Below the pieces are notes generated by a model, which saw nothing but the letters and a program-made list of their open reading frames with translations, did not search any database and was not told the origin of the DNA. The position numbers were made by a program, and so were the translations under genes. This document shows positions 1 through 64,000 of a stretch of DNA of 64,000 bases, piece by piece; within the stretch, counting starts at the first letter, position 1; each line of letters opens with the position of its first letter. The DNA is from Oscillospiraceae bacterium (GTDB taxonomy: Bacteria; Bacillota; Clostridia; Oscillospirales; Oscillospiraceae), in the NCBI GenBank assembly GCA_017395085.1, contig JAFPWF010000017.1, positions 1 to 64,000 on the forward strand, given 5' to 3'.

Positions 1-712
1 GAAAAAGCTCTACGCCGAGGAGCTCGCCGTCATCATCCCCATCCCCGAGGCCGTGCTCGACGACTCGAACTACGACATCTGGGGCGAGGTGAAGCCCCGC
101 ATCGTCGAGGCCATGGGCCGCCGCATCGACGACGCCGTGCTATTCGGCAACGGCGCGCCGAGTACCTGGCGCGACAGCATTGTCGACACCGCCGTGAACG
201 CCGGCTGCAGCGTCACCCTCGGCACCGATCTCTTCCAGGACATCATGGGGGAGAACGGCCTCATTGCCAAGGCAGAGGAGAGCGGGTACCTGCCCACCGG
301 CATCATGAGCGCCGTCACCATGCGGGCGAAGCTCCGCGGTCTCACGGACCAGAACGGCCAGCCCATCTTCCTGTCGAACATGCAGGACGGTGCGAGGTAT
401 ACCCTTGACGGCATCCCCATGGACTTCCCGATGAACGGGGCCTGGGACGCGGACAGCTGCCTGATGATCGCGGGCGACTTCAGCCAGCTGGTATATTCCA
501 TCCGGCAGGATGTGACCTACAAGGTCCTGACCGAGGCCACCATCGTGGACCCCACCAGCCGCGAGGTTGTTTACTCCCTCGCCCAGCAGGACATGGTCGC
601 CCTGCGCGCGGTCATGCGCCTGGGCTGGGAGATCCCGAACCCCGTCAGCGCCTACCGCGCGAACCTCACGGACTACAGCCCCTTTGCGGTGCTGCTGCCC
701 GAGGAACCCTGA
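1..712 (+). CDS. phage major capsid protein, HK97-like (5' end lies upstream of the window)
   Basis: The open frame continues from position 2 (KKLYAEELAVIIPIPEAVLDDSNYD...). Length, composition and C-terminal motifs resemble HK97-fold capsid proteins. Tail, holin and lysin genes follow. Confidence 0.55.
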   Translation, partial: KKLYAEELAVIIPIPEAVLDDSNYDIWGEVKPRIVEAMGRRIDDAVLFGNGAPSTWRDSIVDTAVNAGCSVTLGTDLFQDIMGENGLIAKAEESGYLPTGIMSAVTMRAKLRGLTDQNGQPIFLSNMQDGARYTLDGIPMDFPMNGAWDADSCLMIAGDFSQLVYSIRQDVTYKVLTEATIVDPTSREVVYSLAQQDMVALRAVMRLGWEIPNPVSAYRANLTDYSPFAVLLPEEP

Positions 713-720
713 CACACGGA

Positions 721-750
721 AAAAGGAAGGCGGTTCACCCCGCCTTCCTA
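721..750. terminator. GC-rich hairpin after the capsid gene (ggaaggcgg-ttcac-ccgccttcc)
   Basis: Perfect 9-bp stem directly after the stop codon. No clear U-run on the + strand. Confidence 0.3.
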
Positions 751-812
751 ACCACTAACAACACTGTCATTGCGAAGCGGCTCCGCCGCTGTGGCAATCC
801 GTCCTGTTCATA

Positions 813-1199
813 ATGACTGATTATTCTTTTTACACCGATACCTACCACGGATCCCTCATCCCGGAGGAGGATTTCCCGTTCTGGCTCGGCAAGGCCGACG
901 CCAAACTGGAGGAGCTGACCTACGGTCACTGTTTCCATGAGGATCTCCCGGCTGCCGTACAGACGCGGGTCTCCCTTGCGGAGTGCGCCATCGCCGACAC
1001 GCTCTTTTCCTTCGACTCCGCATCCGCAGCACCCATAGCGGCCGCAACCATCTCGGAGGAAAAGGTCGGCTCCCATTCCGTCAAGTACAACGACGCGATC
1101 TCCGCCTCTCAGGCTCTTTCATCCCAGATCCGAAGCCTTGCCTCGGCCTATCTCCTCACCACCGGCCTGCTGAACCGGGCCTGCCGAATTCTAGATTAA
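813..1199 (+). CDS. phage head-tail connector/adaptor-like protein (hypothetical)
   Basis: 128-aa ORF directly downstream of the capsid gene in the structural module. Confidence 0.4.
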   Translation: MTDYSFYTDTYHGSLIPEEDFPFWLGKADAKLEELTYGHCFHEDLPAAVQTRVSLAECAIADTLFSFDSASAAPIAAATISEEKVGSHSVKYNDAISASQALSSQIRSLASAYLLTTGLLNRACRILD

Positions 1200-1336
1200 A
1201 TCACTTTCCATATTCCCTCGCTTCCTCGACGGAGAGCCCAGCGCAGCGGGTCTTCGCCGAAACGGCGACGAGCAACGGAATGGTCGAGCTTTCCTGACGC
1301 TACAGGGAAGCGAGTGATATGGAGTTTGCGAGGAAG
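1196..1336 (+). repeat. intergenic structured element, copy 1 of a 5-member family
   Basis: Conserved core GAGCCCAG..GGGTCTTC..CGAAA..GACGAGCA..GAGCTTTCC(YG)..(CR)GGGAAGCGA..GATA..GAG.TTG.GAGGA. Two hairpins show compensatory changes between copies. Confidence 0.6.
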
Positions 1337-1338
1337 CT

Positions 1339-1794
1339 ATGTACACGCCTCACACCGTTTCCCTCATCTCTTATCACTCCGGTACGCCTTACCTCACCAT
1401 CCTCCGCGGCGTGATGCTGCAGGGGCCGGACGGCAGGGCGGTGCTGCAGCGGGGTGAGCAGGTCTCGGACAACATCACCCTGTATATCCCGTTCTCCGTC
1501 CGTGCCGAAACCCCTTCCGGCGAAGCTGCGTCCTTCCTTTCTCCCAAAAACTATGCTGACGGCATAGATCCGGAAAAGCATTGGACGCTGCAGCCGGAGG
1601 GGGAGAGCGCGGGACGCTGCGGTTTCTTTGTCAAAGGCGAGCTTTCTGAACCGATTTCCCTGGAGGAAGCCTACGACCGGTATGACTTCGTCTATACCAT
1701 CGCCGGCTTCACCGTGCACGACTACGGCTCTGAACGACTTCAACACTTTGAAGTCGTAACTAAAGTAGCGTCTCGCTACTATCAGGATAGATAG
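1339..1794 (+). CDS. phage structural-module protein (hypothetical)
   Basis: 151-aa ORF. The start codon immediately follows copy 1 of the element, whose 3' tail supplies a GAGGAAG RBS. Confidence 0.5.
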   Translation: MYTPHTVSLISYHSGTPYLTILRGVMLQGPDGRAVLQRGEQVSDNITLYIPFSVRAETPSGEAASFLSPKNYADGIDPEKHWTLQPEGESAGRCGFFVKGELSEPISLEEAYDRYDFVYTIAGFTVHDYGSERLQHFEVVTKVASRYYQDR

Positions 1795-1795
1795 T

Positions 1796-1965
1796 TTTCC
1801 TTGTTCTTTCGTTACTCGACGAAGAGCCCAGTGCAACGGGTCTTCGTCGAAACAGCGACGAGCATCCCGACGCGCGGGAAGCGTGCGACGTACCAAGCTT
1901 GTCTCGGAATGAATGAGCTTTCGTGTTTACACGGAAGCGAACGATATAGAGCTTGTGAGGAGCAG
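1796..1965 (+). repeat. intergenic structured element, copy 3 (carries a ~50 nt internal insertion)
   Basis: Same conserved core as copies 1, 2, 4 and 5. The terminal hairpin has compensatory CGTG/CACG in place of CCTG/CAGG. Confidence 0.6.
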
Positions 1966-2073
1966 ATGCGGCACTACGAAGTCTTCACCATAGTAGCCCG
2001 TTACTACCAGTATTCTTAAACCTGTCATTGCGAGCCAGCCCGCAGGCTGGTGTGGCAATCCGTTTCTATTCCT

Positions 2074-2442
2074 ATGACGCTAAGAGACATTATTACCTGG
2101 CTTTCCGCCTGCCCCGTCTTTGCCGGCGAGGCTCTCGTCCCGAACTTCCTCCCATCCCATAAGGGGTGGAGCATCAGCACGGACAGGCAGTCCGTCCGCA
2201 CGGACATCCTCGGGAACCGCATCACCCAGCGCAGGGTGAAGATTACCCGGCGCGTCACAGTTCCGGACGCGGATACACGCCTCGCCGTGCTGGAGCAGCT
2301 GGAGGATCTTGCCGCCTGGGCGCGGGAGAACCCGCCCGCGGACGGCAGCATCCGCATGACCGGCTTGCCTGAGTTCCAGTCCCGCGCCTCTTCCGGCACG
2401 GAAGATTTCATCGTTTATCTCACCCTCGTCTCTGACGAGTAA
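2074..2442 (+). CDS. phage head-tail joining/structural protein (hypothetical)
   Basis: ORF in the structural module (MTLRDIITWLSACPVFAGE...). The track start at 2050 is GTG; the ATG at 2074 is preferred. Confidence 0.45.
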   Translation: MTLRDIITWLSACPVFAGEALVPNFLPSHKGWSISTDRQSVRTDILGNRITQRRVKITRRVTVPDADTRLAVLEQLEDLAAWARENPPADGSIRMTGLPEFQSRASSGTEDFIVYLTLVSDE

Positions 2443-2444
2443 AT

Positions 2445-2588
2445 TTAAAATACCTTTTCCATATTCCCTCGCTTCATCGAAGGAGAGCCCAGCAAAGCGG
2501 GTCTTCTTCGAAAGGTGACGAGCAACGGAATGGTCGAGCTTTCCTGTTGCCACAGGGAAGCGAGTGATATGGAGTTTGGGAGGAACCC
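2445..2588 (+). repeat. intergenic structured element, copy 2
   Basis: Near-identical to copy 1 (ttccatattccctcgcttc...gagtgatatggagtttgggagga). It ends at the start codon of the next gene. Confidence 0.6.
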
Positions 2589-3113
2589 ATGCCTGATTGC
2601 ACTTTCAATACCATTTCCGGCCGTACCATCGCCCGCGAGCAGGTCGTTGCCTATCTCAACACCGGCACGACTTCCAACCCCATCTGGGATCCGCTCGGCC
2701 GCCGCGTCCAGGACAGCTCCACCGAACTGGACTGGGAGAGCGACACCGTGCGCGACATCCTCGGCAACACCTACGGCATTATGAAGAAGCCGAAGATCAC
2801 CCAGACCTTCGACCCGTGGGACCTTGACGGCGGCGACGACGCCCAGCTGAAGGTCTGGAACCTCGCCGTGAACCGGCAGGATCCGCAGGCCCTCTCTGCG
2901 CAGGACATGCTGATTGTCCATTTCTATGCCGGGGACGTCTCCGCGCCCTTTGCCGAGCGCTACGCCTCCTGCATGGTCGAGGTCACGGGCCTCGGGGGCG
3001 AGGGCGGCGGCAACATCGGCATGCCGATCACCGTCACCTTCGGCGGAACCCGCACCCTCGGCACCGCCACGAAGGATGCCACCACCGGGGCGATTACCTT
3101 CACGCCGCAGTGA
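2589..3113 (+). CDS. phage major tail protein-like
   Basis: 174 aa with a Gly/Thr-rich C-terminus. It sits upstream of a chaperone-like gene and the tape-measure gene. Confidence 0.45.
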   Translation: MPDCTFNTISGRTIAREQVVAYLNTGTTSNPIWDPLGRRVQDSSTELDWESDTVRDILGNTYGIMKKPKITQTFDPWDLDGGDDAQLKVWNLAVNRQDPQALSAQDMLIVHFYAGDVSAPFAERYASCMVEVTGLGGEGGGNIGMPITVTFGGTRTLGTATKDATTGAITFTPQ

Positions 3114-3125
3114 GGAGCGTGACGC

Positions 3126-3542
3126 ATGAAAAACCTATCTTTCTCCGACGGCCTTGAGGAGTACTCCCTCAACGACCGCGTCACCGTCCGCTTCAACCCC
3201 ACCGACGCAAGCTTCCTCGAGCGGCTTGCCGAGCTCTTTTCCCGGCTCGACGCCCTGCAGGAGGAGGTCGCAGCCCTGCAGGAAACCACGCCGGAAGAGA
3301 AGGTCTTCCCGTTGGCCAGGTCCCTGGACGCCCGCATGCGGGACCTGCTGGACGGCTTCTTCGGCCAGCCGGTGTGCGAACAGCTCTTCGATTCCATGAA
3401 CCTCTTTGCCTCGGCGGGGGGACTCCCCGTGTGGGCAAACCTGCTCCTTGCCCTCACCGAGGAGGTCGAGTCCGCCATGCAGGGAGAGCTTTCAGCCCGC
3501 GAGGCCCGCATCGCAAAGTACACGGAGAAGTATAAAAAATAG
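3126..3542 (+). CDS. tail assembly chaperone-like protein
   Basis: 138-aa acidic, helical protein placed between the major tail and tape-measure genes. Confidence 0.4.
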   Translation: MKNLSFSDGLEEYSLNDRVTVRFNPTDASFLERLAELFSRLDALQEEVAALQETTPEEKVFPLARSLDARMRDLLDGFFGQPVCEQLFDSMNLFASAGGLPVWANLLLALTEEVESAMQGELSAREARIAKYTEKYKK

Positions 3543-3565
3543 CAGAGGAGGAAAGTTCTCCTCTG
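3530..3565 (-). terminator. intrinsic terminator (hairpin gcagaggag/ctcctctgc plus a U-run on the - strand)
   Basis: Perfect 9-bp stem followed, on the reverse strand, by TATTTTTTATA. It ends the antisense two-gene cassette. Confidence 0.45.
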
Positions 3566-3585
3566 CGGACGTAACGCTTTTCCTG

Positions 3586-3996
3586 TCAGCCTGTGTAGGC
3601 GTCCTCTGCCGTGTTTGTGAAATTTTGCCTCGCCAGCCACTCCCGCTCCTCTTCGTTTTCGGGGATGTCGATGCGCTCGATTTTGAAAATGACCGGCCTT
3701 GTGCCGTCATTGCAGCAGGCGATCATCATCCGGTCGTCGTTGGTCCAGCCCTGCATGATGGATCCGCCCTGAAGAGCCGTGTATACATATCTGCTGACGG
3801 CATCCCAGGCTTCCCCGCAGAACTTTCCATTCATCAGATGATAGAAATCATCCTGCGTCGGAGTACGCTTCAGCAGGAAGGTGTCGCCCGGCTTGAAGAA
3901 CGGGCAGGGGCCGGATTTCGGATCGGCCAGGTATTTCTCCTGCAGATCCGGAAAACACTTTGTCTCCAGTACGGTTATCCTGCATTCATGTTTCAT
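3586..3996 (-). CDS. hypothetical protein co-transcribed with the radical SAM gene
   Basis: 136-aa ORF. Its ATG overlaps the upstream stop (ATGA coupling) and it has a good coding pattern. Confidence 0.45.
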   Translation of the reverse strand: MKHECRITVLETKCFPDLQEKYLADPKSGPCPFFKPGDTFLLKRTPTQDDFYHLMNGKFCGEAWDAVSRYVYTALQGGSIMQGWTNDDRMMIACCNDGTRPVIFKIERIDIPENEEEREWLARQNFTNTAEDAYTG

Positions 3997-4877
3997 GTTT
4001 CTTTTCCCCTCTTCGCTGACTTAGTGATCTCCTCATGATAGAAGTAATTGCACACCACAGGCGGCTCACCGAAGTGCGCACGATGCTGGTCGTCGTCGCG
4101 GATATACAGCATGCCTTCCTTTGCTGTGTACTCCCTGATCTTCTGATCCAGATCCGTCCAGTAGGCGCGGCTTTTCTTCGTGTAGATCTCACGGTACAGC
4201 TCGTCCAATTCCGGATGATGCTTGTGAATCCAATCGAGGATGCGCTTCCTGTAGTCCCCGCGCAGGTTCAGGTTCTCCAGCCATACGAGGTTGCACTGAC
4301 CCTTTGCCCGCTCGATGATCTCGATCGGGTCCGTGATGCCGGGGAAGATCGGCGAGATGAAGCATGTGGACTGGATACCCGCTTCATAGAACTGACGCAT
4401 GGCCTCCAGCCTCCGCTCAATGCTGACCGCCCGGTCCATCTCTTTTCGGAAGCCCTCGTCCAGCGTGTTGATGGACCAGGATACGTGGGCGCTGGGAAAC
4501 TGCCTGATCAGGTCGAGATCCCGCAGGATCAGGTCGGACTTCGTGGAGATGCTGATGCTGATCCCGGTGTCCAGCAACTGTTCCAGCAGGGCGCGGGTTC
4601 GGCCGTACTTTGCCTCCAGCGGCTGATAGGGGTCGGTGACCGAGCAGAAAAAAGCTTCCTTCCCGGCATACTTCCCAGGCTTATGGATCTCCGGCCAGAC
4701 CTTGACATCCACGAACTCTCCCCAGGGCTCCGGGTGGTTGGTAAAGCGCTTCATGAACGATGCGTAGCAGTATTTGCAGGCATGTGTGCAGCCCACATAG
4801 GGATTGACAGCGTAATCCGACACCGGCAGATTCGTCTTTGTCATGATATCCTTGACTTCGATTTCTTTGATAACCAT
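3993..4877 (-). CDS. radical SAM protein, spore-photoproduct-lyase/'DNA repair photolyase' (COG1533-like) family
   Basis: N-terminal NPYVGCTHACKYCYA contains the CxxxCxxC radical-SAM cluster motif in the context typical of SplB-like enzymes. Length 294 aa. Confidence 0.65.
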   Translation of the reverse strand: MVIKEIEVKDIMTKTNLPVSDYAVNPYVGCTHACKYCYASFMKRFTNHPEPWGEFVDVKVWPEIHKPGKYAGKEAFFCSVTDPYQPLEAKYGRTRALLEQLLDTGISISISTKSDLILRDLDLIRQFPSAHVSWSINTLDEGFRKEMDRAVSIERRLEAMRQFYEAGIQSTCFISPIFPGITDPIEIIERAKGQCNLVWLENLNLRGDYRKRILDWIHKHHPELDELYREIYTKKSRAYWTDLDQKIREYTAKEGMLYIRDDDQHRAHFGEPPVVCNYFYHEEITKSAKRGKET

Positions 4878-4892
4878 CTATGCACCTCCGCA

Positions 4893-4925
4893 AATACCGA
4901 TTTGTCAGCGTGATTATACCATCTG
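4893..4925 (-). promoter_or_regulatory. putative promoter of the antisense radical-SAM cassette (extended -10 TGGTATAAT)
   Basis: The reverse complement reads ttcaat-N15-tggtataat, followed by a GGAGG RBS and the ATG. Confidence 0.3.
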
Positions 4926-4950
4926 CTCCGCATATTGAAAAGAAAGAATC

Positions 4951-5484
4951 ATGTTTTCTCTACCAACCACCGTCACCGTCTCCGGCACCGAATACCCCGT
5001 CCGCACGGACTTCCGGGTGATCCTGGAGATCTTTGTGATGCTCTCCGATCCCTCCCTCTCCGATGCCGACAAGACCGAGGCCCTGCTGAGGATGTTCTAT
5101 GAGGAGCGCCCCGCGGATATCCCCACGGCCCTGCAGGCCTTCCGGAGTTTTGTAGATCCCGGCTCCCCGTCGCAGAAGTCCTCCGGCCCGTCTCTCGTGA
5201 ACTGGGCCCATGACTTCCCGCTGCTGGTCGGGCCGGTCAACCACGTGCTGGGCGCCGAGTGCCGCAGCATGCCGTACCTGCACTGGCACACCTTCCTCGC
5301 GGCATACATGGAAATCTCGCCGGACAGCGTCTTCTCTCAGACGCTCCGCATCCGCGAAAAGCTCCGATCCGGCAAAAAACTCGAGAAGTGGGAGAGGGAG
5401 TTTTTCAGGCGCAACCCCGATCTGGTCAACCCGCCCGTTAAACTGACCGACGCCGAGAAGGAAATCCTCAAAGACTGGGCATAA
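4951..5484 (+). CDS. phage Gp15-like tail-module protein
   Basis: 177-aa ORF positioned immediately upstream of the tape-measure gene, resembling Gp15-family proteins of Firmicutes siphophages. Confidence 0.4.
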   Translation: MFSLPTTVTVSGTEYPVRTDFRVILEIFVMLSDPSLSDADKTEALLRMFYEERPADIPTALQAFRSFVDPGSPSQKSSGPSLVNWAHDFPLLVGPVNHVLGAECRSMPYLHWHTFLAAYMEISPDSVFSQTLRIREKLRSGKKLEKWEREFFRRNPDLVNPPVKLTDAEKEILKDWA

Positions 5485-5516
5485 AAAAACAGAGCAGCAC
5501 TCACTGCTCTGCTTGG
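5484..5516 (-). terminator. intrinsic terminator (cagagcag/ctgctctg hairpin with an A/U run)
   Basis: 8-bp stem. The reverse complement gives the hairpin followed by TTTTTTT. Confidence 0.45.
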
Positions 5517-5695
5517 ATTGGTTCAGAATCTCTAATAGGATGAAAATACTTGTAAAACTCAAATTCATCTGTAATCCAAATCTGTTTCCCATCTTGATAA
5601 ATTACCCAACCATCGAGACAAGGCGCACATTCGTATAATACGTCAAAAACAATTGGCGAGTTTTCCGGTGGGTTAAAACATCTGAATTTCTTCAT
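5501..5695 (-). CDS. small hypothetical protein (antisense moron in the tail module)
   Basis: 64-aa ORF with its own terminator. Weak support. Confidence 0.3.
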   Translation of the reverse strand: MKKFRCFNPPENSPIVFDVLYECAPCLDGWVIYQDGKQIWITDEFEFYKYFHPIRDSEPIQAEQ

Positions 5696-5759
5696 AATAC
5701 ATCACCTAATTCTTCTTCTAGTTCAGATTATACCATTACATCAATCTGGTGAAAACCCC

Positions 5760-7076
5760 ATGCCATCTATTACTTTTGAAACTGAAGCCGCAAATTACGA
5801 GGCTTCCGCCATCGCCCTCCGCTCGCTGACAAAGGAATACACCAAGCTCAACCGGGTCATCGTGCAGACCGAGAAGCAGCTTTTGAAGTTCGACGAGATC
5901 AACCGCCTCGTCGCTTATGCCGACAAACCCGCCTCAGCCGGCAGGACGTCCTCCGGTCGCAGCAGTTCCTCCAAGTCAGCCTCAAAGACTACCACGCCCA
6001 AGACGACAACCGGCACCGGCTCCGGGGAGAAAAAGCCCTACATGCCCTCCACGCGTGACACTTCCGCCTCGCTGCCGCTGCACCTCGCCATCAAGGACAT
6101 CTTCTTCGAGTGGGGCGACCTCAACTGGGAGGTCATCCTCATGAAGCTGATTGCCGGCGTGAACGCCATCGGCCTCGGGGTGATCGGCCTGGTCGCAGCG
6201 GGGCCCGCAGGCCTTGCCCTCGGCCTCACGGCGGGGCTCCTGTTCAGCATCCTTGCGGACGCCACCATCTTCAACTTTGACGGAAAGGTCCAGCCGGAGG
6301 AACTGCGCAAGGCGCTCTACGCGCTGCTGCCCGTGGCGGGGGCGGGGGTCGGCCTCATCGCCGGCGGGCCCGCCGGTGCGCTCATCGGGCTTGCGGTCGG
6401 CACCTTCCTGAGCCTGAAGCTCATCGGGCTCGACTGGAGCGAAGCCGAGCGGCAGCTTACGCAGTTCTTCACCGACCTGCACGACTTCTTCGACCTGCGC
6501 TTTCAGAGCGTCAGCAGGTTCTTCCATGAGAGCATCGACGGCCTCAAAACCTGGTGGTCAAACCTCAGCTTCCGGGGCTTCCACCTCAGCCTGCCGCACC
6601 TGCATGTACAGTGGGAGATGTTGAACGCCAATTCCGCGCTGGCCCGCTTCCTCGGCATCAGCGCCGTGCCGCACCTCAGCGTGCAGTGGTACGCGAGAGG
6701 CGGCATCGTGAACGGCGCCACCCTCATCGGCGCGGGGGAACAGGGGAAGGAGGCCGTCATCCCGCTGGAAAGGCATACCGAGTGGATCCGCCTGGTGGCG
6801 AGCGAGCTCCGCGCGCAGCTGGAGGCCCTCGGCCCCTCGCACACCTGGGCGCTCTATCCTCTGCCGGCGGCCGCAACCGGTTCCCTCATTCCGCCTTCCG
6901 CCCTGCAAAGCGAAAGCCGCCCATCTCTGGACGGCCTTGCCGATGCGATTGTCAGCGCAATCTCCACGCTGCAGGCGGTTTCTCCCGAGCCCGTGATCCG
7001 CGTCTACCTCGACGGAAAGCAGCTCTCCGACGCGGTCACCAGGTACCAGCGCCGGGACGCGAGAGCATCAGGCTGA
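5760..7076 (+). CDS. tail tape-measure-like protein
   Basis: N-terminal coiled coil, a Ser/Thr/Lys-rich linker, and a Gly-rich hydrophobic segment (GLGVIGLVAAGPAGLALGLTAGLL) typical of tape-measure proteins. At 438 aa it is short for that family. Confidence 0.5.
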   Translation: MPSITFETEAANYEASAIALRSLTKEYTKLNRVIVQTEKQLLKFDEINRLVAYADKPASAGRTSSGRSSSSKSASKTTTPKTTTGTGSGEKKPYMPSTRDTSASLPLHLAIKDIFFEWGDLNWEVILMKLIAGVNAIGLGVIGLVAAGPAGLALGLTAGLLFSILADATIFNFDGKVQPEELRKALYALLPVAGAGVGLIAGGPAGALIGLAVGTFLSLKLIGLDWSEAERQLTQFFTDLHDFFDLRFQSVSRFFHESIDGLKTWWSNLSFRGFHLSLPHLHVQWEMLNANSALARFLGISAVPHLSVQWYARGGIVNGATLIGAGEQGKEAVIPLERHTEWIRLVASELRAQLEALGPSHTWALYPLPAAATGSLIPPSALQSESRPSLDGLADAIVSAISTLQAVSPEPVIRVYLDGKQLSDAVTRYQRRDARASG

Positions 7077-7337
7077 TCGTCTGCCGAAGTATCCCGGGTT
7101 CACTTCTCCGTAAGTGCTGTGGATGTCTTTCAGCTCAAACAGCAGGTACGGGTCGCTTGCAAAATAGCTTCCAAGTCTGCAGCCTTGCATCGTGACGGAT
7201 CCGTCCCTGTCGACGGTAAAGATACGCAGCGTGTTTTCCGTTCTGCCGTCCTGATTCGTCAGGATGTATTCCTCCCGGTCTACCAGATAGTATAGCACTC
7301 TGGTGCTGGGCTTCAGTTTATAGTCAAGTTCTTTCAT
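7068..7337 (-). CDS. small hypothetical protein (antisense)
   Basis: 89-aa ORF between tail genes. It overlaps the tape-measure gene end by 9 nt. Confidence 0.25.
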   Translation of the reverse strand: MKELDYKLKPSTRVLYYLVDREEYILTNQDGRTENTLRIFTVDRDGSVTMQGCRLGSYFASDPYLLFELKDIHSTYGEVNPGYFGRRSA

Positions 7338-7363
7338 CTTTGGTCTCCAGTCTGTGAGGTATT

Positions 7364-7735
7364 ATGGCAAACTTTGTTTTCACCGTGAATAACGTCAATC
7401 TTCTGCCGTATATCGTCGAGGACGGGCTCAAATGGACCCGCTTCGACGTCGAGGCGCCGGACACCGGGCGTACGCTGGACGGAGTGATGCACCGGGGCAG
7501 GGTGGCCGTCAAGGTCCGGCTGGACGTGACCTGCCGCCCCCTCACGGCCGCGGAGACAGCCACCGTCCTGAACGCCATCGCGCCGGAGTTCGTCACTGTC
7601 CGCTACGAGGACCCGATGTTTGGATCCGTCACCAGGACGATGTACTCCAACAATATCCCGGCTCTCTGCGCCACCGTCTATCCTGACGGCACCGCCCGCT
7701 GGGAGGGGCTGGCTTTCCCATTGATCGAGCGCTGA
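7364..7735 (+). CDS. phage tail component (hypothetical)
   Basis: 123-aa ORF in the tail module. Confidence 0.4.
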   Translation: MANFVFTVNNVNLLPYIVEDGLKWTRFDVEAPDTGRTLDGVMHRGRVAVKVRLDVTCRPLTAAETATVLNAIAPEFVTVRYEDPMFGSVTRTMYSNNIPALCATVYPDGTARWEGLAFPLIER

Positions 7736-7793
7736 TCCTACCAGAGAAAGATGAAGGGGAACTGAATCTTCCATGAACAATTCGTGAATCCGT

Positions 7794-9458
7794 ATGATTT
7801 CTACTTCTGCCCTTTATAACCAGATCCTCTCCGGCCCGCACGCCAAAGAGGTCAAAATCAACATCGCCGGGGCCGATTACGGCATGGACGTGCTGACGTC
7901 CCTGCGCACTTCGCTCGCGCCCTTTGGGAGCGGCTCGCCAACGATCGGCCTCGCTCCTGCGGCGGAGATCACGGCCTCGCTGTACCTGGCCTCGTCCAAT
8001 GTGCCACGCATGGCGGCCTTAAGGCCTTATGTGCGGCTGGTCAACGACACCCAGCAGTCCGAATGGCTGCCGCAGGGCCTGTTCTATGTTGACACCCGGC
8101 AGCAGGATGAATCGGGACTCCTGACCCTGCACGGCTACGACGGCATGCTGAAGGCCGAGCGCCCCGCGCCGTATTCCACCCTGCAGTGGCCCGCGCTGGA
8201 CATGGATGTGGTCGCCGAGATCTGCAGCATCCTCGGCTTTTCCGTGGACGCGAGGACCACGGCGATTATGACTTCCGGGTTCCGTATTAATCTTCCGTCT
8301 CAGTACACCATGCGGGAGACGCTGAAGTATATTGCGGCGCTCTACGGCGGCAGCTTTGTCCTCACGGCCTCCAACACGCTGCGCCTGCTGCCTCTGTGGC
8401 AGCGGGGGAGTTCTGCCAATCACGACCTGACGGCCTCCGTGCAGTCCGTCTCCGTCAGCCCGGCCTTCCCGGCCTGCACGGGCATCCGCTTCCTGACGGA
8501 GGACAATGCGGAGTTCTTTGCCGGCAGCGAGACGGGCTACGTATATGAGATCGCTTCGCCCTTTGCCACGCAGGCCGCGGCCAATGCGCTCTTAAACCGC
8601 ATGCAGGGCTTTGTCTACCGGCCGTATTCCGCGGAGGGTGCAATCCTCAACCCGGCCGCCGAGCCGGGGGATACGGTGCTGATCCCCTCCGGCAATACCA
8701 CTGCGCTCTCGTCCCTCTTCACCCTCTCCCGCAGCTTCGACTCGCTCTTCCCGGCGGATTGCTCCGCCCCGGAGGACGAGGAGCTCGACCACGAGTACCC
8801 GTATGAGTCGACTGCGGACAGGGTATACGAGAGGAAACTGCAGAATATGCAGTCGGAGCTCAACGTCCAGGCGCAGGCCATCTCCGCCAAGGTCAGCCGC
8901 ACGGGCGGGGATTCCCGCAGCTTCGGCTGGTACCTGGACGCCGACCGCTTCTCTCTCTACTCCGACACGGTTGAAGTGATGCATGTGGATGATGAGGGGC
9001 TCACAGTCCGGGGTACGATCACAGCCGACGCCGGCTGTATCGGCGGCTGCGACATCGAAAACGGCACCCTGAAGATCGCGAACGCCAACATCGAGAACCT
9101 GAACGCCTCCAAGATCACCGCGGGAACCCTGAACGTGGACCGCATCGGCACCGGCTCGATCACCGGCGGGAAGATCGCCGACGAGACCATCGAGTCATAT
9201 AACCTGGACGACGGCTCCGTGGTGAACCGGGTACTGGGCTCGAGCTCCGTTTCCTACGGCAAGACGAGCTTCCAGACCACGCTGGACCAGGTGGGTACCA
9301 ACAAGGCGAACATCGACGTGCTGTACGGTTACTTCACGGGCTACGCGCACTTCAGCCAGCTGGAGATCGACAACGGCTTCTACTACGGGGGCAAAACAAT
9401 AGGCATCGCCACCGCAACCATCAGCGGAAGAACTCTACAATATTTGGGGTGGGTATAA
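7794..9458 (+). CDS. phage tail protein (tail tip/minor structural protein)
   Basis: 554-aa ORF following the tape-measure gene. Size and position are typical of a distal tail/tail-associated protein. Confidence 0.5.
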   Translation: MISTSALYNQILSGPHAKEVKINIAGADYGMDVLTSLRTSLAPFGSGSPTIGLAPAAEITASLYLASSNVPRMAALRPYVRLVNDTQQSEWLPQGLFYVDTRQQDESGLLTLHGYDGMLKAERPAPYSTLQWPALDMDVVAEICSILGFSVDARTTAIMTSGFRINLPSQYTMRETLKYIAALYGGSFVLTASNTLRLLPLWQRGSSANHDLTASVQSVSVSPAFPACTGIRFLTEDNAEFFAGSETGYVYEIASPFATQAAANALLNRMQGFVYRPYSAEGAILNPAAEPGDTVLIPSGNTTALSSLFTLSRSFDSLFPADCSAPEDEELDHEYPYESTADRVYERKLQNMQSELNVQAQAISAKVSRTGGDSRSFGWYLDADRFSLYSDTVEVMHVDDEGLTVRGTITADAGCIGGCDIENGTLKIANANIENLNASKITAGTLNVDRIGTGSITGGKIADETIESYNLDDGSVVNRVLGSSSVSYGKTSFQTTLDQVGTNKANIDVLYGYFTGYAHFSQLEIDNGFYYGGKTIGIATATISGRTLQYLGWV

Positions 9459-9721
9459 TTATGCTTCAATTAAAAACCGCGCAGGGTTTCACCCTGCCTA
9501 TTACATGGATCGGAGTCAGCGACTTTGACGGATCCCTCCGCTTCGAGACCCCGGAGACGGACCTTGCGACCCTGTTCTCTGTCTTCAGCGATCCTTCGCA
9601 CACATCCGCCCTGACCCGCATCTTCGATGAAGACGAAAAGACCTTCTCCGGCTTTACCGCCTTCAAAGGCATAGAAAAAATGGCCGGAGGCGCCATTGTA
9701 ATCCGTCTTCTTCCTGGTTAA
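9449..9721 (+). CDS. hypothetical phage protein
   Basis: 90-aa ORF overlapping the previous stop (ATGA-type coupling). Confidence 0.4.
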   Translation: MGIIMLQLKTAQGFTLPITWIGVSDFDGSLRFETPETDLATLFSVFSDPSHTSALTRIFDEDEKTFSGFTAFKGIEKMAGGAIVIRLLPG

Positions 9722-9845
9722 TCGAATAAGAGCCCAGTGTAACGGGTCTTATTCGAAAAAGGACGAGCAGCGTAGCGACTGAGCTTTCCTGACGCTTCAG
9801 GGAAGCGAATGGATACGAAGCTTGTGAGGACGCGGGAACGGGAAC
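9721..9845 (+). repeat. intergenic structured element, copy 4
   Basis: Same family (gagcccagtgtaacgggtctt...gagctttcctgacgcttcagggaagcgaatggatacgaagcttgtgaggacg). Confidence 0.6.
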
Positions 9846-9890
9846 TACGGTGATCCGGCTGATGCCCGCATAATCTTTTTGGAGGACAAA

Positions 9891-10352
9891 ATGAAAGAAT
9901 TCTGGACGATGATTCAAACCGCGTTTTTCGGCCTGGGCGCATGGCTCGGCTATTTCCTCGGCGGCTGCGACGGCCTGCTCTATGCCTTGGTGATCTTTGT
10001 CGCCGTCGACTACGTCACCGGCGTGATGTGCGCCGTGGCGGACAAGAAGCTCAGCTCCGCGGTGGGCTTCAAAGGCATCTGCCGCAAGGTGCTCATCTTC
10101 CTGCTGGTCGGACTTGCGCATATTCTGGATACGCAGATCCTGCATGAAACCGGCATTCTCCGCACCGCCGTCATCTTTTTCTTCCTGTCCAACGACGGGC
10201 TGAGCATCCTGGAGAACGCCGCGCACCTAGGCCTACCCATCCCGCAGGCGCTGAAGGATGTGCTGGAGCAGCTGCACAACCGAGCGGAGAAATCCGGTGA
10301 GCCGGAAACGGTTATTGCTGATTATGTAGGAGAACACGAATCCCATGAGTGA
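9891..10352 (+). CDS. phage holin (holin_4-like family)
   Basis: Small protein with transmembrane segments (FFGLGAWLGYFLGG..., LIFLLVGLAHIL). It overlaps the downstream lysin gene. Confidence 0.65.
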   Translation: MKEFWTMIQTAFFGLGAWLGYFLGGCDGLLYALVIFVAVDYVTGVMCAVADKKLSSAVGFKGICRKVLIFLLVGLAHILDTQILHETGILRTAVIFFFLSNDGLSILENAAHLGLPIPQALKDVLEQLHNRAEKSGEPETVIADYVGEHESHE

Positions 10353-11154
10353 AGCAGCCCAAAAGGTTATTGCCATCGCATTGGACGAGGTCGGCTACCG
10401 GGAGAAGGCTTCCAACGCTGCTCTCGACGATCCGCTGGCCAACGCCGGCAGCGGCAACTGGACCAAGTACGCGAGGGATCTTGCAGCCGCCGGCTACTAC
10501 AATGGTGACAAGAGCGCGTGTCCTTGGTGCGAAATTTTTACAGACTGGTGCTTCTGGAAGGCTTTCGGTCCGGACGGTCAGCGCATCCAGTGCCAGACCG
10601 GCGACCTGGGTGCTGCCTGCATCTACTCCATGCAGTATTACCGGCAGCAGGGGAGATGCGATCAGAATCCCAAAGAGGGGGATCAGGTCTTCTTTTATGG
10701 CGGCGGCACCGTCGGCCACACCGGCATCGTGGTTGAGGTATCCGAAAGCAGTATCACCGTGGTCGAGGGCAACAGCTCCGACCGGGTGCAGAAGCTGAGC
10801 TACCCCCGCAGCAGTTCCGTCATTGCCGGATACGGGCACCCTTGGTACAAAGAGAACGTTCCGGCAGAAGAAGAAATTGAGACGCTATCGGCTCCCATAG
10901 AGCAAACCTGTTCTGTTCTTCTTCCTCTCCTCAAACGCGGTGCCACCGGCACCGCCGTCGAGTCCGCCCAGGTCCTCCTGATCCACCGCGGCTATTACTG
11001 TGGAGGTCGTAAGAACCTCCTCGGCCGCGAGACGCCAGACGGCGACTTCGGCCCCGCAACCGAAAAAGCCGTCAGGGACTTCCAGACCCTGAAAAGTCTG
11101 GAGCCTGACGGCAAAATCGGGGCAGATAGCTGGACAGCGCTGATAACTGAATAG
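10345..11154 (+). CDS. endolysin: CHAP-domain peptidase with a C-terminal peptidoglycan-binding domain
   Basis: N-terminal Cys/His CHAP signature (CPWCEIF...VGHTGIVVEV). C-terminal PG_binding_1-like repeat (LKRGATGTAVESAQVLL...DGDFGPATEKAVRDFQ). Confidence 0.75.
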   Translation: MSEAAQKVIAIALDEVGYREKASNAALDDPLANAGSGNWTKYARDLAAAGYYNGDKSACPWCEIFTDWCFWKAFGPDGQRIQCQTGDLGAACIYSMQYYRQQGRCDQNPKEGDQVFFYGGGTVGHTGIVVEVSESSITVVEGNSSDRVQKLSYPRSSSVIAGYGHPWYKENVPAEEEIETLSAPIEQTCSVLLPLLKRGATGTAVESAQVLLIHRGYYCGGRKNLLGRETPDGDFGPATEKAVRDFQTLKSLEPDGKIGADSWTALITE

Positions 11155-11516
11155 AGATCACGCCGCTGCAGCGTCGTGCAACCCGCAACTCCAGTGCAAA
11201 TGCTTTTGCAACTGTACAGAGCTGCGGGTGTTTTTGTTCTGTATCGCGTTCGTGCAATATTACAATTTTTGGCAAATAAGCATATGACTTTCATCAGCAT
11301 GCCCCTTTGATGCATTCTTGAAATGATACTCACAGGGACACTGTCGTTTCGTTTTTCCACATCCCACATCTTGTGTTTTCTGACGAAAACTCCGGATGAA
11401 AGCAAAGACTTCTTGTTGCGTGTTGAATACATTTGTAGTAGTATAACATTGGTTTAATGGATCTTGACGAAACAACTACATATGTAATACAATAGTAAAT
11501 GAATTAGGAGCTGTCT

Positions 11517-11708
11517 ATGGCTGAATCAAAGTTTCAGATCACACCGAAAAAATACATTGGAGAATCGTCAGTGGTTTCCCTGCGCATGCCGAAGGACATG
11601 CTGCGGGACATTGATGAGATTGCGGCAAAAACAGGGCGTACGAGGAACGAGTTTATGCTGATGAGCTTGGAATTTGCCTTGGATCATCTTGAGATTGAAG
11701 AGAAATAA
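11517..11708 (+). CDS. ribbon-helix-helix (CopG/Arc-like) DNA-binding protein
   Basis: 63 aa. A beta-strand-like stretch followed by two helices (SLRMPKDMLRDIDEIAAKTGRTRNEFMLMSLEFAL). Confidence 0.45.
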   Translation: MAESKFQITPKKYIGESSVVSLRMPKDMLRDIDEIAAKTGRTRNEFMLMSLEFALDHLEIEEK

Positions 11709-11726
11709 CACGGGGAGTTGAGTATC

Positions 11727-14429
11727 ATGCCCATCATCAAATGCAAAATGTGCGGCGGCGATATAGACCTCGCTGCGGATAAGACTTTTGGAACCTGCGA
11801 ATACTGCGGCTCCACCATGACGCTGCCAAAGGTGTCGGACGAACAGAAGGCGGCCGCATTCAACCGCGGCAACCACTTCCGGAGGATCGGCGAGTTTGAC
11901 AAAGCTCTTGCCGTCTATGAGCGCATCGTCGCGGAGGACGACACCGATGCGGAGGCGCACTGGTGCTGCGCCCTCTGCCGCTTCGGCATCGAGTATGTGG
12001 AGGATCCCGCCACCTATGAATGGATGCCGACCTGCCACCGTGCAAGCTTCGACAGCTTCCTGGAGGATGTGGACTACCTTGCCGCGATAGAGAATTCAGA
12101 CGGTATAACGCGCCGTCAGTACCAGAAGGATGCCGCGAAGATTGCAGAGGTGCAGCGCGGCATTCTGGCGACCTCCCAGAACACGGAGCCGTATGACGTA
12201 TTTATCAGCTACAAGGAACTGGATGAAAACGGCAGCCGTACCCGCGACAGTATTTTGGCGCAGGAAATCTACTACCGGCTGACGGAAAAGGGCTGGCGGG
12301 TGTTCTTCTCACGCATATCCCTGGAGGACGTGCCCGGCACGCAGTATGAGCCGTACATCTTTGCTGCTCTGAATAGTGCAAAGGTGATGATTGTTGTTGG
12401 AACCAGCGCAGAAAATCTCAATGCGGTGTGGGTCAAGAACGAGTGGAGCCGCTTCCTATCCATGATGCGCAAGGATCGCTCGAAACTCCTGATTCCCTGC
12501 TACCGCGACATGGATCCTTATGATCTTCCGGAGCAGCTCGCGGTGCTGATGAGCTATGACATGGGGAAGATCGGTTTTGTGCAGGATCTGATCCGCGGCG
12601 TGGATAAAGTGTTGACCGCGGAGAAGAAGGAGCCGGTTAAAGAGACGGTGAAAGAAACCGTTGTCGTCCAGCAGCCCGGCGGCGGGCCGAATGTTACGGC
12701 GCTTCTCAAACGCGGCCAGCAGGCGCTTGAGGACAGCGAATGGGACAAGGCCAGAGAATACTATGATCAGGTTCTCAACATGGATGCTGAGAACGCAGAG
12801 GCGTTCCTCGGTCTGTTCCTGGCAGGCGAAAAGTGTGAAGAAGAGAACGCTTATATAGAGAGGGCCTGCACGAAGAAAGGCGCGACAGAGACCCTGAATG
12901 TTCCGTCCGCGGCTGACCGCATCAATGAGAATGCTGCAAAGTACAAGCTCGACCATTACCTATTCGATGGCGACATTCGAAAACTGTTCGATTATGATTT
13001 ACAATATCCAACCACACTCCGGACGCAAAAGCTTGTCGCAGAGCAGGAAAAAGCAAGCTTTCAGAATGATAGGAATCTCAACCGGGCATTTCGCTATGCA
13101 AAGGGCGATGTGGCAGCGAGACTGAACGCATTCAAAACGCAGTTGTTTGCCGGGTTGGACCGTAACGTCACACAAGCAGAGGAACAGGAAGAAGCAGCTA
13201 GAGAAGAGAAGAAAGCTGCATACGAGGTGTTCCTGGACAATGCGGAAAATCTTGCACAGGAGAAAAACGAGCAGGCACAGGCGAGGAAAGAAGAAGATTA
13301 TCAGGCACTTTGCCGCCGTATTTCAGAAGCGAAAACGATAAAAGAATTTGACGTTGCAAAATATAAGCTTTTCCCCTACTTCAATGACTATAAGGACAGT
13401 GCGGAGCAGTACAAGCGCATAGAAGAAGGAATTGCAAGGTTGGAAAAAGAGGCTGCAGAAGAAGCGGAAGCGGAACGCCTGCGCAAGGAAGTCGAAGCAA
13501 AAGCCGTCGCGGAAGAAGCTGAGCGTCAGGAGGAGCAGAAGCGTATTGCAGCAGAAAAGGCAGATAAGAAACGTAAAAAAACGATCGCAACTAACACGCT
13601 GATCATTGTTGCCTGCATTGTGTTTGTAACCGTGTTGAAGTTCGTGATCATTCCTAACCAGAGACTCAATAAATCAGTGGCAATGATTGATGCTGGCGAT
13701 TACAAGGCGGCATACCTTCTTCTAGATGGTATGGATTATAAAAATAGCAAGGAGCTTCAGGAAAGCATAAAATTGCAATACGAAAAAGAATGCATTTCTG
13801 AAGCGCAGGTCCGTTCATATGTTCCTTTTGGTTCTTATGAACAGGATAACGATTCCGAAAACGGGAAAGAAGACATAGAGTGGCTTGTGCTAGCAAAGAA
13901 AGATGATAGAATCCTAGTCATTAGCAGATATGCTCTAGACTGCCAGCGATTCAACACTTCAGCGACAAGTGTTACATGGGAAACCTGTTCAGTGCGTAAA
14001 TGGCTAAATGAAACATTTCTGAACAACGCTTTTTCCGAGGAAGAGCGTGCCATGATTCCCAATATGATTGTCACTGCGGACAATAACCCTGACTACAGCA
14101 TAAGTCCAGGAAAAAGCACGACGGATCAGATGTTCCTGTTTAGCATTAGAGAAGCGAATAACTATTTCAATACAAATAATGCACGGCAGTGTCAGGGAAC
14201 TCCTTACTGCTTTGCACAGGGGGCCTATAAAGACAACAGTGGTAATTGTTGGTGGTGGTTGCGGACCCCTGGATTTGATACCGAACACGCTGCGATCGTT
14301 CGTAGTGACGGCTCCATCTATTCCACCTCGGATATTAACGGGGATGGCTCTTTATATTCCAGCGGTTATGGAGTCACTCTCAAAGATGTAGCCGTCCGTC
14401 CTGCGATGTGGATAGATTTGACGACATAA
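11727..14429 (+). CDS. membrane-anchored TIR-domain protein with an N-terminal zinc ribbon + TPR module and a C-terminal extracytoplasmic domain
   Basis: CKMCGG..CEYCGS zinc ribbon. TIR motifs (YDVFISYKELD..., WVKNEWSRF with conserved Glu). Long coiled coil. Transmembrane helix (TLIIVACIVFVTVLKFVII). DUF6273-like C-terminus. Confidence 0.7.
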   Translation: MPIIKCKMCGGDIDLAADKTFGTCEYCGSTMTLPKVSDEQKAAAFNRGNHFRRIGEFDKALAVYERIVAEDDTDAEAHWCCALCRFGIEYVEDPATYEWMPTCHRASFDSFLEDVDYLAAIENSDGITRRQYQKDAAKIAEVQRGILATSQNTEPYDVFISYKELDENGSRTRDSILAQEIYYRLTEKGWRVFFSRISLEDVPGTQYEPYIFAALNSAKVMIVVGTSAENLNAVWVKNEWSRFLSMMRKDRSKLLIPCYRDMDPYDLPEQLAVLMSYDMGKIGFVQDLIRGVDKVLTAEKKEPVKETVKETVVVQQPGGGPNVTALLKRGQQALEDSEWDKAREYYDQVLNMDAENAEAFLGLFLAGEKCEEENAYIERACTKKGATETLNVPSAADRINENAAKYKLDHYLFDGDIRKLFDYDLQYPTTLRTQKLVAEQEKASFQNDRNLNRAFRYAKGDVAARLNAFKTQLFAGLDRNVTQAEEQEEAAREEKKAAYEVFLDNAENLAQEKNEQAQARKEEDYQALCRRISEAKTIKEFDVAKYKLFPYFNDYKDSAEQYKRIEEGIARLEKEAAEEAEAERLRKEVEAKAVAEEAERQEEQKRIAAEKADKKRKKTIATNTLIIVACIVFVTVLKFVIIPNQRLNKSVAMIDAGDYKAAYLLLDGMDYKNSKELQESIKLQYEKECISEAQVRSYVPFGSYEQDNDSENGKEDIEWLVLAKKDDRILVISRYALDCQRFNTSATSVTWETCSVRKWLNETFLNNAFSEEERAMIPNMIVTADNNPDYSISPGKSTTDQMFLFSIREANNYFNTNNARQCQGTPYCFAQGAYKDNSGNCWWWLRTPGFDTEHAAIVRSDGSIYSTSDINGDGSLYSSGYGVTLKDVAVRPAMWIDLTT

Positions 14430-14772
14430 TGTTCCAGTTTTCTGACTTCTGAACGAAATTGTTATGTAGGATAAGGTGTTCCTTCTGAGTCAACTTGAGG
14501 CAGAGAAATACTTTTCTTCTGACTATGAACGAAGGTGCGAGCCGACTAAATACGCTGAAGAGATGGGCTGTAGGACTCTTGTGTGGTAGAGCGACTGGTG
14601 GCTGCGAATACGAGGTATCGACTCGGTGTGGATTATATGGTCCACGTATGACGGCGAAGTAGGTGTTGCAGGAGCGATAGCCAATGCTGAAGGGGCTGTG
14701 GTGAGACCGATTTTATTGGTAGATTTTGAATCTTGATTCTTACAGGAATGGGAAAGAAAAGGAGTGCGTGCC

Positions 14773-15693
14773 ATGGATACTATGGCGTTGTCATCAGTTG
14801 AATTAAGAAAATACAATCCAAGTACTCCAGATGAATTTTACAAATTGGCCGCTAGGACAGCAAGCTTCTATTATCACACACGATTAGAGACGGCTATAAA
14901 GATTCTTTCTGGGGAAGAAATAGTGTTTTTTATCAGCCCGATAAGCAACATGAATGATGAAAACGAAATAATTCTTCACGAAAGAGAACAAAATTGCACC
15001 TATATACTTTGCTTTTCGCATATACAAACTGAAAGCATTCCCATGTGGTATTTGTATAGTGGGATAACAGGAGAGGGATCACGAATAGGATTCACGCCAG
15101 CAAGAATGAGAGATATTCTTGAAAGCGCTATTGAAGTATACCCTGTCTATCGGAGGCAGATAGATACTTCCAAATCGTTACACATCGACGATGACTACGC
15201 TGTTGAGTATGGTTGGGTATTCTATCGCAATAAAGAGGACAATTCTATCAAGTATAAAGGAGACAAGTGTATTATACGTGACTCAATGCATTCATTTGAA
15301 AAAGGCAATTTTTTTGTCAAAGACAGTGAATGGAGTTATGAAAAAGAATTTCGTATCGTATTTAAACTAAATCGCACCTTACCAGAGCAAATAGCACTCG
15401 TGCTAAATAAAAAGAAGATGATGGCAGATGATGGATTGAAAGTGACACTATCGCCAAGGATTAGTGAGGCAGATATGGAAATGATAAAAGCCAAAATGGG
15501 TTTACCGGCTAAGCACATTTCAACAAGTAAGATAAAAGCCAAAATGGATTTGCTTAGCCGAAATCGGCAGAGTATAGTGGAGCATTTTCCGGAGGTCGTT
15601 TCTGGACTAAATATGGATGAACTAGAGTCAATCATCAAGCAAGTTGAAGCCGAACTCATTGTGCAGAAAGAAAAGGAGTTAGCCCATGTCTAA
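14773..15693 (+). CDS. DUF2971-like hypothetical protein
   Basis: Low-GC gene. The SPISNMNDENE segment resembles the DUF2971 'FNDPxE' motif. Confidence 0.35.
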   Translation: MDTMALSSVELRKYNPSTPDEFYKLAARTASFYYHTRLETAIKILSGEEIVFFISPISNMNDENEIILHEREQNCTYILCFSHIQTESIPMWYLYSGITGEGSRIGFTPARMRDILESAIEVYPVYRRQIDTSKSLHIDDDYAVEYGWVFYRNKEDNSIKYKGDKCIIRDSMHSFEKGNFFVKDSEWSYEKEFRIVFKLNRTLPEQIALVLNKKKMMADDGLKVTLSPRISEADMEMIKAKMGLPAKHISTSKIKAKMDLLSRNRQSIVEHFPEVVSGLNMDELESIIKQVEAELIVQKEKELAHV

Positions 15694-17521
15694 ATTTGTA
15701 ATCGAATGTCCCAATTGTGGGAAATATGCGGAAGCGCGAACCGGCTTTTTCGCCCGCAAGAAGCTCGACTGTTCCTGCGGTTACACCATCAATGTCCGCA
15801 CAGATAAGCTTACTGGTCGGGAGTGTCCGCACTGTGGCAACATGGTCGTTTTCGACCAAAGTGAAGGTGAAAGGGCAAAATGTCCCGTTTGCGGTGAGCC
15901 GATCAACACCATGACCGAGCAGGACAAGATGGCAGAGTTTTCCTGCGCCCAGTGCGGCGTGCGCCTGCGCACGAATAAGAGCGCGGAGAAGTACGTCTGC
16001 CCGGTCTGCGACTTTGAGAATTTCATTCCCGAGCGGCTCATGAGCGAGCAGATCAAGAAGGACGGTCTCGCCAGCATCATCAAGTACGAGGGCGATAACG
16101 ACACCCTGGTCTGGAAGCATCCCATCGAGGACTTCAACTACGGCTCGCAGCTCATCGTCCATGAGAGCCAGGAGGCGATCTTCTTCCGGGACGGCCAGGC
16201 GCTTGATCTTTTCGGACCGGGCCGCTACACGCTGGAGACGCAGCAGCTCCCGCTCCTGGAGAAGGTTTATAAGCTTCCCACCGACACCGAGGGCACCTTC
16301 CACAGCGAAGTATACTTTATCAACAAGGCCGTGCAGATGGCCATCAAGTGGGGCACGCCCGAAAAGGTGCGCTTCATCGATCCGCTGACCGGCGTTCCGC
16401 TGGAACTCGGCGCGTCCGGGGAACTGAACCTGATGGTCTCCGACTCCCGCAGGCTGCTCCTGAAGCTGGTCGGAACCATGAAGGGCATTGCCTGGGGCGA
16501 CAGTGAGGGTTTCACCAAGTCCGTACAGGCCTCTTTTCGCCCCCTGATCACCACGGCGGTCAAGGCAAACCTCTCCAGCGTCATCAAGGACAACGCCATC
16601 GACCTGTTGGAAGTGGACGAGAAGCTGGAGATGATCTCCGAACACTTGCGTGAGAAACTGCTTCCCGGCTTTGAGGAATACGGTCTTACGATCCCGCAGT
16701 TTTATGTGACGAGCATCGTCCTGCCAGAGAACGATCCCAACTTCAAGCGCATCCGCGAACTGCACACCATCACCCTGCAGGCGAGAGCGTACCAGGCAGA
16801 AGCGACCGTCCTGACGGCGAAGGCGCAGAGCGAGGCGCAGTACCGCACGGCACAGGAGCAGAGCAAGGCAGCCATCGAGGCTGCCCGCCGCGGCGCCGTG
16901 CTGGAGCAGCAGACGACCGAGACCGAGATTGCCCGCCGTGAAGCGGAGCGGAGGGTTATTGCCGCCCAGGCGGATGCACAGGCGCAGCGCATGGCCGGTC
17001 TGACCGAAGCGGAAATCATGGCCGCCAAGGGTTACAGCCAGAAGGATGTACTGCAGGCCGAAGTGCAGAAAGCCTATGCCGAAGGCATCGGCAACATGGG
17101 ACCGGCCATCTCCGGCGGCGGCGGAAGCGGTATCCTTGGGGATATGCTCGGCCTCGGGGTCGGCATGGCTGCGGCAAGCACTGTCGCGCCGCAGATCGGA
17201 GAGATGATGCAGGGCTTTCGGGCTCCCGGGGCAGCAGCACCTGTTGCCGCGTCAGGCGGCTGGGACTGCCCGGGCTGCGGTACCAGGAATATCCAGAGCC
17301 GCTTCTGTCCGGAATGCGGCGCAAAGAAACCGTCGCCTGCGGCAGCACCCGCAACGGACTTTTGGGATTGCCCCTCCTGTGGAACTAAGGGCATCACGAG
17401 TAAGTTTTGCCCCGAGTGCGGTGCCAGAAGGCCTTCTCTGACCTGGACCTGCCCGGACTGCGGCACTGCGGATATCAGGAGCAAATTCTGCCCCAACTGC
17501 GGCAGAAAAAAGGATGAATAA
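15686..17521 (+). CDS. SPFH/band-7 (flotillin-like) protein with N-terminal zinc ribbons, a coiled coil and three C-terminal zinc-ribbon repeats
   Basis: Multiple CxxC pairs at the N-terminus. SPFH-like core. Ala/Gln-rich coiled coil. Three repeats of W(D/T)CPxCGT..I.S(R/K)FCPECGA at the C-terminus. Confidence 0.6.
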   Translation: MSKFVIECPNCGKYAEARTGFFARKKLDCSCGYTINVRTDKLTGRECPHCGNMVVFDQSEGERAKCPVCGEPINTMTEQDKMAEFSCAQCGVRLRTNKSAEKYVCPVCDFENFIPERLMSEQIKKDGLASIIKYEGDNDTLVWKHPIEDFNYGSQLIVHESQEAIFFRDGQALDLFGPGRYTLETQQLPLLEKVYKLPTDTEGTFHSEVYFINKAVQMAIKWGTPEKVRFIDPLTGVPLELGASGELNLMVSDSRRLLLKLVGTMKGIAWGDSEGFTKSVQASFRPLITTAVKANLSSVIKDNAIDLLEVDEKLEMISEHLREKLLPGFEEYGLTIPQFYVTSIVLPENDPNFKRIRELHTITLQARAYQAEATVLTAKAQSEAQYRTAQEQSKAAIEAARRGAVLEQQTTETEIARREAERRVIAAQADAQAQRMAGLTEAEIMAAKGYSQKDVLQAEVQKAYAEGIGNMGPAISGGGGSGILGDMLGLGVGMAAASTVAPQIGEMMQGFRAPGAAAPVAASGGWDCPGCGTRNIQSRFCPECGAKKPSPAAAPATDFWDCPSCGTKGITSKFCPECGARRPSLTWTCPDCGTADIRSKFCPNCGRKKDE

Positions 17522-17562
17522 ACTTGCAGGGGAATTGATAATAAGAGAAGGGATGGTTGAGC

Positions 17563-18261
17563 ATGGCGAACTGCGCTAATTGCGGAAGAAGAATTACAGC
17601 TTTTAACTCTGATCCTCACTTTAATTTCAGCGACCAAACGTTGTGTCAGAACTGTTCGGACACTTTTAATTCGTTGCTGATGGATAATAAAATGGGTTGG
17701 AACAGTGTAGGTATCACAAGAAGATTTATTAGACAGAATAAAGACAGACTCAGATTAAATGATTCAGGTATTGAGTTTCTGCTTTCGTATGCTGACTACA
17801 TCCAAAAAAACAATCCGGATGGGGCGGAAGATGAAGAAGATGAGGAAAAGTTAGAGGAGGAAGAACTTAAAAGAAAAGAGGAAGACTTGGAAAAAAGAAT
17901 CGCTCTGTCCAAGATGCTGATCTCTTCCGGGTTCAATTTTGAAGGATATCGTATCGTAAAATATTCGGGTTATATTTCGGGTGACGATGCCATTCAGATT
18001 CCCCGAAGTGGTATATTTGATCGGGGAAGGAATGGCGAAAACCTGACGGATGCTCTTGTTAAGATCAGGAGAAGAGCGCTGATCGAATTAAAAGAAGCTG
18101 CGTATGATCTCGGCTGCAATGCGGTAATCGGCGTAGACTTTGACTATCTTACGCTGGATCCGGAAACGGCGTCACTGACAGGCGGAACTGTCTACGAACC
18201 GTATGTCATCTGCGTTACCGCAAACGGCAACGCTGTGGTGATCGAGAAAATCGAGGATTAA
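17563..18261 (+). CDS. zinc-ribbon protein with a C-terminal YbjQ/UPF0145-like domain
   Basis: CANCGRR..CQNC at the N-terminus. The C-terminal GYRIVKYSGYISGD...LGCNAVIGVDFDY matches the UPF0145 pattern. Confidence 0.5.
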   Translation: MANCANCGRRITAFNSDPHFNFSDQTLCQNCSDTFNSLLMDNKMGWNSVGITRRFIRQNKDRLRLNDSGIEFLLSYADYIQKNNPDGAEDEEDEEKLEEEELKRKEEDLEKRIALSKMLISSGFNFEGYRIVKYSGYISGDDAIQIPRSGIFDRGRNGENLTDALVKIRRRALIELKEAAYDLGCNAVIGVDFDYLTLDPETASLTGGTVYEPYVICVTANGNAVVIEKIED

Positions 18262-18263
18262 AC

Positions 18264-18527
18264 ATGCTGGCAAATGCAATAAAATGCCCGATCTGCGGCG
18301 GGAAAGAATTTGAGGAAAACAAGGGGGTCCGGACCTGCCTCTATTGTGGTACACAGTTTCAGATTCCCAAAGAGGAACTGCCGAAAAAGAAATCGGAAAT
18401 TGCTCTGAACAGCGATGTGGAAAGACTCCTTGATAAGTGCAGAAAAGATCCGAAGAACGCACGAAAGTATGCGAATCTGATACTGGATATTGATCCTACA
18501 AATCGCGATGCCCTGAAGTATCTGTGA
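18264..18527 (+). CDS. small zinc-ribbon + TPR-like protein (resembles the TIR protein's N-terminal module)
   Basis: CPICGGKEFEE..CLYCGT followed by a helical TPR-like tail. Confidence 0.4.
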   Translation: MLANAIKCPICGGKEFEENKGVRTCLYCGTQFQIPKEELPKKKSEIALNSDVERLLDKCRKDPKNARKYANLILDIDPTNRDALKYL

Positions 18528-18553
18528 GCAGGATAGGAAAGAGAGGAAAAACC

Positions 18554-19240
18554 ATGAGTAAAAACAAGTTGCGTTTCTATGTCGCCATAGCGATCATTTT
18601 TGTGGTTCTTACCGTGATCGCATTTGCATTGCCACTTGCAAAAACAGCCACTTTTTGGATCAGCTACATCTTCGCTGTGATTGCCCTGGCAGTGCAGATT
18701 TATGCCTATCCCAAGGCGTTTGAGGGAGAGAGCGTTAAGAGCAAATTCTACGGGTTCCCGATCGCTCGGATCACCACAATCTATCTTATCGCCCAGCTTG
18801 TTCTCAGCCTGATTTGCATGCTGGCAGGGAAGTGGGTGCCGGTCTGGATTCCGCTGATCCTGTCTGTGGTGATGTTGGGGGCTGCCGCGGTCGGTTTCAT
18901 TGCTGCCGAAGGAATGCGCGATGAAGTGGAGCGGCAGGATGTGGTGCACAAAGCCAATGTAGGCACCATGCGTGCGCTGCAGTCAAAAGCCGTGTTTATA
19001 ACCAACCAGTGTGAGGATGCATCTACCAAGAAGGCACTTGATGCCTTTGCGGAAGCACTGCGTTTCTCTGATCCGGTCAGCAGCGATGCTCTTGCCGACA
19101 TAGAGGAAAACCTCACCGGCTTGGTGGAAGAACTGGGCAATGCCGTTCTTGACAAGGATTACTCCGCCGCTCAATCGCTCTGCACCAAAGCATCCACCAT
19201 CCTTGCCGACCGCAACCGCATGTGCAAGCTGAATAAATAA
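18554..19240 (+). CDS. integral membrane protein (hypothetical)
   Basis: Four predicted transmembrane helices. RBS GGAAAGAGAGG. Confidence 0.5.
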   Translation: MSKNKLRFYVAIAIIFVVLTVIAFALPLAKTATFWISYIFAVIALAVQIYAYPKAFEGESVKSKFYGFPIARITTIYLIAQLVLSLICMLAGKWVPVWIPLILSVVMLGAAAVGFIAAEGMRDEVERQDVVHKANVGTMRALQSKAVFITNQCEDASTKKALDAFAEALRFSDPVSSDALADIEENLTGLVEELGNAVLDKDYSAAQSLCTKASTILADRNRMCKLNK

Positions 19241-19285
19241 AACTGTATTTTGTCGATAATAAACCGGTTGATAGATTAGATAACA

Positions 19286-19320
19286 AAACCGAGAGGTTAA
19301 TCCCTCTCGGTTGTTTCTTA
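19286..19320. terminator. bidirectional intrinsic terminator (aaccgagagg-ttaatc-cctctcggtt)
   Basis: Perfect 10-bp stem flanked by A-run and T-run, between convergent genes. Confidence 0.55.
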
Positions 19321-19800
19321 TTGCTTGCCACCACAATATTTGCAAAATGTGCTATCCGCTTCAATTGTTTTACCGCAATGTCGGCAATACTTTTTACCTT
19401 CTGATAATACCGAAGATTTTGTATCATCGTATATTCTCGTTCCTCTTTCTTTGTACTCGTTGAGGCAGTTAGTTAATGTATCAAGAATTTCACCAAGTGT
19501 TCTCATGTTTTTGCTTGTGTAAGGAAAATCAAAAAAATTTGAACTTGGTGAGATCCCATTTGCACATAGTATACATTGTCTAACAAGATTGGAAGTATAA
19601 TCAAATAGGTAAAACTTTTTAATATCTCTATACCAAAATGTTGTATTGTATGGTACTTCTTTTTTGTTGATGACACCCTCCAACCAGACTTTTGTAATCG
19701 TAACTTGGTCATCATATATTTCTACTTTACCAGACACAAAACCTTTAAAAAAATCACAATTCTCTTTTGTGAGCAAATAGCTTTTCTTAAAGACGGACAT
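19318..19800 (-). CDS. hypothetical protein with a C-terminal zinc ribbon
   Basis: 160 aa, very low GC. CRHCGKT..CKYCGG at the C-terminus. AAGGAG RBS. Confidence 0.45.
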   Translation of the reverse strand: MSVFKKSYLLTKENCDFFKGFVSGKVEIYDDQVTITKVWLEGVINKKEVPYNTTFWYRDIKKFYLFDYTSNLVRQCILCANGISPSSNFFDFPYTSKNMRTLGEILDTLTNCLNEYKERGTRIYDDTKSSVLSEGKKYCRHCGKTIEADSTFCKYCGGKQ

Positions 19801-20093
19801 TTTTTGATCTACTCCTTTTTTTTTAGAGTTTTTTGGAAAGTAAGCACCCTAGGGGAGAGGGTGTTTTCCTTTGGTTGTCATCTTGGATTTCTTCTCATTA
19901 TATGGGCCGGTATAAACGGAATCGACAATTTGTTTTATTTCTCTGTTTGTGAAGCTCATTGTGTTATAAAAAGCGTTATTTGCTGCATATTTGGCGTTTA
20001 ATACAGTAAGAGTATAAATAATAGTCTACTATCTTGTCAACAAGCATTTTGATTAGAATTAGTCCCACTTGACACGCGTGGTATAATATGCCC

Positions 20094-20240
20094 GAACTCT
20101 CGAAAGAGAGCGGTAAGTAAACAGCCAGCCTATACGAGATGCGCGAGGGACAAGCCCGTTGACCGCACGGCAACCTCCCGGAGAGAAAGGTGCCAAAGCT
20201 TGAACGATAGGTATAATCCAGTCCCGCGACTGGTATTTTT
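20094..20240 (+). ncRNA. candidate small structured RNA / cis-regulatory leader (unidentified class)
   Basis: Extended -10 promoter TGgTATAAT (20079-20087). A ~145-nt GC-rich region with several internal helices. It ends in an intrinsic terminator (ccagtc-ccgc-gactgg + TATTTTT) about 55 nt before the next start codon. Confidence 0.35.
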
Positions 20241-20297
20241 GCACCTGTTTGTAGCAGAATCTGAGAGAAAAGGTATTTTAATTGAAAGAAGAAAGAG

Positions 20298-21182
20298 GTG
20301 TGTAAAGCTTTGCCAGGATTAACAATAGGAAACTTTATTTCACTACTTATTCCAGCAGTTATAATTAGTATCATCCCGCTTGGAATTATAAATTTCATTG
20401 CAGGAATAAGTGAGAATAAGTTTGCAACAAGTAACGCAGGAATGATAATCATAAATGGCGGTGGCGTATTATTAATTACATTTTTGTTATATCTTGGTAC
20501 ATATACTCCATGGAAGAATCAAAACACAGAGACAACGAATCAAATTGAGAATCAAATTGAGGTTGTGACTCCACCGGTCAGTTCCTATAGCATCGAGAAA
20601 AAAGTAGAAAAACAAATTGAAAAAGATGGTTTGAAATCCGATGGGAAGATCCATGTATACCTGGTAGGCAGCGGGGAGACTGTGAAAGCGAAAAAAAGCA
20701 GTTCCATCAAGAGCATGACATATTATGAGGAATCGGATCACCTGATTATCAATTTCAACGGAAAAGAATATGTATTTGCAAATGTCAGTTCGTCTCTCTG
20801 GAAATCCTTCAAGGAAGCTTCCTCATCTGATGCATTCTACGATAGTCATTTCAAAGGGAATAAGTCTTATTGGATCAATGACTATAACGGCAAAAACGGC
20901 GATAAAATAGTTATGGAACATGTGAGTTCGACCGCACAATCGTACAGCTCGTCGGACTATGGCTATTCAAGATCTTCAAGCAAGAGCATCGAATCAGAAT
21001 ATGCTGAATGTAAAGATTGTGGCAGAATATACAGCAAAGATGAGATGTGGGAATTAGGCGGATATTATATCTGTGAGAACTGCGTTGAGGATGGGGAGTA
21101 TATCTGGGATGAAGGTTCTGGAGAACTATATTATGAAGATGATTATTGGGATATGATGCATGAGCGGGAATTTGGTTATTAA
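20298..21182 (+). CDS. membrane protein with a KTSC domain and a C-terminal zinc ribbon
   Basis: N-terminal transmembrane helices. KTSC-like block (IKSMTYYEESDHLIINFNGKEYVFANVSSSLWKSFKEASS). CKDCGR..CENC. Confidence 0.45.
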   Translation: MCKALPGLTIGNFISLLIPAVIISIIPLGIINFIAGISENKFATSNAGMIIINGGGVLLITFLLYLGTYTPWKNQNTETTNQIENQIEVVTPPVSSYSIEKKVEKQIEKDGLKSDGKIHVYLVGSGETVKAKKSSSIKSMTYYEESDHLIINFNGKEYVFANVSSSLWKSFKEASSSDAFYDSHFKGNKSYWINDYNGKNGDKIVMEHVSSTAQSYSSSDYGYSRSSSKSIESEYAECKDCGRIYSKDEMWELGGYYICENCVEDGEYIWDEGSGELYYEDDYWDMMHEREFGY

Positions 21183-21221
21183 AATGATATAATACTTGAG
21201 ATTAGGAAATAGAGTGTTGTA

Positions 21222-21262
21222 ACAAACCGCTCCAGCTGTGTCAGTTGGAGCGGTTTTCTATT
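21222..21262. terminator. bidirectional intrinsic terminator (aaccgctccagctg / gttggagcggtttt)
   Basis: 11-bp stem with flanking A/T runs, between convergent genes. Confidence 0.55.
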
Positions 21263-21290
21263 GTTTTTGTTTGTGGCCGTCTTTTCGCGG

Positions 21291-21845
21291 TTAAGTGTTT
21301 TCTGCTTCAATAAGGGCAATCATCTCCGACTCGAGATTAGGCTGGGCGTCATATTCTTCTTTTGTTGCAATGCGTGTAATATATCTGGTTGGCGTTGCTA
21401 GGCCTGGCAAACCTTGTGCTCTGTAAATCCCACAGGATTGAACCTGCCCGATAATAGGCATGTCTCTGCTCCCAAAAGGAACTTCGACATAGGTGCAGGA
21501 GGGTATGTGCCCCATATTGCTGATATAGGGATATACTGACATGATATCTTCGAAGCCTACATCGCAGCACCAGTAACAGGGCGTTTCGTGAAAGATTGTG
21601 AAAGCTAAACTGGATAAAACTGGCATATCGATACTGTCGATGCATGCTGTTTCCAGATATATATTTTCTTTTCTTGCCGCGTCAAGCAGTGCATAGTGAA
21701 TCCAATTAATGTCTTCCTGCTCGAAGAATAGAAGCCCCAGTTCATTTATGAGGTCATCGGTGCGGGCAACCGCTCCGTTAGGCAGAGCGCGGATTCTTGT
21801 CATGAGCTGTTCTGTAATTGCTGGGATTTCTTTGTTTGTTTTCAT
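21291..21845 (-). CDS. hypothetical protein
   Basis: 184-aa ORF on the reverse strand with an RBS and a consistent coding pattern. Confidence 0.4.
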   Translation of the reverse strand: MKTNKEIPAITEQLMTRIRALPNGAVARTDDLINELGLLFFEQEDINWIHYALLDAARKENIYLETACIDSIDMPVLSSLAFTIFHETPCYWCCDVGFEDIMSVYPYISNMGHIPSCTYVEVPFGSRDMPIIGQVQSCGIYRAQGLPGLATPTRYITRIATKEEYDAQPNLESEMIALIEAENT

Positions 21846-22179
21846 TACGAGCCCCCGAAAATGTGTTCTGCAGATATTTGTTTAAAATCGTATCGATTAT
21901 ACCAGATGGAATGAGGTGTTGGTCAAGGCACAATCGATTGCTTCATATCTTTTCTTGTGCCCTCATTATACTCCGAATATTGTCATTATAATACGACAGG
22001 TTCATCAGAAGGGCTAGAAAATGCTGCAATACGAATCGTCAACATCATAAAAATGATCAAATAATACCTTAGGTGTTCTTAAACAGCGACAACACCTGGG
22101 CTTTTTTCTGTTGCGGGCATTATTAATGCAATGATATAATAAAAAACTAAGAATAACATGGTCTTTTAGGAGAAAAAAG

Positions 22180-23154
22180 ATGGCGAATATGAACCGTTCG
22201 AGAATCTTGTATATTCTGCAAATCCTCCAAGAGGGTTCCGATCAGGAGCATCCGGTCACGATAGTAGAGATTATCACACAGCTCCAGGAACGCTGGGGAA
22301 TTGAGGCATATCGCATCACTGTCCAGAATGATATCGAAGCGCTTGTGGAGGCCGGTTATCCGATTGGCGTTATCAGGTCTACACAGAATAAATACTTTAT
22401 CCAGGAACATCATTTCTCGTTGCCGGAATTGAAACTCTTGGTTGACGCTGTTGCCTCGGGCAAGTTTATAACTCAGAAGAAGAGCCAAGTGTTGACGGTA
22501 AAGTTAACATCGATGACAAGCGTCCATCAAGCTGGTGCTTTGAAGCGCAATATCAGTCTGACAGATCGCGTAAAAACGGAAAATGAGGCCGGCTATGAGA
22601 TTATGGATGCGCTGAACACGGCTATCAATGCCGGCGTCAAAGTTAGTTTTCATTATTATGAGTTTAGTGGTACAAAGCGGCGTAAATTAAAGAATGATGG
22701 GGATCCGTACATTCTCAGTCCGTATACGCTGACCTGGAATGGTGATTTCTATTATGTAGTGGGCTGGTCTGATAAACACGGCAAAGTGGCAGTTTTCCGT
22801 GTGGATCGTATAGATGATACTCCGGTACTTCTGGATGAGCCAGCAGTAAAAAAGCCTAAGGGATATAATATCGGTGCGTTTACAGTGAAGGCCTTTCGGA
22901 TGTTCGACAGCGACCATGTAATGGTATCGCTTCTTTGTGAGAACAGTGCGATGAATACTGTGATAGATCACTTTGGCACAAAGGTGAAACCCAAAGCCGT
23001 AGATGAGGATCACTTCCAGGTAAACGTCGAAGTGTCTGCAAGCCCGACATTTTTCTCTTGGATTTTTGAGTTTGGCGGCATGATAAAGATACTGGGACCC
23101 AACAAGGTTAGAGATCAATACCGGGACATGTTGTGGAGAGCGTTGAAAGACTAG
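22180..23154 (+). CDS. brxR: BrxR-like transcriptional regulator (wHTH + WYL + C-terminal extension)
   Basis: 324 aa with an N-terminal HTH (ILYILQILQEGSDQEHPVTIVEIITQL). Size and architecture match WYL-domain regulators. It sits immediately upstream of a BREX-like operon and has a paralog at 41878. Confidence 0.65.
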   Translation: MANMNRSRILYILQILQEGSDQEHPVTIVEIITQLQERWGIEAYRITVQNDIEALVEAGYPIGVIRSTQNKYFIQEHHFSLPELKLLVDAVASGKFITQKKSQVLTVKLTSMTSVHQAGALKRNISLTDRVKTENEAGYEIMDALNTAINAGVKVSFHYYEFSGTKRRKLKNDGDPYILSPYTLTWNGDFYYVVGWSDKHGKVAVFRVDRIDDTPVLLDEPAVKKPKGYNIGAFTVKAFRMFDSDHVMVSLLCENSAMNTVIDHFGTKVKPKAVDEDHFQVNVEVSASPTFFSWIFEFGGMIKILGPNKVRDQYRDMLWRALKD

Positions 23155-23242
23155 AAGTTTTGTTGCAATCCCACTGTTTTTATAGGTATATCTCATGATA
23201 AAACTTGTTAAACAGTTCTGTGTTTGATATAATATTCAATTA

Positions 23243-26200
23243 GTGTTTTTGAGACTGGATAATGTGAATAAATCCTGGAGAGGCGGGTGGAAGCAAGTGA
23301 AGACAAACAAAGAGCTTTTTGCCGATTGGCTGTCCGAAATAGTTTCATCTTCCCGTGTGCCCGCCTGTTTGAGCGCTATGGATCTGATCCAGGAAATAGG
23401 GCATAAGAAGCATGTTTTCCAGGGAAATATTTATGATATTAAAGATCCCGAGATATCAAGAAAGCTGTTTTATACGATTCTGGAAGATGGATATTTATCC
23501 TTAATGCATAGTGAGAGTAAAAGAACGGTTAAGGATGTTGCCACTCTTTTCCACAAGTATATAAGTGAGAAGAATCCGGCAAGTGAAAAAGAGAAGGCGG
23601 TAAAGGTTGACACTCCTGCCGAGCAAGTTGTACGGCGGGAGAGAACCTACGTTCATGAAGATGTCGAAGAGTTCTATTCCTGGCTCAGCAGGAATGATTC
23701 TCTTTCTGCTACTGAATGCAAATCATTAGTGTCGGCACTGAGAGTCGCGGAACTGTTTGCGCAGGAAAACATTTCCGAGGGACTGGCACTGTTTTCTGAT
23801 GATCCTGATGTTGTCAATAAGACAATAGATTTGCTGTCTCAGGATCCGAACTTTAAAAGGAAGAATGATGAGCGTAAGGGAAGATATTTCATAGCTCTTG
23901 GGATTCTTCGTGCGTTCAATAACAGTAAAGAGAGTAAGGGAAATATGCCTGCAGCATCGAAAGTAGCAGAGGGGCAAGAGCAAATGGAAGATCCACTGCT
24001 GGCTTTAGTGATTAGCAAGGGAATTGAGTATATAGATAATCGGGGTAAAGGCGGTCGCCTCTGGTTAATCGGAGATCTTTCTCTGCGTGATAAAATATTA
24101 GAAATACAGGAAAAGGGCTATCGTTCGTTTTATATAGAGAGAGGGTGCAAGACGACTGGTTTTCGCAGTGCATGGTATGTGGATGTAAAGCCTGGGAGCA
24201 TGTATAAGAAAACAAAGGCTAAAGCTTCCGGTGATGAAAGGAAGAAAAAGGAAGCATCCAAATTACAGAAGCCCGCAGTAGAAAAAACGGCGGAAAAGAA
24301 GCAAAAAAAAGATGTTCTGATTGAACTGCTGAAGAGCAAAGGACTCAAATTTATTGACGACCGAACGAACGGCGGTCCGGTTTGGCTCATAGGGGGATTA
24401 GAACTTCAGGATGTAATAAGAAATCTTCGTGATGAGGGCTATTCTTTCTACTACAGTGTTGCCGGTACCGCAGCTACTGAATATCAAAGCGGCTGGTTTC
24501 TCGTAGAAAAATCGAGTGGTTCAAAAACTGGTTCTAAGCCCGAGGTGGGGAAAAAAGAAGCAGCAAAAAAACAAGGTAAAAGTGCTGCGGCATCGGTTGC
24601 TGCCGGACAGGGTAAGGCGATAAAACCGCAAGTTGCTGAGCAGGCGAAACAGGCTGCTCCGGCTAAGGTGATGTCTCCGAACCTCTGTAAATTGCTTGCC
24701 GATGATGATATGGCCGAATTGCGGGAGGAACTGGCTCGGCAGGGCGTCATCACGATGGATCAGTTTAAGACCGTTTCTCTCTGGCCTTTCTTAAACCGAT
24801 ATACGAATTATAGTATCAGTAAGCGGCAGGATATTATAAAGCGCATCAACAAGCGGCTTTGTAATCCTGCGCCGGTTGATACCTCGACACAATACTGCAT
24901 TAAAACTACAAATGCCAGATATTATGGCAATACGCCAGCGGAAGCTTTCGTAAGTTTCTGCGAGTATCTTGCGCAAAAATACCCTTTGAAAATCCGCACC
25001 TTAATCGGCGCACAGTATAACGGTCAGGGTTCCGTTGTCCTTTACAGGGAAGACCAAAAAGGCAATTCGCCGAGATTGACAAATCCGGTAGCGTACGTAA
25101 ATTCTGATTTGACTGAGCAGGCTGCTTTCCATTATGGCAAGTGGCTCAGTGAAATGTGTGGGGATAAAGACTATCCGGTAGAAGTAAAAAAACCTCGGGT
25201 CATCCCGCAGTACAATGATGTGAATCGGGATGCCGTAAAACAGAGTTCGGCAGCCTCAAAGCAAAAGACCGAACAGCGTGCCGGTTCTGTGAGCAGTTCT
25301 GCTCAAAAAACAAAAGCGACGGGCTCAGCAGCTTCAGCTGTCGCTTCATCCGATCAGGGAACTCAAACGGTAAGCAAAGCCGATATTACCAAGGTGGATC
25401 GTGCTGTTTTAAAAGCTGATCTGTCCGGTATCACAGTTGAAAAACTGAGTGAGAAAACTCAGTTTTCAGTTGCTGCAACGAGAAGAATAGTCGCTGCGGA
25501 TCCGAAGATCGTTCAACTTGGCGACAAGCTGGTGCATGAAAATGCATTTGTCGATTGGGAAGATGGCGCGGACAAGCTGGAAGAGATACTGGAGAAGCTG
25601 CTGGACAGAAATGACGGTTATATATCAGCGGCGAAACTATATGAATATGCGCGCTCCGAGATGTATATGTTCCTGAACGATAACGACATGGACGATGAAG
25701 GGTCAGTTTATGAATTGGCCCGGCATCTTTTTGAAAAAGTCGGCTATCATGGGAAAAAGCTGGTCTTTCAATCTAAGACTCATATTTCCCGCAATGAAGC
25801 TGCAGTTACAAGCGTTGTAGATTTGATCCATAACTTTGCACAGCCGGATGGTGGCTTTTTCCGCGAATCTGAATTGATTGAGTACCTGCAGAGCGTGGGT
25901 GTAAAAACAGGTAATCTGCGCGGCGGTTTGATGAAGGTATACACAGAACCGAGTTTTTTGTTCTATGATGAAGGTGTATTTCTGGAAGCAAAGTGCATCA
26001 GGATGGACGATGCCTGGTTTTCAGAGGTGAAGTCGGCGTTAGATAATTTGTTTAATGATCTTGGCGATCACATTGTAATCCGTGATATCCAGCCCTGGTG
26101 GTTTTATCAGTTGCCTGGGCTTCCCGGGGGAAAACAATGGACTCCGGTTTTGCTCCAGAGTGTATTGTACTTCTTCGGCGACAAGGTCGGTGGGGCGCGG

Positions 26201-26479
26201 ACAATTAAAGGTTTAAGTGGCCAGAGCGGTGACACGATTCATGCGATGTTGGTCAGCAAGGATAGCGAAATACAGACTTTCCCGGATGCGGTAGTGGCAG
26301 TTATAGTTGATGAGGGAATTCAGCAGAGGGATTTTGAGACGGAAGAATTGCGTCAGATTCTGATCAAGCGTGGTATGGTAGCAGGGAACGAACTGCTATA
26401 TACGATGCCCAAGGCGTTGGCTGATGACGGCCGTTTTGCATGGGATGCCGCTGGTCAGCGTGTGGTTGTGAAGGTGTGA
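23243..26479 (+). CDS. large hypothetical protein (1078 aa) with a tandem internal ~65-aa repeat and Lys-rich linkers
   Basis: Repeats KGIEYIDNRGKGGRLWLIGDLSL..GYRSFYIERG and KGLKFIDDRTNGGPVWLIGGLEL..GYSFYYSVAG. No catalytic motif recognised. The start may be the GTG at 23297. Confidence 0.5.
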   Translation: MFLRLDNVNKSWRGGWKQVKTNKELFADWLSEIVSSSRVPACLSAMDLIQEIGHKKHVFQGNIYDIKDPEISRKLFYTILEDGYLSLMHSESKRTVKDVATLFHKYISEKNPASEKEKAVKVDTPAEQVVRRERTYVHEDVEEFYSWLSRNDSLSATECKSLVSALRVAELFAQENISEGLALFSDDPDVVNKTIDLLSQDPNFKRKNDERKGRYFIALGILRAFNNSKESKGNMPAASKVAEGQEQMEDPLLALVISKGIEYIDNRGKGGRLWLIGDLSLRDKILEIQEKGYRSFYIERGCKTTGFRSAWYVDVKPGSMYKKTKAKASGDERKKKEASKLQKPAVEKTAEKKQKKDVLIELLKSKGLKFIDDRTNGGPVWLIGGLELQDVIRNLRDEGYSFYYSVAGTAATEYQSGWFLVEKSSGSKTGSKPEVGKKEAAKKQGKSAAASVAAGQGKAIKPQVAEQAKQAAPAKVMSPNLCKLLADDDMAELREELARQGVITMDQFKTVSLWPFLNRYTNYSISKRQDIIKRINKRLCNPAPVDTSTQYCIKTTNARYYGNTPAEAFVSFCEYLAQKYPLKIRTLIGAQYNGQGSVVLYREDQKGNSPRLTNPVAYVNSDLTEQAAFHYGKWLSEMCGDKDYPVEVKKPRVIPQYNDVNRDAVKQSSAASKQKTEQRAGSVSSSAQKTKATGSAASAVASSDQGTQTVSKADITKVDRAVLKADLSGITVEKLSEKTQFSVAATRRIVAADPKIVQLGDKLVHENAFVDWEDGADKLEEILEKLLDRNDGYISAAKLYEYARSEMYMFLNDNDMDDEGSVYELARHLFEKVGYHGKKLVFQSKTHISRNEAAVTSVVDLIHNFAQPDGGFFRESELIEYLQSVGVKTGNLRGGLMKVYTEPSFLFYDEGVFLEAKCIRMDDAWFSEVKSALDNLFNDLGDHIVIRDIQPWWFYQLPGLPGGKQWTPVLLQSVLYFFGDKVGGARTIKGLSGQSGDTIHAMLVSKDSEIQTFPDAVVAVIVDEGIQQRDFETEELRQILIKRGMVAGNELLYTMPKALADDGRFAWDAAGQRVVVKV

Positions 26480-26482
26480 TCT

Positions 26483-27151
26483 ATGGCTAATGCTAGTTTT
26501 ACAAGAGATGAAGCTATTCTTGCATTAGATGTGCTATATCGTTCTAGTGGGCAACTCCCGTCTGCAAATTCAGAAGAGATCAAAGAGCTTTGCGGAGTAT
26601 TACAAGAACTTCCTATTCATCCGAAAGAGAATCGGAGAGTTGATTTTAGGAATGAGAGTGGTGTGAGAAATCAATTAGCTCTTTTCAAAAAAAGTTTTAA
26701 AAAAGGAGAAAAGGATCCTAACGTTGGAGCTGTCTTTTATTCAATAGCGATCGAATTCGAGAACAATTTGGAAGAATTACATCGAATTGCTAATGGTATT
26801 CGTAAAAACGTGACCTGTTTTAACAACCTGTTTGGTTCCGACTCTGAAGATGAGGGTTTTCCGGAAGGTGTTCTACTTGGTCATGCATATCGTGTGATTG
26901 AAAGAAGAGATGGGAAAAAGTGTAAGCTTGAACAAAGGTGTTCAATTTGCCAGATTGAACCAGATGTAATGTACCAGAAGGGAGATAGAATTCTTGAAGC
27001 TCATCTGATAGTAGATCCCTGTGATATAGTAGTCTCAAAAAAGTATTCAGCGCGTTGCTTTATTACAGTATGCCCAACATGCCACGCTGCATTACATAAG
27101 TATAGACCTTGGTTAAAGAAAAATGATTGTTCAATAATACTCCGCAGATAA
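26483..27151 (+). CDS. HNH-type nuclease domain protein
   Basis: C-terminal CSICQ...EAHLIVDPCD...CPTCHAALHKY matches the Cys-pair plus His HNH arrangement. Coupled to the upstream gene with a 3-nt gap. Confidence 0.45.
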   Translation: MANASFTRDEAILALDVLYRSSGQLPSANSEEIKELCGVLQELPIHPKENRRVDFRNESGVRNQLALFKKSFKKGEKDPNVGAVFYSIAIEFENNLEELHRIANGIRKNVTCFNNLFGSDSEDEGFPEGVLLGHAYRVIERRDGKKCKLEQRCSICQIEPDVMYQKGDRILEAHLIVDPCDIVVSKKYSARCFITVCPTCHAALHKYRPWLKKNDCSIILRR

Positions 27152-27165
27152 AGGAGTGATAACCT

Positions 27166-29487
27166 GTGTACGGATATGAGTGGACTGAAGAGTACGGAAT
27201 ATTCCGTTTAACAATAAATGCCAAAGTTCAGAAAGAGATAAGACCTGTCTTCCATGAGGAACTAGATTTCTTTGGCATGGATCAATTTTGGAATTATCCA
27301 AAAGACACAGCTGCTCCTTTGTTATGGGCAGAAGGTGTTCGTAGATATATTTATAATGGAGAATGTGTAGCGGAGGCACAGGGAGGCGGAATATATAATA
27401 AGCCTAAGATAGTCCGTTATACAGAGGAAAGGCTGCAGTTAAAGCCAGTTGATGTCAATAGACTTTATGAGATCAACGAGCCGTTTATGGTTAGCCTTGA
27501 ACAGAAAGCAATTCATTTTATTCAGGAGCAATATGAAAAGTATAGACTAAAGCAATATGCTTTTATATGTGCTTTCTCAGGTGGTAAAGATTCCATATTA
27601 CTATTAGATCTGATTTCAAAAGCGTTAGCGCCAAGCGACTTCTATGTGGTTTTCAGCAATACAGGAATGGAGCTTAGCGATACATTAGAAGCAATTCGAA
27701 GAGCGCGAATCCATTGGTCAGAGTTGCGCTTTGAAGAGGCAAAATGCCATATGGAACCGACCGAAACATGGAAAGAAATAGGTCCGCCTGCAAGCCATTT
27801 GCGTTGGTGTTGTTCTGTTCATAAATCCGTACCAACTGTGCTGCTGATTCAAAATCTGGTGGGCAGAAACAGTAAAGTAGTTGTTTTTGACGGGGTACGT
27901 GGTGAAGAGAGTATTCGGCGTTCAAGATATGAAGAAGTCGGGGAAGGCGTTAAGAATTCAATCCAAATCAATTGCCATGCAATTTTAAAGTGGTCTTCAG
28001 CTGAAGTATTTATTTATCTGTTAAAGAATCAATTACTTTTTAATGATGCTTATAGACGTGGTATTTATAGGGTTGGTTGCAAAATCTGCCCAATGTCTTC
28101 TAAATGGCAAGATGCTCTAATCGCTGCTAATTATCCAGATGAAGTTGCAGATTCAATTCAACAGTTGGAAGAGATTACGGTTTATGCTAAAGGTCGTCTT
28201 GATAAAAAATACATAGAAGATGGTGGTTGGCAGTCCAGGGTAGGAGGAAAAATACTAAAACAAGGCGAAAACAGGGTACAAGAGGAGATTGATGGAGAAA
28301 AGCTTATCTTCAACTTAGTTCATTCAAGACAGAACTGGTTGGATGTTCTTCCTGTTTTTGGGAATGTTGTCGAGAAAAAAGAAAATGAGTATATGCTTCA
28401 TACAAAACACGGCGTATTTGAAATGGAGTATAGTGATATTGAGGGAACACAGACAATAATAATATCACCGTTTTCAAAGCTAGATCGATATGCCATTGGG
28501 GCATTACGTTCGCTTACAAATAAAACCGCATATTGTATCGGCTGTAATTCTTGTATTCCGCAATGCCCAGTAGGTGCATTTCAAATAATCGACGGAAGAA
28601 TAAAAATAAGAGAGTCCGCATGTATCCATTGTTATAATTGTTGTTATGCAATAGATCGTGGGTGCATGGTTGCAAAGAGTCTACATGTAAAGGGTGATAA
28701 TGTGGCTAATCCAGATAAATACCGCAATTTCGGATTTAGACAGGCATTTTACAGTCATTTTTGTGATAATGGCATCCAATGTTTCGAAATGGAAGTGTTG
28801 GGTAAAGATCAGTATAAAGCACTCAAACAATGGCTTGCTGAAGCAGGTGTATTGAAGAGAACACAAAAAGGGAATAAAGAGATTATCAATGCTGAATTGA
28901 CAGAATTAGGCGATAAACTCATTAGTTTTGGTCCGTATAATCCGTTCCCGTGGTCAATTATGTGGGCTAATCTTGCTTATAATTCTATTGTTTCTCGTAG
29001 TTTTTGCCTTAACGTAGATGTTGGAGAGACCTTTGATAGCGGTTTTCTTGTAAATTGTCTGGATAAGGATGTCGATGAAAAGTATAGAAAACAAGCGGTT
29101 AATTCCTTGTTGTCCACATTTAGAGATTCCCCAATTGGTGGAGCGATAAATCAGGGAATTAGTATTGATAAGAACTTGTATCTTCGCGCTGGTTGGGAGT
29201 ATCCGCATGCGGTGGCTTTGCTTTATGCGTCGTATCTCTATGCGGAGCATACAGGGCGCAGGAGCTTTACATTTACTGAACTGGTGAATGCGAAGAAGAA
29301 CTTCGATGCGCCCGGTATCTCGCCGGCAGATATTTATGCGATTGATGTGAAAAAGTTCCGGGAGATTGTGCAAGGCCTGGCGCTACAGTTTCCGCAGTAT
29401 ATCAGAGTTTCATTTGTGGCAAATCTGGATAATATCATTCTTGAAAAATATAGCTCATTAGAGATACTGGATCTGGCGGAAGAGTAA
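27166..29487 (+). CDS. brxP: BrxP-like PAPS-reductase/PP-loop ATP-pyrophosphatase (DndC-like) fused to a 2x[4Fe-4S] ferredoxin-like domain
   Basis: PP-loop motif SGGKDS (FICAFSGGKDSILLLD). CIGCNSCIPQCP and CIHCYNCCYAIDRGC cluster motifs. 773 aa. GTG start with an AAAGGAG RBS. Confidence 0.7.
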   Translation: MYGYEWTEEYGIFRLTINAKVQKEIRPVFHEELDFFGMDQFWNYPKDTAAPLLWAEGVRRYIYNGECVAEAQGGGIYNKPKIVRYTEERLQLKPVDVNRLYEINEPFMVSLEQKAIHFIQEQYEKYRLKQYAFICAFSGGKDSILLLDLISKALAPSDFYVVFSNTGMELSDTLEAIRRARIHWSELRFEEAKCHMEPTETWKEIGPPASHLRWCCSVHKSVPTVLLIQNLVGRNSKVVVFDGVRGEESIRRSRYEEVGEGVKNSIQINCHAILKWSSAEVFIYLLKNQLLFNDAYRRGIYRVGCKICPMSSKWQDALIAANYPDEVADSIQQLEEITVYAKGRLDKKYIEDGGWQSRVGGKILKQGENRVQEEIDGEKLIFNLVHSRQNWLDVLPVFGNVVEKKENEYMLHTKHGVFEMEYSDIEGTQTIIISPFSKLDRYAIGALRSLTNKTAYCIGCNSCIPQCPVGAFQIIDGRIKIRESACIHCYNCCYAIDRGCMVAKSLHVKGDNVANPDKYRNFGFRQAFYSHFCDNGIQCFEMEVLGKDQYKALKQWLAEAGVLKRTQKGNKEIINAELTELGDKLISFGPYNPFPWSIMWANLAYNSIVSRSFCLNVDVGETFDSGFLVNCLDKDVDEKYRKQAVNSLLSTFRDSPIGGAINQGISIDKNLYLRAGWEYPHAVALLYASYLYAEHTGRRSFTFTELVNAKKNFDAPGISPADIYAIDVKKFREIVQGLALQFPQYIRVSFVANLDNIILEKYSSLEILDLAEE

Positions 29488-29506
29488 ATCGGAAGGAGCT
29501 CATAAA

Positions 29507-32500
29507 ATGCCTACTGAAAAATACAACAGTTATCTGGAAATCAATCCGGCATTTGAGTCTGTCGTTGATATTGATGCAGATAAGCGTAATGTCAATTTGT
29601 GGCGGGAGTATATCGTTGGCGATGATATGGTTACGCTGGTGGATTTCCTTTGCCAGTCATTAGGTAATGAAGCGCCGGATCTGCGCCGCTCGTTCTGGAT
29701 CCATGGTTCATATGGTACAGGTAAAAGCTATGCCGCCGTGTTCGTGAAGCATCTGATAGAAGAAAAGCCTGAAGTGATTGATGCTTTTCTTGCCGGTTCC
29801 AGCCGCTTGTCACAGTATAAAAACAGGTTTGCAAAATGCCGTCGTAACGGGGATTATCTTGTCGTTTGGAAAACAGGCTGCACTGGGATCCGTTCCGGGG
29901 ATATGATGTTGCTGGAAGCCGAAAAGGCAATTCAGGATGCTCTTCTCGAGAAGTTCGGTGAGGATGCGAATCTGGGCAGCAGTTCTTTGATGGATGCCGT
30001 TAAAGCAAAGCTTTCTGACCGTACGATCAATTGGGACGTCCTTCTTGAGACAACGGTGTTGGGAGAGGATTATTCCAGCGTGGAAGAACTCCGGCATCTG
30101 GTTGAAGTAGGGGATTTGTCTGCGTTGAAGGCAACTGCATCCGTCATCAGACAGAAAGGTATGGGACTGGTCAACAATCTTGAGACCTTCAAAGCCTGGG
30201 TCAGCGATGTCATTGATGCCAACAATCTTTCAAAGAGCGGTATCTTCTTTATCTGGGATGAATTCACGGAGTATGTAGCGCATAGCGATGATCATACAGT
30301 CATGCAGCAGTTGTCTGAGTTCTGCAAAGAAAAGCCGTTATTTATGTTCTTTGTTGTCCATCGCTCTCAGGAAATGCTGGATAGCATGGGGAATGATCGT
30401 TATCAGATGATTACGCATCGCTTCCATCAGGTTGAATTCCATGTCAGTTCGGATGCGGCATTTGATCTGATTGCCGGTTCTATTACCACGAGAAACGGAA
30501 TGGAAGAGGCATGGAAGGAAGATAGAAAACTGGTCATTAAGACGATCAAGCCCTTCCTGCCGGATATGTCCGGACTGGATGACAAAATCAGTGAACAAAT
30601 AGATACGCTTTGCCCGATGCACCCAATGACAATTCGTTTGTTGTCGCGTGTGGCGGAGAGTTTTGCCGCGGCGCAGAGAACAATGTTCCGTTTCATGAAG
30701 GACCGTTCGAGTAATGAGCATGGCTTCCTGGGCTATATCAACAAATATGGGCCCGACGATCAAGCGTGCTGGCTGACGCCGGATTGGCTCTGGGATTATT
30801 TCTTTACCAGAGAAAGCGATTTCAACGACAAGGATACCAAAGCGGCAGAATTCATCCATCATTATGAAGAGAACCGGCATTTGGTTCAAAATGATGAGAA
30901 TGCTCTCAGAGTTTTTAAGGTATCCATGCTTCTTTTGGCGGTAATGTCATCGACAAAGGGTGTTTATGGCGGCACGAAAACACAGGGCGGCATTTCCTCA
31001 ACCGTTGACTGCCTTGTTAACTGTCTTGCAGGCGTCATGTCTAAAGGTCAGGTGAAAGATCTTCTGGATACGTTGAGCGAGAGCAAGCTCATTCTGCAGG
31101 ATGAGGCCGCAAATGGAGTGGTGCGGCTGCAGCTTCCGTTCCGCGGCGGCAGCGATGATGAATACAAAGTGCGCTATGATGCCAATGATAAGAAGTATAC
31201 ACGGTATCAGATGTTTTCTAAGGACGGCGTTTTTGCCCAGGAGATTGAGAAAAAGTCCTGGGATGAAAATGATGCGGCGTATAAGCGCATGAAGATCTGT
31301 GCCTGCTGTGCAGAGACTAATTCCATCAAGACGAGGCTGGACGAAATTCAAAAGGACCTGGCCAAGTTCCAGTATAAACTTGGGCTTCTCATCGTTACCG
31401 TTCGGGATGAAGCACAGTACATGTCAATTCAGAGCGATCTGGCGCAGCGTTCGCGTGAAATGAATGAACCCCGTCTCATGATTGCTCTTGTCAAGCAGCC
31501 GTTTACGGAGGAGGCTCGGAAGAACTGGCTTAAGAGCCTGACAAAGCAGGAAATTGCTTATGCAAGAGGGCAGACAGCCTCTGGCGGTCAGTATAAACAG
31601 GAAGCGGCATCTGGTATTGCCAGGTGGGTTGGTAGTGCAGTTAGCGGCAGTAAGATTATTGCATGGCATGGCGAACAGGTGTTCAACAACCTGTATGGCA
31701 TGGCACATCTTCGCAAGACGGTCCATACGGCGGTTCTTGAAACGCTTTTCCCGTATGCGCCAGAGAGCGTAGTAGTTACGAATACCGCGTATAAGCCCTG
31801 CAACGATTCGGCACCCGCGGCAGGTATTACCCGTCAGACGAATAATGCCCAGTTGAAGAGCGTGCTGAACAGCCTGAAGACGGCGGGGCTCCTTGATCTT
31901 GTTTCAATAGATAAGATGGCTGAAGCTTCCGGGAGTAAAGCGGCAGATTCTGTCAGCCAGCTTGCGCGCATGATTCGCGATTCAATGCAGTCCGGTCAGA
32001 GGGTCGTTTTGGGCGACCTCTGGGAAAACCTGCAGAAGCCGCCGTTTGGTTATTACAACACCATTGCCTGCGGTGTGCTCCTCGGGTATGTGTTCTCATG
32101 TTACAAAGACAGCGCTTACAGTTGGACGGACAATGCCCAGAGTACGCATGTTTTGGGCGAGAATACACTGAAAACAATGGTCCTGAATATGTGCAAAGGG
32201 ACCATGACCACGGATTATCTGTCTGCCGGTTCCGTCACGTTCCAGAAGTTCCGCGAATATGTGAAAAGAATCCTTCATTTAACGGATGCACAGGTCGCAA
32301 ATGAAACGGAGTGCTGGCATAATATGCGTGAAGCGGTGACTAAAGCAGGCGCTCCGCTTTGGACACTGAAGTATTTGCCGGACATGGGTTACGGCGGGGC
32401 TAACTATAAAGATGCTGCAATGAAGATTATCGACAGCATGCAGCAGTTTATTGCCCAGGAAGGTGATCGCGAAGCTGCCATGAACAGCGTTTTGCAGGAG

Positions 32501-33712
32501 TTTAACGGCCGGGGTAAATTGAGATCATCGCTTGAAAAAGCGTTTCACGACAAGAATGTCATGAACACTGCATTCCGGACATTCCTGTTCACGGTATCTC
32601 CCGAACTGAATGAGATTGCCACAAGGCTTTCAGTACAGCCGGAAGAGTTGAGCGATAAGCTGCATATGGTCATGCAGAATGCGATCTACACATGGACAGA
32701 AGACCAGGTCAAAGAAAAACTACCCGATGTCGTAAGCGATTACAGTTATCTGGATACACTTAATGGAGTGATGGGCAAGGTTTATCACAGCACGGATAGT
32801 GCCAAGAGAGATCTTGTCAATGTGTTCAAATTCCTGCGCATATCGTTGGCAGCGATTAAGAAGACAAATGTTGCGTGGTATCCGGCGTTGGAAATCCTGC
32901 ACAGAGTGTCCCAGAAAGGCACTGCACAGATGACAGCCGAAGAGCGGTCTGCAGAGGTCGAAGTGCTGAAGCAGCATGGGCAAAAAGCATATGATTGCCT
33001 GAAAGATGCCAAGCCCGTTCTTGCGGAAGTGCTGGAGTCCGAGGGGATCGAGTGCACAAAACCGGAACTTGACTCGATTTATGCCAATTTGAAGGACATG
33101 CCCTGTGATGCAAGCCTTTCTCAGTTTGAGAAGGAACTGAAGTCTCAGATTAGTAAGATCAGTCACGCGAGAAATAGGGTACTTCTGAAAGAACGCTGGT
33201 TTATTCTTACAGGTGAAGACAGTGTCAAAAACTGGTGTAAAACTCACAGCGTCCCGCTTCTCTGGATTTTAGAACGCGATCAGCAGAAGGCGGTCAGAAC
33301 ATTGATAGAAGTGCAGAACGGGGAAAGAACTCTGGATCAGAACGTGCAGTTCGCTCTCGAAACTTTGGGCACAATGGATACTTCGATTCTTACAGATAAC
33401 GCCCGGATTGAAAAAGCGTTTATAGAAACTGTCGGTGAAGAGTATAGGAGTATTTACGAGGAAGAGCGTGATGTCCTGATTGCACAGGCGAAAATGAAGT
33501 TTGGCAATGATATGAGCGCCTGGAATATCAGTGATCTTGCGGTTCTTCAGAAAATGCTGAAACAGGCGCAGCAGGAAAAGGCCAAGAAAGAAAAACTGGC
33601 AAAGGCAAAAAGCTACGCGGAGGAAATGGATGCGTCCCTGTTGCGCAATCGTGTTGTTGCCTTCATGGAGAATCATCCGGAGTATTGTGACGACTTTACA
33701 AAAGAGCGGTAA
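29507..33712 (+). CDS. brxC: BrxC/PglY-like large P-loop ATPase
   Basis: Walker A GSYGTGKS near the N-terminus. Walker B-like IFFIWDEF. 1401 aa, typical of BrxC. Confidence 0.65.
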   Translation: MPTEKYNSYLEINPAFESVVDIDADKRNVNLWREYIVGDDMVTLVDFLCQSLGNEAPDLRRSFWIHGSYGTGKSYAAVFVKHLIEEKPEVIDAFLAGSSRLSQYKNRFAKCRRNGDYLVVWKTGCTGIRSGDMMLLEAEKAIQDALLEKFGEDANLGSSSLMDAVKAKLSDRTINWDVLLETTVLGEDYSSVEELRHLVEVGDLSALKATASVIRQKGMGLVNNLETFKAWVSDVIDANNLSKSGIFFIWDEFTEYVAHSDDHTVMQQLSEFCKEKPLFMFFVVHRSQEMLDSMGNDRYQMITHRFHQVEFHVSSDAAFDLIAGSITTRNGMEEAWKEDRKLVIKTIKPFLPDMSGLDDKISEQIDTLCPMHPMTIRLLSRVAESFAAAQRTMFRFMKDRSSNEHGFLGYINKYGPDDQACWLTPDWLWDYFFTRESDFNDKDTKAAEFIHHYEENRHLVQNDENALRVFKVSMLLLAVMSSTKGVYGGTKTQGGISSTVDCLVNCLAGVMSKGQVKDLLDTLSESKLILQDEAANGVVRLQLPFRGGSDDEYKVRYDANDKKYTRYQMFSKDGVFAQEIEKKSWDENDAAYKRMKICACCAETNSIKTRLDEIQKDLAKFQYKLGLLIVTVRDEAQYMSIQSDLAQRSREMNEPRLMIALVKQPFTEEARKNWLKSLTKQEIAYARGQTASGGQYKQEAASGIARWVGSAVSGSKIIAWHGEQVFNNLYGMAHLRKTVHTAVLETLFPYAPESVVVTNTAYKPCNDSAPAAGITRQTNNAQLKSVLNSLKTAGLLDLVSIDKMAEASGSKAADSVSQLARMIRDSMQSGQRVVLGDLWENLQKPPFGYYNTIACGVLLGYVFSCYKDSAYSWTDNAQSTHVLGENTLKTMVLNMCKGTMTTDYLSAGSVTFQKFREYVKRILHLTDAQVANETECWHNMREAVTKAGAPLWTLKYLPDMGYGGANYKDAAMKIIDSMQQFIAQEGDREAAMNSVLQEFNGRGKLRSSLEKAFHDKNVMNTAFRTFLFTVSPELNEIATRLSVQPEELSDKLHMVMQNAIYTWTEDQVKEKLPDVVSDYSYLDTLNGVMGKVYHSTDSAKRDLVNVFKFLRISLAAIKKTNVAWYPALEILHRVSQKGTAQMTAEERSAEVEVLKQHGQKAYDCLKDAKPVLAEVLESEGIECTKPELDSIYANLKDMPCDASLSQFEKELKSQISKISHARNRVLLKERWFILTGEDSVKNWCKTHSVPLLWILERDQQKAVRTLIEVQNGERTLDQNVQFALETLGTMDTSILTDNARIEKAFIETVGEEYRSIYEEERDVLIAQAKMKFGNDMSAWNISDLAVLQKMLKQAQQEKAKKEKLAKAKSYAEEMDASLLRNRVVAFMENHPEYCDDFTKER

Positions 33713-33744
33713 TTCTTATTCCATATTACGAGGGGCGTTTGAGC

Positions 33745-36096
33745 ATGACAGTTGATCAGGTAATTCAAGATTTGATGAAGGAAAAACAGCTCGGTGTTCC
33801 TTCACGTTTCCCTTGTCGGGCCATCATGGTCAAGAACATAGAGGATTATTCTGAGTTGCTTTCCAAACTGAACAGAATCCCGGATGTTTCATTTGTCCTT
33901 TCCGCCGATCTGTTTCCTTCTGCAGATGTTATGCCGCGCTTTGAAAAACTGAGGGATGAAAAATATCGCGATCAGTGGTTGATTCTGCCTGGTGTCAGTG
34001 AGTATCTGCGCCTGTTCAATAAAAGCGAAGCGGATACGCAGCGCTTTGCGAAACTGTGGAATGGCCAGGTGCCGGCAACCAGTAAAGGGAGAATTCTGAT
34101 TCCGTTATGGGGCTGCGAAGCTCAGTGGTATGATAAAGCGCTTCATCTTTGTGAAGATGAACGTCAGCTGGACTATTACTATGATTGCATAAACGAAAAC
34201 TCAGAGGAACAGCATCTCAATCTTACCGTGTTGTCCGGCGAATTCGAACAGTATGTTTTCCAGCTTTCTGCCAGAAACAGCAGTATTTGTTTTGGTTTGC
34301 AGGATTGGTACGATTATTGGGCGGAAGCGGACAGGATTCGTGAAGAGCAGATTTTGCTGACGAAACGGTATGCAACGATCCAGCCTACAAGCGGGAGTAT
34401 TCGGATCCGGGTAATCAGCGACAGCCTCTCGTTTATTCGTGAAAATATGCCTGGTGCAGAGATGCTGGATGATGAAGTGTGTCCAAAACAGGCGCAGGAT
34501 TTGCTGTTTGATTACGCACTTCATGACTGCACGCTGGATGATGCGATTCTGGCAATCCTGAATGCCAACAAGTTCGTGGGCAAAGAAGTTATGAGCAAAT
34601 GGAGCATCATGGGCCATGGAGAAAAGTATCTGGTAGTTCTTTGGCTGAAATTGCACGAAAAAGACGATTATCTTTGCCATTGTGTTTCAAAAGCAAAAAA
34701 TGTAGATGATATCCCGGAACATATCCTGCATGATGTTTTTGGTATGTATCGCACATATCCGAAATGGATCGCCGAGAGCCAGGAACTCGTCAATGCCATG
34801 GGCCTTGAAAGAGATGAGGATTACTTCAAAGCCCTGGATGAAATACCGGCATATGAAGACAGACTTCAGTTTCTTTCTGGGAAGGACAGGAACGACAGGA
34901 TATATTTGCTCAGACTTGTCGGCAAATGGCTCCGCTTGGATTCTGATCAGGTGTTTGCATCAAAGGAACTGGCCAGTATGTATCCGGCTCTTTTTGCCTA
35001 TCTTGATGAGTCCGCTTATGACAGCGATCTGAGCAGATATTTCTCGCTTTATAAGGCCCATAAGCTTGAGAATTCCCTTCCAGAAGATGAAGATTTGTAT
35101 TTCAGCGGTATACAGCCAGAGGATTATGATTTCCGATATGCTCAGCTGAGCAGCGAACTGACAGATGATTGCGTTATTCTCTGGGTCGATGCATTGGGCG
35201 CAGAATGGTTGCCGCTGCTTCTTTCAAAGCTGAAACAGGATAAAAAAGGAAAGATTAAGAAGTACGAGGTGGTACAGGCGACCCTGCCTACGGAAACCTG
35301 CTTCAATGATCAGTGGAATCAGATTGATGCACCGTATAAAAAACTGGATCTTCTGGACAAGTTGGCACATAAAGGCGTGATCGATGAGCCCGATTATTAT
35401 ACCTGTATCGAGGAGCAGCTTTCGTTTGTGTCCGGTATTCAGAGGAAAGTCGATGAGCTCCTGAAAGAATACCACCGTGTCATCATTACCGGCGATCACG
35501 GGACAAGCCGGTTGGCAGCACGCTTCTTCCATAAAAGGAGCGGTGCAAGTGTGCCTCATGGTGCAAAGGTTTGCAGTCATGGTCGCTACTGCCAGATACA
35601 GCCACAGACCGTTCTCACTCAGCCTGATATAGTCCTGGTTAAGGATAAAGCGGGAAATCAGTATGCTGTTTTCAATAATTATGATCATTTTATCCAGTCT
35701 GGTTTTGCAGCTGGTGCCGATGATGATAATGCGATTTACGGTGAAGTTCATGGTGGCGCAACGCCGGAGGAGATGCTGGTTCCGCTTATCGTGTTTGACA
35801 GCAATCAGGAGATTCCTCTAAAGGCTGAATGGCAAAGCAGCATGGTCAAGATCATGGCAAAAAAGGCGAAAGCGACGCTGAAGTTTAATCGCCCGGTAAA
35901 CAGTCTGAATGTTAGGATCGGCGCTGTCTTGGGTACAAGTTCGCAGACAGCCGACAGCAGGGTATGGACTGTTGAGTTCCGGGGGGTTGAACCCAAAACG
36001 CATAATGTCACTGTTGCAGCAAACGGAGCTCTTGTTCAGGTTGAGATGCTGACGATTAAACCGGCGTTGGGTGGCGGAGAAGGAGATCTCCCATGA
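33745..36096 (+). CDS. pglZ: PglZ-domain (alkaline-phosphatase superfamily) protein
   Basis: VILWVDALGAEWLPLL metal-site block and ITGDHGTSR motif, characteristic of PglZ/alkaline-phosphatase fold. 785 aa. Confidence 0.6.
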   Translation: MTVDQVIQDLMKEKQLGVPSRFPCRAIMVKNIEDYSELLSKLNRIPDVSFVLSADLFPSADVMPRFEKLRDEKYRDQWLILPGVSEYLRLFNKSEADTQRFAKLWNGQVPATSKGRILIPLWGCEAQWYDKALHLCEDERQLDYYYDCINENSEEQHLNLTVLSGEFEQYVFQLSARNSSICFGLQDWYDYWAEADRIREEQILLTKRYATIQPTSGSIRIRVISDSLSFIRENMPGAEMLDDEVCPKQAQDLLFDYALHDCTLDDAILAILNANKFVGKEVMSKWSIMGHGEKYLVVLWLKLHEKDDYLCHCVSKAKNVDDIPEHILHDVFGMYRTYPKWIAESQELVNAMGLERDEDYFKALDEIPAYEDRLQFLSGKDRNDRIYLLRLVGKWLRLDSDQVFASKELASMYPALFAYLDESAYDSDLSRYFSLYKAHKLENSLPEDEDLYFSGIQPEDYDFRYAQLSSELTDDCVILWVDALGAEWLPLLLSKLKQDKKGKIKKYEVVQATLPTETCFNDQWNQIDAPYKKLDLLDKLAHKGVIDEPDYYTCIEEQLSFVSGIQRKVDELLKEYHRVIITGDHGTSRLAARFFHKRSGASVPHGAKVCSHGRYCQIQPQTVLTQPDIVLVKDKAGNQYAVFNNYDHFIQSGFAAGADDDNAIYGEVHGGATPEEMLVPLIVFDSNQEIPLKAEWQSSMVKIMAKKAKATLKFNRPVNSLNVRIGAVLGTSSQTADSRVWTVEFRGVEPKTHNVTVAANGALVQVEMLTIKPALGGGEGDLP

Positions 36097-36293
36097 GCAG
36101 GAAAAAGGTATGCTGTGATTGCGGCAGGTCGTTAAAAAAAGATGAAGTTGCGCTGACGAAGAAGCTGATTGATATCGATTCGGAAGAATTCTATTGCTTG
36201 GATTGTATGGCCGATTTTATCGGTTGTTCGGTTCAGGATCTGAAAGAAAAAATTCAGGAATTCAAAGAGCAGGGTTGCACCCTGTTCCTGTGA
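36093..36293 (+). CDS. small zinc-ribbon protein, translationally coupled to pglZ
   Basis: 66 aa. CCDCGRS...YCLDCM. The start overlaps the pglZ stop. Confidence 0.4.
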   Translation: MSRKKVCCDCGRSLKKDEVALTKKLIDIDSEEFYCLDCMADFIGCSVQDLKEKIQEFKEQGCTLFL

Positions 36294-36305
36294 CGGAGGG
36301 CTAAT

Positions 36306-37766
36306 ATGCTGGAAGATAAAGTCAGGGAAGTATTTGCTGATATGATTGTTTTGAAAGACCCGCAACGCAGCGAGTATTTTTCAAATCTCAGTATTCCCTC
36401 ATATATGCGCGATTGGCTGGTCATGAAGTTTTCGGATGAAGACGGTTCGATTGACTACGACAGCGTTCGTCGTTATATCAAGCGGTACATTCCGAGTCGT
36501 GAGGACTTCGAGCAGTACAAGTTCCAGATGGTAAATGGTGAAATTGTTCAGTTTCTTGCCCGTGTTCGTGTTTCTGTCGATGTTAAGCGTGGTAAGACAA
36601 TGTTTGAACTGCCGGATTTCGGCGGTTCAAGAGGCGGTGCTGCCGGTGTCGTTGCTTATGATGTGGCTGAAGAGTGGCAGGAAACGCTGCTCCGCGAGAG
36701 CGAAAACTGGGGTATTGTCACATTATCCTGGGTTATGGAGGGGACACCATCCAATCCAAAGGGCGTTATCAGCATGGTAGATTACAGGCCGTTCTGCCCG
36801 TATTCAGTTGATCTGGAAGTTTATCGCGAAGCCCGGCGTGAATTTGACATTCATGAGTGGATTGATACGGTAATCCGGGCTGTGGATTATAATCCGGACG
36901 GTTACTGCGACAAGGATGGCAATGTGAGCGAGGAGACAAAGCTCTTCTTTCTGAGAAGGCTTCTGCCGTTTGTTGAGAAACGGGTTAACTTGATTGAGCT
37001 TGCTCCAAAAGGCACAGGCAAAAGCTACGTTTTTGAAAAAATCAGCAAACGCGGCTGGCTGATCAGCGGTGGTACTGTATCAAGGGCGTCTCTCATTTAT
37101 GATAATGCCAAGAAAACCGGCGGGTTGCTGACACGATTTGATTATGTCGGCTTTGATGAAGTGCAGTCCATCACATTTGAGCAGCCAGGTCAGATCCAAC
37201 AGGCGTTGAAACACTATATGGAATTTGGCGAGATTAAAGGCTTCGATGCCATGCTAACGGCGGATGCGGGCGTTATTGTTCTTGGCAACATTAACGCAGA
37301 TCGCTTTGATATCAATAAAAACATGGTTGAGCATATCAGTGATGTGTTTGGTGAATCTGCAACCTTGGACCGTTTCCACGGGTTTATCCCTGGATGGGAG
37401 ATCCCGAGAATGACTACGGGGATGATCGCCAAAGGCTGGGCGATTAATACGGAATATTTCGCAGAAGTGATGCATGCGCTTCGGGATGATCTGAGTTACG
37501 CGGCTATTGTGGATGAGCTGATTGATTATCCCTCAAACGCAGATAAACGCCATATGACCGCAATTAAACGTCTGTGCACTGCTTTTATGAAGCTTTTGTT
37601 CCCGCATGTTCAATCGGTAGAGGATATTGATAAGCAGGACTTTATCAAGTATTGTCTGAATCCCGCTATAGAGATGCGGTCGGTTATCTACAGGCAGCTC
37701 TGCATTATCGATCCGAAAGAATATAATGTGAAAAGCAAGCAGATACCTGAAGTTGTTTGTGTGTGA
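36306..37766 (+). CDS. brxL: BrxL-like AAA+ ATPase (N-domain + ATPase; appears to lack a Lon-protease-like C-terminal domain)
   Basis: N-terminal MLEDKVREVFADMIVLKD..YMRDWLVMKF resembles the BrxL N-terminus. Walker A APKGTGKS. Walker B YVGFDEVQS. Only 486 aa. Confidence 0.5.
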   Translation: MLEDKVREVFADMIVLKDPQRSEYFSNLSIPSYMRDWLVMKFSDEDGSIDYDSVRRYIKRYIPSREDFEQYKFQMVNGEIVQFLARVRVSVDVKRGKTMFELPDFGGSRGGAAGVVAYDVAEEWQETLLRESENWGIVTLSWVMEGTPSNPKGVISMVDYRPFCPYSVDLEVYREARREFDIHEWIDTVIRAVDYNPDGYCDKDGNVSEETKLFFLRRLLPFVEKRVNLIELAPKGTGKSYVFEKISKRGWLISGGTVSRASLIYDNAKKTGGLLTRFDYVGFDEVQSITFEQPGQIQQALKHYMEFGEIKGFDAMLTADAGVIVLGNINADRFDINKNMVEHISDVFGESATLDRFHGFIPGWEIPRMTTGMIAKGWAINTEYFAEVMHALRDDLSYAAIVDELIDYPSNADKRHMTAIKRLCTAFMKLLFPHVQSVEDIDKQDFIKYCLNPAIEMRSVIYRQLCIIDPKEYNVKSKQIPEVVCV

Positions 37767-37786
37767 TTGTTTAAGGGGAGTTCATT

Positions 37787-38902
37787 TTGATTTATGCTGA
37801 CAACGCGGCCACAACAAGAATGGATCTTGCCGCTTATCATGCTATGCAGTCCTGGCTTCAGGTAGAATACGGGAATGCATCGCAGCCGTATTCTTATGCC
37901 CGGAAACCGAAACAGGCGCTTGCAAATGCACGGGAGATCATAGCGGCTTGTATCAACGCTCAACCGGATGAGATATATTTCACTTCCGGTGGAACGGAAA
38001 GCGATAACTGGGTGATTAAAAGTTCGGCTTTCTCTGATCCGGATCATCGTGAGACAATAACGACAGCTTTCGAGCATCATGCTGTTTTGAATTCGTGCGC
38101 GGTGATTGAGCGGCTGGGGTATCCGGTTTCTTATCTTATGCCAGATGAAAGTGGCAAGGTGTTGCCGGAGGCTCTCAGGGCTAAAATCACAGACAGGACC
38201 AGACTTGTTTCCGTCATGTTCGCGAATAATGAGATCGGGAGCATTCAACCGATTCGCGAGTTGTGTTCCGTGGCGCATGAGCATGGCGCGTTGTTCCATA
38301 CCGATGCGGTGCAGGCTGTAGGGCATGTGAAGATTGATGTCAAAGAACTGGGAGTTGATTTTCTCTCTTCTTCCGCTCATAAATTCAATGGCCCGAAGGG
38401 AATAGGTTTTCTCTATATTCGCAACGGCGCTGATTTACTGCCCTACATGGACGGCGGTGCGCAGGAAAAGAAGCATCGTGCAGGGACAGAAAACATTGCT
38501 GCAATATCGGGTATGGCGGAAGCATTAAAGGGAAATTGTGAGTACATGGAGCAGAATGAGGAACACATACGCGGTCTGGAAACCATGATCCTTAATGCCC
38601 TCTCAGCTGCCGGCGTTCGGTTTCAACGCAACGGCGGGGATTATACTCTGCCGGGGTTGATGAGTTTGTCATTCCCCGGGTTTTCAGGTGAAGCGATTCT
38701 TCACAGGATGGATTTGATGGGGATTTGCATATCAACCGGGTCGGCTTGCGACAGTGTAAATACGGAGATTTCTCATGTACTGAGGGCCATTAATCTGGAA
38801 GACTCCCTGGCAACGGGGACAGTTCGAATCTCGCTGGGCAAGTTCAATACAGTTGAAGATGCTGCTAGGATTTCTGAGTCGCTGATCAGAATCGTAAAGT
38901 AA
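37787..38902 (+). CDS. cysteine desulfurase (class V aminotransferase, NifS/IscS/DndA-like)
   Basis: IYADNAATT..., FTSGGTESDN, PLP-lysine region SSAHKFNGPKGIGFLY, and active-site Cys region GSAC. 371 aa. Confidence 0.8.
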   Translation: MIYADNAATTRMDLAAYHAMQSWLQVEYGNASQPYSYARKPKQALANAREIIAACINAQPDEIYFTSGGTESDNWVIKSSAFSDPDHRETITTAFEHHAVLNSCAVIERLGYPVSYLMPDESGKVLPEALRAKITDRTRLVSVMFANNEIGSIQPIRELCSVAHEHGALFHTDAVQAVGHVKIDVKELGVDFLSSSAHKFNGPKGIGFLYIRNGADLLPYMDGGAQEKKHRAGTENIAAISGMAEALKGNCEYMEQNEEHIRGLETMILNALSAAGVRFQRNGGDYTLPGLMSLSFPGFSGEAILHRMDLMGICISTGSACDSVNTEISHVLRAINLEDSLATGTVRISLGKFNTVEDAARISESLIRIVK

Positions 38903-38924
38903 GTACCGGAAAGTTGGTTTTGCT

Positions 38925-40007
38925 ATGTCCATCATTTTTGAGGAAAGTTCTGAACCTGTAGTTTCCACTGCTTCTAAAGATAATTCCGGTAGAAGAAGTG
39001 CTTTTGCGCTTGATGCTATTCAAGGACAGTCTAAGGCAGTTGACTTATTGAAATCATACTGTCGTGAAGCAAAAGAAAAGAATATTCCTCTGGAGCATAT
39101 ATTGCTATCCGGTTCTAGCGGTTTAGGAAAAACAGTGCTTGCTGAAGCAATAGCAGGTGAGATGGATGCCGTTTTAAGAGAGTTTTCAGGCAGTTCCATC
39201 TCCTCCGATGCTGCTCTTGTTAAGGCATTGACCACTATCAATGAAGGCGATGTGCTGATAGTTAAAGATATCCACAAGTTGAATATCGTGAAAATGAAGT
39301 ATTTCAGCCAGCCTCTGAAGCGTTTCGAAATTGATTTGGATATTATGGATAGTACTATTCATCTTGAACTGCCACATTTCACGATGATTGCGACGACGAA
39401 TCAGCCTGATCTGCTCGCTGATGAAGTGAGAAATGCTTTTGATATCCAGCTTGAATTAGAGTCGAATGTGGTCGAAAACATTCACCTGAGGAAAGGCAAC
39501 AGGGTTTGTTTTAACTCGTTGCCTTTTGTCTCTCTATATATTGCAAATGTCATCGGTTATTATGATGCTCAAGGAAATGCTTTTTTTGTATCTGATCGGA
39601 ACATGGATGCAGATTTCAAAGACGATATAGTTTTGATCAAGAAATCTTCTGCTCTGGATAGTGTTTTTAAGAATGTTTCAGAGTTTACTATTTCGCCCTG
39701 CCTTTGCGTGGGAAGGAAGCGAGGCGTTTATTATGTACAACCTTCGGAGACGGTTGAGTTATTATTAGAAAGAGATGTTGAGAGAAAAGCGAAAAAAGTC
39801 AATGCCCCTTTTCTGCCGTCGCATCCCTTAACTGTGGAATGCAGAGTTGAAAAACAGGACCCATGGCTGTTGGAAGCCAGAATAATCAATGTATCTGCAG
39901 ATACTTCAATTCTTGATGACGAAGGGAACATTGATCCAACGGCGCTGTTTCATGAGTTGATGTATCTTCGAATGGGTGATTATCAAGAGAATGAAGCATT
40001 AGAGTAA
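38925..40007 (+). CDS. RuvB-like AAA+ ATPase paralog with a degenerate Walker B
   Basis: Collinear similarity to the RuvB N-domain: [23 protein letters not shown] ~ [33 protein letters not shown] aligns to RuvB VLFIDEIHRL, so D-E is replaced by K-D. The C-terminal 150 aa are unrelated. Confidence 0.6.
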   Translation: [360 protein letters not shown]

Positions 40008-41401
40008 TGATGAGGTTTAATGAGAAGTTAAAAGAGAATATATCCGAAATAGTTGTAACAGTCCGCAAAATAGAGAAGATCCTGACTGAGAAACAGGTAT
40101 TGCAGGAGTCTGTAATTAATCAGATCGCACACACATGCACGAGACTGGCGCTGCTGGCAATGGCAGCCTCAGATGAACTTGAGGTTGCAGGTGCTGTTGA
40201 AGACCGTCTGGTTCAAAGAGAGGTTGCGACTGCTCTATGGCAGATGGCACTCCATTTTATTGATATCCAGCAGGGCTGTAAGCTTGATGAGTTGCGTTAT
40301 CATTTCAAGCTGATAGGGAAACACAGTAACAGTGTTTTACAGCTGCTCGGTCTGCCTGAGCCGTTGTTTGTGGATAGTGGTGTTGTAGAGGGGAAGCCCT
40401 CTAATGATTCTGTGATTACCCGTGCGCAACCAATGGCATCTCCGCAAGATGATGGTAATGGTGTGTTTTCGGCCGGTTCTTCAATTGCTGTTCCCTTGAA
40501 TAATGTAAATGAAGAAGAGCGGCTGAGACGCGAAGTAAAGTCTTTGCGAGAGATCCTTTCTTCTTTGCTTCTGAAACGCGACCATCTTCTGCTGGTAGAA
40601 AGCAAGGAATTGGAAGCGTGGTATCTGAGGGAACTCGGCAATCTTGAGATTGAGGTCTTTTATGAAGAAAGCAATGCCAGATATTTGCAGCGGAAATATG
40701 AGCTTCTGGTGGCGGCGGTTAATCGCAGCGAGAAGATATCCAGGGAAGAGGTAGAGAACAAACTCAAGGAACAGGCAGAAACCTTCCGTAAAGCTTATGA
40801 GGAATATATGCGTCACGCGCAGGAGACCAACGATACGGTTCGGCAGCGTCGCGAAAACGTGAAAAATGCTGCCAATAAAAACGGACAGGAAGAAAAAAGG
40901 AATGAGGATGCTGTTGAGGCTGATGATGTAAGCAACGTCAAAGATCAAAGATCTGAGGAAGAGCCGCCAGAGGGAGAGAAGCGCCTGAAGCAACTCTACC
41001 GGAAACTCGTTAAGGCAATGCATCCGGACCTGCATCCCGATCAGGATGATAAAACGAAAGAACTGTTTAAGAGAGTGATTCATGCCTACGAGACGGGCGA
41101 TCTTCAGACGCTTGAAGAAATAGACAGCATAATCAACGGATTTGTTCCGGAAGAAAGCGGAAATCCATATGGTGCGCTTCTAGTAGAAAAGCAACGACTC
41201 CTGCAAATGATTCAGAGCATCCGTGCTCAGATTTTTATGATTCTTGGTCGTTTCCCCTTTACAAAACGAGAGCTGTTAAATGACCCCGCAAGATTGAAGT
41301 TAGAGCGTGAAAAACTGGAGGATCGTTTGATAAAGGCAAAAGAAAAGGCAAGAGCCTACAATGAGCGTATTATCGAGATTGAAAGGCAGCAAAATGGATG
41401 A
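40007..41401 (+). CDS. coiled-coil protein with a C-terminal J-domain (DnaJ-like)
   Basis: LYRKLVKAMHPDLHPDQ...ELFKRVIHAYE shows the helix II/III spacing with the HPD tripeptide. Long N-terminal coiled coil. The start overlaps the upstream stop (TAATG). Confidence 0.55.
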   Translation: MMRFNEKLKENISEIVVTVRKIEKILTEKQVLQESVINQIAHTCTRLALLAMAASDELEVAGAVEDRLVQREVATALWQMALHFIDIQQGCKLDELRYHFKLIGKHSNSVLQLLGLPEPLFVDSGVVEGKPSNDSVITRAQPMASPQDDGNGVFSAGSSIAVPLNNVNEEERLRREVKSLREILSSLLLKRDHLLLVESKELEAWYLRELGNLEIEVFYEESNARYLQRKYELLVAAVNRSEKISREEVENKLKEQAETFRKAYEEYMRHAQETNDTVRQRRENVKNAANKNGQEEKRNEDAVEADDVSNVKDQRSEEEPPEGEKRLKQLYRKLVKAMHPDLHPDQDDKTKELFKRVIHAYETGDLQTLEEIDSIINGFVPEESGNPYGALLVEKQRLLQMIQSIRAQIFMILGRFPFTKRELLNDPARLKLEREKLEDRLIKAKEKARAYNERIIEIERQQNG

Positions 41402-41843
41402 TTTAATTCTGAAACCTGCAGATGCCGAACTGGTTTCAATGCTCGACAGCTGGAAAGCTTTGAGCATGCCAATGCCTTATGAACGCGATATTTATCTTTT
41501 AGCTGTTCCGGTTGCAGGTACAAGTTATAAAGAGAATATCGGCGAGCTGGCAGAGCATCTGTCAGAAGGAGATCTGGTAACGCTGATCCGTGAGCCGGAG
41601 AATCCATACGATGAATTTGCCATCAGAATGGATGTGGATCTGGATGGCGTTCCGGGCATTGGTCCGGGTGAAGGGGATAAAAACAATCTGACTAGGAAGA
41701 TGGGTTATATTCCGCGGGCGACAAATAAAGTGTTTGCCCGCCTGATGGATGCTGGAAAACTGCTGTTTGGCGTGATTAGAAGTGTAGATATGATAACGGA
41801 TGATTATTACCGTATCATGGTAAAAATCTACATGCGTGATTAA
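41394..41843 (+). CDS. HIRAN-domain protein
   Basis: VAGTSY...GDLVTLIREPENPYDEFAIRMDV...GYIPRATNKVFARLMD matches the HIRAN consensus. ATGGATGA overlap with the upstream gene. Confidence 0.6.
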   Translation: MDDLILKPADAELVSMLDSWKALSMPMPYERDIYLLAVPVAGTSYKENIGELAEHLSEGDLVTLIREPENPYDEFAIRMDVDLDGVPGIGPGEGDKNNLTRKMGYIPRATNKVFARLMDAGKLLFGVIRSVDMITDDYYRIMVKIYMRD

Positions 41844-41877
41844 AGAACCGTTATCGTAAGTGCCGGGGGGTGCTTTT

Positions 41878-42801
41878 GTGGCGAAGGACAACAGACAGAA
41901 GATTAAGCTTTTGTATCTCATGGAGATGCTGCGGCAGGATACGGACGAGCAGCACCCGCTGACTACCAGTGAGATCTGCAGGCGGCTGGGGGTGAAGGGC
42001 ATCACCTGCGAGCGGCGCACCGTCGGCATGGATATGAAGGTGCTGAATGATTTCGGATACGAGGTCATGTCCTGCACGGTCGGGCATGAAAAGGCCTACT
42101 ATGTGGACGACCGCAGTTTTTCCGTACCGGAGATCAAGATTCTCATGGACGCGGTGCAGGCGGCAAAGTTCATCACGCCGGGAAAGAGTGATGCGCTGGT
42201 TTCAAAACTCGCCGCACTGGGCGGCAGCCATCAGGCGGAGATCCTGAAGAGCAACATCGTCTGTTTCAACACGCGCAAGCACACCAACGAGATGATTTTC
42301 TATAATGTTCAGGCGTTGGAGGATGCGATCCGGGAGCGGAAAAAGGCTTCGTTTCTGTACTTCGACCTGAATGAGAAGCGGGAGCGGGTATACCGCAGGG
42401 ACGGCGCGAGGTACGTGGTGGATCCCATGGCGCTCGTGTACGACGAGGACAATTATTATCTCCTGTGCTACAATCTGAAGCACGAAAACGTGACCACCTA
42501 CAGGGTAGATCGGATGGAACGGGTTTGCGTGGAAGAGGAGGATGTCTGCCCGCAGGCAATTGTGGAAAGGGACATCCACGGCTACACTTCGCAGGTCTTC
42601 AAGATGTTCAACGGCGAAGCGAAGGAGTTTACCATCGTGTTTGACGAGTCCCTGCTCGGAGCGGTTTATGACCGGTTTGGGGAAGAGGTCGAAGTCCGGC
42701 GGGTCGGGGAGAAGCTCTGCAGCATTACGGTCACCGTGCAGGACAGCCCGGTGTTCCGTGGCTGGCTTGCGCAGTTCGGCGATCTGGTTAACATCGCATA
42801 A
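41878..42801 (+). CDS. second WYL-domain transcriptional regulator (paralog of the gene at 22180; high-GC copy)
   Basis: N-terminus KIKLLYLMEMLRQDTDEQHPLTTSEICRRL parallels RILYILQILQEGSDQEHPVTIVEIITQL. About 300 aa. Confidence 0.6.
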   Translation: MAKDNRQKIKLLYLMEMLRQDTDEQHPLTTSEICRRLGVKGITCERRTVGMDMKVLNDFGYEVMSCTVGHEKAYYVDDRSFSVPEIKILMDAVQAAKFITPGKSDALVSKLAALGGSHQAEILKSNIVCFNTRKHTNEMIFYNVQALEDAIRERKKASFLYFDLNEKRERVYRRDGARYVVDPMALVYDEDNYYLLCYNLKHENVTTYRVDRMERVCVEEEDVCPQAIVERDIHGYTSQVFKMFNGEAKEFTIVFDESLLGAVYDRFGEEVEVRRVGEKLCSITVTVQDSPVFRGWLAQFGDLVNIA

Positions 42802-42836
42802 AAATCGACAGTTAAAGCGCGTCCCGTTTTTCCCTC

Positions 42837-42891
42837 TTGACGGGGAGACCGGGCGCGTTTATAATGCAGTCAAACAGAAATAATTATTTCT
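42837..42891 (+). promoter_or_regulatory. putative lexA promoter (TTGACG-N17-TATAAT) with a 16-bp perfect palindrome AGAAATAATTATTTCT just downstream
   Basis: -35 at 42837-42842, -10 at 42860-42865. Palindrome at 42876-42891, about 25 nt upstream of the lexA ATG. Confidence 0.35.
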
Positions 42892-42914
42892 TTTTGAGAA
42901 GCAGAGGTGTCTGT

Positions 42915-43517
42915 ATGCAGTACAAGAAGCCGGAGTATTTTGCCGGGATCGAGCGTTTCATCGATGAATACAAGGATATGAACGGGGGAGCCTCCCCGTC
43001 CATGAAGGTGATCGCCCGGGGCGTCGGCCTTTCGGAAGGCACCGTGTGCAAGTATCTCAAGGTGATGCGGGAGAAGGGGATTGTCGAGTGCGAGGGCCAC
43101 AGGCACATCACGACCCGCCGGTCGCGGGGTGACGCGCAGGGGTCCTTCCAGGCGCCCGTCGTCGGCACGATCGCCTGCGGGCTCCCGATTCTCGCGGAAG
43201 AGAACATCGAGGAGTATGTGCAGCTCCCCGTGTCGCTCTTCGGGAAAGGGGAGTTCTATGTTCTCCGGGCGAAGGGCGACTCGATGATCGACGCCGGCAT
43301 TGACGACAGGGACCTGGTTGTGGTAAGGCAGCAGAACACAGCGGACTATAATCAGATTGTGGTGGCGCTCATTGAGGACGAGGCCACCCTGAAGCGGTAC
43401 CGTCCTGAGGCGGACCGGGTCATCCTGCATGCGGAGAATCCGGAGTTTGAGGATATCATTGTGGATTCCTGTGCCATTCAGGGTGTGGCCGTCAAGGTGA
43501 TCAAGGATCTCACCTGA
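42915..43517 (+). CDS. lexA: LexA-family repressor (S24 peptidase)
   Basis: N-terminal wHTH. Ser-Lys dyad context (GDSMIDAGI...; ...EATLKRY) and a VVALIEDEATLKR-type C-terminal domain. Confidence 0.7.
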   Translation: MQYKKPEYFAGIERFIDEYKDMNGGASPSMKVIARGVGLSEGTVCKYLKVMREKGIVECEGHRHITTRRSRGDAQGSFQAPVVGTIACGLPILAEENIEEYVQLPVSLFGKGEFYVLRAKGDSMIDAGIDDRDLVVVRQQNTADYNQIVVALIEDEATLKRYRPEADRVILHAENPEFEDIIVDSCAIQGVAVKVIKDLT

Positions 43518-43540
43518 ATTGTTTCTTTTTACAATTGCCT

Positions 43541-43590
43541 CTTGACATCCGGCGATCTTTCTGTTATCTTATTACGCAGAACGGCGTAAT
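43541..43590 (+). promoter_or_regulatory. putative promoter/operator of the XRE-ImmA operon (TTGACA plus inverted repeat ATTACGC-N6-GCGTAAT)
   Basis: TTGACA at 43541. 7-bp inverted-repeat arms at 43569-43588. Confidence 0.3.
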
Positions 43591-43652
43591 ATGCGGATTT
43601 TGCGGAAGGAAGCCTGTTGCCGGCCTCGTGCGGGCCGTATGGAGGTATTTGT

Positions 43653-44051
43653 ATGAGAGAAGAGAATATGCGTTTTGGCCAGTTCATCCGCGCCAAACGC
43701 CTTGCCGACCGGCGGGAGCTGACACAGAAGGACGTCGCCGACCGGTTGGGGATCTCGCTGACCCTTCTCAGTGATATTGAGAAGAACCGCAGAAAGCCCT
43801 TTGACAGTGAGAAGATTGAAGCTTTCTGCGCTTTTCTGGAACTGTCAGACGCCGACCGCAGCCGCATGTACGACCTTGCCGCGCGGGAGACCGGTGAAGT
43901 TCCTTCGGATATTGACGACACCTTTATGTACTCCGATATCGGGGACATGGCGCGGCACGCCCTGCGCCTGTCAAATGCCGGTGTGATCGGGGAAGAGGAC
44001 TGGCGGGCCTTTATCCGCCAAATTGAGGAAAAACGGGGGAAACCGGATTGA
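43653..44051 (+). CDS. XRE-family HTH transcriptional regulator (ImmR-like)
   Basis: HTH_3 motif (LTQKDVADRLGISLTLLSDIEKNRRKP). Confidence 0.65.
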   Translation: MREENMRFGQFIRAKRLADRRELTQKDVADRLGISLTLLSDIEKNRRKPFDSEKIEAFCAFLELSDADRSRMYDLAARETGEVPSDIDDTFMYSDIGDMARHALRLSNAGVIGEEDWRAFIRQIEEKRGKPD

Positions 44052-44863
44052 TTCCTTTCCGCTGGCGCATACGGGATAAGACCCGCACGCCGATCATTCG
44101 CAATGAAGACATCTGGGAATATGCCGAGATGCTGGTCGGGGACTACCGGCCGTCCCTGCTGCGGGAGCCGGGCCCCATTCCCGTGGAGCATTTTCTGGAG
44201 AGCTATCTCGGCGCGTCTCTGGACTACCAGGATATTTACTTTGAACGGGGCGCGCAGCCCATTGCCGGCGCGACGGTTTTTAACGATGAGAGGATACGGG
44301 TGTTCGACCGCGAGGGCCAGTGTACACGGGTCATCGAAGTGTCGGCCAACACCATCATCATCGACAACTCAACTGTGGCAGCCGGAAACAGAGGGTTCGC
44401 GGCGTTTACCGGTTTGCACGAAGGCGGGCACTTTACCATGCATCCCGAAGTGTATCAGCTGAACCCGAATCAGTTCTGTCTATTTGAACCGCAGAAAGAC
44501 GGATCGGGCGCGGTCTGCTGCCGCAGGAGTTCTCTGAGCAAACGCTGGTGCGGCAAACTGACCCCCGAGCAGTACCGGGAGCACCAGGCGAACACCTTCG
44601 CCGCATTCACCGCCATGCCCAGGCAGACCTTTATCCCGCTCGCCGGGGAGCTCATCCGGAAGGCCGGATACAGGGACGGCATCTTCGTGGATGTGGAGAC
44701 AGACTGGGAGTGCGAGTCTTATCTGGAGAAGATCTGCAATGAGCTTGCCGGAGTCTACGGCATGTCCTTCACCGCGGTGAAGATTCACCTCCGGGAATTG
44801 GGCCTGCTGATGAATCTCCCTCAGTATCTGGATTATAAGGACCAGCTTGCGGTATCATTCTGA
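44048..44863 (+). CDS. ImmA/IrrE-family zinc metallopeptidase
   Basis: HEGGH zinc-binding motif (FTGLHEGGHFTMHPE). Overlaps the upstream XRE gene in the classical ImmR/ImmA arrangement. Confidence 0.65.
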   Translation: MIPFRWRIRDKTRTPIIRNEDIWEYAEMLVGDYRPSLLREPGPIPVEHFLESYLGASLDYQDIYFERGAQPIAGATVFNDERIRVFDREGQCTRVIEVSANTIIIDNSTVAAGNRGFAAFTGLHEGGHFTMHPEVYQLNPNQFCLFEPQKDGSGAVCCRRSSLSKRWCGKLTPEQYREHQANTFAAFTAMPRQTFIPLAGELIRKAGYRDGIFVDVETDWECESYLEKICNELAGVYGMSFTAVKIHLRELGLLMNLPQYLDYKDQLAVSF

Positions 44864-44971
44864 TTTGGTATTCACCGGCGGCCTGCCCGGCTACAGGTGC
44901 GGACCGCCGTATTTTTATCATGTGAAATTACGCAATTTTGCGGAATTTGCGGAAACAAGGAGGACTGTTGT

Positions 44972-45154
44972 ATGAATGAGATGAAGTACCACCTGAAGTG
45001 TCCCTGCTGCAGGAAAGGGGAGACGCTGTCGGACGGGAGGGCAAAAGTCACCCTCTCGGTCCGCTGCGAAAAGTGCCACCAGTTTTATCTGGCGGATCTG
45101 GACAGTTTAATCACCAGGCGCGCCCTGCCGCAGCGCAGGCGGGGACGTCCGTAA
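44972..45154 (+). CDS. small zinc-ribbon protein
   Basis: 60 aa (KCPCCRKG...CEKCHQ). AAGGAGG RBS. Confidence 0.35.
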   Translation: MNEMKYHLKCPCCRKGETLSDGRAKVTLSVRCEKCHQFYLADLDSLITRRALPQRRRGRP

Positions 45155-45195
45155 CCACTGCTGACTGACCACCGGGGCTGTGTACAGCCACCACT

Positions 45196-45250
45196 AAGGC
45201 CGGAGCAATGCGGGTATGAACCATACCTGCACTGTTCCGGCCTTTTCCTT
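45196..45250 (+). terminator. intrinsic terminator (ggccgga...tccggcc + TTTTCCTTTT)
   Basis: Long hairpin with 7-bp GC-rich outer stem followed by a T-rich tract. Confidence 0.4.
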
Positions 45251-45459
45251 TTGCATCACCCGGCGATAACGGCCGGTTGATCATAATCTTCGGTTGCTGC
45301 GGCAGGCCGCTCCTGCCGACCCTACGGTTCCCGAAGATGACAAATTCATAAGACGGCAGCGCTTAGGGTGCGCTGACCAACACCGAGACGGAGGGATCTC
45401 GATGGTCAGCTGCGCCCTTTTTCGTTGGGGTTCCTCCGAACATTTTTGGAGGGATTTCA

Positions 45460-46050
45460 ATGAATTATCAGGAGATTATTGCAAAAGTCGGCATTTCCTT
45501 GGCTCCCATGGAAATTGAAAGCGTCGAAGATATGGAGTTCATGCCGATTGACCAGGGCTTTGTGACCAGGATTCTGGTTGGCAAACGATGGGTGAAGGTC
45601 TTGCTGGTTGAGGCTGAACCCGAGGTCTGCAGCCTGATGCTGGCGGATCTGAAGAAAAAGTACAACAGTTTTTATCGGCAGCATCGCTGCCTGGTGCCCG
45701 GGGTTCGCAAGGACTGGATTCGTTGCCCGGAAACCAATCACTGCGCTTCCTGTCCATACGGCAGGGAACCGGAGCAGTACGACCCGGGACTCGTAAGTCT
45801 TGAGGGAATGTTCGAAGCGGAGGAGGACGTCCCGGATCCGGGGTTTTCCGTGGAAAGGATCATGGAATGGAGGGAGATGTTCAACGCGCTGGAAGAAGTG
45901 AGCCCTGAGGCAGTTCGGGCGATAAAGCTGAAGATAGCCGGCTTCACCCTTCGTGAGATTGCGGACAGCATGGGCAAATCGGTTGCGGCAGTTAACCGCC
46001 TGATTGAGAAGGCACGGGCGTTTTTCGAGGATTATCTGGCGCAAAAATGA
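45460..46050 (+). CDS. sigma-70 region-4-type HTH protein (ECF/phage sigma-like)
   Basis: C-terminal IKLKIAGFTLREIADSMGKSVAAVNRLIEKARAFF matches the sigma region 4.2 HTH. Confidence 0.45.
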   Translation: MNYQEIIAKVGISLAPMEIESVEDMEFMPIDQGFVTRILVGKRWVKVLLVEAEPEVCSLMLADLKKKYNSFYRQHRCLVPGVRKDWIRCPETNHCASCPYGREPEQYDPGLVSLEGMFEAEEDVPDPGFSVERIMEWREMFNALEEVSPEAVRAIKLKIAGFTLREIADSMGKSVAAVNRLIEKARAFFEDYLAQK

Positions 46051-46109
46051 AAGGTCAGCAATAACAAAAGGAGGAGCCGGCGCAGGGCTCCTCCCTTCCT
46101 TTATGGTAT

Positions 46110-47024
46110 TTACAGGAATTCTCGCAGGGCATCGCTCCGGCTGGGATGACGCAGTTTCCGGATGGCTGTCGCCTCAATCTGGCGGATGCGTTCACGCGTC
46201 AGGCCATACGCCTGCCCGACTTCCTCGAGTGTTTTCGGTACGCCGTCGTCAAACCCGTAGCGCAGTTCCAGGATCTTCCGCTCGCGCGGCGCCAGGGTAT
46301 CCAGAGCCCTGCGGATCTCTTCTTTCATCCGGGCTTCCATGGTGATCTCTTCCGGGTCGGCGGCATTTTCGTCAGGGATCACGTCAAGCAGGGTGCTGCT
46401 GTCGTCTTCCGGGCAGAGCGCCGCGTCCAGGCTCAGCGGCTCCAGAGTGTACATCCGGAGTTCCCGCACGGTCTTTAAAGGCAATGCAGCTGCCGCGGCA
46501 ATTTCCTCCTCGCCGGGCTCGCGTCCGAGCTTCTGCCGCAGCTCGTCTGTGGTTCGGATCAGCCGCCTGCAGTGTTCCGCAATATGCTCCGGGAGCCTGA
46601 TCACGCGGCTCTGTTCGGCGGCGGCCCGCTGGACAGCCTGCCGGATCCACCAGACTGCGTAGGTGGAAAAGCGGGTACCGCGGCCGGGGTCATACTTTTC
46701 CACGGCTCTCATCAGCCCGAGGTTGCCCTCCTGGATCAGGTCCTCCAGAGGGAGATCAACCCTCTGGAAGCGCTTGGCGACGTAGACCACGAGGCGCAGG
46801 TTTGCTTCGGCCATTTTACGCTTTGCCTGCTCGTCTCCGCCGGCTGCGGCTTCCGCCAGCTCTTTTTCTTCCTCCGGCGAAAGCAGGGAGTATTCCCCGA
46901 TTTCTTTCAGGTACCGGTTTAGACTGTCATCGGCAGGGGAGTCATCGGGCTCTTGGTCCGGAATTTCGTCTCCCTCTTCCGGGTAGATCTCCGCGTCATA
47001 CCGGAGAACCGGGTCAAACATCAC
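46110..47024 (-). CDS. RNA polymerase sigma factor, sigma-70 family (regions 2-4)
   Basis: Region 2 ([11 protein letters not shown]..., [36 protein letters not shown]) and region 4 ([18 protein letters not shown]). Confidence 0.7.
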
Positions 47025-47037
47025 GGTTTCCTCCTTG

Positions 47038-49026
47038 CTATTCCTTCCGGTACGTCCGGCAGGTGTAACCGTCGGCGCGCAGCTTCAGCCCGGGCAGCCA
47101 GTCCGGCGTCTGCCCCATCAGCCGACAGATTTCCTCCACGTCGTCCGATTCGATGATCACTTCGTCATGCACATGCCCGACGACCGGGTACCGCCACAGG
47201 CGTTTCATGGCATCCGCCAGCAGGTCGCGGCTGATGGCCTGGACAATGTTTTCCGTCAGCTTCGGCCCGTAGGTTTCGATGCGGCTCCAGTGCCTGGCGG
47301 CGTCGAGACCGTCATAGGTGATGACCTCGCTGCCGTAACGGCCTTCCTCGATTTTGGCTCTCAGATAGCAGAGCTCCCGTCCGGAGGGAATGGCAACCCG
47401 CAGCATCTGATTCTTATACTCAAAGCTAAGCGGTCCGGCCACGGCAGTCATCCTCTCGGTGACGGCCTGTTTTGCGGCGCGGTCCACGTCCCACCAGAAT
47501 TTCACGATCCTGGGGTTTGCCTCCCGCCAGGAACTGACCAGTTCGTCCAGTTCCTCTTCCGGCGCGCCCATCTCGAGAGCGCCCATGCTTTTCAGCGCCC
47601 CGGTGCTGCCGCCGTAACCCAGCGCCAGTTCGGCGATCTTGCCTTTCTGGCGGAGCTCTCCGTTGATGCCGTGCTTTACCACGGGTACGCCAAACATTTT
47701 GCTGGCGCTTGCGGCGTATATGTCTCCGCCCTCATCGAATACCCGTTCCCTCCAGCGTTCACCGGCAAGGTGCGCGAGCACTCTGGCTTCAATGGCGCTG
47801 AAATCCGCCACTGTGAATTTCTTCCCACTGCTGGGAATGAATGCGGTTCTCACCAGTTCGGAGAGTACGGCAGGTACTTCGCCGTAGAGGAGCGCTACGG
47901 TTTCCTCATCGCCGGCCTTTACCAGCGCCCTCGCCACATCCAGATCCGGGAGTTTGTTCTGCGGCAGGTTTTGCAGCTGGACCATCCGCCCGGCCCAGCG
48001 GCCGCTTCTGCTTGCTCCGTAGAATTGGAACATGCCGCGGCATCTGCCGTCGCTGCAGACGCAGTTCAGCATCGCCTCGTATTTCCGTACGCTGCTTTTG
48101 GCTGCCTGCAGCCGCAGCGAGAGGACTTCCTGTATCAGAGGGTCTGTGCTTTCTTTCATCAGGGCTTTGGCTTCCTTCCTGCCGAGGCTGTCCGCTTTCA
48201 GTCCGCGGCCCTGCAGCCACTCTTTCAGTTGAAGGACTGAGTTCGGGTTTTCCAGCCCCGTCAGGTCCCTCATGCATCTCGTGAGTTTCGCCCTGGCGCC
48301 GGCGTCCATCTTCACGGCCTGCTGCACGAAGTCCGTGTCGATCCGGATGCCCCGGTCGTTAATTTCCTGATCGAGGGCATATTCCTCCCAGACCCGGTCG
48401 GGAACGGGGAAGTTCTTCAGCTTTTCCTGTATCTGCAGTTCCGCATCCACGTCCCGCCTGTTGTAGGCAAGGAAGCGCTCCCATTCCAGCGGCGCATCCG
48501 CCGGACGCGTAAAACGCCGTTCCGCAAACAGCGTCTGCTGGCTGTCATTGCCTTCAGCCTCCTTCGTCATGGTCGGTACGCAGAACTTCCGGATCAGCTC
48601 TTTCCCTTCGCTCAGTTTCTGCTTTTCCAGCCCGAGCACGGCGCCGGTCATTGCCAGCCCCGGGGGCAGCCCGTTGTAGGCGCTCAGCACCATGCTGCAT
48701 CGCCAACCGGCGGGGTCGAGGAAGGGGAGACCGTGGTAGCCCGGTACCAGTTCCGGTTTGATTCTGTTCAGCCAGCGGCTCAGGCAGACGCGCTCGAAGC
48801 CTGCGTTGTAAGCCCATTTCAGCACGCGTCCGTCATTCAGCGCTTCCAGGATCTCTTCCGGCGGCAGCTGTCCGCCGGCCACGTCGTATACAAGCGGCTC
48901 CGCGCCGTCCACGCTGACGCCGAAGAGCAGGATGTCGAAATCCGGGTCTTCTGCGTAGCGGTACACGCCGCATTTGGAGATGTCCGCCCCGCTGCGGGTT
49001 TCCAGGTCAATGCTCAGGGTTTTCAT
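47038..49026 (-). CDS. family-A DNA polymerase with an N-terminal 3'-5' exonuclease domain (phage type)
   Basis: Exo I motif LSIDLETRS. Pol A palm motifs (e.g. [28 protein letters not shown]). Confidence 0.7.
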
Positions 49027-49523
49027 GCCGTGCACCATCCGTATCTCTTCCCGTTCCGGATGCGGTTGATCATGCTGATATCCACGTCAAAGTTCCAGGC
49101 AAGCTGCCTGTCCGTGTGCCCTGCGAGCATGCCGAAGCGGATGCCTTCTACATCCGCAAGGTCCAGTTTGCAGCGCTTCCCGCCCTGAAGGTAGATGTCG
49201 TGGTTGTTTTCCGCGGCATTGCCAAAGCGCAGGTTTTCGGGCCGGTTGTCCGTGGGATCTCCGTTGTTGTGCAGCACCATCATGCCTTCCGGGCAGGGGC
49301 CGAGAAAAGCGGCGGCGACCATGCGGTGCACCTGCTCCTCTTTGTTGTGGTGAATGTAAAATGACAGATGTCCGCTCCGGTCGCGCACCCGGGGCCGGAT
49401 GATGTTGTTTTCATCCAGTCTCCTGCGGCGTCCGCAGTCATGGCAGCGGATTCTTCCCGCCGTACTGGCCTGCAGGATGCCTTCGTAACCGGGAACATCT
49501 TTCCATGTTTCAGGTTCCATCAT
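49023..49523 (-). CDS. HNH homing-type endonuclease
   Basis: HNNGDPTDNRPENLRFG..NNH is an HNH_3-type motif. 166 aa. Confidence 0.6.
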   Translation of the reverse strand: MMEPETWKDVPGYEGILQASTAGRIRCHDCGRRRRLDENNIIRPRVRDRSGHLSFYIHHNKEEQVHRMVAAAFLGPCPEGMMVLHNNGDPTDNRPENLRFGNAAENNHDIYLQGGKRCKLDLADVEGIRFGMLAGHTDRQLAWNFDVDISMINRIRNGKRYGWCTA

Positions 49524-49654
49524 GTTCTCCCAAATAAAAGATTCTCCTACTCACTCCTGCCGCACACAGGCGGCAGGAGCTTTCGGCGTTTCAGACGTTA
49601 TCGGGGCGGGGGAGAAAGGAGAAAGCCCCTTGCCCCGTCCGGTTAAATCCGTAT

Positions 49655-49790
49655 CCCTCGTCCCCTCGAAGAAGAGCCCAACGCAGTGGGTCTTCATCGA
49701 AAAAGGACGAGCAGCGTAGTGACTGAGCTTTCCCGTTACGCCGGGGAAGCGAATGGATACGCAGCTTGTGAGGACGTCATCCGAGAAAGT
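49655..49790 (+). repeat. intergenic structured element, copy 5 (in the replication module, antisense to flanking genes)
   Basis: Same conserved core. Hairpins carry compensatory variants (cccaac..gtggg; gctttcccg..cggggaagc). Confidence 0.6.
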
Positions 49791-50328
49791 CGTCCTCGTC
49801 ATCGTCGTACCCGGCAAAATCAACGTCGGGGGAGGCGCTGAAGCCGAGCGGGGTACCGTCGCGCAGCTTCTTCAGGCAGCGCAGGCCGCAGCCGATTCCT
49901 TTGTTTACGCCCATGTTGTACGCGTAAAAGTTGACGCTCGCTCTCCCGATCACACCGGGGTAGAAGTCCGCCGGGTCGATAATTTCCTGTTTGTCCCGTC
50001 CAATGAGCCTGGGCCTGGCAACGCTGGAAGCGTCCAGGTAGTAGGCGTTCCTGTAGGCAGGATCCTGATCCTTCCGGGTATCGCCGTCTTTCAGGGGGTT
50101 GTTTACGTCCTTGAAATCCGCCTTCAGGAATCCGGCGTTTTCCTCGTAGCAGTGCCGGATCGCTTCGCGGAGTTTCTGGACGGTCTGCGTGTCGCTCTTC
50201 GGGACGATCAGGCAGGCTCTGTATTTCGGCTTGCCGCCGGAGACGGGAGCATACGGCTCAAAGAGGTGAGGGTAAGCGAAAACCGTGTCGGGTCCGGTAA
50301 CTACTACTTCAATTTCTTTTTTAGGCAT
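49777..50328 (-). CDS. DUF2815-like phage protein
   Basis: 183-aa ORF in the phage replication module with an acidic C-terminus. Confidence 0.45.
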   Translation of the reverse strand: MPKKEIEVVVTGPDTVFAYPHLFEPYAPVSGGKPKYRACLIVPKSDTQTVQKLREAIRHCYEENAGFLKADFKDVNNPLKDGDTRKDQDPAYRNAYYLDASSVARPRLIGRDKQEIIDPADFYPGVIGRASVNFYAYNMGVNKGIGCGLRCLKKLRDGTPLGFSASPDVDFAGYDDDEDDFLG

Positions 50329-51466
50329 TTTCTAAATCCTCCAGTTCATAATCTTTAAAATCTTCCGCCGCCGCGTTCCAACCGGGGCGTTTGTCGCTCT
50401 CCGGTACAAGTACCGGCTTTCCGGGTGGTTTCACCACATAGTCGCTCAGCAGTTCTTCAAACTTCTTCCTGCCGAGCTGCCTGGTCAGCGCGGTGATGCC
50501 GCGCAGCTTTTTTTCATACGGGTCGTAGCCGGCTTCCGCCACGATGGCGGCAACCGTCGGTTCATTCCGGAACCGTCTGGTACTTCGCCCTTCCGCGAGC
50601 TTCCATCCGGGGTAGGTGACGCCTTTCAGCGCCTGCTTCAGGGCGAAAGCTTTCAGGTCATCCGCCCAGCTGACAAGGGTTTCCACCCTGGGCAGCAGTT
50701 CGCTGATTTCCTCCGGCGTCAGCTTCGCCGGTTCCTTCAGTTCCTCTTTCGCCAGTTCCAGTGCATACTCCGAACGCGCCCGGCAGCTGGCCTTTACCTT
50801 GCAGAACACACAGTGCGCACCGGCGTGGAATTCGCCGTCTCCGGCGTAGGCCAGTTTTGCAGCGGGTTTCAGCACTTCTTCCGCCCATTTCAGCAGCTCG
50901 TCCACCCCGGTTTCCCAGGTGTCCACGTTGTCCCTTCTGGGCTGATAGATGCTCATCTTCACTCTGCGGATCTCGTACAGGTCGCCGAAGGTGTCCAGGG
51001 CTCCCAGGGCGTAGCACATCAGCTGGCTGTTTTCTTCCGCCTGTACCAGAACCCCGATCCCGTATTTCAGGTCGATGATGTGCAGCGTGCCGTCGGCCAC
51101 AATGACGCAGTCGCCGGTGCCGAATCCGTGCTCCACCCATTTCGAGAAGTCCAGCGTCTGTTCCACGCAGACCAGCGGGTCTTTGCAGGTTTTCTTCGCT
51201 TCCGCGATCTGTTCCAGTACAAAGTCCCGGTAGCCCTCGGCGGCTTCCTGCATCTCCCCGTCGTAGTAGGAGAGGTTCTCCGTGGGATCCTGACAGGGCC
51301 GGCCGAGCGCTTTCTCCAGCAGGTACTGCGCCAGCTCATGGGCGCAGGTGCCCTGCATGGCGTATTCGCTGCCGTAGTCCGGTTCCTCGGCGCAGAGCCT
51401 CGCGCTCGGCGGACAGAGCAGCCAGCGGTGGCTGGCACTGGCGCTCAGGTAGGCGTGTTTTGCCAT
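50321..51466 (-). CDS. DUF2800-like phage protein (PD-(D/E)XK nuclease-like)
   Basis: N-terminal AYLSASASHRWLLCP motif. 381 aa. Confidence 0.45.
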   Translation of the reverse strand: MAKHAYLSASASHRWLLCPPSARLCAEEPDYGSEYAMQGTCAHELAQYLLEKALGRPCQDPTENLSYYDGEMQEAAEGYRDFVLEQIAEAKKTCKDPLVCVEQTLDFSKWVEHGFGTGDCVIVADGTLHIIDLKYGIGVLVQAEENSQLMCYALGALDTFGDLYEIRRVKMSIYQPRRDNVDTWETGVDELLKWAEEVLKPAAKLAYAGDGEFHAGAHCVFCKVKASCRARSEYALELAKEELKEPAKLTPEEISELLPRVETLVSWADDLKAFALKQALKGVTYPGWKLAEGRSTRRFRNEPTVAAIVAEAGYDPYEKKLRGITALTRQLGRKKFEELLSDYVVKPPGKPVLVPESDKRPGWNAAAEDFKDYELEDLENA

Positions 51467-51936
51467 CAGCTTTTCTCCTCCGGCATGTTCAGCTCAATGC
51501 CGTTTTTCCGTATGAACTCTTCCACTTCGGCATCCAGTTCAGCCAGGACGGCGGGATCAGTCAGCTGCGTCAGGGCAGTGGCGCCGCGCTTTACGATCAT
51601 GTCCCGCATTTCCTCCCGGTAACCCATGGATTTCAGCGCTGCCATTCGCTGCCGGACTTCCACCGTGGTAACAACGTGCACAGGTTCCGGCTCCCGTGTC
51701 GGGGCCTCCTGCCGCTCAGGCTGTTCCGGCTCGTCTCCGTCTTCCTTCTTTAGTTCCGGCGGTACGGCACTCGGATCCTGCAGCGGCTCTCTTTCGCCCT
51801 TCTGACCGCTCCGGCGTTCTAGTAAATAAAAGAATGCTTCCAGGTCGTTCAGGGCTTCCCGCGTGCTTGCGATCATTTTGTATCCCATCGTGATCAGATC
51901 GCTCAGCGTAACCGCGGTTTCACTCATAACGCTCAT
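51466..51936 (-). CDS. hypothetical phage protein
   Basis: ORF with an AAAGGAA RBS upstream of the ATG at 51936. Overlaps the next gene by 1 nt. Confidence 0.4.
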   Translation of the reverse strand: MSVMSETAVTLSDLITMGYKMIASTREALNDLEAFFYLLERRSGQKGEREPLQDPSAVPPELKKEDGDEPEQPERQEAPTREPEPVHVVTTVEVRQRMAALKSMGYREEMRDMIVKRGATALTQLTDPAVLAELDAEVEEFIRKNGIELNMPEEKS

Positions 51937-52048
51937 ATAAAGATTGTTCCTTTCCGAGGTGAGTCTCACCGTCGGCCTTCGTATCCGGTTTCGCATTGCT
52001 GCAGTCAATGCGGCGCGGGTCCGCCGGCCTTCGGTGGAATTTGTCCCT

Positions 52049-52153
52049 CTACTTATAGAACCCCAATTACGGCCCGTTTTTTTCGCTGCGCGGTGAAAAA
52101 CATTTTGAATGTCCACCGAAAAATCTGCCCTCTGTCTGGGGTTCTATAAGTAG
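52049..52153. promoter_or_regulatory. 16-bp perfect inverted repeat pair (CTACTTATAGAACCCC / GGGGTTCTATAAGTAG) in a divergent intergenic region
   Basis: Arms at 52049-52064 and 52138-52153, between divergently transcribed replication genes. Confidence 0.35.
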
Positions 52154-52383
52154 GAGGAGTTTTTATGCTCCCGCCGGTCGCACGCGCGTTTCTTTTTCAT
52201 CCGTGTGCGCGGAAAAGCCGCGGCATCCGGCACGGTGCAGCTCGGTGAAGGGCGTTTCCGGTATTTGCCCAATGCATCGTGATTTTCTTCCAGTGGAAAG
52301 TCCCTGCAGCGAGGTACACCGACATTCATCCTCACAGGCTCTATCGGGTTTTGCCGGGAGCCCTATCTTTGAAAGGAGTTTCC

Positions 52384-54633
52384 ATGAACTTTACCCTTTA
52401 CACCGCCGACTGTACCGGCGACCGCAGGAACTGCCTGTATCCCCATAAGACCCCGATCCACTCCGCGGAGGATCTTGCCGCAGCCGCGGCGTCAGATCAT
52501 GTGGCTGCCGCCTACGCCGGCAATTACCGCAGCGTCCAGAACTTTCTGTCCTCCGATGTCGTCGTCATGGATGTGGACAACGAGGGCACGGATGATCCGT
52601 CAGTCTGGGTTTCGCCGGAAGATCTCTTCCAGGAGTTTTCGGACATCTGCTATGCCATCGTACCTTCCCGCAATCATATGAAAGAAAAAGCGGGCAGGTC
52701 CGCCCGCCCGCGTTTCCATGTGTATTTTCCCATCCGCCCCTGTACCGACGCGACGGCCTATGCCGCCGTCAAGCGGGAGATCCGGAAGCAGTATGCCTTC
52801 TTCGATCCCAACTGCCTGGATGCAGGCCGCTTTCTCTTCGGTGCGCCTGCCGCAGCGGAGCAGATCCTCTTTCATTCTGGTCCCTCGACCATTGACGAGG
52901 TCCTTGCCGCCATGACTGCCTCCGCCTCCGATTCCATTCAGGAGGGCCGCCGGAATGCCACGCTTTCCCGTATCGCCGGCAGGCTGGTGAAGCGTTACGG
53001 CGTGACAGAGGATTCCTACAGGCTGTTCCTGGAGCAGGCGGAGCGCTGCAGTCCGCCCCTCAATGATGCGGAGCTCTCCACCATCTGGGGCAGCGCCCGC
53101 CGCTTTGCGGCGAAAGTGCAGGCCCAGCCGGGGTACATCCCGCCGGAGGCTTACAGCCCTGCGGCCCAGGAGTCGCTCCGCCCCGCGGACTATACGGATA
53201 TGGGCCAGGCGAAAGTCCTCTGCATGGATGCGGCAGGGGAACTGGCCTACACCGCGGCCTCCGGGTTCCTCTGCTATAACGGCAGGTACTGGGAGGAATC
53301 CGACGTCAAGGCCGACGGCCTCGCCATGCGCTTCCTGGACCGCCAGCTGGAGGATGCTGCCGCGAACCTTTCCGCCACCCGGGAAGCCCTCCTGGCTTCC
53401 GGCGTCAGCGAGCTTGCCATCCGTTCCGGAGGCAAGACGCTGGAGCGGCAGATCGGCCTCTCCCAGCTTCCTCTGTACAACGCTTTCGGTTCCGCCCTGG
53501 AGTACCACAAATTCGTGCTGCAGCGCCGCAATATGAAGTACGTCAAGTCTGCCCTGGACGCCGCGAAGCCCATGCTGGAGATGGCGCCCACCGACTTCGA
53601 CGCCGATGAAAATCTACTCAACACCCCCGAAGGCACATGGAATCTGCGGACAGGGGAACGCCATGATCACGATCCTTCGGATTACCTCACCCGCATGACC
53701 GCCTTCGCCCCCGGCGAGGAAGGCAGTGCGGTCTGGCAGGCTGCCCTGAACACCTTCTTCCGCAATGACGCGGATCTCATCCGCTATGTCCAGCAGATTG
53801 TCGGTCTGGCCGCAATCGGAGCGGTGTACCAGGAAGCGATGATCATCGCATACGGGGACGGCAGCAACGGCAAGTCCACCTTCTGGAACACGGTCTCCGC
53901 CGCACTGGGGAATTATTCCGGCCTGATCTCCGCCGATGCCCTTACCGTCGGCTGCCGGCGCAATGTGCGTCCGGAACTCGCGGAAGTCATGGGCAAGCGT
54001 CTGCTCATCGCCTCAGAGCTGGAAGAGGGGACCCGCCTCTCCACTTCCGTGGTGAAGCAGCTGTGCAGCACCGATGAGATTTCCGCGGAAAAGAAGTACC
54101 GGGATCCGTTCCGCTTCCGTCCGACCCACACGCTGGTGCTGTATACGAATCATCTGCCGAAGGTCGGTGCGTCCGATCGCGGGATCTGGCGCCGCCTGAT
54201 CGTCATCCCATTTGACGCCGTCATCACAGGGAAGGGGGATATCAAGAACTACAGCAAGCATCTGCTGGAGCATGCCGGTCCCGCAATCGTTCAGTGGATC
54301 ATTGACGGAGCGAAAGCGGTCATTGAGGCAAATTATGTGCCCGCAGCACCGCCCTGCGTCCGGGAGGCGATAGAGGCGTACCGCGGTGAGAATGACTGGC
54401 TCTCCCACTTCCTGGATGAATGCTGTGACACCGGTGAGCCGTTCAGCGAGAAGTCCGGAGAACTCTATGCTGCGTACCGTGCTTTCTGCGCAAGAACAGG
54501 GGAGTATACCCGTTCCACGACCGATTTCTACAAGGCGCTGGATCAGCGCGGTTTCGACCGCAGCCGCAAGAAAAACGGCGTTACCGTGTACGGCCTGCGC
54601 CTGCGGAATGCTGAAGATGACCTTCCGCTTTAA
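52384..54633 (+). CDS. primase-helicase (prim-pol N-domain + D5_N/P4-type SF3 helicase)
   Basis: Walker A AYGDGSNGKSTF and Walker B LIASELEEG in the C-terminal half. N-terminal primase-like domain. AAAGGAG RBS. Confidence 0.65.
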   Translation: MNFTLYTADCTGDRRNCLYPHKTPIHSAEDLAAAAASDHVAAAYAGNYRSVQNFLSSDVVVMDVDNEGTDDPSVWVSPEDLFQEFSDICYAIVPSRNHMKEKAGRSARPRFHVYFPIRPCTDATAYAAVKREIRKQYAFFDPNCLDAGRFLFGAPAAAEQILFHSGPSTIDEVLAAMTASASDSIQEGRRNATLSRIAGRLVKRYGVTEDSYRLFLEQAERCSPPLNDAELSTIWGSARRFAAKVQAQPGYIPPEAYSPAAQESLRPADYTDMGQAKVLCMDAAGELAYTAASGFLCYNGRYWEESDVKADGLAMRFLDRQLEDAAANLSATREALLASGVSELAIRSGGKTLERQIGLSQLPLYNAFGSALEYHKFVLQRRNMKYVKSALDAAKPMLEMAPTDFDADENLLNTPEGTWNLRTGERHDHDPSDYLTRMTAFAPGEEGSAVWQAALNTFFRNDADLIRYVQQIVGLAAIGAVYQEAMIIAYGDGSNGKSTFWNTVSAALGNYSGLISADALTVGCRRNVRPELAEVMGKRLLIASELEEGTRLSTSVVKQLCSTDEISAEKKYRDPFRFRPTHTLVLYTNHLPKVGASDRGIWRRLIVIPFDAVITGKGDIKNYSKHLLEHAGPAIVQWIIDGAKAVIEANYVPAAPPCVREAIEAYRGENDWLSHFLDECCDTGEPFSEKSGELYAAYRAFCARTGEYTRSTTDFYKALDQRGFDRSRKKNGVTVYGLRLRNAEDDLPL

Positions 54634-54663
54634 TACTATGTAAACCGAAAGGAGATTGTATTT

Positions 54664-54993
54664 ATGCTCGAAAGATTTATTGAACAGAAGCTAGTCGCCC
54701 GTGTTCGGCGCGAAGGCGGGCTTTGCCCCAAGTTTGTCAGCCCCGGCTCAGACGGCTGGCCGGATCGTCTGGTATTGATGCCCGGCGGAAAGATTGCCTT
54801 TGTCGAACTCAAGGCTACGGGTGTAAAGCCACGTCCGCTGCAGCTGCAGCGTCACGCACAGCTGAGGGATCTTGGCTTCTCCGTATTTGTCGTGGACGAT
54901 CCCGCGCAGATCTCTGATGTGATAGCCCTGCTCACAGCGAAAAACCGCCGCAAAAAAACAGCTGCCGAGCCCAATTCGGAAGCCCGTCCATGA
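54664..54993 (+). CDS. VRR-NUC domain nuclease
   Basis: GWPDRLVLMPGGKIAFVELKATG matches the VRR-NUC PD-(D/E)XK core. Confidence 0.55.
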   Translation: MLERFIEQKLVARVRREGGLCPKFVSPGSDGWPDRLVLMPGGKIAFVELKATGVKPRPLQLQRHAQLRDLGFSVFVVDDPAQISDVIALLTAKNRRKKTAAEPNSEARP

Positions 54994-56570
54994 GTATTCC
55001 GGTTCAGCGCATCTCGCACCCTTCGGGCACTCGGGTCGCATCACCGGCACAAAAACCGATAGAATTCATTCCTCACGCTTATCAGCAGTTTGCCATTGAC
55101 TTCATCCTGTCTCATCCTGTTTCCGCAGTTCTTTTGGATATGGGCCTTGGCAAATCGGTGATTTGCCTGACCGCTATTGAGCAGCTCATCTATGACCGGT
55201 TTGAAGTGAATCATGTGCTGGTTGTCGCGCCGCTGCGTGTGGCGACCATGACGTGGCCGAATGAGCTCCGCAAATGGGTTCACTTATCTTCGCTCACATT
55301 TTCTGTTGCCACTGGAACTCCGTCGGAGCGCCGTGCGGCCATTCTGGAGCGCTCGGATATCACCATCATCAACCGTGAGAATCTGTCTTGGCTTGTCTCC
55401 TCCGGCCTTTCCCTCGACTATGACATGCTGGTCATTGACGAGCTCAGCAGTTTCAAAAACCATCAGTCCCAGCGCTTCAAGGCCTTCATGAAGCTCAGGC
55501 CGCATGCCGCCCGGGTGGTCGGCCTCACCGGTACGCCGTCCTCGAACGGCCTCATGGATCTGTTCGCAGAGTACCGCTGCCTGGACATGGGTCAGCGTCT
55601 CGGGAGGTTTATCGGGCAGTACCGGGAGCTGTACTTTACCCCGGACCGCCGGAACGGGAACATCATCTATTCCTACCGGCCCCGTCCGGGTGCACAGGAA
55701 CAGATCTACAACAGGATCCGGGATATTACCGTATCCATGAGGGCAATGGATCATCTTCCCATGCCTGAGCTGATTTTCAACACCTGTCCCGTCCGGTTCT
55801 CCGCTTCCGAGCGGGAACAGTACAACACCCTGCGCGCGGACCTGCTTGTTCCCCTGCAAACCGATGAGTCCGGCAGACACATGATCACCGCCGCCTCGTC
55901 CTCACAAGTTCCGCATCCATTCGCTTCCGCCACTGGAGTGCCGAAAGCTCAGTCGCTCCACTGCTCGTCCTCTTCACGTCAAACCCGCTCCGCTGGGCTT
56001 TGCCGTGATAATACCAGTGTAGTGACTGCGGCAAATGCCGCAGCGCTTTCAAATAAACTCTGTCAGCTTGCCAACGGCTGTGTCTATTCCGATGACGGGA
56101 AAGCGGTTGCGTTCCACTCCCGGAAACTGGACATATTGGAGGATCTCCTTGAATCCGCGACGTCACCGGTTCTGGTGGCTTACTGGTACCGGCATGACCT
56201 TGCCCGCATCAGGGAGCGTCTTTCCTCACTTGGGATCAGCTTTGCCGAGCTGACCACACCTGCTGCAATCCGTGAATGGAATGCAGGGAATCTGCAGGTC
56301 GGCCTGATCCACCCGGCATCCGCCGGCCACGGCCTGAACCTTCAGCAGGGGGGTCATCATCTCATCTGGTACAGCCTGTCATGGTCATTGGAGCTCTATG
56401 AGCAGGTGAATGCGCGTCTGTGGCGGCAGGGGCAGCAGTCCCGTACCGTCATCATCACGCACATCATAGCGGAGGGAACAATTGACGAGCACATCCTCTC
56501 AGCCCTTGCCGCAAAGTCAAGCACACAGAACGCGCTCATCTACGCCGTCCGCGCAGTATTGCCGTCATAG
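54990..56570 (+). CDS. SNF2-family helicase
   Basis: Motif I/II region (LDMGLGKS; LVIDELSSFKN) and a helicase-C-like C-terminus. Confidence 0.6.
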   Translation: MSIPVQRISHPSGTRVASPAQKPIEFIPHAYQQFAIDFILSHPVSAVLLDMGLGKSVICLTAIEQLIYDRFEVNHVLVVAPLRVATMTWPNELRKWVHLSSLTFSVATGTPSERRAAILERSDITIINRENLSWLVSSGLSLDYDMLVIDELSSFKNHQSQRFKAFMKLRPHAARVVGLTGTPSSNGLMDLFAEYRCLDMGQRLGRFIGQYRELYFTPDRRNGNIIYSYRPRPGAQEQIYNRIRDITVSMRAMDHLPMPELIFNTCPVRFSASEREQYNTLRADLLVPLQTDESGRHMITAASSSQVPHPFASATGVPKAQSLHCSSSSRQTRSAGLCRDNTSVVTAANAAALSNKLCQLANGCVYSDDGKAVAFHSRKLDILEDLLESATSPVLVAYWYRHDLARIRERLSSLGISFAELTTPAAIREWNAGNLQVGLIHPASAGHGLNLQQGGHHLIWYSLSWSLELYEQVNARLWRQGQQSRTVIITHIIAEGTIDEHILSALAAKSSTQNALIYAVRAVLPS

Positions 56571-56581
56571 AGTCATGTCCC

Positions 56582-56883
56582 ATATGAACAAAGGAGTTGA
56601 CGCCTTGTACTTAATCGATACCGACTATGTCCCGGAGCAGAGCGCCTTCCGCGGCCGCCCGCAGAAGCCCCTGCTGATCCTGATGGAGTTTCTCCGCCGG
56701 GACAGGAAAGTCATGGAGATCTGCTTTACCCGTTATGAATATAAGGACGCGGCAAGCTGCCGCTCCACATTTGCCAAGACCATCAAGTATTACCATCTGG
56801 ACGGCCAGGTTGCCGTCCGTCTGGCCGGAAAGCAGGTATATCTGATCCGGCTCGACCCGGAAGGAGAGGAGGAATGTCCGTGA
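56582..56883 (+). CDS. hypothetical phage protein
   Basis: 100-aa ORF overlapping the next gene. Confidence 0.35.
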
Positions 56884-57272
56884 ATAAAAAGGATGAAATT
56901 CTCAGCATCCTGAGGAATCTGGAACTGGACCGCACGGCAGTCACGCTGATGCAGGAAGATATTGCCCGTATCGCGGAGGACCAGAAAAGGGAAGGGCTCC
57001 CCGCCCTGCAGCGGGAAGCTCTGGAAAAAGAAAGGTTGGAGCTGCTCTCCTGTATGGTTGCCACGGAGAATCACATCCGTCGCGTGGAACGGCTGTTGGC
57101 CCTTCTCGCGCCGGAGGAGCGTGAGGTGCTGGTGAAGACGCTCATCTGTCCGTATCCGGAAGCGGTCTTTGATCTTGCGTCAGATTTCAAATGCGAGACC
57201 ACACGCATCTACCGCCTCCGCGCCCGCGCCATCAGCAAGCTCGTCCGCCTGCGTTTCGGCGCGGGGGAGTGA
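56874..57272 (+). CDS. ArpU/RinA-like phage late transcriptional regulator (sigma-70 region-4-like)
   Basis: 132 aa with a C-terminal HTH (TTRIYRLRARAISKLVRL). Confidence 0.35.
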   Translation: MSVNKKDEILSILRNLELDRTAVTLMQEDIARIAEDQKREGLPALQREALEKERLELLSCMVATENHIRRVERLLALLAPEEREVLVKTLICPYPEAVFDLASDFKCETTRIYRLRARAISKLVRLRFGAGE

Positions 57273-57287
57273 GAAAGGAGTTTTCGT

Positions 57288-57485
57288 ATGAAGTATGAAG
57301 TTCCCATCTGGCTGAAAGCCAACCTGACACTCGAAGAGGCCGCAGCCTACTTCGGGATCGGTATCAACAAGCTGCGGGAGATTACGGAAAGCGACCACTG
57401 CCCCTGTGTTCTCTGGGTAGGTTCCAAGAGACTGATCAAAAGAAAAAACATGGAAGAATATCTGTCCCGATTGTACTCAATTTAA
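57288..57485 (+). CDS. excisionase-family DNA-binding protein
   Basis: 65-aa HTH protein (LTLEEAAAYFGIGINKLREI) immediately upstream of the integrase. Confidence 0.5.
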   Translation: MKYEVPIWLKANLTLEEAAAYFGIGINKLREITESDHCPCVLWVGSKRLIKRKNMEEYLSRLYSI

Positions 57486-57592
57486 CAGAAAACAGACATT
57501 TTTTCATAAAAAACATGGACGAAGAGTTCATTCTGTGGTATAATAATATTGTGCAGCATAACTCTTTGCCCATAAGAAAGGAGACTTATCTT

Positions 57593-58849
57593 ATGGCAGT
57601 AGAGAGACGCAAAGACAACAGTCGTAAAGTATTGAAGGAGGGTGAATACCAGAGGGCAAACGGCACTTACGAATACAGGTGGACTGATTACAAAGGGGTG
57701 CGGCATTCCCTTTATGCCAAGACGCTCAAAGAGCTCCGGGTGCTGGAAGATCAGCAGATCCATGACAGTGTGGAAGGCCTTGAGGTTTGCAGAAAAGATC
57801 TTACCATAAACGATCTTTATGAGCTCTGGATCAGAATCAAACGGGGTCTGAAAGATAATACGTTTCAGAACTACAAGTACATGTACACACAGTTTGTACA
57901 GGACGGTTTCGGTAAACGTAAAATCTGGAACCTCAAAAGGACGGATGTCCGGGCGTTCTACAACACTCTTGCGGATGAAAAAGGCCTGAAGCCAGCCACG
58001 ATTGACAGTATACACTCGGTTCTTCATCAGGTCCTGGAGCTTGCGGTCGAGGATGAATATCTCCGGTACAATCCTGCAGACAAGGCGCTTAAGGAACTGA
58101 AAAAGGCTCACGCCGATGTTTCGGAAAAAAAGCGGTCGCTGACCGTTGAGGAGCAGGAACTTTTTGAGTCGTTTCTGAAGAACAGTGAGGAGTACGGCAA
58201 ATGGTGGCCCATCTTCACAGTCATGCTCTGGACGGGCATGCGTGTCGGGGAAATCACCGGTCTGAGATGGTCTGACGTTGATTTTGATGCCGGCATCATC
58301 CATGTCAATCATACACTTGTATATTACGATAAGGGCAAAAAAGCCGGTATGACATTTGCAATCAACACACCGAAATCAAAGGCAGGTCAGCGCACAATCC
58401 CCATGCTGCCCATCGTCAGGGAAGCCCTGGAACAGGAAAGAAAAAATCAGGCAGAGTCCGGGATCTGTTGCAAGGTAACCGTTGATGCTTATACGGACTT
58501 CATTTTTGTCAACCGTTACGGCGGCGTTCAGCATCAGGGGACACTGAACAAGGCACTTGCGCGGATTATCCGTGACTGCAACTATGAGCAGCTGGACAGC
58601 CATCAGGGAAAGGAGAATGTTCTTCTGCTCCCTCACTTCTCCAATCACTCCCTGCGGCATACCTTTACCACAAGGATGTGTGAGGCAAATGTCAACGTAA
58701 AAGCCATGCAGGCGATTCTCGGCCACGCAGACGCAGTGACAACTTTGGATATTTATGCGGATGCAACGGATCACCTGAAGCAGGCTGAGCTCATCCATTT
58801 TGCAGATTACTTCCAGAAGAGACAGCCGGTAAAAACAGGGGTTTGCTGA
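57593..58849 (+). CDS. int: tyrosine-type site-specific integrase
   Basis: N-terminal SAM-like and core-binding domains. Catalytic box residues (R...HSLRHTF..., LGHADAVTTLDIYAD with the tyrosine). Confidence 0.8.
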   Translation: MAVERRKDNSRKVLKEGEYQRANGTYEYRWTDYKGVRHSLYAKTLKELRVLEDQQIHDSVEGLEVCRKDLTINDLYELWIRIKRGLKDNTFQNYKYMYTQFVQDGFGKRKIWNLKRTDVRAFYNTLADEKGLKPATIDSIHSVLHQVLELAVEDEYLRYNPADKALKELKKAHADVSEKKRSLTVEEQELFESFLKNSEEYGKWWPIFTVMLWTGMRVGEITGLRWSDVDFDAGIIHVNHTLVYYDKGKKAGMTFAINTPKSKAGQRTIPMLPIVREALEQERKNQAESGICCKVTVDAYTDFIFVNRYGGVQHQGTLNKALARIIRDCNYEQLDSHQGKENVLLLPHFSNHSLRHTFTTRMCEANVNVKAMQAILGHADAVTTLDIYADATDHLKQAELIHFADYFQKRQPVKTGVC

Positions 58850-58870
58850 CCGATATCTTTACGACAGAAT

Positions 58871-58899
58871 TACCACAAGCATACCACAATCGTACCACA
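58871..58899 (+). promoter_or_regulatory. three direct TACCACA repeats at an exact 11-bp period; candidate integrase arm-type binding sites (att region)
   Basis: TACCACA at 58871, 58882 and 58893, immediately downstream of int. Confidence 0.35.
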
Positions 58900-59032
58900 A
58901 AAAACGCTGTTTTATGTAGAGCAGCAAAGAGTTGCAAAGGCTGAATAAGTTTCGGATTTCTCCAATAGTGCCCAATAAAGACTTTTAAAGGCCTAAAAAG
59001 TTCTGTAAATTGGGCAATTGGAAATCCCGACC

Positions 59033-59512
59033 ATGAAGCCGTTGGATCTGCCGAAAAAGGATGCGCAGGAAACTGTTGCAAAAGCTGCGGCGTCTTCAAC
59101 TGCAGTTCCGCAAGAATCTGTGGCGGAAGAAAAGATCGACTTTTCCAGCGTCGTAATTGAACCTCTGTTCCGGGATCAGGTTGATTTTGAGACCTTCTCC
59201 AGGTCTGACTTCCGTGCAGTCAAAGTGCTTGCCTGTAAAGCGGTTCCGAAATCCAAGAAGCTTCTGCAGTTTACTTTGGACGACGGAAGCGGCGAAGATA
59301 GGACCATCCTGAGTGGAATTCACCCCTACTATGAACCGGAAGAACTGATCGGAAAGACATGCATTGCCATCACGAATCTTCCTCCGCGCAAGATGATGGG
59401 CATCGACTCCTGCGGTATGCTGATCAGCGCAGTGCACCATGAGGGCGAAGAGGAAAAACTTCACCTGCTGATGGTCGATCCTCACATCCCGGCAGGGGCA
59501 AAACTGTACTGA
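59033..59512 (+). CDS. tRNA-binding protein (Myf/EMAP/CsaA-type OB fold)
   Basis: RAVKVLACKAVPKSKKLLQFTLDDGSG...GMLISAV matches the tRNA-binding OB-domain pattern. Confidence 0.55.
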   Translation: MKPLDLPKKDAQETVAKAAASSTAVPQESVAEEKIDFSSVVIEPLFRDQVDFETFSRSDFRAVKVLACKAVPKSKKLLQFTLDDGSGEDRTILSGIHPYYEPEELIGKTCIAITNLPPRKMMGIDSCGMLISAVHHEGEEEKLHLLMVDPHIPAGAKLY

Positions 59513-59565
59513 TTCAGATCTGCCGTTGATAAGTTATACTTAATAGTGAAATCTGGAAGATATTC

Positions 59566-59603
59566 AAGGCATAAAACCACCTAAGAAGGTGGTTTTATGC
59601 CTT
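59566..59603 (+). terminator. intrinsic terminator (aaggcataaaaccacc-taag-aaggtggttttatgcctt)
   Basis: 16-bp near-perfect stem. Confidence 0.5.
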
Positions 59604-59811
59604 GTGTGTATTTATATTCAGAATACAACAAACCGTTATTTGCGATAAAAATTCGGTTTTCGTTAGCGCTAAGAAGCCAGAGGAATCTGCTGCCTTTACG
59701 AAAAATCACTTTACAATCAGAAAGCATAGCTGTATAATTGCATACAATCACACAGCTATTATCTGCGTACTACTGTTATGCTGTTTGTTAAGAATCAAAG
59801 GAGAAACCGTT

Positions 59812-61191
59812 ATGTTGGAACTGTCACCGAAAACCAATCTGTTGGAAGAGAACGACTACCGCTATTCACTTCAGGATGTTAAAAACCCGGTTCTTTACCG
59901 GGATGTCTATAACTATGATGAGATACCGAAGGTTGCGTTCAACCATCGGCGTGTGCCGATGAGCATGCCTGAGGATATTTGGATAACCGATACTTCCTTC
60001 CGTGACGGGCAGCAGGCATTTCGCCCGTACACGCCCGAACAGATTGAAACATTGTTCAAACTGATGTCGCGCCTGGGGGGGCCTTATGGACTCATCCGGC
60101 AAACGGAATTCTTCATCTACTCCAAACGCGACCGCGAAGCGATTGAACGCTGCATGTCGTTGGGGCTTCGTTTTCCGGAGATTACGACCTGGATTCGGGC
60201 TAGTCGCGAAGACTTTCGCATGGTTCGGGATCTTGGCATCCGGGAGACAGGCATTCTGGTTTCCTGCAGCGATTACCACATTTTTAAAAAGCTGCAGATG
60301 ACTCGAAGACAGGCAATGGACATGTATCTTGCAACGGTAAAGGATGCATTTGAAGCTGGAGTGATGCCGCGCTGCCATCTGGAGGATATCACCCGCGCGG
60401 ACTTCTACGGTTTTGTAGTTCCTTTCGTGAATGAACTCATGAAACTTTCCGATGAAGCCGGGATTCCGGTACGCATCCGTGCCTGCGATACTATGGGATA
60501 CGGTGTTCCGTATACTGAGGTTGCTCTGCCGCGAAGTGTTCCTGGAATTATTTACGGCCTTCAGCATTATTCCGGTGTTGAGAGTGAGAATCTGGAATGG
60601 CATGGCCACAACGATTTCTATAAAGCAGTTGCCAATGCGGCAACCGCCTGGCTGTACGGTGCCAGTGGAGTCAACTGCACGCTTCTCGGAATCGGGGAAC
60701 GTACGGGAAATGTACCGCTGGAAGCGATGGTATTGGAATACGCCTCGCTTCGCGGTTCTCTGGATGGCATGGATACAACTGTCATCACCGAAATTGCGGA
60801 GTACTACCAGAAGGAAATCGGATATAACGTTCCGCCGATGACTCCCTTTGTAGGCAGGAACTTTAATGTGACGAGGGCCGGTATTCATGCCGACGGTCTT
60901 CTGAAGGATGAGGAAATTTACAACATCTTCAATACGGATAAACTTTTGCATCGCCCCGCGGGTGTAGCCGTCAGCAAAAATTCCGGCCTGGCTGGAATCG
61001 CTTACTGGATGAACCGTACATACGGCCTGAAAGGGAAAAAACAGTTGACAAAACACAGCTCCCTGGTTCAGGATTTAAAGGCATGGGTCGACACGCAGTA
61101 TGAGGACGGGCGCACGGCTTCTCTTTCGGATGCAGAACTGGAAGAAAAGGTCAGTGAACTGACCGACGGCAGCATGAAGCCGCAGATATAA
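59812..61191 (+). CDS. HMGL-like/pyruvate carboxyltransferase-family synthase (isopropylmalate/homocitrate/Re-citrate synthase family)
   Basis: DTSFRDGQQA motif in a TIM-barrel and HxH metal site (WHGHND). AAAGGAG RBS. Confidence 0.55.
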   Translation: MLELSPKTNLLEENDYRYSLQDVKNPVLYRDVYNYDEIPKVAFNHRRVPMSMPEDIWITDTSFRDGQQAFRPYTPEQIETLFKLMSRLGGPYGLIRQTEFFIYSKRDREAIERCMSLGLRFPEITTWIRASREDFRMVRDLGIRETGILVSCSDYHIFKKLQMTRRQAMDMYLATVKDAFEAGVMPRCHLEDITRADFYGFVVPFVNELMKLSDEAGIPVRIRACDTMGYGVPYTEVALPRSVPGIIYGLQHYSGVESENLEWHGHNDFYKAVANAATAWLYGASGVNCTLLGIGERTGNVPLEAMVLEYASLRGSLDGMDTTVITEIAEYYQKEIGYNVPPMTPFVGRNFNVTRAGIHADGLLKDEEIYNIFNTDKLLHRPAGVAVSKNSGLAGIAYWMNRTYGLKGKKQLTKHSSLVQDLKAWVDTQYEDGRTASLSDAELEEKVSELTDGSMKPQI

Positions 61192-61240
61192 CTAAATGAT
61201 GTAAACTTGTGTGGCAGTTGCATGACAGAAAGGAAATGAC

Positions 61241-62080
61241 ATGAGTAACCAAGGCCCACTGAGACCTGAAGAGTATCTGGAGCCCGATTGTCCTCTTTGC
61301 GGAAATCCCTATGAATCTCAACATCCGGTAAGACCGGTTCCTCAGCAGCGGATTCTGAACAAACTGGATGACTATATGAGCCGCCGGGATTACGATGGCG
61401 CGGAGCGACATCTGCTCTACTGGCTGAAAGAAGCGGAACAGGGAAGAGATCTTCGCGGGCAGCTGCTGGTATGCAATGAGCTGATTGGGCATTATCGAAA
61501 GACAGGCAGCAGGGAGAATGCTTTCTGCTATGCGGAACTGGCACTTTCGCTTTTGGAAGAGATGGATTTTGAAGGCAGCATCAGTGCCGGCACAACATAT
61601 GTAAACGCCGCGACAGCATACAGCGCTTTTGGTGACAACCAGCGCGCATTAGAACTGTTCGAACGTGCAAAAGCACTATATGAATCCACACCGCATACCC
61701 AGGCGCATCTGTTGGGCGGGTTATATAACAACATGGCCCTTGTCCTGCAGACGCTGGGCAGATTCCCGGAAGCGTTTGAGCTTTATAACAAAGCCATGAA
61801 AACGATGGAGACAGTTCCCGGTGGCGTACTGGAACAGGCGATTACCTGCTTGAATATGGCGGACGCCGTTGCGGCACAGTTTGGCCAGGAAGAGGGAGAA
61901 GCGCGCATTTTTGAACTATTGGATCGTGCTGATGAGCTGCTTCACGACAAATCTGCGCCTCATAACGGGTATTATGCGTTCGTCTGTGAAAAATGCTCGC
62001 CCACTTTCTCCTACTACGGATACTTCGCCGTGGCGGAGGAACTGCAGCGTGAGGCTAAAGAGATCTATGAAAGGGCTTGA
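61241..62080 (+). CDS. TPR-repeat protein
   Basis: Repeated A/L/Y-rich helical hairpins (ALSLLEEM..., AATAYSAFGDNQRALELFERA..., LYNNMALVLQTLGRFPEAFELYNKA). Confidence 0.45.
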   Translation: MSNQGPLRPEEYLEPDCPLCGNPYESQHPVRPVPQQRILNKLDDYMSRRDYDGAERHLLYWLKEAEQGRDLRGQLLVCNELIGHYRKTGSRENAFCYAELALSLLEEMDFEGSISAGTTYVNAATAYSAFGDNQRALELFERAKALYESTPHTQAHLLGGLYNNMALVLQTLGRFPEAFELYNKAMKTMETVPGGVLEQAITCLNMADAVAAQFGQEEGEARIFELLDRADELLHDKSAPHNGYYAFVCEKCSPTFSYYGYFAVAEELQREAKEIYERA

Positions 62081-63008
62081 ACTTTCACAGGCTTTTTTCG
62101 AGGAGCATGGAAGACCGATGCTGGAGACACAGTTTCCGGAGCTTCTGCCTTTTCTCGCGGTTGGGCTGTTTGGAAGCGGATCCGAATGCTTCGGTTATGA
62201 CGATGTGACTTCTCAGGATCATGACTTTGAGCCTGGTTTCTGTATCTTCCTCCCGGGAGAAGACGTGGTGAGCCGGCGGGACGCTTTTCTTCTGGAACGC
62301 GCATATGCAAAGCTGCCCCGTAGTTTCATGGGTTATAAACGCAGTGTTCTCTCTCCGGTGGGAGGCAACCGCCACGGTGTACTGAGGACTGCAGAGTTCT
62401 TTAACCGCACAGTCGGTTCAGTTGATGGAACTCTGGACCTGATGCAGTGGCTTTCGCTGCCGGAGCAGGCCTTGGCGGAGGCCACAAACGGGAAACTCTT
62501 CTTCGACCGGTATGGAGAAGTGTCAGATATCCGCGAGAAACTCCGCTGTTTTCCGGAAGGTATCAGGCGAAAACGCTTGGCAGGTCATTTACTGCTGATG
62601 GCGCAGGCCGGGCAATACAACTATACCCGCTGCCTGAAACACGGAGAGACTGCCGCTGCGCAGCTTGCAGCGGTGGAATATGTCAAAAGCACGCTCTCAG
62701 TGCTGTTTTTGTTAAACCGCAGGTATCAGCCTTATTACAAATGGGTGTTCCGGGCACTGAGGGAACTCCCGGAAGGTGAAAAGTATGCGAAGATTCTGGA
62801 AGAACTTTTAACCACAGGCAATACAGAAACAGAGGCAAAGCAGAAGGCCGAAACCATTGAAAATCTTTCCGCATCCATCAGTTCCATGCTGAACGACCAG
62901 GACCTGACTGCACGCCGCGGAGATGATCTGGAACGGTTGGCGTATTCGGTAAATGACGGAATCCAGGACGGCGAACTGCGCAACATGCATGTGCTTGCTG
63001 CAGTCTGA
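62067..63008 (+). CDS. DUF4037-like nucleotidyltransferase-fold protein
   Basis: GLFGSGSECFGYDD..DHD motif near the N-terminus. Overlaps the upstream gene by 14 nt. Confidence 0.4.
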   Translation: MKGLELSQAFFEEHGRPMLETQFPELLPFLAVGLFGSGSECFGYDDVTSQDHDFEPGFCIFLPGEDVVSRRDAFLLERAYAKLPRSFMGYKRSVLSPVGGNRHGVLRTAEFFNRTVGSVDGTLDLMQWLSLPEQALAEATNGKLFFDRYGEVSDIREKLRCFPEGIRRKRLAGHLLLMAQAGQYNYTRCLKHGETAAAQLAAVEYVKSTLSVLFLLNRRYQPYYKWVFRALRELPEGEKYAKILEELLTTGNTETEAKQKAETIENLSASISSMLNDQDLTARRGDDLERLAYSVNDGIQDGELRNMHVLAAV

Positions 63009-63096
63009 ACTGTCGGTAAACTTGCTTTTTCAACCTTTCCATGCTACACTGTAACAAATCCGTAAAGATGCGGGTGCAGAACTGGAGGAATCGACT

Positions 63097-63858
63097 TTGG
63101 AAACCCGATACACTTTGTGGTACAGCCCGGCTCTCGGTCGGGATATGGCGTGCAAATCGTGGGGTCACGGCGGCAGGCCGGTGCTTTACATTCCCTGCCA
63201 GGACGGGCATTATTATGACTTTGAAAACTTCGGTATGGCGGATGTCTGGGCGCCGTTTATTGACAGCGGCCGAGTAACCGTTTTTGCGATTGATACCATG
63301 GATTCCGAGACCTGGTCTGCCAAGTCGGGGAATCCGTACTTGCGTATTCGGCGGCATGAGCAGTGGATCCGCTATATCACGGATGAAGTGGTTCCCTATA
63401 TCCGTACGGTTTGCCGGGAGCGCGGCTGGGAAACCGACCCGGGCGTGATGGCATTCGGCGCAAGTCTCGGTGCCACACACGCGGTCAATCTGTTCTTCCG
63501 TTTTCCGAAGCTGTTTGATTCGCTTCTTGCCCTCAGCGGACTATACAATGCCGACTACGGATTTGACGGTTATATGGACGATCTGGTTTACTTGAACTCA
63601 CCGCTGCACTATCTGCCGAATATGCCGCTGAACCACGAGTATATCTCCCTGTATAATCAGCATCACGGTGTGGTCTGCACAGGCCAGGGACCATGGGAGA
63701 TTCCTGATTCTACCCGCGCTCTTCACCAGGCGCTCAGCGACCGGGGCATCGAAGTCTGGGTGGATTATTGGGGGTATGATGTGGCGCATGACTGGGATTG
63801 GTGGTTTAAGCAGGTCCAGTACTTTGTCCCGCAGCTGCTCGAGGCAGAGGGCAGATAA
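63097..63858 (+). CDS. alpha/beta-hydrolase esterase (putative esterase family)
   Basis: GASLGATHA nucleophile elbow (GxSxG). About 250 aa. Confidence 0.55.
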   Translation: METRYTLWYSPALGRDMACKSWGHGGRPVLYIPCQDGHYYDFENFGMADVWAPFIDSGRVTVFAIDTMDSETWSAKSGNPYLRIRRHEQWIRYITDEVVPYIRTVCRERGWETDPGVMAFGASLGATHAVNLFFRFPKLFDSLLALSGLYNADYGFDGYMDDLVYLNSPLHYLPNMPLNHEYISLYNQHHGVVCTGQGPWEIPDSTRALHQALSDRGIEVWVDYWGYDVAHDWDWWFKQVQYFVPQLLEAEGR

Positions 63859-63875
63859 AGAAAAGAGAGATTAGA

Positions 63876-64000
63876 TGAAAAACGTTGTATTTATTTCTCC
63901 GAATTTTCCGACTAACTATTGGCATTTCTGCCAGGAACTGAAGAATGACGGGGTAAATGTACTCGGGATCGGAGATCAGCCATACCATGAATTGAGCTGG
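63876..64000 (+). CDS. hypothetical protein (3' end beyond the window)
   Basis: ORF starts MKNVVFISPNFPTNYWHFC... after a plausible RBS. Confidence 0.3.

What the first reader, a model, noticed from the sequence alone, without database searches (positions are those of the whole stretch)
11517..14429. RHH protein plus a membrane-anchored TIR-domain protein with a zinc-ribbon/TPR N-terminus: candidate defence/abortive-infection pair
The 903-aa protein combines a CxxC..CxxC zinc ribbon, TPR-like helices, a TIR domain with the conserved catalytic Glu context (WVKNEW), a long charged coiled coil, one transmembrane helix and a C-terminal extracytoplasmic domain. TIR domains in prokaryotic defence act as NADases or signal generators. 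The topology (cytoplasmic TIR tethered to the membrane with an outward-facing domain) is unusual. A 63-aa RHH gene sits 9 nt upstream, as a possible regulator or antitoxin-like partner.
Basis: partly seen in the sequence, partly recalled or inferred. Interest (0 to 1): 0.7.

Follow-up and report, generated by a model that had tools for sequence, protein, structure and literature searches.

The report
Membrane TIR receptor operon on phage
The two genes are real, but they are the front end of a larger, widespread and apparently undescribed operon of gut Clostridia in which surface receptors carrying a cytoplasmic TIR (NAD-cleaving type) domain are teamed with a membrane-scaffold protein, an arrangement that looks like a bacterial counterpart of Toll-like receptors and is probably a defence or conflict system.

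Summary

"RHH + TIR pair" is too narrow. In 80 related loci from gut and rumen Clostridia the conserved unit is [RHH] – 1 to 5 TIR receptor paralogs with swappable ectodomains – a Band_7_1 SPFH protein with many Zn ribbons – a 4-TM protein. The SPFH gene is present in 33 of 38 long loci.

The RHH gene heads the cluster in 25 of 80 loci and has a conserved TACAnnTGTA operator, so it is most likely an operon repressor, not an antitoxin.

In two loci the DUF6273 tip is the target of a complete DGR. In the window the operon is low-GC cargo of a phage, next to a type 4 BREX system. Elsewhere it rides integrative mobilisable elements.

The most likely function is an outward-facing sensor that triggers TIR NADase or signalling on an SPFH platform. 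That function is inferred, not shown. No PADLOC model or paper in the searched library describes it.

The parts
11428..11437 (+). Upstream copy of the candidate RHH operator, TACATTTGTA
   Evidence: Read from the sequence. It has the same TACAnnTGTA motif that lies upstream of RHH genes in 17/25 homologous loci.
11464..11493 (+). Promoter-like site TTGACG-18-TACAAT, with the perfect palindrome TACATATGTA (11477-11486) in its spacer
   Evidence: Consensus scan, 10/12 matches; sequence; motif conservation. Function is inferred.
11517..11708 (+). RHH (CopG-type) protein, 63 aa; probable autorepressor of the operon
   Evidence: Pfam RHH_1 at E 4.5e-6. Homologs head the cluster in 25/80 loci. Conserved operator.
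11727..14429 (+). 900-aa single-pass membrane TIR receptor (stop codon included)
11727..12182 (+). N-terminal cytoplasmic module (aa 1-152): Zn ribbon (C6, C9, C24, C27), TPR-like helices, and a beta-hairpin with the GIEYVED...PTCHR motif
   Evidence: Invariant columns in A1/A4. AF2 model with pLDDT 82.5. 2165 cluster representatives at E<=1e-30; the module is N-terminal in all 150 listed, and TIR follows in 131/132 of the newly retrieved ones of at least 450 aa.
12189..12617 (+). TIR domain (aa 155-297); the codon for the catalytic-position Glu E239 is at 12441-12443
12687..13580 (+). Second TPR-like hairpin pair (aa 321-367), followed by a long helical region whose last part (aa 468-618) is highly charged and runs up to the membrane
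   Evidence: AF2 secondary structure. TPR hits. 46% charged residues.
13581..13655 (+). Single transmembrane helix (aa 619-643), N-in/C-out
   Evidence: Kyte-Doolittle maximum 2.93; KKRKK on the N-terminal side. 178/242 relatives of at least 600 aa have exactly one TM.
13656..14426 (+). Extracytoplasmic region with DUF6273 (C-type-lectin-like) domain. The segment between WWWLRTPG and VRPAMWI corresponds to the DGR variable region of the homologs.
   Evidence: Pfam DUF6273 at 4.9e-28. Alignment A2. DGR variable regions in L050 and L069 map to the same place. Fold and DGR use of DUF6273 in PMC10743442 and PMC11792537.
14773..15693 (+). DUF2971 protein (306 aa), a lineage-specific accessory gene that overlaps the SPFH start by 8 nt
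   Evidence: Pfam DUF2971 at 2.6e-5; PADLOC candidate PDC-S31 at 3e-7. Present in only 2/80 homologous loci. Two further intra-cluster accessory genes match PDC-S31.
15686..17521 (+). SPFH (Band_7_1) protein with N-terminal and C-terminal Zn ribbons, 611 aa; the conserved core partner
   Evidence: Pfam Band_7_1 at 2.3e-36 plus Zn_ribbon_3 and DZR. Present in 56/80 loci, 33/38 long loci. 82-87% identical between loci whose TIR genes are 53-58% identical.
17563..18527 (+). Two lineage-specific inserts: a Zn-ribbon + YbjQ_1 protein (232 aa) and an 87-aa CxxC protein
   Evidence: Pfam and NCBIfam. Absent from the 80 homologous loci.
18554..19240 (+). 4-TM protein with a cytoplasmic four-helix tail, 228 aa; the second conserved core partner, in no known family
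   Evidence: Present in 51/80 loci, nearly always directly after the SPFH gene. 1430 relatives, none with a Pfam domain. AF2 pLDDT 82.5; no significant PDB match.
19287..19312 (.). Bidirectional terminator-like hairpin that closes the operon
   Evidence: 10-bp stem, 6 GC pairs, found on both strands.

Best explanation
The finding is the 5' end of a conserved, mobile operon of gut and rumen Clostridia. It has three kinds of component.

1. A small RHH repressor. It binds a TACAnnTGTA palindrome over the promoter and keeps the operon low.
2. One or several single-pass receptors. Their cytoplasmic part (Zn ribbon, TPR-like helices, TIR with an intact WxxxE glutamate, charged stalk) is highly conserved. 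Their outward-facing C-terminal domain is interchangeable: DUF6273 lectin-like here; RCC1 propeller, LRR/Listeria-Bacteroides repeats, solute-binding or Sel1 domains elsewhere. In some genomes a DGR hypermutates it.
3. A soluble Band_7_1 SPFH protein studded with Zn ribbons, plus a 4-TM protein. Together they probably form a sub-membrane platform.

Proposed mechanism (inferred). A multivalent extracellular ligand, most plausibly a phage particle or another foreign surface, clusters the ectodomains. The cytoplasmic TIR domains are then brought together on or released from the SPFH platform. They oligomerise and cleave NAD+, either depleting it or producing a signal, and this arrests the cell or the infection.

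In this window the operon is cargo of a phage, next to a type 4 BREX system. It would protect the lysogen.

What is shown: architecture, conservation, gene order, operator, DGR targeting in relatives, and mobile context. What is inferred: enzymatic activity, the trigger, the role of the SPFH/4-TM pair, and the defence phenotype.
For: Domain anatomy and topology:
-.

TIR fold and catalytic position:
- Foldseek gives SARM1, AbTir and plant TIRs.
- E239 aligns with the catalytic Glu motif of L6/L7.
- E239 is invariant in 59 sequences, and WV[KR]NEW is present in 248/257 relatives.

Operon conservation:
- SPFH in 56/80 loci, the 4-TM gene in 51/80, RHH in 25/80, all co-directional. There are 137 TIR paralogs in 80 loci, up to 5 per locus.
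- The same organisation is seen in metagenome contigs.

Variable ectodomains on a constant cytoplasmic module:
-.

DGR:
- Complete cassettes (VR, bAvd, TR, RT) target the DUF6273 tip in L050 and L069. 16/17 and 19/20 mismatches fall at template adenines.

Operator:
- TACAnnTGTA lies 28-75 nt upstream of RHH in 17/25 loci and twice in the window.

Mobile and defence context:
- Phage structural, lysis and replication genes flank a low-GC island.
- BrxP, BrxC, PglZ and BrxL lie 3 kb downstream.
- Relatives are carried by integrative mobilisable elements.
- Accessory genes inside the clusters include PDC-S31/DUF2971 and SIR2.

Hint of cost:
- In a 99.5%-identical contig the only four substitutions in RHH+TIR all hit the TIR domain, and two are stop codons.

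Precedent for the platform:
- B. subtilis YdjI/SamI (Band_7_1 + C-terminal Zn ribbon) is recruited by membrane proteins, one of which (YdjG) has N-terminal Zn ribbons and a TM segment (PMC8581546, PMC11237479, bioRxiv 10.64898/2026.02.06.704340).
Against: - No experiment and no known-defence profile supports an anti-phage role. PADLOC finds nothing for the RHH, TIR or SPFH proteins; the 4-TM protein was not scanned against PADLOC.
- Immediate flanks of the 80 loci are mostly unrelated housekeeping genes. Only about 7% are obvious defence or mobile-element genes.
- Only 2 IMG/VR contigs carry a close relative.
- The fold is equally close to non-enzymatic adaptor TIRs (TIRAP, MyD88), and some non-catalytic TLR TIRs also carry the Glu. 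NADase activity is therefore not assured.
- The SPFH partner's closest characterised relative works in envelope-stress signalling, not immunity.
- The 4-TM protein has no recognisable effector fold.
- DGR linkage is rare (2/80 loci) and absent from the window.
- The loci analysed are the 80 closest of at least 585 matches, so the frequencies may not hold for the whole family.
Confidence: 0.5

Rival explanations
1. This is an envelope or surface-sensing signalling system with no role in phage defence. The receptors sense extracellular polysaccharide, host glycans or cell-wall status through their diverse binding domains. In this they resemble the multi-paralog RsgI anti-sigma sensors of Clostridium thermocellum (from general knowledge). 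The SPFH/4-TM pair acts as in the B. subtilis SamGHI/YdjGHI membrane-stress module. TIR serves as an oligomerisation scaffold or as the source of a physiological second messenger.
For: - The Band_7_1 + Zn-ribbon partner resembles YdjI/SamI, whose membrane partners include a Zn-ribbon-TM protein.
- The ectodomains (lectin-like, RCC1, LRR_5/Flg_new, solute-binding) are typical surface and ligand-binding domains of gut Firmicutes.
- DUF6273 also occurs in a secreted IgA protease.
- Many loci sit among housekeeping genes.
- There is no PADLOC match.
Against: - The WxxxE glutamate is invariant or nearly so across hundreds of diverged paralogs. That argues for catalysis.
- The operon is repeatedly cargo of a phage or of integrative mobilisable elements, and here it sits beside BREX.
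- Intra-cluster accessory genes include SIR2 and PDC-S31.
- Some members are diversified by a DGR.
- TIR-specific nonsense mutations occur in a near-identical contig.
- No PspA or sigma-factor gene was seen in the clusters.
Confidence: 0.3
2. One reading: RHH and the TIR protein form a self-contained two-gene toxin-antitoxin or abortive-infection pair. RHH neutralises or represses the toxic TIR protein.
For: - The two genes are adjacent with an 18-nt gap.
- RHH_1 fold, with weak sub-threshold similarity to RelB, VapB and BrnA antitoxin models.
- The TIR gene is inactivated in one sample while RHH stays intact.
Against: - RHH is absent from 55/80 loci that carry TIR genes.
- In 9 of 25 loci RHH directly precedes the SPFH gene instead.
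- Arrays of 2-5 TIR genes share at most one RHH.
- RHH is only 63 aa and has no C-terminal toxin-binding tail after the RHH fold.
- The conserved promoter-overlapping operator explains RHH as a transcriptional regulator.
- The strongly conserved partners are the SPFH and 4-TM proteins.
Confidence: 0.07
3. These are surface adhesins or host-interaction proteins. The ectodomain binds host or partner cells, and the cytoplasmic part merely anchors the protein. Alternatively, the TIR domain is delivered to host cells to subvert Toll signalling, as proposed for BtpA/TcpB-type bacterial TIR proteins (from general knowledge).
For: - BspA-type LRR, Listeria-Bacteroides repeats and lectin-like domains are adhesin-like.
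- The bacteria are gut commensals.
Against: - The TIR domain is on the cytoplasmic side of the single TM helix. It has no signal peptide or secretion motif.
- The cytoplasmic 40% is the most conserved part, 75-89% identical while the ectodomains are swapped. That is unexpected for a mere anchor.
- The linkage to the SPFH and 4-TM partners is conserved.
Confidence: 0.05
4. The window copy is itself an active DGR target, diversified in trans by a DGR elsewhere in the genome.
For: - Close relatives (56-58% identical ectodomains) are DGR targets at the same C-terminal segment.
- DUF6273 is a common DGR target in Oscillospiraceae phages.
Against: - No template repeat with adenine-specific mismatches exists anywhere in the 64-kb window.
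- The window has no match to the L050 DGR reverse transcriptase or Avd.
- Near-identical contigs from other samples show no variation in the ectodomain: 0-1 substitutions outside the TIR domain.
Confidence: 0.03

Closest known systems
Enzymatic TIR domains of immune systems (SARM1, AbTir, plant TNL TIRs, TIR-SAVED, TIR-STING, SPARTA TIR-APAZ, ThsB)
   Different: In those bacterial systems the sensor is cytoplasmic (from general knowledge, not tested here). Here the TIR domain is tethered to the membrane behind a long stalk, and the variable domain lies outside the cell. An N-terminal Zn-ribbon/TPR module and an SPFH partner are added. No SLOG, SAVED, STING, Ago or NB-ARC partner is present.
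Thoeris (ThsB TIR sensors + one ThsA effector)
   Same: The logic is the same: several diverged TIR paralogs cluster around one conserved non-TIR core.
   Different: No PADLOC Thoeris model matches. There is no SIR2-SLOG or TM-Macro ThsA; the core is an SPFH/Zn-ribbon protein plus a 4-TM protein. The TIR proteins are 600-1500-aa membrane receptors.
Animal Toll-like and IL-1 receptors
   Different: The polarity is inverted: the TIR is N-terminal and the ectodomain C-terminal (type II). The ectodomains are unrelated. The intact catalytic Glu suggests an enzyme, not an adaptor. The similarity in architecture is analogy, not shown to be descent.
DGR-diversified 'antigen sensor' conflict systems of multicellular bacteria (Dore et al. 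2024, PMC10907252)
   Same: A C-type-lectin-fold domain hypermutated by a DGR is fused to conflict-type effector domains, including TIR. Two relatives here are bona fide DGR targets.
   Different: Those sensors are built on STAND or MoxR NTPases, in multicellular bacteria. Most are predicted cytoplasmic, though some are periplasmic or secreted. Here there is no NTPase, the sensor has a single TM helix and an SPFH partner, the hosts are gut Clostridia, and most members (the window copy included) have no DGR.
B. subtilis PspA-YdjGHI / SamGHI membrane-stress module
   Same: A Band_7_1 SPFH protein with a low-complexity region and C-terminal Zn ribbon. It is encoded with a membrane protein that starts with Zn ribbon(s) and has one TM segment, and with a second membrane protein that anchors it.
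   Different: There is no PspA. The second membrane protein is a 4-TM protein with no TPM domain. The Zn-ribbon-TM partner carries a TIR domain and a large ectodomain. The SPFH protein also has three N-terminal Zn-ribbon pairs.
Phage DGR target proteins with DUF6273 (tentaclins; Faecalibacterium prophage targets)
   Same: Same Pfam domain, with the variable region at its C-terminal tip.
   Different: Those are virion receptor-binding or decoration proteins. This one is a cell-membrane protein with a 618-aa cytoplasmic signalling part.

Membership tests
TIR domain (Pfam TIR_2; NAD+-cleaving TIRs) | Profile match above the curated threshold | tested here: met
   TIR_2 at E 3.9e-11, 43.9 bits against a cut-off of 28.
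TIR domain (Pfam TIR_2; NAD+-cleaving TIRs) | Flavodoxin-like TIR fold | tested here: met
TIR domain (Pfam TIR_2; NAD+-cleaving TIRs) | Catalytic glutamate in the WxxxE / SxWCxxE helix | tested here: met
   E239 aligns with the Glu of L6/L7 'SKWCLMELAE'. It is invariant in A1, A4 and A5. WV[KR]NEW is present in 248/257 relatives.
TIR domain (Pfam TIR_2; NAD+-cleaving TIRs) | NAD+ hydrolase or cyclase activity on oligomerisation | not testable with these tools
   This needs biochemistry.
Thoeris | ThsB-type TIR together with a ThsA effector (SIR2-SLOG or TM-Macro) | tested here: not met
   No PADLOC Thoeris model hits the TIR protein or its neighbours. No SLOG or Macro domain was found by Pfam in the operon. 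A SIR2_2 gene occurs inside one related cluster only (L015).
Type II toxin-antitoxin pair with RHH antitoxin | Obligate pairing of the antitoxin gene with its toxin gene | tested here: not met
   RHH is present in 25/80 loci that carry TIR genes. In 9 of these it precedes the SPFH gene, not a TIR gene.
Type II toxin-antitoxin pair with RHH antitoxin | Antitoxin has a toxin-binding extension beyond the DNA-binding fold | tested here: inconclusive
   The protein is 63 aa and the RHH_1 match covers aa 20-47. About 15 residues remain after the match, and they are probably the second RHH helix. NCBIfam antitoxin models score far below their cut-offs.
CopG/RHH transcriptional repressors | RHH fold plus a repeated or palindromic operator at its own promoter | tested here: met
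   RHH_1 match. TACATATGTA lies inside the -35/-10 spacer, with a second copy 49 nt upstream. The motif is conserved in 17/25 loci. Binding itself was not tested.
DGR target gene | VR/TR pair with adenine-specific mismatches, plus RT (and Avd) nearby | tested here: not met
   For the window copy there is no template repeat in 64 kb and no RT or Avd. The feature is met for the relatives in L050 and L069.
YdjGHI/SamGHI-type SPFH module | Band_7_1 SPFH protein with low-complexity region and C-terminal Zn ribbon | tested here: met
   Band_7_1 at 2.3e-36. Gly-rich segment at aa 470-510. Three C-terminal Zn ribbons. Description of YdjI in PMC8581546.
YdjGHI/SamGHI-type SPFH module | PspA and a TPM-domain membrane protein (YdjH) in the operon | tested here: not met
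   No PspA or TPM hit among the window operon proteins. The 4-TM protein has no Pfam or NCBIfam family.
Known anti-phage defence systems (PADLOC-DB v2) | Any model matching the core proteins | tested here: not met
   No hit for the RHH, TIR or SPFH proteins at E<=0.01; the 4-TM protein was not scanned against PADLOC. Only the accessory DUF2971 protein matches the candidate PDC-S31.

The most novel reading that the evidence does not exclude
Gut Clostridia and their phages carry a bacterial analogue of Toll-like receptors. It is a repertoire of single-pass surface receptors whose outward-facing binding domains are swapped between paralogs and, in some genomes, hypermutated by a DGR. The receptors detect a phage or other foreign surface outside the cell, before DNA entry. 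They signal through a cytoplasmic, catalytically competent TIR domain assembled on an SPFH/flotillin-like platform. This would be the first extracellular-sensing TIR immune system in bacteria and the first TIR-SPFH functional link.
Probability: 0.3. Interest if true: 0.9.

Novelty: new variant of a known kind. Interest (0 to 1): 0.75.

Why it matters
The bacterial TIR immune systems I know of sense the invader inside the cell (from general knowledge). A receptor family that places the variable sensor outside the membrane and the TIR domain inside would add a new sensing mode. It could offer a chance to stop phages at adsorption.

It would also give a function to one of the largest uncharacterised TIR families of the gut microbiome: at least 8000 database relatives and 2165 clusters at 50% identity for the N-terminal module alone.

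Further consequences, if true:
- It links SPFH scaffolds to TIR signalling.
- It identifies a cellular, signalling-competent class of DGR targets. This would make testable the long-standing question of what cellular DGR targets do.
- It offers a clean experimental handle: the E239A mutant, RHH derepression, and swaps of the ectodomain.

Tried and rejected
1. I searched the whole window, on both strands, for a DGR template matching the gene's 3' end, allowing only adenine-site mismatches. Nothing was found. tblastn with the L050 RT and Avd also found nothing in the window.
2. PADLOC on the RHH, TIR, DUF2971 and SPFH proteins hit only the candidate PDC-S31, for DUF2971.
3. A single-sequence search of PDB sequences with the N-module was swamped by designed TPR proteins. 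A TIR-only profile gave only weak hits (TLR15 at 0.003, L7 at 0.03), though these were enough to place the Glu.
It was redone with database proteins.
5. The 4-TM partner has no Pfam or NCBIfam family, and its Foldseek search of the PDB gave no match below E 0.1. The afdb50 library was not available.
6. A viral-contig scan found only 2 relatives, so "typically phage-borne" was rejected.
7. YbjQ, the 87-aa CxxC protein and DUF2971 were considered as core members. They were rejected because they occur in 0/80, 0/80 and 2/80 loci.
8. Literature searches were run for DUF6273, TIR+DGR, TIR+SPFH+zinc ribbon, TIR+SPFH+anti-phage, and YdjI. None found a description of this operon.
9. A survey of flanking genes found no conserved neighbour.

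Full report
OBSERVATION

The two ORFs exist as described. The RHH gene (11517-11708, 63 aa) matches Pfam RHH_1 above threshold (E 4.5e-6).

The mechanical ORF for the large protein starts at TTG 11718 (903 aa). A GGGGAG ribosome-binding site at 11712-11717 lies 9 nt before ATG 11727, and a 100% identical database protein is 900 aa long (P0001). The gap to the RHH gene is 18 nt.

ANATOMY OF THE 900-aa PROTEIN

- **aa 1-33, Zn ribbon.** C6, C9, C24 and C27 are invariant in the 59-sequence alignment A1 of locus-derived N-modules. In A4, built from database proteins, C24 and C27 are invariant and C6 and C9 at least 90% conserved.
- **aa 39-85, TPR-like helices.** They are followed by a beta-hairpin carrying the invariant GIEYVED...PTCHR motif, then helices to aa 152.
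- **aa 155-297, TIR domain.**
  - Pfam TIR_2 at E 3.9e-11, 43.9 bits against a cut-off of 28.
  - The AlphaFold2 model of aa 1-368 has mean pLDDT 82.5.
  - Foldseek against the PDB returns SARM1, C. elegans TIR-1, L7, TIR-STING, AbTir (TM 0.77), RPP1, RPV1 and SPARTA TIR-APAZ.
  - A TIR-only profile aligns AVWVKNEWS with L6/L7 'DSKWCLMELAE' and TLR15 'NSCWCQYELY'. From established knowledge, this is the helix that carries the catalytic Glu of plant and other NADase TIRs (the WxxxE motif).
  - E239 (codon 12441-12443) is invariant in all three alignments. W235 is invariant too. W240 is invariant in the two alignments built from locus sequences and at least 90% conserved in the third. WV[KR]NEW occurs in 248 of 257 TIR-bearing relatives.
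- **aa 321-367.** A second TPR-like pair.
- **aa 468-618.** An almost proline-free helix with 46% charged residues.
- **aa 619-643.** The only hydrophobic helix (Kyte-Doolittle 2.93). KKRKK precedes it, which by the positive-inside rule puts the N-terminal 618 residues in the cytoplasm.
- **aa 644-900, ectodomain.** It contains DUF6273 (E 4.9e-28). According to PMC10743442 and PMC11792537 this domain has a C-type-lectin-like fold and is a frequent DGR target in Faecalibacterium phages, with the variable region at its C-terminal tip. It is also the N-terminal domain of a secreted IgA protease.

THE FAMILY AND ITS REAL PARTNERS

The protein has at least 8000 relatives (capped search). The N-terminal 149 residues alone find 2165 cluster representatives at E<=1e-30. 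The module is N-terminal in all 150 listed. Of the 146 newly retrieved representatives, 131 of the 132 that are at least 450 aa long carry the TIR domain after it.

The cytoplasmic 40% is 75-89% identical in many relatives whose C-termini differ completely. The alternative C-terminal domains are:
- DUF6273;
- RCC1 propellers;
- Listeria-Bacteroides repeats with BspA-type LRR;
- periplasmic-binding-protein domains;
- Sel1.

A scan of GTDB species genomes gave at least 585 matches. I kept 80 loci, almost all gut or rumen Clostridia (Oscillospiraceae, Ruminococcaceae, Lachnospiraceae, Christensenellales and Acutalibacteraceae; cultured examples are [Clostridium] aerotolerans DSM 5434 and Pseudoflavonifractor capillosus). 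BLASTP of the window's proteins against all ORFs of these loci shows the following.

| Feature | All 80 loci | 38 loci of at least 15 kb |
|---|---|---|
| SPFH/Zn-ribbon protein (window 15686-17521) | 56 | 33 |
| 228-aa protein (window 18554-19240) | 51 | 30 |
| RHH | 25 | 16 |

- The 228-aa gene nearly always follows the SPFH gene directly.
- There are 137 TIR-family genes in the 80 loci, up to five in tandem. 35 loci have two or more.
- DUF2971 occurs in 2 loci. The YbjQ protein occurs in none.
- All cluster genes are co-directional.

The same layout appears in independent metagenome contigs. The SPFH protein is much more conserved (82-87% identity) than the TIR proteins of the same loci (53-58%).

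The conserved unit is therefore [RHH] - (TIR receptor)n - SPFH/ZnR - 4-TM - (TIR receptor)n. In the window a promoter-like site at 11464-11493 and a bidirectional terminator at 19287-19312 bracket exactly this set, plus three lineage-specific inserts: DUF2971, ZnR-YbjQ and an 87-aa CxxC protein.

THE PARTNERS

The SPFH protein has three pairs of N-terminal Zn ribbons, a Band_7_1 domain (2.3e-36), a coiled coil, a Gly-rich low-complexity stretch and three C-terminal Zn ribbons. It has no convincing TM helix.

Its closest characterised relative is B. subtilis YdjI/SamI. [quoted passage not shown] It is recruited to the membrane by YdjH and by YdjG, a protein with two N-terminal Zn ribbons and a TM segment (PMC8581546, PMC11237479, bioRxiv 10.64898/2026.02.06.704340). 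The TIR receptors have the same general outline as YdjG: Zn ribbon, cytoplasmic domain, one TM.

The 228-aa protein has four TM helices and a cytoplasmic four-helix tail (AF2 pLDDT 82.5). It has 1430 relatives but no Pfam or NCBIfam family and no significant PDB fold match.

THE RHH PROTEIN

Where present, the RHH gene lies immediately upstream of a TIR gene (16 loci) or of the SPFH gene (9 loci).

A TACAnnTGTA palindrome lies 28-75 nt upstream of the RHH start in 17 of 25 loci. My estimate for chance is at most about 0.04 per locus. In the window it occurs twice: TACATTTGTA at 11428-11437, and TACATATGTA at 11477-11486, inside the -35/-10 spacer.

This is the signature of an autoregulated operon repressor. 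Three facts argue against a dedicated antitoxin: the RHH gene is absent from most TIR loci, one RHH gene is shared by several TIR genes, and it is sometimes placed before the SPFH gene.

DGR

In L050 and L069 the TIR-TM-DUF6273 gene is followed by bAvd, a template repeat and an RVT_1 reverse transcriptase. The 125-127-nt template differs from the gene's 3' end at 17 and 20 positions, and 16 and 19 of those are template adenines. Some members are therefore genuine DGR targets, diversified exactly in the segment between WWLRSPG and VRPALW.

The window copy has no template, RT or Avd within 64 kb. Its ectodomain is invariant in near-identical contigs.

CONTEXT IN THE WINDOW

The window is a phage genome.
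- **Structural and lysis genes.** Major head, tape-measure-like, tail, holin and CHAP endolysin genes occupy 1-11154.
- **Regulation and replication genes.** An S24 repressor, an M78 peptidase, DNA polymerase, exonuclease, primase-helicase and helicase occupy about 42.8-57 kb.
- **The island between them.** It is about 31 kb long with about 45% GC, against 56-63% in the flanks. It starts with the TIR operon and continues with a WYL regulator and a complete type 4 BREX set: BrxP 7e-207, BrxC, PglZ, BrxL 1e-186.

The same element occurs in several metagenomes.

Elsewhere, related clusters are cargo of integrative mobilisable elements carrying relaxase, replication genes, Xis and integrase. One is inserted next to guaA. 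ParE toxin-antitoxin pairs are inserted in some clusters. Occasional intra-cluster accessory genes match SIR2 or the PADLOC candidate PDC-S31.

The context is not uniformly defence-like, however.
- The immediate flanks of the 80 loci are otherwise heterogeneous. 141 flanking ORFs hit 164 Pfam families. Integrase occurs three times, resolvase twice, AbiH twice and one restriction-modification pair once. The rest are mostly housekeeping genes.
- Only two IMG/VR contigs carry a close relative.

The operon is mobile and accessory, sometimes but not always in recognisable defence neighbourhoods.

A HINT OF COST

Contig L093 is 99.5% identical to the window over 12.6 kb. Its RHH+TIR stretch carries only four substitutions. 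All lie within 112 nt of the TIR domain, all are non-synonymous, and two are stop codons: A214V, E229*, W240* and R251L. The SPFH, 4-TM and accessory genes stay open. This is a single observation, but it is what selection against an active TIR domain would produce.

MECHANISM

Shown: the architecture, the topology prediction, the intact and invariant catalytic-position Glu, the conserved operon and operator, the interchangeable and sometimes DGR-diversified ectodomains, and the mobile context.

Inferred:
1. RHH represses the operon.
2. The SPFH protein is docked at the membrane by the 4-TM protein. It interacts with the Zn-ribbon/TPR module of the receptors, and either corrals them or keeps them apart.
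3. A multivalent extracellular ligand clusters the ectodomains.
4. The TIR domains oligomerise and cleave NAD+. From established knowledge, this is a prerequisite for all characterised TIR NADases.
5. NAD+ depletion or an ADPR-derived signal then arrests the cell or the infection.

I put about 0.5 on this conflict/defence reading as a whole. I put about 0.9 on the structural and genomic statements.

The main rival (0.3) is a physiological surface or envelope-sensing pathway, modelled on SamGHI and on multi-paralog Clostridial sensors. The TA-pair reading gets 0.07.

COMPARISON AND NOVELTY

The TIR domain passes every membership test that can be run in silico. The system is not Thoeris, CBASS, Pycsar, SPARTA, Avs or any other PADLOC model.

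It shares with Thoeris the logic of many TIR sensors around one core. It shares with the DGR 'antigen sensors' of Dore et al. a hypermutable lectin fold fused to conflict domains. It shares with animal TLRs the ectodomain-TM-TIR layout, although in inverted polarity.

None of the literature searches found a description of this operon or of a TIR-SPFH link. The library lacks most subscription journals, so prior description cannot be excluded. I classify it as a new variant of a known kind: TIR-based conflict systems with an unprecedented extracellular, membrane-anchored sensor and an SPFH partner.

CAVEATS

- The 80 loci are the closest relatives among at least 585 matches.
- ORFs in the loci were called mechanically.
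- Several MAG taxon labels (Chloroflexi, Bacteroidaceae, Phycisphaerales) are probably binning errors.
- Topology rests on hydropathy and the positive-inside rule, plus the extracellular nature of the C-terminal domain families.
- No activity has been measured.

Noticed in passing
window 22180-37766: A complete type 4 BREX system with a WYL (BrxR-like) regulator: BrxP 27166-29487 (E 7e-207), BrxC 29507-33712, PglZ 33739-36096, BrxL 36306-37766 (E 1e-186). Two unassigned genes lie upstream of BrxP (23243-26479, 1078 aa; 26483-27151). The system is carried inside a phage genome.
   Followed up: partly
window ~11200-42800 versus the flanks: A low-GC cargo island of about 31 kb (about 0.45 GC, against 0.56-0.63 in the flanks). 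It sits between the phage lysis cassette (holin 9879-10352, CHAP endolysin 10345-11154) and the S24 repressor and replication genes (42837 onward). The size is unusually large for phage cargo.
   Followed up: partly
L093:2164-5076 (equivalent to window 11517-14429): In a 99.5%-identical metagenome contig the only 4 substitutions in RHH+TIR cluster within 112 nt of the TIR domain: A214V, E229*, W240* and R251L. The TIR gene is pseudogenised while the SPFH, 4-TM, DUF2971 and YbjQ genes stay intact.
   Followed up: partly
L050:10001-14477 and L069:10001-14535: Complete DGR cassettes (target VR, bAvd, TR, RT) act on TIR-TM-DUF6273 receptors in two GTDB genomes. 16/17 and 19/20 mismatches fall at template adenines.
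   Followed up: yes
window 1205-1341, 2456-2591, 9701-9836, 49645-49776 (58-nt core also at 1795-1852): A repeated intergenic element of about 130 nt (60-90% identity) is scattered between phage genes in the same orientation. It might be a regulatory or terminator/antiterminator element, or a small RNA. No explanation was tested.
   Followed up: no
window 17563-18527, 19318-19800(-), 20298-21182: The neighbourhood is unusually rich in small Zn-ribbon proteins: a ZnR-YbjQ_1 fusion, an 87-aa CxxC protein, a 160-aa protein with a C-terminal Zn ribbon on the opposite strand, and a membrane KTSC-domain protein with a C-terminal Zn ribbon. The TIR receptor and the SPFH protein also carry Zn ribbons. 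The ribbons may be a shared docking module.
   Followed up: no
window 37787-42801: A gene set of unknown function lies after BREX: class-V aminotransferase / cysteine-desulfurase-like, a RuvB-like AAA ATPase (weak PADLOC IetA hit), a DnaJ-domain protein, a HIRAN-domain protein and a second WYL regulator. It may be another defence module.
   Followed up: no
window 3993-4877 (-): A 294-aa radical-SAM protein gene (Pfam annotation from the identical contig L002) lies on the opposite strand inside the phage structural module.
   Followed up: no
L015:9234-10181; L013:7198-7776; L050:9114-10004; L061:1927-2724: A variable slot inside related clusters holds defence-like accessory genes: SIR2_2/AbiH-like (7e-6), a weak HEPN match, and DUF2971/PDC-S31. 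In the window this slot holds DUF2971, which overlaps the SPFH start by 8 nt.
   Followed up: partly
L097, L100, L102/L103: Related TIR-SPFH clusters are cargo of integrative mobilisable elements (MobA/relaxase, RepA_N or Rep_trans, Xis, integrase). One is inserted beside guaA. ParE toxin-antitoxin pairs are inserted within the clusters.
   Followed up: partly

What the first reader, a model, noticed from the sequence alone, without database searches (positions are those of the whole stretch)
22180..42801. 12-gene co-oriented operon: BREX type-4-like core (BrxP-BrxC-PglZ-BrxL) bracketed by two WYL/BrxR-like regulators and expanded with six extra genes
All genes from 22180 to 42801 are on the + strand with 0-26 nt gaps or overlapping stop/start codons (TAATG, ATGA, ATGGATGA). 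The core order is a PAPS-reductase/PP-loop protein (SGGKDS), a 1401-aa P-loop ATPase, a PglZ phosphatase-fold protein, then a BrxL-like ATPase. That is the gene order defined for BREX type 4, a rare and experimentally little-characterised BREX class. Around the core sit an unknown 1078-aa repeat protein, an HNH nuclease, a cysteine desulfurase, a RuvB-like ATPase, a J-domain protein and a HIRAN protein. No methyltransferase (PglX) is present. To my knowledge this composite has not been described.
Basis: partly seen in the sequence, partly recalled or inferred. Interest (0 to 1): 0.9.

Follow-up and report, generated by a model that had tools for sequence, protein, structure and literature searches.

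The report
Prophage-borne BREX type 4 plus J-domain/HIRAN module
This is a genuine BREX type 4 anti-phage system (the kind now known to put sulfur on the DNA backbone) carried as cargo in a prophage; three of its "extra" genes form a separate, widespread and apparently undescribed J-domain/HIRAN module that sits next to it.

Summary
There are 13, not 12, co-oriented genes at 22180-42801; a 66-aa zinc-ribbon ORF at 36093-36293 was missed. Profile searches firmly assign BrxP, BrxC, a type-4 PglZ and a short BrxL. No methyltransferase is present.

BREX type 4 is no longer uncharacterised: 2026 papers show that BrxP and BrxC make phosphorothioate DNA, and that a cysteine desulfurase, a small zinc-finger protein and HNH nucleases often accompany the core.

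Across 56 related genomic loci the conserved unit is [g2-like protein]-(HNH)-BrxP-BrxC-PglZ-ZnF-BrxL-CysDes. The conserved C-terminal core of g2 is an array of winged-helix domains and is the first gene of the operon in gut Clostridia. I found no description of it in the two papers read.

The RuvB-like AAA+, J-domain and HIRAN genes do not co-vary with BREX-4; they occur in only one other BREX-4 locus (L043). The J-HIRAN pair is an autonomous module. HIRAN directly follows the J gene in 70 of 73 metagenome loci, and none of the 80 loci has BREX genes.

The second WYL gene has prophage-backbone GC content. The whole island is low-GC cargo between a prophage's lysis and repressor modules.

The parts
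22180..23154 (+). g1: BrxR-like wHTH-WYL-WCX transcriptional regulator (324 aa)
   Evidence: Pfam WYL 6.4e-13 and WCX 9.6e-6. PADLOC WYL 9.6e-26. It is 41-45% identical to the WYL genes that directly follow CysDes in seven other BREX-4 loci. A TGnTATAAT-like element lies at about 22131-22141.
23205..23233 (+). Promoter-like site in the g1-g2 gap (TTGTTA-17-TATAAT with TG extension)
   Evidence: Best-scoring sigma-70-like match in 21000-40900. This is a consensus match only.
23243..26479 (+). g2: 1078-aa protein. The C-terminal core (aa ~700-1078) is an array of winged-helix domains. There is a confident middle domain (aa ~478-650). The N-terminal ~475 aa are lineage-specific and include two ~65-aa repeats.
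26483..27151 (+). g3: McrA-like HNH nuclease (222 aa) with an uncharacterised N-terminal domain; a facultative insert between g2 and BrxP
   Evidence: Nine full-length homologues share an invariant CxxC...H...CPxCH..LH. A profile aligns weakly to the HNH of E. coli McrA, 6ghc (E 0.18). It is present in full in nine of the related loci, plus one fragment, and absent from the rest.
27166..29487 (+). g4: BrxP (PAPS-reductase/PP-loop, ferredoxin-like Cys cluster, DUF4007-like C-terminus)
   Evidence: PADLOC BrxP 7.2e-207, full length. Pfam PAPS_reduct 2.4e-22 and Fer4. SGGKDS at aa 138.
29507..33712 (+). g5: BrxC/SspC-like ATPase (1401 aa)
   Evidence: PADLOC BrxC 1.7e-62 and SspC 1.5e-28. Walker A at aa 67. 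Precomputed Pfam BrxC-PglY_N.
33739..36096 (+). g6: PglZ, type-4 subfamily
   Evidence: NCBIfam NF033445 BREX_PglZ_4, 266.8 bits against a cutoff of 140. PADLOC PglZ 9.3e-28.
   Evidence: Called as a gene in L001 and L002. Homologues (43-83% identity) are present in 49 of 56 related loci. It matches the 'small zinc-finger protein' that PMC12839542 links to type-4 CysDes.
36306..37766 (+). g7: short BrxL (BrxL_N plus MCM-like ATPase, no Lon protease domain)
   Evidence: Pfam BrxL_ATPase 4.6e-105 and BrxL_N 2e-23. TIGR02688, 409 bits against a cutoff of 329. PADLOC BrxL 1.2e-186.
37787..38902 (+). g8: NifS/IscS/DndA-type cysteine desulfurase; 3' end of the conserved BREX-4 operon
   Evidence: Aminotran_5 4.6e-77. 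PADLOC DndA 2.1e-123 and SspA 3.1e-123. Present in 45 of 56 related loci. What follows it differs from locus to locus in 35 loci.
38925..40007 (+). g9: RuvB-derived AAA+ protein with Walker B changed from DE to KD and an unknown C-terminal half; first gene of the neighbouring module
   Evidence: RuvB_N 2.8e-26 over aa 29-177 only. This is below the RuvB family cutoffs (100 bits against 282). The only close relatives are the same element. Walker B reads VLIVKDIHKL. One homologue lies between J and HIRAN in L084.
40007..41401 (+). g10: coiled-coil J-domain protein (464 aa)
   Evidence: Pfam DnaJ 1.3e-6. HPD is invariant in 19 full-length homologues. A profile matches J-domain helices II-III in the PDB. 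The family has 1248 representatives at E<=1e-3.
41361..41843 (+). g11: stand-alone HIRAN protein (160 aa), obligate partner of g10
   Evidence: Pfam HIRAN 2.8e-14. A HIRAN gene lies directly downstream of the J gene in 70 of 73 metagenome loci.
41860..42801 (+). g12: second WYL-WCX regulator, probably outside the low-GC island
   Evidence: Pfam WYL 2.7e-13. GC is 0.561 against 0.38-0.49 for g1-g11. It is 32% identical to g1. Its best relative (52%) lies next to a ResIII-helicase-HNH gene in L031.

Best explanation
The region is a composite of two units inside the low-GC cargo island of a prophage.

Unit 1 (22180-38902) is a BREX type 4 phosphorothioate (PT) modification and exclusion system. 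A BrxR-like WYL repressor (g1) sits upstream of an eight-gene operon.
- The cysteine desulfurase (g8) mobilises sulfur from cysteine.
- BrxP (PP-loop, Fe-S region, DUF4007 DNA-binding tail) and the BrxC ATPase install PT at specific motifs on host DNA.
- PglZ and short BrxL, with an optional McrA-like HNH nuclease (g3), block DNA that lacks the mark.
- g2, a multi-winged-helix protein, is a lineage-conserved DNA-binding or scaffold subunit.
- The 66-aa zinc ribbon is a small adaptor or regulator.

Unit 2 (38925-41843) is an autonomous AAA+/J-domain/HIRAN module. Its conserved core is the J-HIRAN pair. Most likely HIRAN recognises DNA 3' ends and the J domain recruits host DnaK.

g12 is a separate WYL regulator at the island/prophage boundary.

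What is shown here: family assignments, gene order, co-occurrence patterns and the wHTH fold of g2. What is inferred: PT chemistry (by homology to B. salyersiae BrxP/BrxC), the restriction roles, and every functional statement about unit 2.
For: Core assignments all pass curated or very strong thresholds.

Published genetics show that BrxP and BrxC, plus a cysteine desulfurase, suffice for PT (PMC12914056). CysDes and a zinc-finger protein are frequent type-4 companions (PMC12839542).

In 56 homologous genomic loci, BrxP-BrxC-PglZ-ZnF-BrxL-CysDes is collinear, with g2-like immediately upstream and the HNH gene variably present. g2-like is the first operon gene in six metagenome places. The g2 core folds as a wHTH array with pLDDT 91.

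The region after CysDes is variable in 35 loci. g9-g11 are absent from 55 of 56 BREX-4 loci.

The J family is large. HIRAN directly follows J in 70 of 73 loci, across 36 clusters at 70% identity. No BREX gene occurs in any of the 80 J loci.

g12 has outlying GC.

Prophage context: tail, endolysin, S24 repressor, PolA, D5 primase, integrase.
Against: There is no expression, modification or phage-challenge data for this element.

The 13 genes are tightly packed, with no convincing internal terminator, so g9-g11 may be co-transcribed with BREX-4.

L043 is the closest BREX-4 relative. It carries a divergent AAA+/J-like/HIRAN trio at exactly the same position after CysDes. That could mean real functional coupling rather than coincidence.

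The search for g2 relatives was limited, so g2-family genes without BREX-4 may exist.

The HNH assignment rests on motifs and a weak match.
Confidence: 0.75

Rival explanations
1. One reading: all 12-13 genes form one integrated, expanded BREX-4 system in which the AAA+, J-domain and HIRAN proteins are functional subunits. For example, they might process nicked or 3'-ended DNA produced during PT-dependent restriction.
For: The genes are co-oriented, with -41 to +26 nt junctions from g2 to g12, and there is no strong internal terminator. An analogous AAA+/J-like/HIRAN trio sits directly after CysDes in L043, the nearest BREX-4 relative.
Against: The trio is absent from 55 of 56 BREX-4 loci. None of 80 J-HIRAN loci carries a BREX gene. 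The position after CysDes is a variable slot. The trio proteins of the window and L043 are only 27-31% identical, or not alignable for the AAA+, while the BREX genes are 55-88% identical.
Confidence: 0.12
2. g9-g11 (and g12) are prophage genes for replication, recombination or lysogeny control, not defence. In this view the RuvB-like ATPase, a J-domain co-chaperone and a fork-binding HIRAN protein serve the phage's own DNA metabolism.
For: The island sits inside a prophage, next to its repressor and replication modules. g12 has backbone-like GC. Phages are known to encode J-domain co-chaperones (PMC7824862).
Against: g9-g11 have island-like GC (0.40-0.46). tblastn finds no J-family member in 50,697 phage records or in IMG/VR. 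Neighbours of J-HIRAN in metagenomes include McrBC, UvrD-type helicase, SMC/AAA_15 ATPase and a giant helicase, which looks like defence-island company.
Confidence: 0.1
3. The locus is decayed or non-functional cargo: a defence island remnant carried passively by the prophage.
For: The island's GC is foreign to the backbone. g9 has a degenerate Walker B.
Against: All 13 ORFs are intact and full length relative to their profiles. Catalytic motifs are present. The identical element recurs on 8 metagenome contigs.
Confidence: 0.03

Closest known systems
BREX type 4 (brxP-brxC-pglZ-brxL), as in Bacteroides salyersiae DSM18765 (PMC12914056) and the 457-taxon survey in PMC12839542
   Same: It has the same four core genes in the same order and no PglX methyltransferase. 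It has an associated DndA/SspA-like cysteine desulfurase and a small zinc-finger protein. An McrA-like HNH gene is embedded in the operon, and a WYL/BrxR regulator is present.
   Different: Here the operon starts with a large multi-winged-helix protein (g2 family) that neither paper's text describes. The zinc-ribbon gene lies between PglZ and BrxL. The system is prophage cargo. An AAA+/J/HIRAN module and a second WYL gene follow CysDes.
Ssp phosphorothioation system (SspABCD plus SspE)
   Same: BrxP resembles an SspD plus SspB fusion, BrxC resembles SspC, and g8 resembles SspA (PADLOC hits; homology stated in PMC12914056).
   Different: The restriction side is PglZ plus BrxL (plus HNH), not SspE or SspFGH. 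NCBIfam and PADLOC place PglZ and BrxL in BREX.
BrxR/CapW family of wHTH-WYL-WCX defence regulators (PMC9122601, PMC9122589, PMC11662680)
   Same: g1 and g12 have WYL and WCX domains and sit at the edges of defence genes.
   Different: There are two divergent copies (32% identical). g12 is compositionally part of the phage backbone. Ligand and operator are unknown.
PADLOC candidate PDC-M03 (HIRAN-containing component B)
   Same: g11 and the L043 HIRAN protein hit PDC-M03B weakly (1.7e-9 and 5.7e-10).
   Different: The similarity is confined to the HIRAN domain. g10 and g9 hit no PDC-M03 model. The J-domain partner is not part of PDC-M03 as far as these models show.
RuvB Holliday-junction motor
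   Same: The N-terminal AAA+ domain of g9 is 37% identical to RuvB over aa 29-179.
   Different: g9 lacks the RuvB C-terminal domains, scores far below the RuvB family cutoffs, and has Walker B changed from DE to KD. No RuvA is present.

Membership tests
BREX type 4 | BrxP: PAPS-reductase/PP-loop protein replacing PglX | tested here: met
   PADLOC BrxP 7.2e-207 over aa 1-763. PAPS_reduct 80 bits against a cutoff of 22.5. SGGKDS present.
BREX type 4 | BrxC/PglY ATPase | tested here: met
   PADLOC BrxC 1.7e-62. Precomputed Pfam BrxC-PglY_N. Walker A present. No hit in this Pfam or NCBIfam scan.
BREX type 4 | PglZ of the type-4 subfamily | tested here: met
   NCBIfam BREX_PglZ_4, 266.8 bits against a cutoff of 140.
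BREX type 4 | BrxL | tested here: met
   TIGR02688, 409.2 bits against a cutoff of 329.3. BrxL_N and BrxL_ATPase present. No Lon protease domain (short form).
BREX type 4 | No PglX/BrxX methyltransferase in the cluster | tested here: met
   No methyltransferase domain in any of the 13 genes or in the island genes scanned.
BREX type 4 | Phosphorothioate modification of host DNA and phage exclusion | not testable with these tools
   Needs LC-MS/MS or PT-seq and plaque assays. Shown for B. salyersiae only (PMC12914056).
BrxR/CapW (wHTH-WYL-WCX) regulators | WYL plus WCX domains with an N-terminal DNA-binding domain | tested here: met
   WYL and WCX are above or near their cutoffs for g1; for g12, WYL is above and WCX at 20.9 is below 23.9. 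The PADLOC WYL model covers aa 7-309 of g1. The HTH was not detected separately.
J-domain (DnaJ/Hsp40) proteins | HPD tripeptide between helices II and III | tested here: met
   HPD at aa 339 of g10, invariant in 19 homologues. Pfam DnaJ 28.8 bits against a cutoff of 27.8. The profile matches J-domain structures over helices II-III. Helix I was not matched.
HIRAN domain proteins | HIRAN fold by profile | tested here: met
   PF08797, 53.2 bits against a cutoff of 24.7. 3'-end DNA binding was not tested.
RuvB | Full-length RuvB architecture reaching the family cutoff | tested here: not met
   NF000868 100 bits against 282, and TIGR00635 88 bits against 299. Only the N-terminal AAA+ domain matches. 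Walker B DE is changed to KD.
DndA/SspA cysteine desulfurase | Equivalog-level match | tested here: inconclusive
   PADLOC DndA and SspA about 1e-123. NCBIfam DndA 318 bits is below 480, and NifS 418 bits is below 531. It is a NifS/IscS-class enzyme; its role is inferred from context.
McrA-type HNH nuclease | beta-beta-alpha-Me motif with zinc-binding CxxC pairs and a catalytic His | tested here: inconclusive
   The motif is invariant in 10 homologues. The profile-to-6ghc match is only E 0.18. No Pfam hit.

The most novel reading that the evidence does not exclude
The AAA+/J-domain/HIRAN genes represent an undescribed, widespread immune or DNA-surveillance module. In it a HIRAN protein senses DNA 3' ends, such as phage genome ends, replication intermediates or nicks made at unmodified PT sites. 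Its obligate J-domain partner then recruits host DnaK/Hsp70 to that site. Its repeated placement right after the BREX-4 cysteine desulfurase (this element and L043) would reflect functional cooperation with PT-based restriction. In addition, the g2 multi-winged-helix protein would be a previously unrecognised core subunit of Clostridial BREX-4.
Probability: 0.25. Interest if true: 0.7.

Novelty: new variant of a known kind. Interest (0 to 1): 0.45.

Why it matters
BREX type 4 has just been linked to phosphorothioate DNA, but how it restricts phage is unknown.

This locus and its 56 relatives define a fuller conserved gene set for the gut-Clostridia clade. It includes a multi-winged-helix first gene and a zinc-ribbon gene, both of which can be tested directly.

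The system rides on a prophage. That bears on how PT epigenomes spread in gut and rumen microbiomes.

The J-HIRAN pair is a separate lead. It is a tightly conserved two-gene module with more than 1,000 sequence clusters. No description was found in four full-text literature searches or in PADLOC. It would connect Hsp70 recruitment to DNA-end sensing in bacteria.

Tried and rejected
- A homologue search with g9 returned only the same element and true RuvBs.
- A homologue search with full-length g2 was swamped by low-complexity words. It worked only with the C-terminal alignment.
- Viral-contig scans with g2, g10, the endolysin and the M78 protein found no useful relatives.
- Megablast of the right flank against phages and plasmids gave nothing useful.
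- The J family is absent from the phage and plasmid collections by tblastn.
- The AFDB fold library was unavailable.
- The N-terminal 475 aa of g2 stayed low-confidence and had no PDB sequence match.
- No direct repeats bound the island, and the window has no tRNA.
- I rejected calling g9 a RuvB, because the family cutoffs are not met.
- I rejected calling g11 a PDC-M03 member, because only the HIRAN domain matches.
- I rejected treating g12 as the BREX-4 BrxR, because of its GC content and relatives.

Full report
**Observation.** The window carries an unbroken run of + strand ORFs from 22180 to 42801. Junctions from g2 to g12 range from a 41-nt overlap to a 26-nt gap. First, an 88-nt g1-g2 spacer holds the best sigma-70-like site of the region, at 23205-23233. 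Second, the apparent 209-nt gap between PglZ and BrxL encodes a 66-aa CxxC...CxxC protein at 36093-36293. Metagenome annotators called this gene, and it is conserved in 49 of 56 related loci. The cluster therefore has 13 genes. GC content is 0.38-0.49 for g1-g11, against about 0.6 for the flanks.

**Core assignment.**
- BrxP: PADLOC 7.2e-207 over its full length, a Pfam PAPS_reduct domain, a ferredoxin-like cysteine cluster, and SGGKDS at aa 138.
- BrxC: PADLOC 1.7e-62, with secondary SspC hits.
- PglZ: passes the NCBIfam BREX-4-specific model, 267 bits against a cutoff of 140.
- BrxL: passes TIGR02688, 409 bits against 329, and is the short form without a Lon protease domain.
- No methyltransferase is present.

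The refutation condition 'profile searches fail' is not met. This is BREX type 4.

**What is already known.** PMC12914056 (Nat Commun 2026) showed that BREX-4 makes phosphorothioate (PT) DNA. BrxP and BrxC plus a host cysteine desulfurase suffice. The B. salyersiae operon includes an mcrA-like HNH gene and an unknown gene. brxR is a non-essential regulator. [quoted passage not shown] It also catalogued HNH auxiliary nucleases across BREX. That paper's text and the supplements held here do not mention HIRAN, DnaJ or RuvB. WYL/BrxR regulators of defence islands are well documented. So the cysteine desulfurase, the HNH gene, the zinc finger and a WYL regulator are expected companions, not novelties.

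**Comparative test.** A genome scan with BrxL returned 56 loci, mostly gut and rumen Clostridia. A tblastn matrix of all 13 proteins against these loci shows four things.
- BrxP-BrxC-PglZ-ZnF-BrxL-CysDes is collinear nearly everywhere.
- The C-terminus of g2 lies directly upstream of BrxP, or of the HNH gene, in about 25 loci. Its coverage is limited only by the 10-kb flank.
- The HNH gene is present in full in nine loci and as a fragment in one more, always between g2 and BrxP.
- Where a WYL gene is present it usually follows CysDes directly, and it resembles g1 (41-45% identity) more than g12 (31-34%).

g9, g10 and g11 are absent from all loci except L043. Profile searches confirm this. The region after CysDes differs from locus to locus in 35 loci. 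CysDes therefore marks the 3' end of the conserved operon.

**g3.** Ten homologues share an invariant FPEG...H..R..E.RD, C..C, H-L, CP.CH..LH pattern. The profile aligns with the HNH of E. coli McrA, though weakly (E 0.18). Its N-terminal motif recurs at the N-termini of some g2-family proteins.

**g9-g11.** g9 matches RuvB only over its AAA+ N-domain and scores far below the family cutoffs. It has KD in place of the Walker B DE. Apart from the same element on 8 metagenome contigs, it has no close relatives.

g10 belongs to a real family. There are 1248 representatives at E<=1e-3, and full-length homologues have an invariant HPD. A metagenome scan with that alignment gave 80 loci. A HIRAN gene lies directly downstream in 70 of the 73 loci with enough sequence, at a median offset of 8 nt, across 36 clusters at 70% identity. 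No BREX gene, g2 or g3 occurs in any of these loci.

Genes upstream of the J gene vary. They include McrBC, a UvrD-type helicase, an SMC/AAA_15 ATPase, TPR proteins, AraC, a second HIRAN protein, and an ADP-ribosylglycohydrolase fused to the J protein. One locus also carries a 1545-aa helicase. A g9-like AAA+ appears only in L084, between J and HIRAN.

L043 is the nearest BREX-4 relative. It carries a different AAA+ (AAA plus AAA_lid_6), a J-like protein (27% identical to g10, with HPA instead of HPD) and a HIRAN protein, directly after CysDes. The J-HIRAN pair is thus an autonomous module that has twice landed in the same slot beside BREX-4. That is suggestive, but 2 of about 36 BREX-4 loci and 0 of 80 J-HIRAN loci do not support obligate coupling. 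Neither literature search returned a paper holding 'HIRAN' together with 'J-domain', and the two that held 'HIRAN' with 'DnaJ' did so only through unrelated mentions. The module is also absent from the phage and plasmid collections.

**g12 and context.** g12 is a WYL-WCX protein, 32% identical to g1, with GC of 0.561. Its best relative lies beside a helicase-HNH gene in L031. I therefore place the right edge of the island between g11 and g12.

The window is prophage-like. Reading left to right it has:
- tape-measure and tail genes and a CHAP endolysin;
- the cargo island;
- an S24 repressor, an M78 peptidase and sigma factors;
- PolA, an exonuclease, a D5 primase, a helicase and an integrase.

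The island's upstream part carries further candidate defence genes: a TIR-TPR-DUF6273 protein, a DUF2971 protein and an SPFH/zinc-ribbon protein.

**Mechanism.**
- Shown: gene families, gene order, co-occurrence, and the g2 fold.
- Inferred by homology: g8 supplies persulfide sulfur. BrxP and BrxC install PT on host DNA. PglZ, BrxL and the optional HNH nuclease act on unmarked DNA. g1 represses the operon promoter until infection cues relieve it.
- Speculative: HIRAN senses 3' DNA ends, and the J domain brings DnaK to them.

**Verdict.** This is a bona fide BREX type 4 system of a known kind. Its features of interest are a lineage-specific extra subunit, a prophage carrier and an uncharacterised neighbouring J-HIRAN module. 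The 'undescribed 12-gene composite' reading is only partly supported.

Noticed in passing
window 5760-11154 and 42837-58849: The window is a prophage-like element. It has tape-measure and tail genes, a CHAP plus PG-binding endolysin, an S24 LexA-like repressor, an M78 peptidase, two sigma factors, PolA, an exonuclease, a D5 primase, a helicase and a tyrosine integrase. The roughly 31-kb low-GC island sits between the lysis and repressor modules.
   Followed up: partly
window 11718-14429: A 903-aa protein with TPR, TIR_2 and C-terminal DUF6273 domains and no PADLOC hit. It is a candidate TIR-based defence gene at the start of the island.
   Followed up: no
window 14764-21182: Further island cargo: a DUF2971 protein (weak PDC-S31 hits), an SPFH/Band7 protein with double zinc ribbons (611 aa), a YbjQ-like protein and a KTSC-domain protein. 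A strong terminator at 21224-21256 closes this block.
   Followed up: no
window 38925-40007 (g9); L084:7925-8764: Both RuvB-derived AAA+ proteins have a degenerate Walker B (KD and ED in place of DE). This suggests altered or lost ATP hydrolysis.
   Followed up: partly
L101:7670-10105, also L104 and L107: In some metagenome loci the J-domain protein is fused to an N-terminal ADP-ribosylglycohydrolase (812 aa). In L101 and L104 it lies near a ~1545-aa helicase related to PDB 9wae/9tu7.
   Followed up: no
L089:533-2122: A g1-like WYL gene (310 bits) directly follows a J-HIRAN pair. This mirrors g10-g11-g12 in the window, so WYL regulators may also control J-HIRAN modules.
   Followed up: no
window 26483-26800 (g3 N-terminus); P0128, P0143, P0147, P0149: The N-terminal motif of the HNH protein (FTRDE..L.LD... 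FRN..G) recurs at the N-termini of several g2-family proteins. This hints at a shared, mobile sensor or interaction domain.
   Followed up: no
phage records MT835511.1 and MT835963.1 (hits H2, H3): Unannotated human-faecal 'Bacteriophage sp.' contigs encode full-length BrxP-like proteins (30% identity). BREX-4-like genes on putative phage contigs may therefore not be unique to this element.
   Followed up: no
L061, L063 and L043: Related BREX-4 operons sit next to relaxase/MobC or relaxase/ParB genes. In gut Clostridia this system travels on mobilisable elements as well as on the prophage seen here.
   Followed up: partly

What the first reader, a model, noticed from the sequence alone, without database searches (positions are those of the whole stretch)
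23243..27151. Unknown 1078-aa protein with tandem ~65-aa repeats and Lys-rich linkers, coupled to an HNH nuclease, at the head of the BREX operon
Two internal repeats (KGIEYIDNRGKGGRLWLIGDLSL...GYRSFYIERG and KGLKFIDDRTNGGPVWLIGGLEL...GYSFYYSVAG) are separated by KKKEA-type linkers. A large C-terminal region has no motifs I can recognise. The next gene starts 3 nt after its stop and has an HNH-like Cys/His signature. This pair occupies the position where BREX loci usually carry accessory or specificity factors.
Basis: seen in the sequence. Interest (0 to 1): 0.6.

Follow-up and report, generated by a model that had tools for sequence, protein, structure and literature searches.

The report
Unannotated modular subunit of phosphorothioate BREX
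The large gene belongs to an unannotated family that sits directly in front of every related sulfur-modifying (type 4) BREX phage-defence operon examined; it has no recognisable enzyme domain and is built from DNA-binding-type modules, while the small "HNH nuclease" next to it is optional and appears to lack its key catalytic histidine.

Summary
Both ORFs exist, the two ~65-aa repeats are real (40% identity, E=2e-18), the linkers are Lys-rich and disordered, and the next gene starts 3 nt after the stop. The true start is probably GTG 23297, giving 1060 aa.

The locus is a BREX type 4 (phosphorothioate) operon in a low-GC defence island of an Oscillospiraceae genome.

The large protein has no Pfam, NCBIfam or PHROG match, but it has hundreds of relatives. 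They share an acidic C-terminal ~370-aa domain modelled as about five winged-helix units. Their N-terminal modules are swappable: SAM-like helical bundles, a ZorC-C-terminal-like domain (the "repeats"), and in some relatives an SF1 helicase.

In 20 of 20 genomic loci and 77 of 77 metagenomic loci with enough flanking DNA, this gene sits directly upstream of brxP.

The 222-aa gene is present in only about half of those loci. It is homologous to canonical HNH endonucleases. It keeps the Cys4 zinc site and three metal-binding histidines, but has an invariant Leu where the nucleophile-activating His should be, and no conserved Asn.

Best reading: a non-catalytic DNA-engaging adaptor subunit of a Clostridial BREX-4 clade, plus a facultative, probably degenerate HNH. 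This is a new variant of a known system.

The parts
22180..23154 (+). WYL/WCX-domain regulator (BrxR-like) immediately upstream
   Evidence: Pfam WYL 6.4e-13 and WCX 9.6e-6. WYL genes also precede the large gene in L007 and L018.
23205..23233 (+). Promoter-like site TTGTTA-17 nt-(TG)TATAAT in front of the large gene
   Evidence: 10 of 12 consensus matches with an extended -10 TG. This is a consensus match only. It leaves no room for a ribosome-binding site before GTG 23243.
23297..26479 (+). Probable true CDS of the large protein (1060 aa; the mechanical ORF starts at 23243 and gives 1078 aa)
   Evidence: P0001 is 1060 aa, 100% identical and starts MKTNKE. Homologue N-termini align to residue 20. 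GGAGAGG/GGAAG lies upstream of GTG 23297.
23300..23593 (+). Module N1 (aa 20-117): helical bundle
   Evidence: AF2 block-mean pLDDT mostly 94-97, five helices. It occurs at the N-terminus of 13 of 149 representatives. It shows the same 'F..WL' pattern as N2.
23657..23935 (+). Module N2 (aa 139-231): helical bundle, integrase SAM-like (core-binding-like)
   Evidence: Five helices at lower confidence (block-mean pLDDT 43-79). A few family members hit Pfam Phage_int_SAM_1/4/5 at E 1e-6 to 6e-5; the call does not show where in those proteins the hits fall, so assigning them to the N1/N2-type modules is my inference from the sequence pattern. The module is shared with the R. bicirculans homologue.
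23987..24190 (+). Repeat 1 (aa 249-316): ZorC-C-terminal-domain-like alpha/beta domain
   Evidence: 40% identical to repeat 2. Folded at block-mean pLDDT about 81-92. 19 of 31 family instances of this domain match positions about 480-560 of PADLOC ZorC models.
24191..24307 (+). Lys-rich disordered linker (aa 317-355)
   Evidence: pLDDT <50. 33% Lys, net charge +9.
24308..24511 (+). Repeat 2 (aa 356-423): second ZorC-C-terminal-domain-like domain
   Evidence: PADLOC ZorC PDLC00613, E=6.3e-7, profile positions 480-560 of 570. pLDDT 94-97.
24512..24658 (+). Lys/Ala-rich disordered linker (aa 424-472)
   Evidence: pLDDT <50. 20% Lys, net charge +7.
24659..25207 (+). Modules M1 (aa 473-540, helical) and M2 (aa 541-655, alpha/beta)
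   Evidence: pLDDT 79-97. Each is present in about 70 of 149 representatives, and M2 occurs in up to 7 copies. No family match was found.
25208..25360 (+). Ser/Ala/Lys-rich disordered linker (aa 656-706); apparent recombination boundary
   Evidence: pLDDT <50. Relatives 82% identical in the C domain have unrelated sequence upstream of this point.
25361..26479 (+). Family-defining C-terminal domain (aa 707-1078): about five consecutive winged-helix-like units, acidic
26483..27151 (+). 222-aa protein: N-terminal homeodomain-like helical domain (aa 1-145) plus a divergent HNH (beta-beta-alpha-metal) domain (aa about 150-210)
27166..29487 (+). BrxP (PAPS reductase, Fe-S region, DUF4007-like C-terminus)
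   Evidence: PADLOC BrxP 7e-207. Pfam PAPS_reduct 2.4e-22.
29507..33712 (+). BrxC/PglY ATPase
   Evidence: PADLOC BrxC 1.7e-62.
33739..36096 (+). Type-4 PglZ
   Evidence: NCBIfam NF033445 BREX-4 PglZ, 266.8 bits against a cut-off of 140.
36093..36293 (+). 66-aa Cys-rich (zinc-finger-like) ORF overlapping the PglZ stop
   Evidence: A 65-66-aa gene lies at the same position in L001 and L005. A small zinc-finger protein is reported for BREX-4 in PMC12839542.
36306..37766 (+). BrxL
   Evidence: TIGR02688, 409 bits against a cut-off of 329. PADLOC BrxL 1.2e-186.
37787..38902 (+). DndA/NifS-like cysteine desulfurase
   Evidence: PADLOC DndA 2e-123 and SspA 3e-123. Proposed as a sixth BREX-4 component in PMC12839542.

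Best explanation
The large protein is a dedicated, non-catalytic subunit of a Clostridia-centred clade of BREX type 4, the phosphorothioate-writing form of BREX.

Its constant, acidic C-terminal array of about five winged-helix units most likely docks it onto the BREX-4 core (BrxP, BrxC, PglZ or BrxL). Its exchangeable N-terminal 'head' engages DNA. In this window the head is two SAM-like helical bundles, two ZorC-C-terminal-like domains on lysine-rich flexible tethers, and the M1/M2 modules. Relatives carry other module sets, or an SF1 UvrD-type helicase.

In Bacteroides, BrxP plus BrxC suffice for phosphorothioation. The extra subunit is therefore more likely to serve the targeting, sensing or restriction side than the sulfur chemistry.

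The 222-aa gene is a facultative insertion between this subunit and brxP. It is a diverged member of a widespread 'helical DNA-binding domain + HNH' endonuclease family. It keeps the zinc-ribbon and the three-histidine metal site but has lost the nucleophile-activating His and the Asn. It is probably inactive or non-canonical as a nuclease, and it is not required for the system's core function.

Shown here: gene linkage, the family and its modularity, the folds, the homology to ZorC's C-terminal domain and to HNH, and the residue substitutions.

Inferred: docking to the BREX core, DNA binding, a role on the restriction side, and loss of nuclease activity.
For: Linkage:
- Starting from the C domain, 20 of 20 GTDB-species loci with downstream DNA have BrxP-BrxC-PglZ-BrxL immediately after it.
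- Starting from BrxP (47-79% identity), 77 of 77 metagenomic loci with upstream DNA have the C domain directly upstream. The gap is mostly 21-58 nt when the HNH gene is absent (three loci have 346-575 nt) and mostly about 690-711 nt when it is present (two are larger).
- Divergent members with 29-36% identity in the C domain are in the same context.
- The genes are spaced 3 and 14 nt apart and share a single upstream promoter-like site.

No enzyme signature:
- No Pfam, NCBIfam, PHROG or PDB-sequence hit.

Modularity:
- Module shuffling and copy-number variation across 149 representatives.
- Relatives with 82% identical C domains have unrelated N-termini.
- SF1 helicase heads occur in P0136, P0258 and P0259, and P0259 is in a BREX-4 locus.

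DNA engagement:
- The repeat domain matches the ZorC C-terminal region. In E. coli ZorC that region is a linker-tethered globular domain required for dsDNA binding and defence (PMC11946911).
- Some family members hit integrase SAM-like Pfam models.
- The linkers are strongly basic while the C domain has net charge -16.

HNH:
- It is facultative.
- It is homologous to Pfam-HNH-positive proteins.
- All 120 family members checked have H-L at the HH position.
- In EcoKMcrA, H228 is a metal ligand and H229 the nucleophile activator, and H229A is inactive (PMC6182155).
- mcrA, brxZ and brxL are dispensable for phosphorothioation in B. salyersiae (PMC12914056).
Against: - There is no direct evidence of DNA binding or of contact with any BREX protein. 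No complex prediction could be run.
- Winged-helix arrays can bind DNA, RNA or protein, so the split 'C domain docks, head binds DNA' rests on charge and conservation only.
- The C domain has invariant polar residues (H765, D771, N812-D813-N814, K832, R947, Q972, D1015, R1037, D1062, R1064) that could form an unrecognised active site.
- The 77 metagenomic loci are redundant, with many near-identical contigs. All loci come from relatives of this clade, so nothing is shown for Bacteroides or other BREX-4.
- For the HNH, a one-residue register shift would make H174 the activator. Eight members have H-H-L. No coordinates were available for a structural superposition.
Confidence: 0.5

Rival explanations
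1. The two genes form a two-component, modification-sensing restriction enzyme: the large protein recognises DNA and the 222-aa HNH cuts it. This unit is bolted onto BREX as an auxiliary effector, which is essentially the first reader's view.
For: The two genes are separated by 3 nt. HNH auxiliary effectors are reported across BREX, and an mcrA gene sits inside the B. salyersiae BREX-4 operon. The 222-aa protein has the HNH fold and metal ligands.
Against: The HNH gene is absent from 8 of 20 genomic and 43 of 77 metagenomic loci that keep the large gene, which then abuts brxP, usually within 21-58 nt. The activator His is replaced by an invariant Leu, and the Asn is lost. Homologues of the 222-aa protein occur alone in unrelated restriction-modification islands on plasmids.
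Confidence: 0.1
2. The large protein is a sensor or decoy in the arms race. Its variable N-terminal modules recognise phage-encoded factors or phage DNA features, such as anti-BREX DNA mimics, and switch the BREX-4 core on.
For: N-terminal parts are replaced wholesale between relatives with 82% identical C domains. Modules are shuffled and repeated across the family. Variable sensor domains on a constant core are a recurrent design in defence systems (general knowledge).
Against: The modules identified look like generic nucleic-acid-binding or helicase modules rather than protein-recognition domains. No phage partner is known. This reading overlaps with the best explanation and may be a special case of it.
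Confidence: 0.15
3. The large protein is a transcriptional or post-transcriptional regulator, or a chromosome-associated silencer, that controls expression or toxicity of the BREX-4 operon. It would not be a working part of the machine.
For: It is made almost entirely of winged-helix and other DNA-binding-type domains. It lies next to a WYL regulator and at the operon head.
Against: At 600-2000 aa with helicase-bearing variants, it is atypical for a regulator. A dedicated WYL/BrxR-type regulator is already present. The acidic C domain is the conserved part, rather than a DNA-reading head.
Confidence: 0.12
4. The conserved C domain is a cryptic enzyme, such as a nuclease or a sulfur- or nucleotide-handling activity, with a fold variant that the searches cannot recognise.
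For: It has a set of near-invariant polar residues (H765, D771, NDN 812-814, K832, R947, D1015, D1062, R1064). It is very strongly conserved compared with the rest of the protein.
Confidence: 0.06

Closest known systems
BREX type 4 (brxP-brxC-pglZ-brxL; phosphorothioate-writing BREX; Yuan et al. 2026, PMC12914056; NAR 2026, PMC12839542)
   Same: The window carries all four defining genes, plus the reported cysteine desulfurase, a small zinc-finger ORF and a WYL regulator.
   Different: Neither paper, in the sections I read, describes a large multi-winged-helix protein as a component. In this Clostridial clade it is present in every locus examined.
ZorC of type I Zorya (C-terminal globular domain, residues 487-560 of E. 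coli ZorC; PMC11946911)
   Same: The ~65-aa repeat matches the C-terminal about 80 positions of the PADLOC ZorC models. As in ZorC, it hangs on a long flexible linker. In ZorC this domain is needed for dsDNA binding and defence.
   Different: Only that small domain is shared. There is no EH-signature core and no Zorya genes. Here the domain is duplicated and embedded in a different protein.
BREX helicases BrxHI/BrxHII and BrxA-like DNA-binding components
   Same: It is an accessory, DNA-engaging large subunit encoded within a BREX operon. Some family members carry an SF1 helicase head.
   Different: The window protein has no helicase or ATPase motif. Its C domain is unrelated at profile level to the BrxA-like DUF4007 region of BrxP (hhalign probability 1%). 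Homology to BrxHI/BrxHII was not tested.
EcoKMcrA / TagI / ScoMcrA-type HNH modification-dependent endonucleases, and the widespread 'HNH endonuclease' of about 230 aa with the N-terminal W.RDE.ILALDLY...FRN.NGV domain
   Same: The 222-aa protein is homologous over its full length to the about-230-aa family (hhalign E=1e-38), whose members hit Pfam HNH PF01844. It shares the Cys4 zinc site and the three His metal ligands with EcoKMcrA. An mcrA gene is also embedded in the B. salyersiae BREX-4 operon.
   Different: Leu replaces the nucleophile-activating His, and the Asn/Asp is not conserved. No SRA or sulfur-binding-domain structure appeared among the listed structural hits; the N-terminal domain looks homeodomain-like. 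Its position, before brxP, differs from B. salyersiae, where mcrA lies between brxP and brxC. Homology to the B. salyersiae McrA was not tested.
Tandem winged-helix scaffolds (SelB C-terminus, ScpB, TFIIIC tau138, ESCRT-II)
   Different: Only single units superpose (54-156 residues aligned, at high rmsd when longer). There is no sequence relationship and no match to the five-unit arrangement as a whole.

Membership tests
BREX type 4 system (the locus) | BrxP: PAPS-reductase domain protein with a DUF4007-like C-terminus | tested here: met
   PADLOC BrxP 7.2e-207 over residues 1-763. Pfam PAPS_reduct 2.4e-22.
BREX type 4 system (the locus) | BrxC/PglY ATPase, PglZ of the type-4 kind, and BrxL | tested here: met
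   BrxC 1.7e-62. NF033445 BREX-4 PglZ scores 266.8 bits against a cut-off of 140. TIGR02688 BrxL scores 409 against 329.
BREX type 4 system (the locus) | Phosphorothioate modification of host DNA and phage exclusion | not testable with these tools
   This needs LC-MS/MS of DNA and phage assays. It has been shown for Bacteroides systems only (PMC12914056).
HNH (beta-beta-alpha-metal) endonuclease, Pfam PF01844 (the 222-aa protein) | Match to the family profile | tested here: not met
   No PF01844 hit even at E<=10. Homology is detectable only transitively, through hhalign to PF01844-positive relatives (probability 99.95%).
HNH (beta-beta-alpha-metal) endonuclease, Pfam PF01844 (the 222-aa protein) | Two CxxC motifs (structural zinc) and a beta-beta-alpha core | tested here: met
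   C153/C156 and C197/C200 are conserved. AF2 gives strands 172-175 and 193-196 and helix 198-206. Weak structural hits to EcoKMcrA, TagI, VcaM4I, Cap5 and Gme HNH.
HNH (beta-beta-alpha-metal) endonuclease, Pfam PF01844 (the 222-aa protein) | First His of the motif: nucleophile activator (EcoKMcrA H229) | tested here: not met
   In the MAFFT and hhalign register, invariant Leu175 occupies this position and H174 aligns with the metal-ligand His (H228). A one-residue shift cannot be fully excluded without a superposition.
HNH (beta-beta-alpha-metal) endonuclease, Pfam PF01844 (the 222-aa protein) | Structural Asn (or Asp) five residues before the second CxxC | tested here: not met
   The position is variable in the family (C, D, R, S, K...), whereas Asp is invariant in the canonical relatives.
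HNH (beta-beta-alpha-metal) endonuclease, Pfam PF01844 (the 222-aa protein) | Metal-ligand histidines in the helix (EcoKMcrA H252, H256) | tested here: met
   H201 and H205 are invariant.
SBD/SRA-HNH phosphorothioate- or methyl-dependent endonucleases (ScoMcrA, TagI type) | A sulfur-binding domain or an SRA domain N-terminal to the HNH | tested here: inconclusive
ZorC (Zorya type I) | EH-signature core domain | tested here: not met
   PADLOC ZorC models match only through their last about 80 positions (480-560 of 570). There is no match to the core.
ZorC (Zorya type I) | Linker-tethered C-terminal globular domain | tested here: met
   E=6.3e-7 for the window protein. 19 of 31 isolated domain instances match at E<=0.01, best 2.8e-6. 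The flanking linkers are disordered.
BrxA / DUF4007-like tripartite DNA-binding component | Sequence-profile relationship to the DUF4007 region of BrxP | tested here: not met
   hhalign of the C-domain alignment against the BrxP C-terminal alignment gives probability 1.1%.
BREX helicase (BrxHI/BrxHII) | Helicase/ATPase core | tested here: not met
   The window protein has no P-loop or helicase hit. Only longer relatives have UvrD/AAA_19 hits.
New family: BREX-4-linked protein with a C-terminal five-winged-helix domain | C-terminal ~370-aa domain, located directly upstream of brxP (with or without the small HNH gene) | tested here: met
   221 representatives at E<1e-30. The context was confirmed in 20/20 and 77/77 loci and in all loci looked up individually.

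The most novel reading that the evidence does not exclude
The large protein is the missing targeting or sensing subunit of phosphorothioate BREX. In this reading a constant winged-helix dock plugs exchangeable DNA-reading heads (ZorC-like domains, SAM-like bundles, or a helicase) into the BrxP/BrxC/PglZ/BrxL machine, and the heads decide which DNA is treated as foreign. The nuclease-dead HNH would have been repurposed: its intact three-histidine metal site, without a catalytic base, would bind the backbone, possibly the thiophilic phosphorothioate sulfur, as a self/non-self reader.
Probability: 0.1. Interest if true: 0.8.

Novelty: new variant of a known kind. Interest (0 to 1): 0.55.

Why it matters
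How BREX stops phage is still unresolved. Type 4 has only recently been shown to write phosphorothioates, and only in Bacteroides.

This analysis shows that the type 4 systems common in gut Clostridia carry an additional, invariably linked large subunit. One Ruminococcus bicirculans copy of the small HNH gene that flanks it is indexed in 842 blocks of the public assembly collection. No annotation resource names this subunit, and the two most relevant papers do not describe it in the text I read.

The subunit has a constant dock, swappable DNA-engaging heads and occasional helicase fusions. That design offers a concrete handle on how the system finds DNA, and a natural set of chimeras for testing specificity.

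The analysis also flags that the 'HNH nuclease' annotated in these operons probably cannot cut DNA by the canonical mechanism. This matters for anyone who assumes it is the restriction effector.

Tried and rejected
1. A word-indexed homology search with the full 1078-aa protein returned only itself, probably because the Lys-rich linkers saturated the candidate list. The exhaustive HMMER search was needed.
2. A word-indexed search with the repeat-domain profile found only two short fragments. I could therefore not map how widely the domain occurs outside this family and ZorC.
3. PDB sequence searches with both proteins and with the repeat profile found nothing meaningful.
4. The full-length family alignment A4 was too diverse for locus finding. 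It was replaced by the C-domain alignment A5.
5. The AlphaFold database (afdb50) fold library was unavailable, so no structure-based link to annotated AFDB families could be sought.
6. The idea that the C domain is a BrxA/DUF4007 paralogue was rejected (hhalign probability 1%).
7. The idea that a shufflon or inverted-repeat system generates the N-terminal diversity found no support. Only short chance repeats occur in 19000-27300.
8. Plasmid searches found nothing for the region's DNA or for the C domain. PHROGs gave no hits.
9. The idea that the 222-aa protein is an SBD- or SRA-type phosphorothioate-dependent enzyme found no structural support.
10. Foldseek against the PDB for the 222-aa model listed HNH enzymes first, but none was significant (best E=0.25).

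Full report
**Observation**

The window has an ORF at 23243-26479 (+, 1078 aa from GTG) followed by an ORF at 26483-27151 (+, 222 aa). The stop of the first is 3 nt from the ATG of the second.

The two internal repeats (aa 248-313 and 356-421) align without gaps at 40% identity, E=2e-18. They are not low-complexity. AlphaFold2, run with a family alignment, models them as alpha/beta units with block-mean pLDDT about 81-97. The segments between them (317-354, 424-472) and a third linker (656-706) fall below pLDDT 50. The first two linkers are 33% and 20% lysine, with net charges +9 and +7.

One correction concerns the start codon. A TTGTTA-17-TG-TATAAT site ends at 23233, only 10 nt before the GTG at 23243. 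The identical database protein P0001 is 1060 aa and starts MKTNKE. Homologues begin at the equivalent residue. The real start is therefore most likely GTG 23297.

**Context**

The genes downstream are:
- BrxP (PADLOC 7e-207)
- BrxC
- a type-4 PglZ (NCBIfam NF033445, above cut-off)
- a 66-aa Cys-rich ORF
- BrxL (TIGR02688, above cut-off)
- a DndA/NifS-like cysteine desulfurase

A WYL/WCX regulator lies upstream. This is a BREX type 4 locus. It sits in a 41-50% GC island (about 12-42 kb) within 54-62% GC flanks. The identical 222-aa protein is recorded from an Oscillospiraceae MAG.

BREX type 4 has recently been shown to write phosphorothioates in Bacteroides, with BrxP and BrxC sufficient and mcrA, brxZ and brxL dispensable (PMC12914056). 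A comparative study lists the cysteine desulfurase and a small zinc-finger protein as further components, and HNH nucleases as auxiliary effectors (PMC12839542). In the text I read, neither paper describes a large protein at the operon head.

**The large protein: family**

It has no Pfam, NCBIfam, PHROG or PDB-sequence match. The exhaustive HMMER search of 1.84 billion representatives found 722 relatives at E<=1e-3 and 221 at E<=1e-30.

What the relatives share is the C-terminal about 370 residues (707-1078), present in 141 of the 149 best representatives. The upstream parts are a shuffled set of modules:
- N1 in 13 representatives
- N2 in 18
- the repeat domain in about 40, usually as one copy
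- M1 in 70
- M2 in 69, in up to seven copies

Protein lengths run from about 500 to 2088 aa. Relatives whose C domains are 82% identical can have N-terminal parts with no detectable similarity (L016 against L109 and L013). The head is therefore exchanged at the linker before the C domain. I found no inverted-repeat or shufflon-like DNA that could do this in situ.

**The large protein: structure**

The full-length model has mean pLDDT 80 and about 97 across the C domain.

The C domain is acidic, with net charge -16. It has a set of near-invariant residues, including P958, W966, Q972, F1013, D1062 and W1067. It is not related at profile level to the BrxA-like DUF4007 part of BrxP (hhalign probability 1%).

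N1 and N2 are helical bundles. A few family members hit the integrase N-terminal SAM-like Pfam families at E 1e-6 to 6e-5; I attribute these hits to the N1/N2-type modules from their sequence pattern.

The repeat domain matches the last about 80 positions of the PADLOC ZorC models. The window protein scores E=6e-7, and 19 of 31 isolated instances from the family match at E<=0.01. In E. coli ZorC this region (residues 487-560) is a globular domain on a long linker, and it is required for dsDNA binding and for defence (PMC11946911).

Three long relatives carry a UvrD/AAA_19 SF1 helicase instead. One of them, P0259, lies in a BREX-4 operon.

**The large protein: linkage**

I tested the association in both directions.

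Starting from the C domain, 23 loci were found in one-genome-per-species bacterial genomes. All are Bacillota: Oscillospiraceae, Acutalibacteraceae, Christensenellaceae, Lachnospiraceae, Peptostreptococcaceae, Veillonellaceae and others. In all 20 loci with downstream DNA, BrxP-BrxC-PglZ-BrxL follows immediately.

Starting from BrxP (47-79% identity), 80 metagenomic loci were found. In all 77 with upstream DNA, the C domain lies directly upstream on the same strand. These contigs are partly redundant.

Individually inspected divergent members are in the same place: 29-36% identity in the C domain, and proteins of 596, 1644 and 1722 aa. So are copies on three contigs classed as viral. In R. bicirculans the small HNH gene, which there directly follows an 1137-aa homologue of the large protein, is indexed in 842 blocks of the assembly collection.

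**The 222-aa protein**

It has 179 close homologues of about 221 aa in Clostridia. In related loci it is present only part of the time:
- genomic loci: 11 of 20 have it, one more has a remnant, and 8 lack it
- metagenomic loci: 34 of 77 have it

Where it is absent, the large gene usually ends 21-58 nt before brxP.

It gives no Pfam HNH hit itself. It is, however, homologous over its full length to about-230-aa 'HNH endonuclease' genes found in restriction islands of diverse bacteria (25-30% identity). Those genes do hit PF01844. hhalign between the two families gives probability 99.95% and E=1e-38.

In that alignment, and in the ungapped MAFFT alignment, the canonical E-x-H-H aligns with [E/Q]-x-H174-L175. 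According to the EcoKMcrA structure paper:
- the first His of the pair (H228) is a metal ligand
- the second (H229) activates the nucleophile, and H229A is inactive
- N243 is structural
- H252 and H256 are further metal ligands (PMC6182155)

The 222-aa family therefore keeps the zinc site and all three metal-ligand histidines (H174, H201, H205). It has an invariant Leu at the activator position; all 120 members checked have H-L. It also has a variable residue where the canonical relatives have an invariant Asp or Asn.

Eight members have H-H-L, so a one-residue shift that would make H174 the activator cannot be excluded without a superposition. Even then, the preceding metal-ligand position would be unconserved.

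**Interpretation**

The part that is always there is the large protein, not the pair. I read it as a non-catalytic subunit of this BREX-4 clade. A conserved acidic winged-helix array would dock onto the core machine, and an exchangeable DNA-engaging head would sit on basic flexible tethers. Phosphorothioation needs only BrxP and BrxC in Bacteroides, so a role in targeting, sensing or restriction is more likely than a role in sulfur transfer. I put this at about 0.5.

The rivals are:
- a two-component restriction enzyme with the HNH (0.1; contradicted by the facultative, probably inactive HNH)
- a sensor or decoy for phage factors (0.15; overlaps with the main reading)
- a regulator (0.12)
- a cryptic enzyme (0.06)

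DNA binding, docking to the core and loss of nuclease activity are all inferred. None was tested directly here.

**Comparison and novelty**

The system (BREX type 4), the WYL regulator, the cysteine desulfurase, the small zinc-finger ORF and the presence of an HNH gene in such operons are already known.

What appears to be new is the protein family itself, its strict linkage to a Clostridial BREX-4 clade, its constant-dock and variable-head design (including the ZorC-C-terminal-like domain and helicase variants), and the degenerate active site of the accompanying HNH.

I rate this a new variant of a known kind, with interest 0.55.

Noticed in passing
window 11718-14429 (+): A 903-aa protein with TPR repeats, a TIR domain (Pfam TIR_2, 3.9e-11) and a C-terminal DUF6273 (4.9e-28) lies at the low-GC island's left edge. 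It is a candidate TIR-type defence effector.
   Followed up: no
window 14764-18261 (+): A run of genes encodes a DUF2971 protein, an SPFH/Band-7 protein with double zinc ribbons (611 aa), and a YbjQ-domain protein. This may be another defence or stress module in the same island.
   Followed up: no
window 38925-41843 (+): Directly after the cysteine desulfurase come a RuvB_N-like AAA+ ATPase (360 aa), an overlapping 464-aa protein with a DnaJ (J-domain) match, and a 160-aa HIRAN-domain protein. A second WYL/WCX regulator follows at 41860-42801. It is unclear whether these belong to the BREX-4 operon or form a separate system.
   Followed up: partly
window 36093-36293 (+): A 66-aa Cys-rich ORF (CCDC...CLDC) overlaps the PglZ stop by 4 nt. 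A 65-66-aa gene lies at the same position in the R. bicirculans and other loci. It probably corresponds to the small zinc-finger protein reported for BREX-4 (PMC12839542).
   Followed up: partly
window about 12000-42000 against the flanks: GC content falls from 0.54-0.62 in the flanks to 0.41-0.50 across the island, and GC skew changes sign. This is consistent with a horizontally acquired defence island. No tRNA gene occurs anywhere in the window.
   Followed up: partly
window 21176-21194, 22123-22141 and 23222-23233: The motif (A/T)TGATATAAT(A) recurs upstream of the WYL gene and upstream of the large gene. These may be extended -10 promoters, or a shared operator for the WYL regulator.
   Followed up: no
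L118-L120 (IMG/VR contigs of 56-76 kb): The same arrangement (large protein, 222-aa gene, BrxP, BrxC, PglZ) occurs on contigs classed as viral. This suggests the operon can ride on prophages or other mobile elements. An integrase also lies about 6 kb upstream of the large gene in the R. bicirculans locus L001.
   Followed up: partly
L032:301-5469 (P0259), and P0136, P0258: Family members of 1585-1722 aa carry an N-terminal UvrD/AAA_19 SF1 helicase fused to the same C-terminal winged-helix domain. This would be a helicase component in BREX type 4, which the papers I read do not list.
   Followed up: partly
window 42837-44863: A LexA-like protein (Peptidase_S24 plus a winged helix) and a Peptidase_M78 (IrrE-like) protein lie at the right edge of the island, before a sigma-70 gene at 46110-47024.
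   Followed up: no
L055, L093, L104, L078, L100: In a few related loci the gap between the large gene and brxP is 346-575 nt, or about 970-1200 nt, rather than the usual about 21-58 or about 690-711 nt. These may hold HNH remnants or other small inserted genes. L016 has an HNH remnant covering residues 1-55 only.
   Followed up: no
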